Assembly: GCF_003231495.1 (NCBI RefSeq)
Contig: NZ_PQWO01000005.1
Location: forward strand, 60,001 to 92,000
Length of the DNA: 32,000 bases
Direction: 5' to 3'
Source: Acaryochloris thomasi RCC1774
Lineage (GTDB): Bacteria > Cyanobacteriota > Cyanobacteriia > Thermosynechococcales > Thermosynechococcaceae
The notes beneath the pieces are model-generated. The model was not told where the DNA came from. It was given only the letters and a program-made list of their open reading frames with translations, and did not search any database. The translations under genes were made by a program, and so were the position numbers. Below are positions 1-32,000 of this stretch, piece by piece (within the stretch, counting starts at the first letter, position 1; each line of letters begins with the position of its first letter).

Positions 1-2718
1 GGTTTTGTCGTCCGCAGAATTACCTTCCCAGATCCGTCAGAGGGTGTTGGCTCGTCTGTTAGTGGAGCGGGAGACATTAACGGTGACGGATTTGACGATC
101 TGATTCTGGGGCCAGATAGTGGCATGTACAAATATGGAGAGACCAAAGTCTATGTCATATACGGAAGCAGTGAGAATACCAGCGGTAGCTTGGGCTTAGC
201 CGATCTCAATGGAAACAATGGCTTTATCATCGAGAGTGCCAACCCCAACAGCACTTCCATTAGACCCTCCAGTTTTGGCAGCGAATACAGTATTGAAACG
301 GGCACAGCGGACAGCAATGCCGGATTTTCGGTCAGTGGGCTAGGCGACATCAACGGAGATGGCATTGATGACTTCATTATTGGCGCACCCAGAAGACCGC
401 TCAAGATACCATTCAGTCCCCCTACCCCCGTCGGTTCAGGACAAGGTTACGTCGTCTTCGGTCGTTCTGAAGGCTTTAGCAAAAACTTCAGCCTAGCCGA
501 GCTTGATGGTGAGACAGGCTTTGTCATTGAAAGCGACACGACCGGAAGCCTCACCGGACAATCCGTCAGCAACGTTGGGGACTTTAACGGCGATGGATTA
601 GACGACATTATCATTGGAGCACCTGGCTTAGACCCTGCAGGAACTAGCTATCTAATCTTCGGCTCAGATAAGGGCTTCGATAAAAGCCTTGCGCTATCAG
701 ACTTAAATGGCAGTAATGGGTTCGCCCTATCTGGCAGCAGCATTGGTGATCAAACGGGGACTGCTGTCAGTGGAGCAGGCGATGTCAACGGTGATGGATT
801 TGATGATCTCATTGTTGCTGCCCCCAACGGCAGCAATGCAGCAGGCATTACCTACGTCCTTTTCGGTACTAATACGACGCCCAGAAGTATCAACGTCGAC
901 AGCTTAAATGGAAACAATGGTTTCGCAATCTTTGGAGAAGAAACATACGACATCTCAGGACTTTCTGTCAGTGACATTGATGACTTTAACGGCGATGGAT
1001 TTGATGACCTCATTATTGGTACAGGGAGTGGCACAAACGGTGTAGGAGTAAGCCACGTGATCTTTGGACAAGCTGACGGTTTTCCTGCAGCTTTGAACGT
1101 GAACGAAATCGACGGCAGGAATGGCTTTAGCATCGTCGGTGAAGAACGGACTGGCGCAGGCCGGTCTGTCAGCGGTGCAGGTGATATTAATGGTGATGGC
1201 TTAGGTGATGTTATTGTCGGCGCCCCCGATACCAATTATTTAGCTGGCGCTAGCTACGTTCTCTTCGGCCAACAAGACAGCGTCGAGCCAGCCGTAGATT
1301 TAGCGAATCTATCTCCCAGTCAGGGATTCTTGATCCCCGGTGATGAGAACTTCAGTCGTGGCTCAAATTCGTACGCTTACATTGGCGATGCTGTCAGTGG
1401 AGCAGGCGATATCAATGGGGATGGGATTGATGACTTGGTCATCGGTTCAAGGGGCGGCTTCATCATAGGGACCGGTTCTGCACAGAGCTATGTTGTCTTT
1501 GGCAACGCTCCGCCTGAGCTTGATCTAAATTCCAAGCAGGATGGTTTGAACTCTACCGCAACCTTTACACAAGGAGCCATTTCCCTTGCTAGACCAGGTA
1601 GCATAGCGGTCACAGATGCCAACACTTCCACTCTGAGAAGCGCAACGATCTCAATTACTAATCCTCTAGATAATGAATCAGAGATCCTAGCGGCTAACGT
1701 TAATGACACTGAGATTACGGCCACCTACGACAGTGCGACATCGACGCTGACCCTGACCGGGAAAGATACGCTTGAGAACTATCAGCGAGTTCTAGCAACC
1801 ATTACCTATAACAATACGGCTGATAGCCCTGACCCGACAGATCGCTCCATCCAATTTGTCATCAATGATGGTGCAGATTTTAGTAATGAAAGTGCGATGG
1901 CCGATGGCCGGTCGGAGACCATCGCAACGACAGCCATCACGTTCGAGTTACTTAACAGAATTGACGGCACAAGTGATCCCGATACGCTGTTCGGAAGCCG
2001 AGAAGCGGATCGAATTATTGGCTTCGGCGGCAATGACTTCATCTCTGGGCGTTCTGGCAACGATGTCTTAGCAGGCAGATCAGGAAACGATCAGATCTTT
2101 GGTAACAACGGCAATGATAGCCTCAACGGCAATCGGGGCAACGATTTGCTCAACGGCGGCAGCGGGGACGACCTCCTGAGAGCTGGACAAGGCAAAGATA
2201 AACTCTTCGGCAGTCGAGGAGACGATATTCTGCGGGGCAATCAGGGAAACGATATCCTCCTGGGCGGTTCGGGCAACGACAGCCTCAATGGCGGAAAGGG
2301 TCTTGACCTCTTATATGGCAGTAGCGGAGATGATTCCCTCAAGGGAGGCAGTGGGGGTGATCGACTGTTCGGCGGGGTTGGCGATGACACCTTGCGTGGC
2401 GGCAATGGCATCGACCTACTCCAGGGCAGTCAGGGTCATGACCGACTTGACGGCGGCTTCGGAAGCGACAGTCTCTTTGGCGGTGCGGGGAGTGATCAAT
2501 TTGTGCTGCGGGCAGGCGACGGCAACGACATTATTTTTGACTATCAAGACGACATTGATTCTTTTGCTCTGGATGGTCTAGATTTAGCCGATCTTGAGAT
2601 TCATCAAGGATTAGGTCAAACAACCGTTCGGGTCAGAGAGACACAAGAAACGTTGGCAACCTTGCTGAATATACAGGCATCGATAGTCGAAGACACAGAT
2701 TTTACTATCTCAACTTAA
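1..2718 (+). CDS. Giant FG-GAP propeller / RTX calcium-binding protein, paralog A (5' end outside window)
   Basis: Frame 1 is open from base 1. GFVVRRITFPDPSEGVGSSVSGAGDINGDGFDDLILG precedes the in-frame ATG at 124, so that Met is internal and the gene continues upstream. Contains seven FG-GAP-type blades (1-1509), a ~145-aa post-propeller module (1510-1944), 18 GGxGxDxLx nonapeptides (2026-2511) and a ~68-aa tail ending in TAA at 2716-2718. Confidence 0.9.
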   Translation, partial: GFVVRRITFPDPSEGVGSSVSGAGDINGDGFDDLILGPDSGMYKYGETKVYVIYGSSENTSGSLGLADLNGNNGFIIESANPNSTSIRPSSFGSEYSIETGTADSNAGFSVSGLGDINGDGIDDFIIGAPRRPLKIPFSPPTPVGSGQGYVVFGRSEGFSKNFSLAELDGETGFVIESDTTGSLTGQSVSNVGDFNGDGLDDIIIGAPGLDPAGTSYLIFGSDKGFDKSLALSDLNGSNGFALSGSSIGDQTGTAVSGAGDVNGDGFDDLIVAAPNGSNAAGITYVLFGTNTTPRSINVDSLNGNNGFAIFGEETYDISGLSVSDIDDFNGDGFDDLIIGTGSGTNGVGVSHVIFGQADGFPAALNVNEIDGRNGFSIVGEERTGAGRSVSGAGDINGDGLGDVIVGAPDTNYLAGASYVLFGQQDSVEPAVDLANLSPSQGFLIPGDENFSRGSNSYAYIGDAVSGAGDINGDGIDDLVIGSRGGFIIGTGSAQSYVVFGNAPPELDLNSKQDGLNSTATFTQGAISLARPGSIAVTDANTSTLRSATISITNPLDNESEILAANVNDTEITATYDSATSTLTLTGKDTLENYQRVLATITYNNTADSPDPTDRSIQFVINDGADFSNESAMADGRSETIATTAITFELLNRIDGTSDPDTLFGSREADRIIGFGGNDFISGRSGNDVLAGRSGNDQIFGNNGNDSLNGNRGNDLLNGGSGDDLLRAGQGKDKLFGSRGDDILRGNQGNDILLGGSGNDSLNGGKGLDLLYGSSGDDSLKGGSGGDRLFGGVGDDTLRGGNGIDLLQGSQGHDRLDGGFGSDSLFGGAGSDQFVLRAGDGNDIIFDYQDDIDSFALDGLDLADLEIHQGLGQTTVRVRETQETLATLLNIQASIVEDTDFTIST
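2026..2511 (+). repeat. RTX block of paralog A: 18 contiguous 27-nt (nonapeptide GGxGxDxLx) repeats
   Basis: GGNDFISGR SGNDVLAGR SGNDQIFGN ... FGSDSLFGG AGSDQFVLR. The register is unbroken for 18 x 9 residues. Confidence 0.9.
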
Positions 2719-2795
2719 AAGTCTTTTGCAAGCACAAAAGCTTTAGTTTTCACGACCCTCGCCCTAAACATTGAACTGCAATCCAGACAACAACC

Positions 2796-5700
2796 ATGGC
2801 TAACTCAATTCTCAAGCTCGAAGATCTCAACGGCAGTAACGGATTTGCCATTGTGGGCAACGGTGTTCCTTACAGCGGGTTGGCCATCGATGAAGTCGGG
2901 GACATCAATGGCGATGGACTCGATGACATCATTATCGGCAACCCTGCTGGTGGTGCAGATTCATTGGGAGAAGGCTATGTCATATTCGGGCGCTCTGATG
3001 GGTTTATCGATCGGCTTGATCTATCTAGCCTTGATGGCAGTAATGGGTTCATTATCAACGGTATTGCTGGACTTACCCGTGGCTTTGGTATTGGTTCTTT
3101 CGCCCGTGGCCTCGGAGACATCAATGTAGATGGAATCAGTGATGTAGCCATTGGTACATTTTCAGGTGATTCAAGATTTGTCATCTTCGGTCAGTCCGAA
3201 GCTTTCAGCGCCAGTATTGATCTGCAGCAGAGCCAAAACGCTTCTGTTCTTAACGTTGCAGGTTTAGTGAGCAGTGTGGGAGACATCAATAATGATGGCT
3301 TTAATGACTTCATTTTTGAAGGATCTGCCAACAATACAGTCAATATCATCTTCGGTAACGGTCAAGGTTTTGACGACTCCTTCGACGGTACGAACGTAGA
3401 CGGTACGAACGTAGACGGCACCAATGGCTTTGAACTGCAGGTGAGTGAGGAGATCTCCCTCATCCGAGATACAGGAGACATTGTTCAAGATGCAGGAGAC
3501 ATCAACGGCGACGGCATTAACGATCTCATTATCGGTCGTCCATCTAGACAAAATACAACAAGCACAAGCCACATTGTTTTCGGCAGCAGCCAAGGATTTG
3601 CAGCCAGTCTCAACGTTGCTAACCTAGACGGCAGTAACGGATTCACGCTTAATGGATCGGGAGACAGCGTTGCGGTCAGCGGCGTGGGTGATTTCAACGG
3701 AGACGGAGTTGACGACTTTGTGATCGGGGCACCGTTCGCCAGTCCCAGCAATACTGCTAGCGCAGGCCAAAGCTATCTTGTTTTTGGTGGCCAAGACTTT
3801 GAGGCCAATTTTGATCTGGCTGACTTAGATGGCACAAACGGTTTCGCTATCAACGGCATTGGCATCAGCGATCAAGCGGGTTATGCCGTTAGTGATGCAG
3901 GCGATATTAACGGCGATGGCTTTGATGACATCATCATCAGTGCCTCCCAAGTTCGCTCACCCGGCAACTACACGCCAACTTTTTCCTATGGCCCTGGTCA
4001 GAACTATGTCATCTTCGGGTCTAGCGGTGGTTTCCAAGATCAGCTGAATCTTGCAGATCTTGATGGCAGCAATGGTTTTTCTATTGAGGAGCCTGATCTC
4101 AACGGCAATTTTCAAAGCTCTTCTGTCAGTGGTGCAGGCGATATCAACGGCGACGGCATTGATGATCTGGTCATTGGCACTCCTGAAGACAGTACGAGCT
4201 ACGTGGTGTTTGGCAATACTGCACCAGAGCTCGATCTCAATGGCTCAGACGATGGCAATAATATTTCCGTCAACTTTACCGGCGGTCCTATTCGAGTGCT
4301 TGAGAGCGCCAGCATCTTAGACTCCAACACTTCTACGCTGGCAGGTATCACCGTCACGATTGCCAATCCCTTAGATGGTAATGCTGAAACGCTAGCAGTT
4401 GAAACAGGCGGGACGAGCATCACCACTGCATTTGATCCGACGATGGCCACCCTGACGCTCAGCGGTCAGGACACTCCCGCAGCTTACCAACAGGTTCTTG
4501 CCACGCTGACCTATAACAACACATCGGCTAGCCCCAATAGCACTGCGCGTCGGCTCCGTATTGTCGCTGACGATGGCGAGGCTCACAGCAACAAGGGCAG
4601 CATCGCCATTGCTTCAGTTGTTTTTCCGCCTGCAGGTGAATTGAATCGTTTGCCTGAGGCTGAGAGGGATGCGATCGCAACCCTAGAGAATATCCCTATA
4701 ACCCTCAACGTACTCGACAATGATCGCGATCTAAACGGTGATGCCCTAGAGCTTACGAACATCAACGTCAGCAATACTCGCGGCACCGTCACGGAGACCG
4801 GCAACGGCACCCTCAGGTATGACCCTAGTGGCGGATTTGATTTCCCGGCACCCGGTATTGAATTCACAGATCGGTTTGAATACACCGTCAGCGACGGCCA
4901 GGGCGGAACTGACACAGCAGAAGTCATCGTCACAGTCACGGGCACATTCGACACACCCTTTGAGCTAGCCGATCTAGACAGCAGTAGCGGCTTCACTATC
5001 GACGGTCTTCAGGCAGACGATCGCCTCGGCCGTGCCGTCAGCAATGCTGGCGATATTAATGGTGATGGCCTTGACGATCTTGCCTTCTTCTCGGGTGTCG
5101 AAGGCCTCATTGTTTTTGGTCAAGAGGCGGGCCAACCATCAGCGACGGATCTTACGGTGCTAGACGGTACGAACGGTTTCTCTCTTCGAAGTTCCTATGG
5201 CCCCAACGCCATCAGCAGCGCTGGCGATGTCAATGGCGATGGCTTCGATGATCTCATTATTAGCGAGGCAACCTACACCTACGAATCAGGCGGTCTTGGA
5301 ACCTATATCGTTTTCGGCAGCGATCAAGGCTTCAGCCCTAGGCTTGGGATTGAAGATCTAGACGGTACCAATGGTTTTGTCATCTCTAGGATCAGCAATG
5401 CCGGTGCAGACAGCGTTTCTGCCGATGGCATCGGCGACTTCAACGGGGATGGTATTGATGACATCGTGACTGGAGACAGCGGTTCAGGGAACGGCTACGT
5501 ATTGGGTTCCAGCACTGTTGTGTTTGGTACCACCAGTGGCTTTGACCCACGCATCGACCCTATAGCTCTTGATGGCAGTAATGGCTTTCAAATCACAAAC
5601 TTGATTTCTCCGACGGTGGGGGCTGCAGGTGACATCAACGGCGACGGCTTTGCCGATATTGTTGTTGGCGATACCCGCAGAGACAACTACGACAGTCAGA

Positions 5701-7544
5701 TTGGCAAAACATACGTTATTTTTGGAGGCCGTCGCGATTTTAACGCCAGTCTTGATACCTCTGAGCTAGACGGCACCAACGGCTTTGTTCTCGAAGGCGT
5801 CGTGCGAGGCGATCAAGCAGGGGGCGCAGTCAGTGGAACGGGAGATATCAATGGGGATGGCGTTGATGATCTGCTGATTAGCGCAACCGGTACTCGCTTT
5901 TTCGGCAACATCAATACGGGGCAAAGCTACATCGTTTTCGGCAACGCCAACGGATTCGACGCCACCGTTAGTCTTGCCGATCTCGATGGCACCAATGGTT
6001 TTACCCTTGCAGCCATTAATACCAATGCAGGCACATCGGTCAGTGGCGCTGGAGACATCAACGGCGATGGCTTAAACGACTTCATCGTTGGCGATACTGA
6101 CGACTATGACAGCGAAGATAGCGGCAGAGCCTACGTCGTTTTTGGTCAAACAGAAGGGTTCTCCCCCATACTCAACCTGACAGAGCTGAACGGTTTTAAC
6201 GGTTTCATCTTAAATGGCGTTGCGGCTAATGACGATGCGGGTAGCGCCATCAGTACCGCCGGAGACATCAATAACGACGGTATTGACGATCTGATCGTAG
6301 GGGCGCCCAATGCTGACCCAAACGGCAGAGATGATGCGGGAAGCAGCTACGTTGTCTACGGCAATGCCGCGCCTGAATTGGACCTTGATAATGGGCAGGC
6401 AGGCCGTGATGCAGCAATCACGTTCACGGGTGAAGCCGTCGCCATCAATCTAAATCTGACGGTTGCTGACGCCAATAGCCCCACCCTCGCAAAGGCAACC
6501 ATTGTTATTACTAACTCTCTAGATAGTGCATCTGAGAGCCTAGCCGCAGTCGTCAATGACACGAACATCACCGCAGTATACGACAGTGCCCGATCAACCT
6601 TGACGCTCACTGGAGAAGATACGGTCGAGAACTATCAGCAAGCCTTGCAGACCGTTACCTATAGCAACACCTCAGCAGCACCTGACACCACAGAGCGCAC
6701 CATTCAGTTTGTTCTGGACGATGGGTCTGGCTTTAGCAACAACAGCACGGTGGCAACCACGACAGTCTCCTTCGAGCTGCTAAATCAAGTTAACGGCACC
6801 GACAATGCGGACCGGCTGACGGGCACACCTGATGAAGATCGAATCCGCGGCTTTGGCGGCAATGACTTCATTCGCGGACGTTCGGGTAACGATGTACTAA
6901 TTGGCAACTCTGGCAAAGATCAAATATTTGGCAGTCGAGGCAACGACTCTCTCTACGGGAATCGGGGCAACGATCTTCTCAATGGCGGCAGCGGCAACGA
7001 CCTCCTGAGAGCTGGGCAAGGTAAAGACAAACTTTTTGGCAGTCGAGGGGACGATATTCTGCGGGGCAACGACGGGGACGATCTCCTCTTGGGTGGTGCG
7101 GGTAATGACCGCCTCAATGGTGGCAATGGTCTTGATCTATTAAACGGCAGCAACGGCGATGATTTCCTGAAGGGAGGCAAGGGTGATGATCGACTGTTCG
7201 GCGGGGTCGGCGATGACACGCTGCGCGGCGGCAATGGCGTAGACTTACTCCAGGGCGGCCAGGGCAATGACCGACTTGACAGTGGCTTTGGGGGCGACAG
7301 TCTATTTGGCGGTGCTGGAGCCGATCAGTTTGTGCTGCGGGCAGGCAATGGCAACAACACGATTTTTGACTATCAAGATGGCGTTGATTCTTTTGTGCTG
7401 GATGGTTTAGATTTTGCCGATCTTGAGATTCAGCAAGGATTAGGCCACACAACGATTCAGACCAAAAACGAGCATACTTTAGTCACCTTAATTGGCATTC
7501 AAGCGTCTGCAATTGAGGCCACAGATTTTATTGTGCTGGTCTGA
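2796..7544 (+). CDS. Giant double FG-GAP propeller / cadherin-like / RTX calcium-binding protein, paralog B (1582 aa)
   Basis: 4749-nt ORF with an ATG start. MANSILKLEDLNGSNGF enters blade 1 directly, with no hydrophobic leader. Propeller 1 is 2796-4220 (7 blades) and module 1 is 4221-4631. The cadherin/VCBS-like domain is 4632-4943 (LNVLDNDRDLNGDAL...FEYTVSDGQGGTDTAEVIVTVTG). Propeller 2 is 4944-6368 (7 blades), module 2 is 6369-6773, RTX is 6855-7340, followed by the C-terminal tail. Confidence 0.92.
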   Translation: MANSILKLEDLNGSNGFAIVGNGVPYSGLAIDEVGDINGDGLDDIIIGNPAGGADSLGEGYVIFGRSDGFIDRLDLSSLDGSNGFIINGIAGLTRGFGIGSFARGLGDINVDGISDVAIGTFSGDSRFVIFGQSEAFSASIDLQQSQNASVLNVAGLVSSVGDINNDGFNDFIFEGSANNTVNIIFGNGQGFDDSFDGTNVDGTNVDGTNGFELQVSEEISLIRDTGDIVQDAGDINGDGINDLIIGRPSRQNTTSTSHIVFGSSQGFAASLNVANLDGSNGFTLNGSGDSVAVSGVGDFNGDGVDDFVIGAPFASPSNTASAGQSYLVFGGQDFEANFDLADLDGTNGFAINGIGISDQAGYAVSDAGDINGDGFDDIIISASQVRSPGNYTPTFSYGPGQNYVIFGSSGGFQDQLNLADLDGSNGFSIEEPDLNGNFQSSSVSGAGDINGDGIDDLVIGTPEDSTSYVVFGNTAPELDLNGSDDGNNISVNFTGGPIRVLESASILDSNTSTLAGITVTIANPLDGNAETLAVETGGTSITTAFDPTMATLTLSGQDTPAAYQQVLATLTYNNTSASPNSTARRLRIVADDGEAHSNKGSIAIASVVFPPAGELNRLPEAERDAIATLENIPITLNVLDNDRDLNGDALELTNINVSNTRGTVTETGNGTLRYDPSGGFDFPAPGIEFTDRFEYTVSDGQGGTDTAEVIVTVTGTFDTPFELADLDSSSGFTIDGLQADDRLGRAVSNAGDINGDGLDDLAFFSGVEGLIVFGQEAGQPSATDLTVLDGTNGFSLRSSYGPNAISSAGDVNGDGFDDLIISEATYTYESGGLGTYIVFGSDQGFSPRLGIEDLDGTNGFVISRISNAGADSVSADGIGDFNGDGIDDIVTGDSGSGNGYVLGSSTVVFGTTSGFDPRIDPIALDGSNGFQITNLISPTVGAAGDINGDGFADIVVGDTRRDNYDSQIGKTYVIFGGRRDFNASLDTSELDGTNGFVLEGVVRGDQAGGAVSGTGDINGDGVDDLLISATGTRFFGNINTGQSYIVFGNANGFDATVSLADLDGTNGFTLAAINTNAGTSVSGAGDINGDGLNDFIVGDTDDYDSEDSGRAYVVFGQTEGFSPILNLTELNGFNGFILNGVAANDDAGSAISTAGDINNDGIDDLIVGAPNADPNGRDDAGSSYVVYGNAAPELDLDNGQAGRDAAITFTGEAVAINLNLTVADANSPTLAKATIVITNSLDSASESLAAVVNDTNITAVYDSARSTLTLTGEDTVENYQQALQTVTYSNTSAAPDTTERTIQFVLDDGSGFSNNSTVATTTVSFELLNQVNGTDNADRLTGTPDEDRIRGFGGNDFIRGRSGNDVLIGNSGKDQIFGSRGNDSLYGNRGNDLLNGGSGNDLLRAGQGKDKLFGSRGDDILRGNDGDDLLLGGAGNDRLNGGNGLDLLNGSNGDDFLKGGKGDDRLFGGVGDDTLRGGNGVDLLQGGQGNDRLDSGFGGDSLFGGAGADQFVLRAGNGNNTIFDYQDGVDSFVLDGLDFADLEIQQGLGHTTIQTKNEHTLVTLIGIQASAIEATDFIVLV
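3384..3425 (+). repeat. Perfect in-frame 15-bp tandem duplication (gacggtacgaacgta x2, then a diverged partial third unit) inside paralog B
   Basis: Bases 3384-3398 and 3399-3413 are identical, followed by gacggcaccaat. The translation is DGTNV DGTNV DGTN at the entry of blade 4. Confidence 0.9.
4671..4678. repeat. HIP1 palindrome GCGATCGC
   Basis: Exact match, followed by AA (GCGATCGCAA). Confidence 0.9.
6855..7340 (+). repeat. RTX block of paralog B: 18 contiguous nonapeptide repeats
   Basis: GGNDFIRGR SGNDVLIGN ... FGGDSLFGG AGADQFVLR. Same count and register as A. Confidence 0.9.
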
Positions 7545-7637
7545 GTACTGCCTAAACTGATCACCAGCACTTTTCATACTGCTTAAAATCAGCAGTGAAC
7601 GACTGATTCACCCAAATATTTGATAGCGAGCATAGAG

Positions 7638-10600
7638 ATGGACAGCATCATCATTCAAGCCTCTGACCTTGATGGCAGCAATGGTTTCATCATCAGCGGT
7701 ATCAATACAAACGACCAGACTGGTTTCTCAGTTAGTGCCGCAGGCGATTTCAACGGTGATGGCATTGGTGATCTGATCATTGGAGCACCCGCAGCCAACG
7801 CTCAAAATAGCCTCGGTAAAAGCTATGTTGTGTTCGGACAATCAACGGGCTTCAATGCCAGCCTGGATTTGGCTACATTGGATGGCAGCAACGGTTTCGT
7901 CCTCAATGGCGTTGAAGCAGGGGACTATTCTGGTTTCGCAGTTAGCAGTGCAGACGTTAATGGCGATGGTTTCGATGACGTCATTATTGGTTCATCGGGG
8001 CCATACTTTAATGCGCCCGGTGCCAAAACCCATGTTGTCTTTGGTCAAGCTGGCCCATTCTCTGCAAATGTTGACCTGTCGGATCTTGATGGCAGTAACG
8101 GTTTTCTCTTCAATGGCAACGTCGTCGCCAACTTCCCCGGTACGTCTGTCAGAGGTGCAGGAGATATTAATGGAGATGGCCTAGAGGATGTGATTATTGG
8201 AGCTTCCGGCGCCAATGATGATGTGGGAGAAAGCTATGTCATTTTTGGTCAGACTGAAGCATTCTCGGCGAGCTTTGGGGTTTCAGATCTCAATGGCAGC
8301 AATGGTTTTGTCATCAATGGCACTACCACACGTGGCAACTTTGGCTGGTCAGTCAGCGGTGCGGGTGACGTCAATGGAGACGGTTTTGACGATTTGATTA
8401 TCGGCGCGATCAGTGGTGGACGAGGTGGTCGGGGACGGAGTCATATTGTGTTTGGCCAAGCAGCAGCATTTGCACCAACGTTTGATATCACAAGCTTGAA
8501 TGGTACGAACGGCTTTGTGTTGACAGATGGCGGCAGTTTTTCCGTCAGCAGTGCTGGCGATATCAACAATGATGGTTTTGATGATTTCGTGGTTGGTGCC
8601 AGAGATGACGGGGAAGATGGCCGGAGTTACGTCATATTTGGTGATGCTGAAATTGGAGCATCGGGTAGTCTTTCTCTCACTGCCCTCAACGGCAGTAATG
8701 GTTTTGCAATCAATGGCTCTAGCACCTTCAGTGGGGAATCAGGATATTCGGTCAGTGGGATCGGTGACGTCAATGGGGATGGCATAGATGACCTTCTGAT
8801 TGGTGATCCCTCGGCTGACCCGGACAATGGCAGCCTGTTGGGAATACTCGAAGGGCAGAGTTACGTCGTCTTTGGTCGGACTGATGGATTCTCAGCAAGT
8901 TTAGATCTAGCTGCTCTAAGCGGTGACGAGGGGTTTGTCATTGACGGTACTGATGCCTATGACAATCTTGGGTTTTCGGTGAGTGGTGCTGGAGACGTGA
9001 ATGGCGACGGCATTAATGACATTATTGTGGGTGCGCCAGGCGCTGATGTCAGCAATGGTCAAGGTAGTGAAGTTGGCGAAGGTTATGTGATTTTTGGCAA
9101 TGCTGCGCCGCAGCTTGATCTCAACGGTGGCTCAACAGGAATCAACTTTGAAGCAGTCTTTGAAGGAAATGCGGTTGCGATCGCAAACCACTTCAACTTA
9201 AGTCTCACCGACCCCAATAATACTTCCCTCGTAGGAGCAACCATCGAGATCACAAACGCCATTAATGGTGCAGCAGAAGGACTGGCTGTTGATACCCAAG
9301 GGACAAATATCACCGCTAGCTACGACGCAGAAACTGGGACGCTAACGCTAACAGGGGAAGATACCGTCACCCAATACCAGCAGGCCTTGCGGACCCTGAC
9401 CTATAACAACAGCGTTGCCAATGCAAACACCACCGATCGATTGATTGAAGTTACCGTGGATGATGGCGGGGCTTTTAGCAATGTAAGTGCGATCGCAACT
9501 GCAACCGTCACCTTTGCACCAGACCTCCCCAACCTCCTGCCTAATGCAACCGACGACAACATCACAACCGCCAATAGTGGCCCGATCACCATTGACCTGC
9601 TGGCAAATGATAGCGATCCCAACGCAGATGCAATCAAGGTGGTTGAGATTGACACCTCCAATACCCGAGGAGCAGTCAGCCTCAATGACGAAGGTACAGT
9701 AACCTACAATCCCCCACCTGCATTTGCCGCTATACCACCCGGAATTAGTCTCACAGATAGCTTTGGCTATACCATCGAAGACGATTTGGGGGGCCAAAGC
9801 ACTGCAACGGCCACCCTCACTGTTGCCGGCAGCACCATTCCATCAACCCTCGATCTTGCAAACCTCAACGGCAATAATGGCTTCACAATTAACGGTGTTA
9901 GTGCCGAAGATTATACAGGTCACTCTGTCAGCAGTGCCGGTGACATCAACGGTGACGGGTTCGACGACGTCATCATTGGAGAAAGTGAGTTTAAGCGAGG
10001 CTACAGCGATAGATTTCGTTCAGGCAAAAGCTATGTCGTTTTTGGCAATCAGCAAACCTTTGAACCCGCCTTAGACTTATCAAACCTTGATGGCAGCAAC
10101 GGATTCGTGCTGGATGGTATCGCAGTCGGGCCGCGCGGCTTAGCCGTCAGTGATGCCGGCGACATCAACGGTGACGGACTCGATGATTTACTCATTGGGG
10201 CACCGAACGCAGGCCCTAATCCTGGTAGTGATGGTGCCGCCTTTTCTGGACAGGCCTATGTCGTGTTTGGCACCACTGAAGGGTTTGCCCCTAACGTAGA
10301 TCTACCTGGCCTCAATGGTCAAAATGGTTTCATCATCAACAGTATGGGTGATTATGATCTATTGGGGACCTCCGTTAGCAATGCTGGCGATGTGAATGGG
10401 GATGGGATAGACGATCTGATTGTTGGCCCCTTGCGGTCAGATCAGTACTACTCGGGCGAGAGCTATGTGATATTCGGACGGACCGAGGGATTTAGCTCAA
10501 CGCTTAGCCTTGCTGATCTCAACGGCAATAACGGCTTTATCATCAATAGCAATGGCCGTGAACTCTATGACGCCTCAGTGAGTAGCGCCAGAGATATTAA

Positions 10601-12617
10601 CGGCGATGGAATTGATGATGTCGTCATTGGTGCCCCCAACGGAGATCCGAATGATCTCGTAACATCTAACGGCATTGGACAAAGCTTTGTCGTGTTTGGA
10701 AGCAGCGAGGATTTTAGCACCCGTCTTAATGTTGACGACCTCAACGGCAGTAATGGTTTTGTTCTCAATGGTTTTGCCGTCAATGGCGAAGTCGGGACTG
10801 CCGTGGGGCGCGCTGGAGATATCAACGGTGACGGGATTGAGGATTTAGCAATTGGCGCGCCAGAAACTGTCTTTCTAGACGGCAGCAGACCCAATAGAGC
10901 CGGTCAGACCTACATTATATTTGGGACAACAGCGGGATTCGCATCAGACCTCAGCTTGGCAGACCTAGACGGCAGCAATGGTTTCACGATTAATGGAACC
11001 AATAGCGGTGACATGCTGGGCACCTCTGTTAGCAGTGCCGGAGATATCAACGGCGATGGGATTGAGGATCTCTTACTTGGCGCACCCAATGGCGGCACCC
11101 GTGCCAATAGCTATGGCTATGGTCGCCGCGCCGCGAGTGAGCCAGGTACAAGTTATGTCATCTTTGGAGATGCTGCAGGGTTTGATGCCAGCCTTGATGT
11201 CGCTGACTTAGACGGCAGCAACGGCTTAAAAATCCCCGGCATTGCTGCAGGAGACGGTGCCGGTGAATCAGTCAGCAGCGCCGGAGATATTGATGGTGAC
11301 GGACTGGACGATTTAATCATCGGGGCACCGTTTGCGGGTCCATCAATCACCCGAACGATCTCAACCTATGACGGCAGTACGTTCGAGACGACCTACAGCA
11401 ATAGCCGTGGCGAAAGTTATGTCATCTTTGGCAATGTCGCACCGGAACTAGATTTAAATGGATCTGAGTCTGGCATAGATTTTGTGACCACTTTTGATGG
11501 CAGTAGGGCCGCATCTTTGGGTCGTGACCTCAGCTTGTCCGACAACAAAAATCGCTTGATTGGCGCAACAGTGTTCATTACCAACCCTGTAGACAGCGAA
11601 GCAGAAGTTCTGGCAGCTCAAGTCGAGGGCACAAATATCTCCGCTACATACGCTGCTGACTCAGGTATCTTGACCCTCAGTGGAGAAGATACGATTGAGA
11701 ACTACCGGCAGGTCCTACAAACCGTTACCTACAGCAACACATCAAATAATCCTGACACCACAGATCGCACGATTCAATTCGTTGTGAATGATGGATCACA
11801 CTTCAACAATTTCAGCACTGTCGCTACCGCCACAATTACCTTTGAGTCACTCAATCAGATTGACGGCACAAATACTAATGATCAGCTGGTTGGGACGCGT
11901 GACGCTGATCGAATTATTGGCTTCGGCGGCAATGACTTCATCACCGGACGCTCGGGCAATGACAGGTTAGCAGGGCGCTCCGGAAACGATCGGGTCTTTG
12001 GGGAGCAAGGCAATGACATCCTCAACGGCAATCGGGGTGATGACTTGTTGAATGGCGGCAGCGGGAACGATCTCCTCAGAGCCGGCAAAGGTAAGGATAA
12101 GCTCTTCGGCAGCCGAGGAGACGATATTCTCCAAGGCCATGACGGGGACGATTTTCTCAGTGGTGGCTTGGGCAATGATAGTCTCAATGGCGGCAGCGGT
12201 CTCGATCTGTTGAGTGGCGGCAGCGGCGATGATTTCCTCAAAGGGTTCAAGGGTGATGATCGGCTGTTTGGTGGGGTCGGCGACGATACGCTGCGCGGCG
12301 GCAATGGCGTAGACCTACTCCAGGGCGGGCAGGGTAATGACCGGCTTGACGGTGGCTTCGGAGACGACAGCCTATTTGGCGGTGCAGGTGTCGATCAGTT
12401 CGTGCTGCGGGCAGGGGACGGTAAAGACACCATTTTTGACTATCAAGATGGCATTGATTCTTTAGGGCTAGATGGTCTAGATTTTACTGATCTTGAAATT
12501 CTTCAAGGAGCGGGACAGACAACGATTCAGATCCAAGAGACCCAAAAAACTTTGGCAATTTTGCAGAACGTACAGGCATCAATTATCGAAGACACTGATT
12601 TTACTGTTCTGACTTGA
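7638..12617 (+). CDS. Giant double FG-GAP propeller / cadherin-like / RTX calcium-binding protein, paralog C (~1659 aa)
   Basis: The ORF track starts at TTG 7620. ATG 7638 (MDSIIIQASDLDGSNGF) leaves exactly 9 residues before the DL(D/N)G motif of blade 1, as in B and D, so it is preferred. Propeller 1 is 7638-9104, module 1 is 9105-9515, cadherin/VCBS-like is 9516-9830, propeller 2 is 9831-11438, module 2 is 11439-11843 and RTX is 11925-12410. Confidence 0.9.
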   Translation: MDSIIIQASDLDGSNGFIISGINTNDQTGFSVSAAGDFNGDGIGDLIIGAPAANAQNSLGKSYVVFGQSTGFNASLDLATLDGSNGFVLNGVEAGDYSGFAVSSADVNGDGFDDVIIGSSGPYFNAPGAKTHVVFGQAGPFSANVDLSDLDGSNGFLFNGNVVANFPGTSVRGAGDINGDGLEDVIIGASGANDDVGESYVIFGQTEAFSASFGVSDLNGSNGFVINGTTTRGNFGWSVSGAGDVNGDGFDDLIIGAISGGRGGRGRSHIVFGQAAAFAPTFDITSLNGTNGFVLTDGGSFSVSSAGDINNDGFDDFVVGARDDGEDGRSYVIFGDAEIGASGSLSLTALNGSNGFAINGSSTFSGESGYSVSGIGDVNGDGIDDLLIGDPSADPDNGSLLGILEGQSYVVFGRTDGFSASLDLAALSGDEGFVIDGTDAYDNLGFSVSGAGDVNGDGINDIIVGAPGADVSNGQGSEVGEGYVIFGNAAPQLDLNGGSTGINFEAVFEGNAVAIANHFNLSLTDPNNTSLVGATIEITNAINGAAEGLAVDTQGTNITASYDAETGTLTLTGEDTVTQYQQALRTLTYNNSVANANTTDRLIEVTVDDGGAFSNVSAIATATVTFAPDLPNLLPNATDDNITTANSGPITIDLLANDSDPNADAIKVVEIDTSNTRGAVSLNDEGTVTYNPPPAFAAIPPGISLTDSFGYTIEDDLGGQSTATATLTVAGSTIPSTLDLANLNGNNGFTINGVSAEDYTGHSVSSAGDINGDGFDDVIIGESEFKRGYSDRFRSGKSYVVFGNQQTFEPALDLSNLDGSNGFVLDGIAVGPRGLAVSDAGDINGDGLDDLLIGAPNAGPNPGSDGAAFSGQAYVVFGTTEGFAPNVDLPGLNGQNGFIINSMGDYDLLGTSVSNAGDVNGDGIDDLIVGPLRSDQYYSGESYVIFGRTEGFSSTLSLADLNGNNGFIINSNGRELYDASVSSARDINGDGIDDVVIGAPNGDPNDLVTSNGIGQSFVVFGSSEDFSTRLNVDDLNGSNGFVLNGFAVNGEVGTAVGRAGDINGDGIEDLAIGAPETVFLDGSRPNRAGQTYIIFGTTAGFASDLSLADLDGSNGFTINGTNSGDMLGTSVSSAGDINGDGIEDLLLGAPNGGTRANSYGYGRRAASEPGTSYVIFGDAAGFDASLDVADLDGSNGLKIPGIAAGDGAGESVSSAGDIDGDGLDDLIIGAPFAGPSITRTISTYDGSTFETTYSNSRGESYVIFGNVAPELDLNGSESGIDFVTTFDGSRAASLGRDLSLSDNKNRLIGATVFITNPVDSEAEVLAAQVEGTNISATYAADSGILTLSGEDTIENYRQVLQTVTYSNTSNNPDTTDRTIQFVVNDGSHFNNFSTVATATITFESLNQIDGTNTNDQLVGTRDADRIIGFGGNDFITGRSGNDRLAGRSGNDRVFGEQGNDILNGNRGDDLLNGGSGNDLLRAGKGKDKLFGSRGDDILQGHDGDDFLSGGLGNDSLNGGSGLDLLSGGSGDDFLKGFKGDDRLFGGVGDDTLRGGNGVDLLQGGQGNDRLDGGFGDDSLFGGAGVDQFVLRAGDGKDTIFDYQDGIDSLGLDGLDFTDLEILQGAGQTTIQIQETQKTLAILQNVQASIIEDTDFTVLT
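9177..9184. repeat. HIP1 palindrome GCGATCGC
   Basis: Exact match (ttGCGATCGCaa). Confidence 0.9.
9489..9496. repeat. HIP1 palindrome GCGATCGC
   Basis: Exact match. Confidence 0.9.
11925..12410 (+). repeat. RTX block of paralog C: 18 contiguous nonapeptide repeats
   Basis: GGNDFITGR SGNDRLAGR ... FGDDSLFGG AGVDQFVLR. Same count and register. Confidence 0.9.
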
Positions 12618-12694
12618 GAAATATTTAAAATCACTCAATCGATTGTTTTCATTACTGTCCCCTCAGGCCTCTAACTTCAACCCAGATAACAGCT

Positions 12695-15600
12695 ATGGCT
12701 AATTCAACCTTCAACCTCTCAGACCTCAACGGCAATAACGGATTCTCACTCAATAGTCGTGGCCCCAGCTCCTTTGATCAGAGAACACTCTCGGTTAGCG
12801 GTGCAGGAGATATTAACGGAGACGGAATCGACGATCTAATTATTGGAAATGCCAACGTTGGCGACCCATATGATGGCGGAGAAAGCTACGTTGTCTTTGG
12901 CCGCTCTGATGGCTTCAGTGCTAGCGTTAGTCCAGCTAGTTTAGACGGCAGTAATGGTTTTATTGTTCGAGGGGATGAACGAGGAGATCAGGCTGGCTCT
13001 ACTGTCAGTGGCGTAGGCGACATCAATAGCGACGGTATTGATGACGTCCTGATTGGCGTACCCGGTCGTGATACCAGCTACGTTCTCTTCGGTCAACGTG
13101 GCAGCTTTGACGCCAGCATCAGCCTGTCGCAGATTGATGGAACAAACGGCTTTGTCATTGAAGGTAGCGCTTTCCTAGACAGTGTTGGTGACGTCAATAA
13201 TGATGGCGTTGATGACTTAATTGTTCGGGATACATCTAACAGCACAAACTTTGTGATATTCGGAAATCGTCAGGGGTTTAGCACATCCTTTGATGTGACG
13301 ACCCTCAACGCCAATGATGGTTTCGCTGTGCAGGGAGAAGATATCCGCACCCTCTCAGTGAGCGATGCTGGAGACGTCAACGGAGATGGCATTGACGATC
13401 TCATTATTGGCACAAGTCGTACCCGCAATTCTGTCCCTGCAGAAGAAAGTCACGTCATTTTCGGGAGTGGTCAAGGATTTGATGAAACGCTTCGCCTCGA
13501 AGACTTAGATGGCAGCAACGGATTCACTATTAACGGGATTGACGCCTTTGATAGCGCTGGCTATTCGGTGAGTGGGGCAGGCGATTTTAACGGTGACGGC
13601 ATTGACGATCTCATTATCGGTGCGCCGAGGGCTAATCCCAACAACACTGCAGCAGCAGGTGAGAGCTATCTTGTTTTGGGCAGCAATCAGGGATTTGAGG
13701 CAGATTTTGATCTTGCAAACCTTGATGGCACAAACGGTTTCGTCATTAGTAGCGCTAGCATCGCTGACTCTTCAGGTACATCTGTTAGTAGCGCTGGCGA
13801 TATCAACGGTGATGGGTTCGACGACCTTTTAATCGGCGCTCCTCAAGTTCGGTCGCCAGACAACTATCTGACCTTTGGCTACGGCCCAGGTGTAAGCTAC
13901 GTCGTCTTTGGCTCTGGGGCTCCATTTAAAGCAGAGCTTGATCTTGCCGAGCTTGACGGCAGCAACGGTTTTTCAATTCTGGGCGTTGCGCCGACCAATG
14001 CTAAATATTCTTCTGTTAATCAGGCTGGAGATATCAACGGTGATGGCATTGATGATCTCGCCATTGGTGTGCCCTACAAAGACAGGGGCACAGGCTATGT
14101 CGTCTTTGGCAATATTGCTCCAGAGGTAGATCTCAATGGTTCAGAGGATGGGCGTGATATTGCGGTTAACTTCTCTGGTGGTCCTGCTCAAGTTTTTGAA
14201 GATACAACCATTGTCTTATCCGATCCAAATTCTCCTGTACTGACAGGCGTCACCGTTAGCATTGCCAACCTTCTCGATGGTGATGCAGAGGTACTCTCTG
14301 TAGATGCCGGTGGAACCAATATCAGCGCTGACTTTGATCCTACTCTTGGCATCCTCACGCTCAGCGGTAGCGAGACTCAAGATGCCTATCAACAGGTTCT
14401 GGCAACGCTCACCTACAACAATACGGCGATCAATCCAAATGAGACGGCTCGACGGCTGCGAGTGGTGGCAGACGATGGCGAAGCACATAGCAATACAGGG
14501 AATGCTGCGATTGTCTCCGTTGTTTTTCCTCCGGGTGAGCCTAACCTGTCTCCTGAGGCGACGGATGACACGGTCATAACCTTAGAAAATTCCCCCATCA
14601 CCTTCAACGTTTTCGATAACGATAGCGATGCAAATAGCGATGCGTTAACGCTTGTGGGTGTTGATGTTAGCGGTACCCGTGGGTCAGTCATTGATCAGGG
14701 TAACGGTACCCTCACCTATGATCCCAGCGGTGCGTTCGATTTTCCTGCGCCCGGTGTTACATTCACCGATCGCTTTGAGTACACGGTCAGTGATGGTCAA
14801 GGGGGACTGGATACAGCGGCAGTAACGGTAACGGTTAGGGGAGGATCCACCGCCACTTTGGAGCTTTCTAGCTTAAATGGCCGCAATGGCTTTGTGATCA
14901 ATGGCCTACAGGAGGGCGATCTTCTAGGCAGTGCCGTTAGCGGTGCTGGCGATATCAACGGAGATGGAATTGACGATCTAGCTGTCAGTCTTCAAGGTCA
15001 GTCAGGGAATGAAAGCTACATCATCTTTGGTCAAGAATCAGAATTATTCGAAACCTTCGATCTAGCGACGCTTGATGGCAACAATGGTTTCTCTTTTTCA
15101 GGCACCTCGTCCGGTCGCTTTAATCCTTCCATTGGCAGTGCTGGAGACATCAACGGGGATGGCTTCGACGATCTGGTTATCGGTGATCAGAATGCAGATT
15201 TCGGGAATGACGCATTTTACTATCCTCGAACAGGTGCAGCCTATATCGTTTTTGGCAGTGATCAGGGTTTCAATGCCAGTCTTGAAGTAAGTGATCTTAA
15301 TGGCGCTAACGGTTTTATTATTCCTGGGTTTAAAGAGCCTGGTGCGATAGGAGGCTCTGTCAGTGGAGGAGATTTCAATGGTGATGGCATAGATGATCTG
15401 ATTATCAGAGGTCCAGGAGATATTGAATCTGATTTCAGGGGCGGTTTTCGACTAGGGGAAAGCTACGTCGTATTTGGTCAATTAGATGGCTTTGACTCCA
15501 GCTTTGACCTCACGACCCTTGATGGTACCAATGGTTTTCTAATTGCAGGCCTAGAAGATCCAATGGAGGTATCCACAAGCGATATTAACGGAGACGGTTT

Positions 15601-17497
15601 TTCTGACATCATTATTGGTGATACTCGGCGTCCTTACTACGGAAGTAAGACAGGCAGAGCATACGTTGTCTTTGGCGATGGGAATGCCTTCAATGCCAGC
15701 GTCGACGTTGCTGATTTAGATGGCTCTAATGGCTTCGTTGTTGAAGGCTTGTTCCGCGGTGATCAAACAGGGTTCTCAGTTAGTGGCACCGAAGATATCA
15801 ACGGAGACGGCATTGATGATTTGATTGTGGGTGCTATTGGCAGCCCCAATACTGGACAGAGCTATGTTGTCTTTGGCAACACTGGCGGGTTTGATGCTAG
15901 CTTTGACCTCGCGGATCTTGATGGTACCAATGGATTTGTCATTGCAGGTATCAATCGTGGTGATTCTGCTAGTGTCTCTGTTAGTGGGGCGGGTGACGTC
16001 AACGGCGACGGTCTCAGCGACCTGATTATTGGAGCGAGTCGAGCCGATTCAAATGGCAACGAAGACAGCGGTGAGGCTTATTTTGTCTTTGGACAAGCAG
16101 AAGGATTTGCGTCGACCCTCAATCTTGGAGATCTAAATGGTCTCAATGGCGTTGTCTTAAATGGTGTTGCAGCTGGCGATTTGACAGGCCGCTCAGTCAG
16201 TGGCGCTGGAGATATCAACAATGACGGCATTGATGATGTCCTGGTGAGCGCGCCAGAGGCGGATTCGAATGGTAACAATGCGGGTGCCAGTTATGTTGTG
16301 TATGGCAATGCTGCGCCAGAGCTAGATCTCAATAGCGAGCAAGCAGGCAACAGCTTTACCACCACTTTTATGGGTGAATCGGTCTCAATCGCTAGCAGCG
16401 ATAGTCTCACAATTGCAGATGCTAACGACGCAACGCTTGCAGGAGCCGTCATTGCGCTTACCAATCCGCTAGATAATGAGGCAGAAGTCCTGACAGCTGT
16501 TGTCGATGGTACAAACATCACGGCTAGTTATGACAGTACAAGCTCAACGTTGACGCTTGATGGCGAAGATACGACGGGGAACTATCAGCGGGTACTACGC
16601 ACGGTTACGTACGACAACTCCGCAAATCAGCCCAGCCTTGACGATCGTATTGTTCAGTTTGTGCTCGACGATGGGGCAGCGTTCAGCAATACCAGCGCAG
16701 TCGCCACGACAACGGTTTCATTCGAGCGATTCAATCGGATTGACGGTACAAATGATGCAGATCGACTTGTGGGCACCCAAGAAGCAGACAGAATTATCGG
16801 CTTGGGCGGCAATGATTTCATCTCTGGGCGTTCTGGAGATGATTCTCTAGCGGGCAAAGCTGGAAATGATCAAATATTTGGCGGTCAGGGCAATGACTTC
16901 CTCAATGGCAATCGGGGTGACGACTTCCTCAATGGCGGCAGCGGAGACGATCTCTTGAGAGCCGGAAAAGGTAGAGATGCACTCTTCGGCAATCAGGGCA
17001 ACGATATCCTGCGAGGTAATGAAGGGGACGATATCCTTAATGGTGGTTCAGGCAATGACAGCCTCAATGGCGGCAGTGGCTCGGATTTATTGAGTGGCGG
17101 CAGCGGCGATGATTTTCTTAAAGGGTTCAAGGGTGACGACCAACTGTTCGGCGGAGTCGGCAACGATACGCTGCGCGGCGGCAATGGTATAGACCTACTT
17201 CAGGGCAGTCAGGGCAATGACAGACTTGACGGCGGTTTCGGAGGCGACAGTCTCTTTGGCGGTGCTGGGGCTGATCAGTTTGTGCTGCGGATAGGCAACG
17301 GCAACGACACCGTTTTTGATTATCGAGATGGCATTGATTCTCTAGTGCTGGATGGTCTAGAGTTTGCTGATCTTGAGATTCTCCAAGGTCGTGGACGATC
17401 CACAATCCAGGTTGCATCGACAGAGGAAGCCCTGGCAACGCTGGTGGGTATCCAAGCCAGCAGTGTTGATCCAACAGATTTTATGTCCTTGACCTAG
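12695..17497 (+). CDS. Giant double FG-GAP propeller / cadherin-like / RTX calcium-binding protein, paralog D (1600 aa)
   Basis: 4803-nt ORF with an ATG start (MANSTFNLSDLNGNNGF) and no leader peptide. Propeller 1 is 12695-14116, module 1 is 14117-14533, cadherin/VCBS-like is 14534-14842, propeller 2 is 14843-16312, module 2 is 16313-16723 and RTX is 16805-17290. Colinear with B along its whole length. Confidence 0.92.
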   Translation: MANSTFNLSDLNGNNGFSLNSRGPSSFDQRTLSVSGAGDINGDGIDDLIIGNANVGDPYDGGESYVVFGRSDGFSASVSPASLDGSNGFIVRGDERGDQAGSTVSGVGDINSDGIDDVLIGVPGRDTSYVLFGQRGSFDASISLSQIDGTNGFVIEGSAFLDSVGDVNNDGVDDLIVRDTSNSTNFVIFGNRQGFSTSFDVTTLNANDGFAVQGEDIRTLSVSDAGDVNGDGIDDLIIGTSRTRNSVPAEESHVIFGSGQGFDETLRLEDLDGSNGFTINGIDAFDSAGYSVSGAGDFNGDGIDDLIIGAPRANPNNTAAAGESYLVLGSNQGFEADFDLANLDGTNGFVISSASIADSSGTSVSSAGDINGDGFDDLLIGAPQVRSPDNYLTFGYGPGVSYVVFGSGAPFKAELDLAELDGSNGFSILGVAPTNAKYSSVNQAGDINGDGIDDLAIGVPYKDRGTGYVVFGNIAPEVDLNGSEDGRDIAVNFSGGPAQVFEDTTIVLSDPNSPVLTGVTVSIANLLDGDAEVLSVDAGGTNISADFDPTLGILTLSGSETQDAYQQVLATLTYNNTAINPNETARRLRVVADDGEAHSNTGNAAIVSVVFPPGEPNLSPEATDDTVITLENSPITFNVFDNDSDANSDALTLVGVDVSGTRGSVIDQGNGTLTYDPSGAFDFPAPGVTFTDRFEYTVSDGQGGLDTAAVTVTVRGGSTATLELSSLNGRNGFVINGLQEGDLLGSAVSGAGDINGDGIDDLAVSLQGQSGNESYIIFGQESELFETFDLATLDGNNGFSFSGTSSGRFNPSIGSAGDINGDGFDDLVIGDQNADFGNDAFYYPRTGAAYIVFGSDQGFNASLEVSDLNGANGFIIPGFKEPGAIGGSVSGGDFNGDGIDDLIIRGPGDIESDFRGGFRLGESYVVFGQLDGFDSSFDLTTLDGTNGFLIAGLEDPMEVSTSDINGDGFSDIIIGDTRRPYYGSKTGRAYVVFGDGNAFNASVDVADLDGSNGFVVEGLFRGDQTGFSVSGTEDINGDGIDDLIVGAIGSPNTGQSYVVFGNTGGFDASFDLADLDGTNGFVIAGINRGDSASVSVSGAGDVNGDGLSDLIIGASRADSNGNEDSGEAYFVFGQAEGFASTLNLGDLNGLNGVVLNGVAAGDLTGRSVSGAGDINNDGIDDVLVSAPEADSNGNNAGASYVVYGNAAPELDLNSEQAGNSFTTTFMGESVSIASSDSLTIADANDATLAGAVIALTNPLDNEAEVLTAVVDGTNITASYDSTSSTLTLDGEDTTGNYQRVLRTVTYDNSANQPSLDDRIVQFVLDDGAAFSNTSAVATTTVSFERFNRIDGTNDADRLVGTQEADRIIGLGGNDFISGRSGDDSLAGKAGNDQIFGGQGNDFLNGNRGDDFLNGGSGDDLLRAGKGRDALFGNQGNDILRGNEGDDILNGGSGNDSLNGGSGSDLLSGGSGDDFLKGFKGDDQLFGGVGNDTLRGGNGIDLLQGSQGNDRLDGGFGGDSLFGGAGADQFVLRIGNGNDTVFDYRDGIDSLVLDGLEFADLEILQGRGRSTIQVASTEEALATLVGIQASSVDPTDFMSLT
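16805..17290 (+). repeat. RTX block of paralog D: 18 contiguous nonapeptide repeats
   Basis: GGNDFISGR SGDDSLAGK ... FGGDSLFGG AGADQFVLR. Same count and register. Confidence 0.9.
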
Positions 17498-17502
17498 CCA
17501 AC

Positions 17503-19731
17503 CTATCGCCGTGAACCTAACGCAGCGGAAGCAGACAGGTTATTTTTACCAGACTCCTGCGCTTGAACAGCCGATTGCTCCCGAGACTTTCTCAGGGGGA
17601 TAATTTGCACGGCACAGGCTTTGAGTTCTGGCTCTAAAGAAATGGGACAGACTGCTGGATGGGTGAGCGCGTTCACTTCAGCATCATCGGCCCAAAGCGC
17701 ACCCCAGTGCATGGGCATAAAGACGGTGCCAGGAGAAATAGCTTTAGTGATCTGAGCCGGGAGTTTTGCTTGACCACGACGCGATCGCAACTCCACCCAC
17801 TCCCCCTCTTCAATCTCAAGTTTTTGAGCATCACGGGGATGAATCTCAAGAAACGGCTCGGGGTGCATCTTAACAATCTTAGGAATCCGACCCGTACGGC
17901 TTTGGGTATGCCAGTGGCCGTACAGCCGCCCCGTCGTCAGCACCAGAGGGAACTCAGGATCGGGGGGTTCTGCTAAACCTTTGGCATGAAACGCACTGAA
18001 CTTAGCCCGTCCATCCGCCGTTGGGAAGCGCTGATCGGTGTATAAGCGCTTACCCGACTGCTGCGGATTCATTTCCCACTCAGGGCAGGGCCACTGAATC
18101 GGGCCTTGGTTGCGTAAACGCTCATGACTAAGACCTGCCATATCGCAGACTCGGTTCTGCGTTAGCCGTACAAACTCGTCATAAACCTCAGCCGAACTCT
18201 CAAAATCAAACGCTGCCTCATAGCCCAAACGTCGTCCTACTTCTGCAAAAATCTCCCAGTCAGCCCTAGCATCCCAGGTTAGGTTACGGAACTTGGGGCA
18301 GTAGGTGACCACCCGCTCAGAATTGGTCATAATCCCAGTTTTCTCACCCCACTGAGCCGCAGGCAGCAGCACATGGGCAAACTCCGCCGTCTCGGTAGGG
18401 TAATAAGCATCCTGACAGACCGTAAACGGTGACTTTCGCAACGCCGATTTCGTGCGTTCAATATCAGGCATACTCACCGCGGGATTGGTCGCAGCCACCC
18501 AAAAAACGCCGACCTTTCGCTGCTCTAAGCCCACAATCATGTCCCAGGCCGCTAGCCCTGGATTCGGAGAGATGCTGCCCTCCGGTAAACGCCAGACCTG
18601 CTCAACCTCTTGGCGATGCTCAGGATTTTTCACCACCCGATAACCGGGCAAAATATGCGACAGTCCACCCGCTTCTCTGCCCCCCATCGCATTGGGTTGG
18701 CCCGTCAACGAAAAAGGACCCGCTCCCGGCTTACCAAGATTGCCCGTCATGAGGTGCAGATTAATAATCGTACGAACTTTAGCCGTCCCTTCAGAAGATT
18801 GATTGATGCCCATTGACCATAGAGACAGCACTTTTTTAGACTCGCCCCAGTAACGAGCCGCTTTCTCTAGATCATCAACGCGAATGCCGCAGTCTCGAGC
18901 CACCAATTCCGGTGGATAATCCTTTAAGACCTTTGCAAAGGTAGCAAAGCCAGCCGTACACTCGTCGATAAACAACGAGTCAAATTTATTCCAGCGCAGC
19001 AGTAAATGGGCGATGCCGTTGAGGAGATTAATATCAGTTCCCGGTTTGATCGCTAGATGTAAGTCTGCGTTCTTAGTCGTACTGGTAGCGCGCGGGTCCA
19101 CCACAATCAGCTTGACGTTTCGGTTTTTCTTGTGATGCTTCTGCAGGCGATTAAAAACGATGGGATGGCATTCAGCCGTATTGGTGCCAATCAAAAACGC
19201 GCAGTCCGTCTCTTCTAAATCGTCATAGCAGGCTGGAGGGCCGTCAGAACCAAAGCTTTGGATATATCCTGCCACCGCCGAAGACATGCACAGACGTGAG
19301 TTAGCATCGAAGTTGTTCGTCCCTAAGCAGCCCTTGATTAGCTTTTGGGCAATGTAATAATCCTCTGTCTGAAACTGGCCCGATCCATACATGCAGATGG
19401 CGTCTGGCCCTTGGGCTGCTACGACCTTTTTGATTTGAAGCGCAATCCGATCGAGGGCTTCATCCCAAGTGACTTCACGAAAGGGCTGATCCAAAGAATC
19501 ACGAATCATCGGGACTTTAAGCCGATCTTTCTCTAGAGATTCAGCAATAGTGGCCCCCTTGACGCAGACCTGACCTTTACTAGAGGGATGGTTGCGATCT
19601 CCCCTCACCTGCCACATGGGATTGCCCAATGAATCACGGGTCACGGGCTTACCCGGTAGGGCCGGGGGCAAAACTTCTAAGCCGCAGCCCACACCACAGT
19701 AAGGACAAAGAGTCTTAGTAGGAGCTACCAT
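17503..19731 (-). CDS. narB: Ferredoxin-dependent assimilatory nitrate reductase (molybdopterin oxidoreductase)
   Basis: The N terminus [20 protein letters not shown] carries the CxxCxxxC 4Fe-4S motif typical of cyanobacterial NarB, and the rest has a molybdopterin-oxidoreductase-type body. It lies downstream of nirA and nrtP. The ORF-track Met at 19806 adds 25 non-homologous residues, so ATG 19731 is preferred (742 aa). Confidence 0.93.
17781..17788. repeat. HIP1 palindrome GCGATCGC
   Basis: Exact match, inside narB. Confidence 0.9.
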
Positions 19732-19845
19732 AATGCGTCTTTTAAACGACAGATTAAAAATAGAGAAATCAGCATCACAAGACCTTGGCCCTATGATGCT
19801 GAACATTGATCAAAGCAACTGTCTCATCGGAGACATATTGAGACG

Positions 19846-21465
19846 CTAGACATTGGTTCTAACTTGAGCTGGGGCTGCCGCATAGTTACTTTCTTCACCT
19901 TCATGCAGCTCAGCAAAAGAGTCCTTGGGTTCTTCTAAAAAGAACACGCAAAGGAAAGCCACAATCAATCCGGCTACACCTAAAACCTGGAAAAAAGCAG
20001 CGTTGACGCTGGCAAGCACCTCAGGAGTCGGATCTATGCCTCCTGAAAAGTTTTCTGTTAATAGAAGGCGAGTTGTAAGATAGGCCACTGCACCGACGTT
20101 TCCGTAAGCACCAACATTCCCAGCAATCTGGCCGGTGACGCGACGCTTCACCAGCGGCACAATCGCAAAGGTCGCGCCTTCAGATGCCTGCACAAAGAAT
20201 GAGCAAGCCATCGTTAGCAGAATCGCACCCGGTAACCACCAGCCCCCGTTAACGCTGCCCATCAGCAGATAGCCAATTCCCATACCGCCTGTGAGAATCA
20301 CCATGGTCCACTTGCGGCTGCCCATACGGTCAGAAATAATGCCGCCCCCTGGACGAGACACTAGGTTCATAAAGGCATAGCTGGCAGCAATAATACCGGC
20401 AGTCGCCTTGTCCAAACCAAAGGTACCTTCAAAGAAAGCTGGCAGCATGGTCACCACCGCTAACTCAGAACCGAAATTAACAATGTAAGTGAGCTCTAAA
20501 ATTGCAACTTGCTTGAACTTAAAGCGATCTTCGGGTGGATACCGCTTGCGACCGGCCAGCAGATCTTTATTAACGGTCCAGCAGTTATAGGCCTGAAAGA
20601 GGTACAAGCCCAGTAGTGCCAGCCAAGCAATTACCATGGCTCCATTCGAGAGGAAGCCAACTTTTTCTAAACGCCAAGCCAAGACCATCAAAATCAGGGT
20701 CAAGGGCACATTCATCGCCATCAAGAACCAAAAGTCACGGGCAGAGGTGACTTCCATGCCTCGGGCGCTAGTGGGACGCTGATAGACTTTGCCCGGTGGT
20801 GTGTTAGTGACGTTGTTGTAATAAATGACGCCGTAAATAGCGGCAAAGATTCCAGACCCGGCAATGGCGGCCCGCCAGTTCAGCACATCACTACTAAATG
20901 AAGGGAAAAACAAAATCTTAAAGGTTTCAGGCTCTCCGAAATTAAAGGCTCCGGGGATAATGCTGCTCAAGATAACGGCAAAGATCACCATTGTGAAAGC
21001 AGAGAAAGCAGAGCCGAAGTTCCCCCAACCGCCATAGATACCTTCTGCCGTACCCACTTCTTTCGGCGGAAACCACTCTGCAGTCATACGAATGCCGATC
21101 ACAAAGCCAGCACCGACAATCCCCATCAACAGACGACCCACTACCAGCTGACTGAAGCCGCCCTCTGCTGGAGCCGTCGCAAAAATCAGGCAGGGAATCG
21201 CTGAATAGACGAGCAAACAAGAGTAGGTCAAACGGGGACCGTAGCGGTCTAACACCATCCCGATTAAGATACGGGCAGGAACCGTCAGCGCTACGTTACA
21301 GAGTCCGATGGTCTGGACCTGCTGTGGTGACAAGCCAAATTCTTGCTGAATTGTGGTGGCAAAAGGTGGAAAGTTAAACCAGACAACAAAGCTCAGGAAA
21401 AAAGCAAACCAGGTCAAATGTAAGATCTTGTAGCGGCCCTTAAAGGACAGCAATTGCGTGAGCAT
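19846..21465 (-). CDS. nrtP: MFS nitrate/nitrite permease (NNP family)
   Basis: 539 aa with many hydrophobic helices. The N terminus MLTQLLSFKGRYKILHLTWFAFFLSFVVWFNFPPFATTI matches my recollection of cyanobacterial NrtP/NapA. It sits between nirA and narB. A GGAGA Shine-Dalgarno sequence lies 7 nt upstream of the ATG. Confidence 0.9.
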   Translation of the reverse strand: MLTQLLSFKGRYKILHLTWFAFFLSFVVWFNFPPFATTIQQEFGLSPQQVQTIGLCNVALTVPARILIGMVLDRYGPRLTYSCLLVYSAIPCLIFATAPAEGGFSQLVVGRLLMGIVGAGFVIGIRMTAEWFPPKEVGTAEGIYGGWGNFGSAFSAFTMVIFAVILSSIIPGAFNFGEPETFKILFFPSFSSDVLNWRAAIAGSGIFAAIYGVIYYNNVTNTPPGKVYQRPTSARGMEVTSARDFWFLMAMNVPLTLILMVLAWRLEKVGFLSNGAMVIAWLALLGLYLFQAYNCWTVNKDLLAGRKRYPPEDRFKFKQVAILELTYIVNFGSELAVVTMLPAFFEGTFGLDKATAGIIAASYAFMNLVSRPGGGIISDRMGSRKWTMVILTGGMGIGYLLMGSVNGGWWLPGAILLTMACSFFVQASEGATFAIVPLVKRRVTGQIAGNVGAYGNVGAVAYLTTRLLLTENFSGGIDPTPEVLASVNAAFFQVLGVAGLIVAFLCVFFLEEPKDSFAELHEGEESNYAAAPAQVRTNV

Positions 21466-21587
21466 GGACTCGTCTCCTGTTCCAAAAAAAATTCAGTTTA
21501 TACAACAGCCGATCTAGCTCCCATAGATGGCTGAGGATTTCTTTCAACAAACCGTAGGGGTAGAGCTTCCCTGGATTCAGGCTCTCT

Positions 21588-23537
21588 TCAGTCAGTGAGC
21601 ACAACTCGCCCTACGGGATGGGCAATGCAGGTCAGGATATACCCGGCCTCTTGCTCATCGGCCTCCAAGCCATCGGGGTCACCAGCGTAGGAGATATCTC
21701 CCTCTAGTAGCTTTTGCTTGCAGGTGCCGCAGCTACCGGACTGGCAACTGCTCTCAATGGCAACCCCAGCCTGTTCAGCAAACTCAAGAATGGTTTGACT
21801 GTCGTCTCCCTCAATGGCTTGGCCTGCGATGCAGACCACGGCAGGCTTGGGCGGGGCGGCAGGTTCTGCAGGGGCAGTAGTCGCCGCCGCTGTCGGGGCT
21901 GGAGGTGTGAAAACTTGCTGGTCTTGACGGTCGGCAACCATCGTTAGACTTGCTGAACGATGGCGACCGAGTCGAGCGCCTGTGACTGAATCTGAGCATT
22001 CAGGATCGCGAGGTTGGGCACCAAAGTTTTCTGTGAGCAACCCCTTGAGGACATCTTTAAGATCTTCGCAAGGAACGCTTTGCTGGACGCATTCACCGAG
22101 CTTTGCGTCTTTGCCTACGGTGCCGCCCATGTAAATATTGACGGCCTCAACGGTTTTGCCATCTTTGCGGGCCTTAGTCCCCATGAGGCCAATATCGGCA
22201 ACTTGGGGCTGACCGCAGGAGTTAGGACAGCCGGTAAAGTGCATTCGCACCGGCTTGGGAAGATCGAGTTCTTGATCGAGTTCATCGATCAGTGCCGTCG
22301 CCTGATTTTTGGTTTCAATCAGGCCAAATTTGCAAAACTGGCTACCGGTGCAGGAGACAAGGGCGCGGGCTAGGGGTTTAGGTTCGACGGAAAAAACGTC
22401 GAGGAGTGGCTCCCGCAGAAAAGCACCTAAGCGTGAGTCTGGGATATTTGGAATAATTGCGTTCTGCTCCACCGTGAGCCGAATTTCACCACTGCCGTAT
22501 ACGTCTGCAAGTCGAGCCAGATCAAACATTTCAGCAGCGAAGAGGCGACCCACGGGGATATGCACACCCACAAAGTTCAACCCCGGCTGCTTTTGGGCAT
22601 GGACACCAATGTGATCACGTTTATCCCACAGAATCTCATCTTTTTCAGCTTCGGTTTCGAGGTCACAGCCAATGTGCGCTTCAATGGCAGCACGAAACTT
22701 TTCCATGCCCCACTCTTCGATCAGCCACATCAGGCGCGACTGATGACGCTTAGCTCGGGAACCATGATCTCGAAAGATAACAAGAATGGCTTCAGAGATA
22801 GCAACAACGTCTAGTGGCTCCACCCAAACATTGAGCGGAATCGCGGGGGCGCAGCGTTTGGCAGAGAAGAAGCCGCCCACTAATACGTTGAAGCCCAGTT
22901 TCTTATTCTTGTATGCCGGTACAAAGGCAATGTCGTTGATTTCAGCATGTACAGAGTTGTCGCGGCAACCTGCGATCGCAATGTTGAATTTACGGGGCAG
23001 ATTGGTGAACGAAGGGTTCCCCTTGCTGTTGTTGGTAATCATGTCTTGGACCTTACGGACCAGGCCCCGCGTGTCGATCAGCTCATCAGCATCGAGACCC
23101 GCCACCGGCGACCCTGTGATGTTGCGAACGTTATCCATGCCCGACTGAATGCTGGTTAACCCCGCCTGCTCTAGGCGCTGAAAAATATCAGGAATATCTT
23201 CAAGACGAACCCCCCGCAACTGCAGATTTTGACGGGTCGTAATGTCTGCATTACCATCATCGCCGTAGCGCTGAACGATTTCAGCGAGCGTCCGCATTTG
23301 ACCACTGGTAATACAGCCGTGGGGCATCCGCAGCCGCAGCATGAACTTACCAGGGGTGACGGGACGAAAGAAAATGCCCAGCCACTTAAGGCGCTGCGTC
23401 AGATCGGTCTCATCCATGGCTTCCCAGCCAATCTGAGCAAAGTGGTCTAGCTCTTCTTTGACTGCAAGACCATCTTTCTCGACCTTATAGCGCTCAAACT
23501 TATTTAGTTTTTCTGGCAAATTTATGGTCGTAGTCAA
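21588..23537 (-). CDS. nirA: Ferredoxin-nitrite reductase fused to a C-terminal plant-type 2Fe-2S ferredoxin domain
   Basis: LNKFERYKVEKDGLAVKEELDHFAQIGWEAMDE...LKWLGIFFRPVTPGKFMLRLR is NirA-like. The siroheme/4Fe-4S cysteines are present (SCTGSQFC, GCPNSC). A Pro/Ala-rich linker is followed by CQSGSCGTC...LTCIA. The ORF track starts at GTG 23597. TTG 23537 (MTTTINLPEKLNKFE) is preferred because AGGGAG lies 9 nt upstream and the N-terminal length then matches known NirA. The start remains uncertain. Confidence 0.92.
   Translation of the reverse strand: MTTTINLPEKLNKFERYKVEKDGLAVKEELDHFAQIGWEAMDETDLTQRLKWLGIFFRPVTPGKFMLRLRMPHGCITSGQMRTLAEIVQRYGDDGNADITTRQNLQLRGVRLEDIPDIFQRLEQAGLTSIQSGMDNVRNITGSPVAGLDADELIDTRGLVRKVQDMITNNSKGNPSFTNLPRKFNIAIAGCRDNSVHAEINDIAFVPAYKNKKLGFNVLVGGFFSAKRCAPAIPLNVWVEPLDVVAISEAILVIFRDHGSRAKRHQSRLMWLIEEWGMEKFRAAIEAHIGCDLETEAEKDEILWDKRDHIGVHAQKQPGLNFVGVHIPVGRLFAAEMFDLARLADVYGSGEIRLTVEQNAIIPNIPDSRLGAFLREPLLDVFSVEPKPLARALVSCTGSQFCKFGLIETKNQATALIDELDQELDLPKPVRMHFTGCPNSCGQPQVADIGLMGTKARKDGKTVEAVNIYMGGTVGKDAKLGECVQQSVPCEDLKDVLKGLLTENFGAQPRDPECSDSVTGARLGRHRSASLTMVADRQDQQVFTPPAPTAAATTAPAEPAAPPKPAVVCIAGQAIEGDDSQTILEFAEQAGVAIESSCQSGSCGTCKQKLLEGDISYAGDPDGLEADEQEAGYILTCIAHPVGRVVLTD
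22972..22979. repeat. HIP1 palindrome GCGATCGC
   Basis: Exact match, inside nirA. Confidence 0.9.
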
Positions 23538-23621
23538 AGCGGGGCACTCCCTAAAGACAGTCGAATGAAGATTTAATCTGATGGCCCACGGCTGCACAGG
23601 TATAAAAACTCATTAGAAGTC

Positions 23622-23663
23622 AAGATAGCGAGGGTCACTCATAGGGTTCGTAGCGATAGCTAC
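23622..23663 (-). promoter_or_regulatory. NtcA-activated (class II) promoter of nirA: GTA-N8-TAC, 22-nt spacer, -10 box TATCTT
   Basis: The plus strand reads GTAGCGATAGCTAC at 23650-23663. On the minus strand this is GTAgctatcgcTAC, followed by exactly 22 nt and then TATCTT (plus-strand 23622-23627). This fits the consensus GTAN8TAC-N22-TAN3T. The predicted transcription start is near 23615. Confidence 0.85.
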
Positions 23664-23790
23664 CAAATGTTAAGCTTTTATGAAGAACACGCGATATTTC
23701 TATGCAAGATCGACATGCAAAAATCGCATTGTTTCTCTAGTTGAGTGCATATAAGAGATAGAGAAGTTGGTCCCTGACGCAAGCCACGAT

Positions 23791-24927
23791 ATGTCAACAC
23801 TGACCGCCGCACTTGAGGTTTTACAATCCGGTGACTTTCATGCCCGCTGGGATGCGGCCAAGGCACTTGCGGGTTTTGGAGAACAAGCAATCGCACCCCT
23901 GGCGCAGCTTTTGCAGAGTCCTGACTCTGATGTAGAGCTGCAGTGGGTGGCGGCACGGGCGCTGGGTGACTTTCAGCACCCTGATGCACTAATGGCATTA
24001 GCCACTTCGCTCTGTACCACTGAAGATGACGAGATTAGCGAAATTGCCGCGGAGACCCTAGGCAGTATGGGGGCAGCGGCGATTCCGATTTTAGAGGACT
24101 ATCTGCAGAGCCATCAGACGACGTTACCTGCGATTCAAGCACTAGCCCATATCCGTGATGCTAAAACAATTCCCCTGCTGCTGCAGGCCGCTCAGCAGGA
24201 ACGGGCAGAGATTCGGGCAGCGGCGATGGAAGCACTTAGCGCTTTTCATAGACCTCAAGTTGTCCCTGCTCTGATACAAGGACTGAGCGATCTGAGTCCT
24301 CAGGTACGGCAGATCGCTGTGATGGGGCTTGGATATCGGCCACAAGAGCCACTCGACTGGATGACTCTGGTTCAGCCGCTGCTGCACGATGACAGCTTGC
24401 AGGTTAGTCAGCAGACAGCCTTAACCCTGGGACGGTTGGGGTTGACCCAGCCTTTGCTGAACCATTTAAAGACAGATTGTTCTGTTGCACTGAAGCGCAC
24501 GGTTATTCAAGCTTTGGGGCGGGTGGGTAATCGTCAGGCTTTGCAGCATCTAAGGCAGGCATTTCAGTTAGCAGCGGCATCAGAGTCTTGGGATCTGGCG
24601 CGAGGCGTGATTGATGAGATCGCAACTCTACAAACCCAGCAGCCATTGGCCACCCAAATGTTGCTAGAGATTCTAGAGCAGCCGCAGCCGATGATGATTT
24701 TAAATGCGATCGCAACTGCCCTCGGTCAACTCAGACAACCCGAAGCGATGGAGGCCCTGATTCAGCTTTTGGCCCAGCCGGATTTAGGGGTTCGACTACA
24801 TGCGATCGCAGCCCTCAAACAGCTCCAGAACTGTAATGTGCACCAGCACTTGCAGACCTTAGCAAATAATCCTGAAGTGACGGCCGAGCTCACCACGGGA
24901 GTGACTCTTGCTCTCCAAGAATGGTAG
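23791..24927 (+). CDS. HEAT-repeat (PBS-lyase HEAT-like repeat) protein, divergent from nirA
   Basis: All-helical, Ala/Leu-rich sequence with recurring units such as ARWDAAKALAGFGEQAIAPLAQLL, VAARALGDF, RAAAMEALSAF, VRQIAVMGLGY, VIQALGRVG and LHAIAALKQL. The ORF track starts at TTG 23767; ATG 23791 (MSTLTAALEVLQSGD) is preferred. Confidence 0.75.
   Translation: MSTLTAALEVLQSGDFHARWDAAKALAGFGEQAIAPLAQLLQSPDSDVELQWVAARALGDFQHPDALMALATSLCTTEDDEISEIAAETLGSMGAAAIPILEDYLQSHQTTLPAIQALAHIRDAKTIPLLLQAAQQERAEIRAAAMEALSAFHRPQVVPALIQGLSDLSPQVRQIAVMGLGYRPQEPLDWMTLVQPLLHDDSLQVSQQTALTLGRLGLTQPLLNHLKTDCSVALKRTVIQALGRVGNRQALQHLRQAFQLAAASESWDLARGVIDEIATLQTQQPLATQMLLEILEQPQPMMILNAIATALGQLRQPEAMEALIQLLAQPDLGVRLHAIAALKQLQNCNVHQHLQTLANNPEVTAELTTGVTLALQEW
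24706..24713. repeat. HIP1 palindrome GCGATCGC
   Basis: Exact match, inside the HEAT-repeat gene. Confidence 0.9.
24802..24809. repeat. HIP1 palindrome GCGATCGC
   Basis: Exact match, inside the HEAT-repeat gene. Confidence 0.9.
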
Positions 24928-25338
24928 AGAAGCAGATCGGTACCACGAGGCCTGAACAGACAATGTGATCAGCATGAAGCGTCAAGAAATACTTTTAGGC
25001 AAAGCAGATAATATACAAATCAGCACTCAAAAACATACAAATCCTTCAAGAAAACAAACATTTACAGAATGATCTCAAACACTTAGCAAATGAAAGATAT
25101 TACTTAATAGCTCATCAAGATTTTAAGCTGGGAAGCAAAGCAGCCGTATTGCAGAATCGATAAACTATATTAGGCAGATTAACCAGAGTATCTTCCGAAC
25201 ACAATCTACGAATTAACCATATTTTTTTACTGGAAAAATAAAATAAACTTTCCAATAATTATGCTTTTAAAGTTAAACCTATAGTTGCGTCGTCAGTTTA
25301 ATACTAGGTTTCAGCACAAGCCACGGGGGATACAAGGC

Positions 25339-28300
25339 ATGTCTAACTCTGACCCATCAGAGTCGCAATTATTAGTGGATTCTCAGAATTCTCATCCCCT
25401 TCTAGTCGTAGGGATAGGAGCCTCTGCTGGCGGTCTCAAGGCACTGGAGCAGTTCTTTGAAAACATGCCCCAAGGCAGTGGAGCAGCCTTCGTGGTCATT
25501 CAGCATCTCTCTCCCGACTTTAAGAGTCTTATGAATGAGCTGCTGGGACGACGCACTCAAATGGGTATCTATAAAGTAGAAGAGGGCATGGCCTTAGAGC
25601 CAAACGCCATTTACCTGATACCCCCAGGAAAAAACCTCGTTATCGAAGAGAACCGTCTCCGTCTATCCGATCAACATCGGGGAACAGGTTCTCCCCTCAA
25701 CCTTCCCATTGACATCTTTTTCCAGTCCCTAGCCAAACACTGTGCAGAGCGCTCCATTGGAATTGTTCTTTCTGGGACAGGCAGCGACGGCACCCGTGGA
25801 CTTCAAGATATTCACCAAGCCGGCGGCATTGCCTTAGTTCAAGATCCCACAACGGCTGAGTTTGACGGGATGCCCCAGAGCGCTATTAACACAGACATTA
25901 TTGATCAGGTCGCTCCACCTTCAGAACTCGCCCAAGTCATTTACCACTTCAGCCAGTCCCCTATTGATGCCCAGCAGTTTAGGGCTGAGACCAGTCTCCT
26001 ACGCGCAGGTTCACAAAAACTGCAGCACATTATTTCCATTTTGGCTGAGCAAGGCCAGTTTGATTTTTCTCACTACAAACCCAATACGTTAAGTCGTCGG
26101 ATTCATCGCCGCTGCGTCATTGCAGGGTTTACCGATCTTGATGACTATATTGAGTACTTAACCAACACAGCCACAGAGCAGGCACTGCTCCGCACCAATC
26201 TACTGATCAGCGTCACCCGTTTCTTTAGAGATCTAGACGCCTGGGACTTTATCGAACAGGAGGTGATGCCGCAGCTCGTAGCGAACACAAAAGAGAAGAC
26301 TCAGCTCCGTATTTGGGTCACAGCCTGTGCCACGGGTGAAGAAGCCTACTCAATGGCTATCCTTGCCCATGAAGCCATTAAACGCTCTGGGCGATCCATT
26401 GACGTCAAGATTTTTGCCACTGATGTTCATGTGGCAGCCTTAGAAAAAGCGGCCCAAGGCGTTTACCCGGCCAGCATTGCCAATGACTTAACAGAAGAGC
26501 GTCTCCAACACTATTTCACCCCAAAAGAGAATACCTTCGAAGTCAGCCGCCAACTGCGAGAGATGCTGATTTTTGCCCCTCACAATTTGGGTAAAGATGC
26601 AGGCTTCACGCGCATGAGCTTGGTGAGCTGCCGCAATGTTTTGATTTATCTGCAACCTGACCTGCAGCAGCGGGTGCTGCGCAATCTTCACTTTTCGCTA
26701 ATCGCTCAGGGCGTCCTGTTTTTGGGGGAATCAGAAACCCTAGCCGACCTGCAAGAAGAGTTCGGCACCCTGCATCAACGGAATAAAATTTTTCAGAAAC
26801 TGCGGGATGTTCGCCTCCCAATTAGTATGCAGGGGTCAGGTCAACTTTCAAGTCCAGTCTCTCGCTATACAGCCCAGACTATCAGTCCACCACGACTCGA
26901 TCCAATGCTGAGTGAGGCATTTAAGTCGTTCTTAGTGGCGGGCAATATCACCTGCTTAATCGTTGATCCAGATCATCAACTCCTCCATGTCTGTGGCGAT
27001 CCGCTCAACATACTGCAGATGCCAGACGGTCCCGTCACTCGAGAGTTGACAAAGATGGTGCCGCAGCCGTTGCAGCTCCCGCTCAGCACAGCACTTCATA
27101 GAGCACAGCGGAATCAAGAAACAGTAGAGTACACAGGCATTCAGCTAACTGGGGAAGACACAGCTCAAAGTATCAACTTGAAGGTCACCTATCATCAAAG
27201 CAGTAAATTAGGCAAAGCCTTTATATTGGTCGCAATTTCGTCGGTGGAGTCCTTATCCTTAGGTATCACTACTGCTGCCCAAACCTTTGAAGCAGATACA
27301 GAAGTCACCCAGCGAATTATGCAGTTAGAGCATGAACTGCAGCAAACTCGTGAAAATTTACAGGCCACAATTGAAGAGCTAGAAACCACCAATGAAGAGC
27401 AGCAGGCGACCAATGAAGAGCTGGTCGCTTCTAATGAGGAGCTGCAGAGTACAAATGAAGAGCTACACGCCGTTAATGAAGAACTCTACACCGTTAATGC
27501 AGAGTACCAATCTAAAATTCAAGAACTCACTGACCTCAACAATGACGTTGATAATTTGCTCAGCAATATTGATATTGGCGTCATCTTTCTAGACGCAAAG
27601 CTAAGAATTCGGAAGTTTACCTCTGCTGCAACTCAATTCTTGAACCTCGTCAATGCGGATGTGGGTCGGCCTCTGGGTCATTTTTCCCATAACCTTGACT
27701 GCCCTGACCTGCTGGAGACGCTAACGACAGTCATGGAGACAGACGACTCCATTGAGCAGGAAGTGAGCGTTAATTCAGGCGGTGCCCCACTATTAATGCG
27801 GGTTCATCCTTATCGTCTTCAAGGTCAGCAATCGCAAGGTGTTGTCCTGACCTTCGTGAATATCAGCACCATCAAACAGGCTCAGGTACTGCTGCGACAG
27901 GAAGTCAACGATCGCAAGCGGGCTGAAGCGGCTCTACAAACCCTCAATAAGACACTGGAGCAGCGGGTCAAGGAGCAAACTGCTGAACTGTTACTAGCCA
28001 ATCGCCAGCTATTGCAAGAGGTCTCTGAGCGTAAGCAAGTTCAGGCAGAACTCGATCAATTTTTTGAGGTGTCCCTTCACTTACTGTGTATTGCCAATGT
28101 TGATGGCTACTTTAAGCGGCTCAATCCCAGCTTTGAAAAAATATTGGGGCACAGTTCCGCTGAACTCCTAGAGCGACCGTTCGTTGACTTTATTCATCCA
28201 GATGACATCAACGCGACACTCGCTGAAGTTAACAAACAGTCCCAGGGTTTTAGAACAGCTTACTTTGAAAACCGCTATCGCTGCCGAGACGGATCCTATC

Positions 28301-29850
28301 GCTGGTTGGCTTGGTCCAGCGTTCCTGCACCAGATGGCAGGATCTACGCAACCGCCAGTGACATCACAGAGCTTAAGCATACACAAGCTTCTTTACGTCT
28401 CAAGAACGCGGAGTTAGATGCTATTTTTCGTGCCCTGCCAGACGCTGTTGTGTTTGCCGATCTAGATCGGCAAATTCAAATGGTAAACCCTGCCTTCAAT
28501 GAGCTTTTCGGCTACACTACGGCAGATATTCTGGGTCAGTCGACTCAGCGACTCTATGCCAATCCCACAGACTACGAAGCCCAGAGCCAAACTCGGTTTA
28601 ACTTAGAAGCTGCGGATCAACTCAAGCCCTATGAAATTTGCTACCGTCACCAGGATGGAGAGACCTTTCCAGCTGAAACGGTCGGCACCACGGTTCAAGC
28701 TGAAAATGGAGAGACGGTGGGATTTATTGGGGTCGTGCGAGATATTCGCGATCGCAAAGCCACAGAACGCAGCATTCAACGTCAGCTGGTCGCAATGGAA
28801 TCAGCAAGCATCGGCATTGCGATGCTCAATGCTGGTCGATTTATTTACGTCAATCAGGCCCATAGTCACCTCTTTGGCTTTAGTGGGTCTCAAGCTTTAA
28901 TCGACCAGCCCTGGCAAAGTCTCTACGAAGCAGATCAAATAGCCGTTATTGAGCAAGAAATCTTTCCACAATTACAGGAAAAGGGTTACTGGAAAGGAGA
29001 AGTTCAGGCAAAGCGCCAGGATGGACAGCTCTTTGACGAAGAGCTGTCTCTGTCCTTGACCCCTGCAGGTGATCTCATCTGTCTCTGCCAAGACATCACC
29101 GAGCGCAAGCAGGTTGAGAATCACCAAGAGAGTCTTTTGGATGCCCTGACCCGCTCCAATCGGGATCTTGAGCAGTTTGCCTACGTCGCCTCCCACGACC
29201 TTCGAGAACCGCTCCGTAAAGTCAAAAGCTTTTCTGAATTGTTGGTACAGGGCTACAGAGAGCAGTTAGATAGCAATGCCCGACAATATATCGACTTCAT
29301 GACCAGCGGTGTGGAGCGCATGGAAGCCCTGATTCAAGACCTGTTGACCTACTCGCGTCTCAGTCAAGACACCAACACACTCGTCGAGGTTGATCTTGGG
29401 ACAACGTTAAAGGCTGTATTGCAGGACCTAGCATTGCTCATTGATGAGCACCAAGCCTCTATTACCTATTGCGATAGCGAGCTGCCCACAATCACAGCAA
29501 ATGCCATGGCTATGCAGCAGCTCTTTCTCAACCTGATCAGCAATGCCATTAAGTTCAGAAGCGACAAACCACCCACTATCAACATTTCTGTTCAAAAGCA
29601 GCCGCAAGGATGGCTCATTGCTGTAGAGGATAACGGAATCGGGCTTGATCAAAAATTCAAGGACCGTATTTTTGTGATCTTTCAGCGCCTCCATAGCCGT
29701 ACCCAGTATCCTGGAACGGGGATTGGTCTCGCACTTTGTCGGAAAATTATAGAAAATCTTGGCGGACGAATCTGGGTTGAGTCAGAAGTGGGTCAAGGCT
29801 CTACTTTTTACTTCACGCTGCCGCAGGAGTTCAATATGCTCATGCACTGA
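25339..29850 (+). CDS. CheB-like methylesterase / CheR-like methyltransferase / multi-PAS sensor histidine kinase
   Basis: CheB motifs: [32 protein letters not shown]. CheR motifs: [34 protein letters not shown]. These are followed by an NEEL heptad coiled coil, about four PAS-like segments, the H-box [16 protein letters not shown] and an HATPase region ([21 protein letters not shown]). The ORF track starts at TTG 25285. ATG 25339 (MSNSDPSE), preceded by GGGGGA, is preferred. Confidence 0.88.
27388..27513 (+). repeat. Six tandem 21-nt (heptad) repeats encoding xNEELxx within the kinase
   Basis: [42 protein letters not shown]. This is an in-register heptad periodicity, i.e. a coiled coil between the CheR module and the first PAS. 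Confidence 0.85.
28748..28755. repeat. HIP1 palindrome GCGATCGC
   Basis: Exact match, inside the kinase gene. Confidence 0.9.
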
Positions 29851-29857
29851 ACCGATA

Positions 29858-30334
29858 TTAAGCTAAGAAGTTCGGCAACACCATAGCTTGTGTCTCCGTG
29901 GTGTTCGTAAGAGCTGGATCGCTTTGACGCCTATTGGACTGTAGAACGAACTTAAGAATATCGTCGGCACATGTCTTTGTCAGTGGCTTAGAACAGCTAG
30001 TCAAGATTTCTGGAAATTGCGCGATCTGCTCAAGAACATGAGGGGACAAATGCGTTGCTAATAAAACAACTTCTGTCTGCCTAGAAACCTTGAGATCACG
30101 ACAAGCCCTTAGAAACTCAAAGCCATCCATGCGAGGCAGGTGGATATCTAAAAAGATTAGATCGACAGCTTCATGATCACTGGCCTGCAAATATTCCAGT
30201 GCCTCATCAGCGTAGAGGAATTCATGAACCGTTTCGATTAAGCCAGACGACTCAAGATGAATACGATGAATGTAGTTGTCAGCTCCATCATCGTCTATTA
30301 AGAGAACTGACTTAAGTTTGCCTAGCGGGTGCAT
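29858..30334 (-). CDS. Stand-alone response-regulator receiver protein
   Basis: It has the acidic pocket LLIDDD, the phospho-acceptor context LIFLDIHLPRMDG and the conserved Lys in CSKPL. There is no output domain. Its stop codon is 7 bp from the kinase stop codon (convergent). Confidence 0.82.
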   Translation of the reverse strand: MHPLGKLKSVLLIDDDGADNYIHRIHLESSGLIETVHEFLYADEALEYLQASDHEAVDLIFLDIHLPRMDGFEFLRACRDLKVSRQTEVVLLATHLSPHVLEQIAQFPEILTSCSKPLTKTCADDILKFVLQSNRRQSDPALTNTTETQAMVLPNFLA

Positions 30335-30432
30335 AAATTCTATTTTCAGACAGCCTGAAATGATCGACTACATTCAGTGTGCCCGCTTAGATCAGGGAGT
30401 CTTACCTTGCTGACAATAGGGTGGTGAAAAAA

Positions 30433-30873
30433 TCATTCATTCTGCAACGGTAGCTCGGCAGTCGTGAGCCAGAAGTGCTGGACTTGCTCAACCATTTGCA
30501 TAAACTGATCCAGGTCGCTCGGCTTCCTTACGTAGCAATTAGCTCCCAGTGCATAGGTCCCCAAGATATCTTCATCTGCATCTGAGGTTGTCAACACAAC
30601 CACAGGAATTGACTTGAAATTTTTTTCTTGTTTGACAGTCTGTAAAACTTCTTTGCCGCTCAGGCCAGGTAAATTCAAATCTAAAAGAATTAAGTTGGGG
30701 CGTTGTACGTTGGCATACTGACCCTCATTGCGTAGATAACTAAGTGCATCCTGTCCATTACCCACCACGTTAAGGTCTAGGGCAGCCCCAGTGCGAGCTA
30801 GACCAATGCGAGTGAGTTCAGCATCACCGGGATCATCTTCAACTAACAGAACTTGAAAATTACGGGATGTCAT
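30433..30873 (-). CDS. Stand-alone CheY/Rcp-like response-regulator receiver protein
   Basis: VLLVEDDPGDAELT, LILLDLNLPGLSGKEVL, PVVVLTTS, YVRKP and the C-terminal HFW are typical of cyanobacterial Rcp1-type single-domain regulators. Confidence 0.88.
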   Translation of the reverse strand: MTSRNFQVLLVEDDPGDAELTRIGLARTGAALDLNVVGNGQDALSYLRNEGQYANVQRPNLILLDLNLPGLSGKEVLQTVKQEKNFKSIPVVVLTTSDADEDILGTYALGANCYVRKPSDLDQFMQMVEQVQHFWLTTAELPLQNE

Positions 30874-31065
30874 TATGACTCAACTACTTAGCAAGGATTC
30901 AGATTGACTCAATGCGATCTATTAATGATTGTAGTTCAGCTTTGTTCTATCAGGTTTTCTTTACAATCCCTGAGACCGAACTACAGTGAGAAATATTCGG
31001 CAGATGCAGGACTGTTATCGTTACAATGATGTGTAGAGTTAATAAATGTTAAAGATTTAGGTTTC

Positions 31066-32000
31066 ATGGTCCCGATTCAGCAACCGCTTACCCATAGACC
31101 GAAGCCTCCGATGTGGCTGTTGGGCTTGATGGGAGCAGGAATTGTGCTTGGAGTCTCAGGAGTATATGTGATCGGCCAGAGTGCATCTGGCGATATTGAT
31201 CTCAATCAGCTAACAGTTCCCGTCAAATCAGAAAGTTTAACGCTTCGGATCGCTGCCAGCGGAACGCTGATTCCTGCTCAGAACGTCAATCTCAGCCCTA
31301 AGGTCGCAGGCGTTGTAGCGCAGCTTCTCGTTGAGCAGGGCGATCAGGTTGAGCAGGGTCAAGTGATTGCTCGCATGGATCGCCGCGACTTAGAAGGGCA
31401 GATTATTCAAGCCCGAGCTTCTGTCGCTCAAGCTCAGGCAAGATTGGCAGAGCTACGGGCCGGAAATCGGGTTGAAGAGGTGGCGCAGGCACAGGCTCGG
31501 ATGTCTCAAGCGCAGGCCGAATTGGCACGCCGCCGAGATCGTCGCCCAGAGGCAGTGGCCGAAGCCAGCAGTCAAGTCGCAGCCGCTGAATCCATGGCAA
31601 AACTCTCCCAAAAGCGGGTGGACCGCTATCAGGGCTTAGCGGAGGCTGGGGCTGAAACGCGCGATCGTGTGGATGAAGTCATTGCAGACAATCAGAATGC
31701 CCAGGCAATGCTGCGAGAGGCTAGAATGCGGCTCCAGAGGGTCCAAAACGAGACGGAGAGAGAGGTCCAGCAGTCTGTTGCCAGCGTTCAAGAGGCTCAG
31801 CAAGCGTTCCGTTTATCTCAACAGGGCACACGTCCCGAAGAAATTGCGCAAGCTGTTGCCGCGACTCGAGAAGCTGAGGGTCGCTTGCGAATCGTTGAAA
31901 ATCAATTTCGAGATACAGACATTCGCGCCCCGTTTGCAGGGATTATCACGCAGAAGTTTGCCTCCGTGGGCGCTTTTGTCACCCCCACGACCTCAGCATC
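31066..32000 (+). CDS. HlyD/MacA/DevB-family membrane-fusion (periplasmic adaptor) protein, 3' end outside window
   Basis: My own translation from ATG 31066 (the ORF is absent from the track because it has no stop in the window): MVPIQQPLTHRPKPPMWLLGLMGAGIVLGVSGVYVIG (one TM helix). It continues with LSPKVAGVVAQLLVEQGDQVEQGQVIARMD (lipoyl-like hairpin), a long Ala/Gln/Arg coiled coil, and DIRAPFAGIITQKFASVGAFVTP. Confidence 0.85.
   Translation, partial: MVPIQQPLTHRPKPPMWLLGLMGAGIVLGVSGVYVIGQSASGDIDLNQLTVPVKSESLTLRIAASGTLIPAQNVNLSPKVAGVVAQLLVEQGDQVEQGQVIARMDRRDLEGQIIQARASVAQAQARLAELRAGNRVEEVAQAQARMSQAQAELARRRDRRPEAVAEASSQVAAAESMAKLSQKRVDRYQGLAEAGAETRDRVDEVIADNQNAQAMLREARMRLQRVQNETEREVQQSVASVQEAQQAFRLSQQGTRPEEIAQAVAATREAEGRLRIVENQFRDTDIRAPFAGIITQKFASVGAFVTPTTSA

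Follow-up and report, generated by a model that had tools for sequence, protein, structure and literature searches.

The window, a 32-kb stretch of the genome of the marine cyanobacterium Acaryochloris thomasi RCC1774, holds an array of four open reading frames (genes A to D) on the + strand that occupy 54.7% of it (Table 1). A preceding interpretation made from the bases and their translations (the sequence-only reading) had described four same-strand frames filling about 55% of the window with spacers of 77, 93 and 77 nt; the spacers are exact. Gene C starts at the ATG at 7638, in agreement with the length of the NCBI protein P0008 (1659 aa). The C-D spacer shows a weak similarity to the A-B spacer that is only marginally above shuffled sequence, and we make no case for a regulatory element conserved in the two. 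In a scan of positions 1-18000, promoter- and terminator-like sites were not enriched over shuffles, and searches for Rfam families and tRNAs found none.

Genes B, C and D encode one colinear plan, consisting of a 7-blade FG-GAP propeller, a module of ~140 aa, a cadherin-like domain, a second propeller, a second module, RTX repeats and a tail. The same plan had been proposed from the sequence, and Pfam domains, blade counts, the 18 nonapeptides and the tail all agree with it. Both expected Pfam families match significantly, FG-GAP with E 1e-64 to 1e-87 over 10-14 matched stretches and HemolysinCabind with E 1e-27 to 1e-30, while Big_9/Cadherin_5/Cadherin_4 matches fall at about aa 617-730. By motif counts each propeller has seven Ca-loop blades: A has 7 in all, and C and D have 14 each; for B, 13 were found by regex and one more was read by eye. 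Every one of the four proteins carries exactly 18 RTX nonapeptides (GGxGxDxUx) in an unbroken 9-residue register, followed by a tail of 69-70 aa, and the seven ~140-aa modules align with a mean column identity of 61%. The N-terminus leads directly into the first blade, which begins at about residue 10.

Gene A departs from this plan. The sequence-only reading had counted four paralogs of ~1600 aa, with A cut by the window edge inside its second propeller; the size holds for B, C and D (1582, 1659 and 1600 aa) and fails for A, whose full protein (P0121, 100% identical to its in-window part) has 918 aa and a single propeller. Because P0121 starts with MITVSLSNLNGENGF, window base 1 is codon 14 of the gene, which thus starts 13 codons to the left of the window. 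Its ortholog P0122 (911 aa) is 73% identical and has the same N-terminus behind a different upstream gene. The 918-aa length and the matching N-terminus of P0122 therefore mean that the array is made of one single-propeller gene (A) and three double-propeller genes (B, C and D).

Table 1 Genes, spacers and encoded features of the array (window positions).
Feature	Position	Strand	Remark
Gene A	1 (cut)..2718	+	5' end outside window; stop included
A propeller	about 1-1506	+	single, 7-blade FG-GAP
A module	1507-1950	+	
A RTX	2020-2505	+	18 nonapeptides
A tail	2506-2715	+	70 aa, then stop
A-B spacer	2719..2795	+	77 nt
Gene B	2796..7544	+	1582 aa, P0005
B propeller 1	2796-4217	+	
B module 1	4218-4631	+	
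B cadherin-like/Big_9 domain	4644-4940	+	
B propeller 2	4959-6365	+	
B module 2	6366-6779	+	
B RTX repeats	6849-7334	+	18
B tail	7335-7541	+	
B-C spacer	7545..7637	+	93 nt; 75 nt if start = in-frame TTG at 7620
Gene C	7638..12617	+	1659 aa, P0008
C propeller 1	7638-9101	+	
C module 1	9102-9515	+	
C cadherin-like domain	9531-9827	+	
C propeller 2	9843-11435	+	
C module 2	11436-11849	+	
C RTX repeats	11919-12404	+	18
C tail	12405-12614	+	
C-D spacer	12618..12694	+	77 nt
Gene D	12695..17497	+	1600 aa, P0001
D propeller 1	12695-14113	+	
D module 1	14114-14527	+	
D cadherin-like domain	14543-14836	+	
D propeller 2	14849-16309	+	
D module 2	16310-16723	+	
D RTX repeats	16799-17284	+	18
D tail	17285-17494	+	

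Structure prediction agrees with the folds expected from sequence. In the AlphaFold2 model of the gene A protein (m5a544d950513) the propeller is built of 7 x 4 strands, with most blades at pLDDT 80-90, and the RTX region (pLDDT 85-94) forms short strands in a regular pattern. A Foldseek search with this model returned integrin alpha chains (headpieces) for all of the top 50 matches (best E 1e-15). Modelled alone, the module of gene D (m9d864aa86c13) is a beta-sandwich with pLDDT 92.5 that weakly matches the integrin legs (E ~2e-3, TM 0.47-0.54). The module sequence had no significant match in PDB or Pfam, a sub-threshold CLSTN_C being all that Pfam returned. Over 13,000 protein clusters contain the ~140-aa beta-sandwich. 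In the models, the unit of propeller and module resembles an integrin-alpha headpiece. A full integrin alpha subunit has thigh, calf-1 and calf-2 legs, a transmembrane helix and a beta-subunit partner. Here each propeller is followed by a single beta-sandwich and the proteins have no transmembrane segment; hence, they are headpiece-like, not integrins.

Bacterial integrin-type FG-GAP beta-propeller proteins were reportedly described by May and Ponting in 1999. Chouhan et al. 2011 (PMC3192720) found no recognisable thigh or calf domains in them and assumed a cytoplasmic role. Like those propellers, which are abundant in cyanobacteria and sometimes occur as two in tandem, the array propellers have seven FG-GAP blades with Dx[DN]xDG Ca2+ loops in all blades. 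Unlike them, the array proteins add the ~140-aa beta-sandwich at the integrin thigh position after each propeller, and end in an RTX export block.

The four proteins lack a hydrophobic N-terminal leader, as had been read from the sequence: the Kyte-Doolittle maximum over 10 residues is <=1.12 in the first 45 aa, and the first 10 residues contain 0-1 Lys/Arg. No transmembrane-like segment occurs anywhere in A-D (maximum hydropathy over 19 residues 1.13-1.53). Asp and Glu make up 14-15% of residues and Lys and Arg ~4%, and Cys is absent; a review names acidity and lack of Cys among the traits of S-layer proteins, a group with several RTX members (PMC3034196). The conserved tail is common to other cyanobacterial RTX proteins, for example P0033 and P0012. 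The earlier proposal of Ca-dependent secreted or surface proteins fits the RTX block, the tail, the missing signal and transmembrane segments, the acidic Cys-free composition and the Ca-loop propellers; secretion itself is predicted from these sequence features.

Over its 32 kb the window shows no recognisable gene set for a type I secretion system (T1SS). The sole candidate, at the right window edge (31066-32000), is an unassignable partial gene of the HlyD family that scores nearer RND-type adaptors. Context comes from related loci. The cyanobacterial locus L001 carries, on one strand, ABC(cNMP+C39+ABC) - HlyD - DUF4915 - FG-GAP - FG-GAP/RTX, and in L033 the FG-GAP/RTX gene is followed by ABC and HlyD. 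In L080, the closest relative of the array, DUF4915 lies 37 nt upstream of the gene A ortholog, and it directly precedes an FG-GAP/RTX gene in L082, L083, L085, L086 and L087. At most of the DUF4915/FG-GAP loci examined, an adjacent ABC or HlyD gene is missing. By analogy with these relatives, a DUF4915 gene probably lies just upstream of A. thomasi gene A, with the T1SS genes past it. Literature searches found no paper on DUF4915/TIGR03032, and DUF4915 has no PDB relative.

The architecture is not an unusual one: the same Pfam set is present in thousands of proteins. More than 6,900 homologs of the array proteins exist; the array is therefore an ordinary example of a known and very common class whose function is predicted only. 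Its members change quickly. Identity between the array genes and their counterparts in relatives is 52-73%, whereas the adjacent nitrate genes, narB (convergent with the array) and nrtP, reach 87-89%; the array genes thus diverge much faster than their flanks. Gene order also differs in L080, where a D-like gene comes after the A-like one. This bears out the diversification suggested in the sequence-only reading. Among themselves the paralogs are 51-62% identical, with 77-86% in the RTX export block. Recent gene conversion is rejected because the longest DNA stretch common to the copies is 36 nt, and the data support only an older or weaker homogenisation within the RTX block. An assembly artefact, a caveat attached to the sequence-only reading, is likewise rejected, because the copies are only 51-62% identical and the same tandem arrangement recurs in independent metagenome assemblies.

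We consider it likely, with a probability of roughly 0.7, that A-D are Ca2+-dependent exoproteins exported by a T1SS, and probably matrix or adhesion proteins. The acidic, Cys-free chains would be kept unfolded in the low-Ca2+ cytosol, and the C-terminal tail and 18-repeat RTX block would be recognised by an ABC transporter, an HlyD-type adaptor and a TolC-type channel encoded elsewhere. Export would proceed with the C-terminus leading. In seawater Ca2+ the RTX beta-roll would be the first to fold, followed by the integrin-alpha-headpiece-like units, each made of a propeller, whose 7 blades all carry a Ca2+ loop, and a beta-sandwich module; B-D would in addition fold one cadherin-like domain. 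With no N-terminal retention plug, A-D would be fully released, and the propeller and cadherin-like faces probably bind the fibrous sheath, polysaccharide or other surfaces. Duplication, loss or gain of domains and quick divergence in the binding parts would have shaped the array itself, with the RTX export block staying alike.

Several characterised systems bear on this reading. The T1SS export logic predicted for the array is that of the giant RTX adhesins of the LapA, SiiE and MpIBP type and of the Ca2+-dependent adhesin BapP of Pseudoalteromonas tunicata (PMC12153261), which act in surface attachment and share with it Ca2+-rigidified beta-sandwich and cadherin-like domains; BapP also begins with a beta-propeller, of 5 blades as against the 7 FG-GAP blades here. 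Unlike LapA, SiiE and MpIBP, with their extender Ig-like arrays, the array proteins have neither a long extender array, carrying 1-2 modules and at most one cadherin-like domain each, nor an N-terminal retention module to plug the outer-membrane channel, for which the early onset of blade 1 leaves no room in B-D. FG-GAP-annotated proteins of two other cyanobacteria, Nostoc punctiforme and Leptolyngbya boryana, have been located by experiment outside the cell or within outer-membrane vesicles (PMC5702739, PMC9003413, PMC9620832). In N. punctiforme an FG-GAP repeat protein is within the 10% most abundant exoproteins (PMC5702739), and in L. boryana one is recovered from extracellular vesicles together with TolC and porins (PMC9003413). 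The N. punctiforme relatives P0109 and P0150 carry the Pfam set of the array proteins; the detected exoproteins Npun_R6586 and LBDG_07530 are likened to the array by FG-GAP annotation, not by the double propeller-module-RTX plan, and the Leptolyngbya protein has only 80 kDa. In culture RCC1774 is planktonic and mostly solitary (PMC6002478), and such growth argues against a strong adhesion phenotype.

The strongest competitor, which we hold to be unlikely, is that A-D are self-assembling S-layer or fibrous-sheath subunits forming lattices or fibrils, like Sll1951 (the S-layer protein of Synechocystis), SwmA and oscillin, instead of adhesins for foreign ligands. It overlaps with the exoprotein reading, because the same export route is assumed. 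Like the T1SS-secreted cyanobacterial RTX exoproteins Sll1951/HLP, SwmA and oscillin, which where characterised have a surface or motility-layer location (PMC3034196), the array proteins are acidic and Cys-free, lack a signal peptide and end in Gly/Asp nonapeptides; A. thomasi cells are covered by a fibrous sheath (PMC6002478), and several paralogs could co-assemble. The likeness concerns the RTX block, the missing leader and the composition; FG-GAP propellers do not figure in the review's description of these proteins, and A. thomasi is non-motile (PMC6002478). The best fold matches of the gene A model are integrin headpieces, and fast divergence with shifting gene content among relatives would be unusual for a lattice that needs its self-contacts.

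The same divergence, the altered gene order in L080 and the contrast between variable paralogs and a more uniform export block could instead reflect a reservoir of variable surface or decoy proteins, with the main task of altering or masking the cell surface against phages and grazers. We regard this as improbable: rapid divergence is expected of any surface protein, no mobile or phage genes lie near the array in the 32-kb window, and switching elements, invertible repeats and long identical tracts between the copies are absent.

Polysaccharide lyases occur among FG-GAP-type propellers, and A-D might be secreted carbohydrate-active or carbohydrate-binding proteins whose propellers act like lyases or lectins on sheath or algal polysaccharide. 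A C-type lectin domain is joined to FG-GAP in the relative L087, and cadherin-like domains of bacteria can bind carbohydrate, as in Saccharophagus CabC/CabD according to a passage citing them in PMC12153261. Pfam and NCBIfam searches of A-D, however, gave no catalytic family, and the fold matches are integrins, not lyases, which leaves this reading with slim prospects.

A cytoplasmic location, as once suggested for bacterial integrin-type propellers, agrees with the absence of an N-terminal signal peptide in A-D and is otherwise very hard to sustain, given that the paper suggesting it left RTX and T1SS signals unconsidered, the 18 RTX repeats of each protein, together with its Ca2+ loops (at least 7-14), need extracellular Ca2+ levels, T1SS genes adjoin related genes (L001, L033), and cyanobacterial FG-GAP repeat proteins have been detected outside cells. 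Last, the name 'Leukotoxin', given to all four genes in NCBI and UniRef, is a misnomer, and the pore-forming RTX toxins it implies are effectively already refuted, because a hydrophobic pore-forming domain is absent (maximum hydropathy 1.53) and the matches to the NCBIfam models RTX_toxin (121-154 bits, cutoff 1000) and EhxA (75-118 bits, cutoff 2000) are confined to the RTX repeats and far under the cutoffs; outside the repeats the proteins consist of propellers and beta-sandwiches, and the window has no HlyC-type acyltransferase gene.

A more ambitious proposal, tentative and to our minds rather doubtful as a whole, joins two claims: that FG-GAP/RTX genes form a distinct conserved export cassette with DUF4915/TIGR03032 as a dedicated partner, and that the propeller with its thigh-like beta-sandwich is a true bacterial integrin-alpha headpiece acting extracellularly. 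By analogy with HlyC for RTX toxins, DUF4915 may then be a cytoplasmic modifying enzyme or secretion chaperone, and a cNMP-regulated T1SS ABC transporter and HlyD may sometimes precede it. If true, the array would represent this cassette in a form serving several substrates, and its DUF4915 gene would lie immediately beyond the left window edge.

A specialist on RTX proteins would find no surprise in this array. It corrects a misleading 'Leukotoxin' annotation, offers in gene A a natural half-size version of B, C and D, and provides two testable leads: DUF4915, a strictly conserved uncharacterised neighbour of FG-GAP/RTX genes, and a widespread ~140-aa beta-sandwich without a curated family that, together with the propeller, mimics an integrin headpiece. 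The array is tied to a very large and experimentally neglected class of cyanobacterial exoproteins, and A-D are candidate protein components of the fibrous sheath of A. thomasi.

Four ORFs on the same strand take up 54.7% of the window and are separated by only 77, 93 and 77 nt, as the sequence-only reading had described (~55%), and its domain plan for the double-propeller proteins B, C and D is borne out by the translations and by Pfam. In all three, Pfam matched the expected FG-GAP repeats (E 1e-64 to 1e-87, 10–14 matched stretches), a cadherin-like domain (Big_9/Cadherin_5/Cadherin_4, near residues 617–730) and HemolysinCabind (E 1e-27 to 1e-30). Counted by motif, each propeller has seven blades with a Ca2+ loop, and every array protein carries exactly 18 RTX nonapeptides in an unbroken 9-residue register, followed by a tail of 69–70 residues (previously put at ~68). 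The proteins are acidic (Asp+Glu 14–15% versus Lys+Arg ~4%), have no cysteine and show neither a membrane-like segment nor a hydrophobic N-terminal leader, in agreement with the claimed absence of a signal peptide.

Coordinates of features in the window and of DUF4915 (TIGR03032) genes in relatives' loci (L numbers)
Feature	Location	Strand
A, ORF (cut at window start)	1–2718	+
B, ORF	2796–7544	+
C, ORF	7638–12617	+
D, ORF	12695–17497	+
A, module	1507–1950	+
B, modules	4218–4631, 6366–6779	+
C, modules	9102–9515, 11436–11849	+
D, modules	14114–14527, 16310–16723	+
A, RTX block	2020–2505	+
B, RTX block	6849–7334	+
C, RTX block	11919–12404	+
D, RTX block	16799–17284	+
narB-nrtP-nirA nitrate assimilation cluster, convergent to D	17503–23597	-
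HEAT/PBS-lyase repeat protein	23767–24927	
Receiver-only response regulator	29858–30334	-
Receiver-only response regulator	30433–30873	-
HlyD-family membrane-fusion protein, 5' part, leaves window at right edge	31066–32000	+
DUF4915, L080	1–183	
DUF4915, L001	6210–7301	
DUF4915, L082	833–1915	
DUF4915, L083	10001–11095	
DUF4915, L085	8939–10000	
DUF4915, L086	10001–11104	
DUF4915, L087	2768–3898	
DUF4915, L017	8639–9667	

The earlier description was largely right but wrong for A: of the 'four ~1600-aa paralogs', B, C and D stand, whereas A has only 918 aa. Its visible part matches the protein P0121 at 100% identity in a protein search, and P0121 starts with MITVSLSNLNGENGF, so window base 1 is codon 14 of A; the full protein rules out a ~1600-aa paralog cut inside its second propeller. 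The start of A is real, given that its 911-aa ortholog P0122 (73% identical) shares the N-terminus and has a different gene 37 nt upstream. A is a single unit (propeller, module, RTX, tail), so that in the array one single-unit gene precedes three double-unit ones. Across relatives the 'propeller + module' unit is present once, twice or three times and is a modular super-repeat.

The module is a stretch of ~140 aa after each propeller, and all seven copies align well with one another. It has no Pfam match above threshold (CLSTN_C only, sub-threshold), no curated Pfam or NCBIfam family and no sequence relative in the PDB. AlphaFold2 (42-sequence alignment) models it confidently (pLDDT 92.5) as a beta-sandwich that includes one short helix. 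The best PDB fold matches of this model are weak (E ~1e-3, TM ~0.5) and include a B4GALNT1 domain, integrin alphaV, a cohesin-like module and the PrgB Ig domains. Searched as a profile against 1.84 billion representatives, the module turned up in 13,683 clusters (9,295 at E<=1e-10), with up to 44 copies in some giant proteins, which makes it a common, though uncurated, repeat of the adhesin type. For full-length A, the model (mean pLDDT 72, blades mostly 80–90, RTX region 85–94) has exclusively integrin alpha chains as top fold matches (best E 1e-15), with ~750 alignment columns over the ~600-residue headpieces of propeller plus thigh. By these matches the module would occupy the position of the integrin thigh with a compatible fold, a correspondence that is suggestive but short of proof.

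Full-length identity is 62% between B and D and 51–52% between C and either of them, whereas the RTX blocks are much more similar among copies (77–86% amino-acid identity). Identical residues share the same codon at 62% of columns in the RTX block versus 38% in the propellers, and identical glycines at 59% versus 30%. Recent conversion does not fit, as the longest DNA tract common to copies is <=36 nt; old or partial homogenisation (concerted evolution) of this putative export block, or a nucleotide-level constraint, would fit. The array genes are 52–73% identical to their relatives; narB and nrtP reach 87% and 89%. In L080, the closest relative of the array, the order is DUF4915, A ortholog and a D-like gene; the gene after the A-like one is D-like rather than B-like, hence the array turns over quickly.

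In the relative L081 an RTX gene and a 1624-aa D-like gene are followed by convergent narB, nrtP and nirA, so that the nitrate cluster flanks the array in both A. thomasi and L081. In the window, nrtP encodes an MFS nitrate/nitrite permease and NirA (669 aa) ends in a C-terminal 2Fe-2S ferredoxin domain; the stop codons of D (+) and narB (-) are 5 nt apart (17495–17505), leaving no room for terminators between the convergent units. Farther right, a 1521-aa CheB-CheR-PAS-HisKA-HATPase fusion protein (+) and then the two response regulators span 25285–30873.

There is no recognisable type I secretion system (T1SS) gene set within the 32-kb window. The partial HlyD-family gene scores nearest RND-type adaptors (94.4 bits versus a cutoff of 94.9) and far under the T1SS HlyD cutoff, and therefore cannot be assigned to T1SS or linked to the array. 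In L001, the nearest cyanobacterial locus in the genome collection searched, one strand carries genes for a T1SS ABC transporter (cNMP-binding + C39), HlyD and DUF4915 and then two FG-GAP genes, the second of them FG-GAP/RTX, and in L033 ABC and HlyD genes come after the FG-GAP/RTX gene. An FG-GAP(+cadherin)+RTX gene is immediately downstream of DUF4915 in L082, L083, L085, L086 and L087 and adjoins it divergently in L017. Every DUF4915 locus opened had an FG-GAP-type gene beside it, and at least a dozen further DUF4915 matches are on contigs equal in size to those of FG-GAP matches; the converse fails, as most FG-GAP loci lack DUF4915. The DUF4915 product has no signal peptide and no PDB relative, and we found no paper on DUF4915/TIGR03032. 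In A. thomasi a DUF4915 gene is predicted just left of window position 1.

We infer the export, location and ligand of the array proteins, for which T1SS export is the best-supported reading. The acidic chains would be exported unfolded, C-terminus leading, and Ca2+ would drive folding outside the cell, first of the RTX beta-roll and then of modules and propellers, with Ca2+ in each blade. Unlike LapA, with its N-terminal retention plug, they have no space for one because blade 1 begins at about residue 10; they are probably fully released and afterwards bind the sheath or other surfaces. A. thomasi has a fibrous sheath and is non-motile, yet grows planktonically (PMC6002478). Cyanobacterial proteins annotated with FG-GAP repeats are reported outside the cell: one ranks within the top 10% of exoproteins in Nostoc punctiforme (PMC5702739) and another, from Leptolyngbya, is in vesicles containing TolC and porins (PMC9003413).

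Database proteins of Acaryochloris thomasi RCC1774 match B, C and D at 100% identity, and each of the four genes bears the name 'Leukotoxin'. The name does not hold: toxin models match the repeats only (121–154 bits versus a cutoff of 1000), the hydrophobic domain is absent and no acyltransferase gene was found near the array in the window. At E<=1e-20, D has more than 6,900 protein matches, many with its Pfam set, among them proteins of Nostoc, Coleofasciculus, Symploca, Synechococcus elongatus, Nitrosomonas and Sulfitobacter. Integrin-type seven-bladed propellers are known in bacteria, some as two tandem copies and with many cyanobacterial examples (PMC3192720), and cyanobacteria are especially rich in RTX proteins (28 in A. 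marina), mostly with roles not known (PMC3034196). The earlier interpretation of the array is sound, and the array is an ordinary addition to a large, already known class with a putative function; some novelty lies only in the DUF4915 partnership, which is outside the window, and in the thigh-like module.
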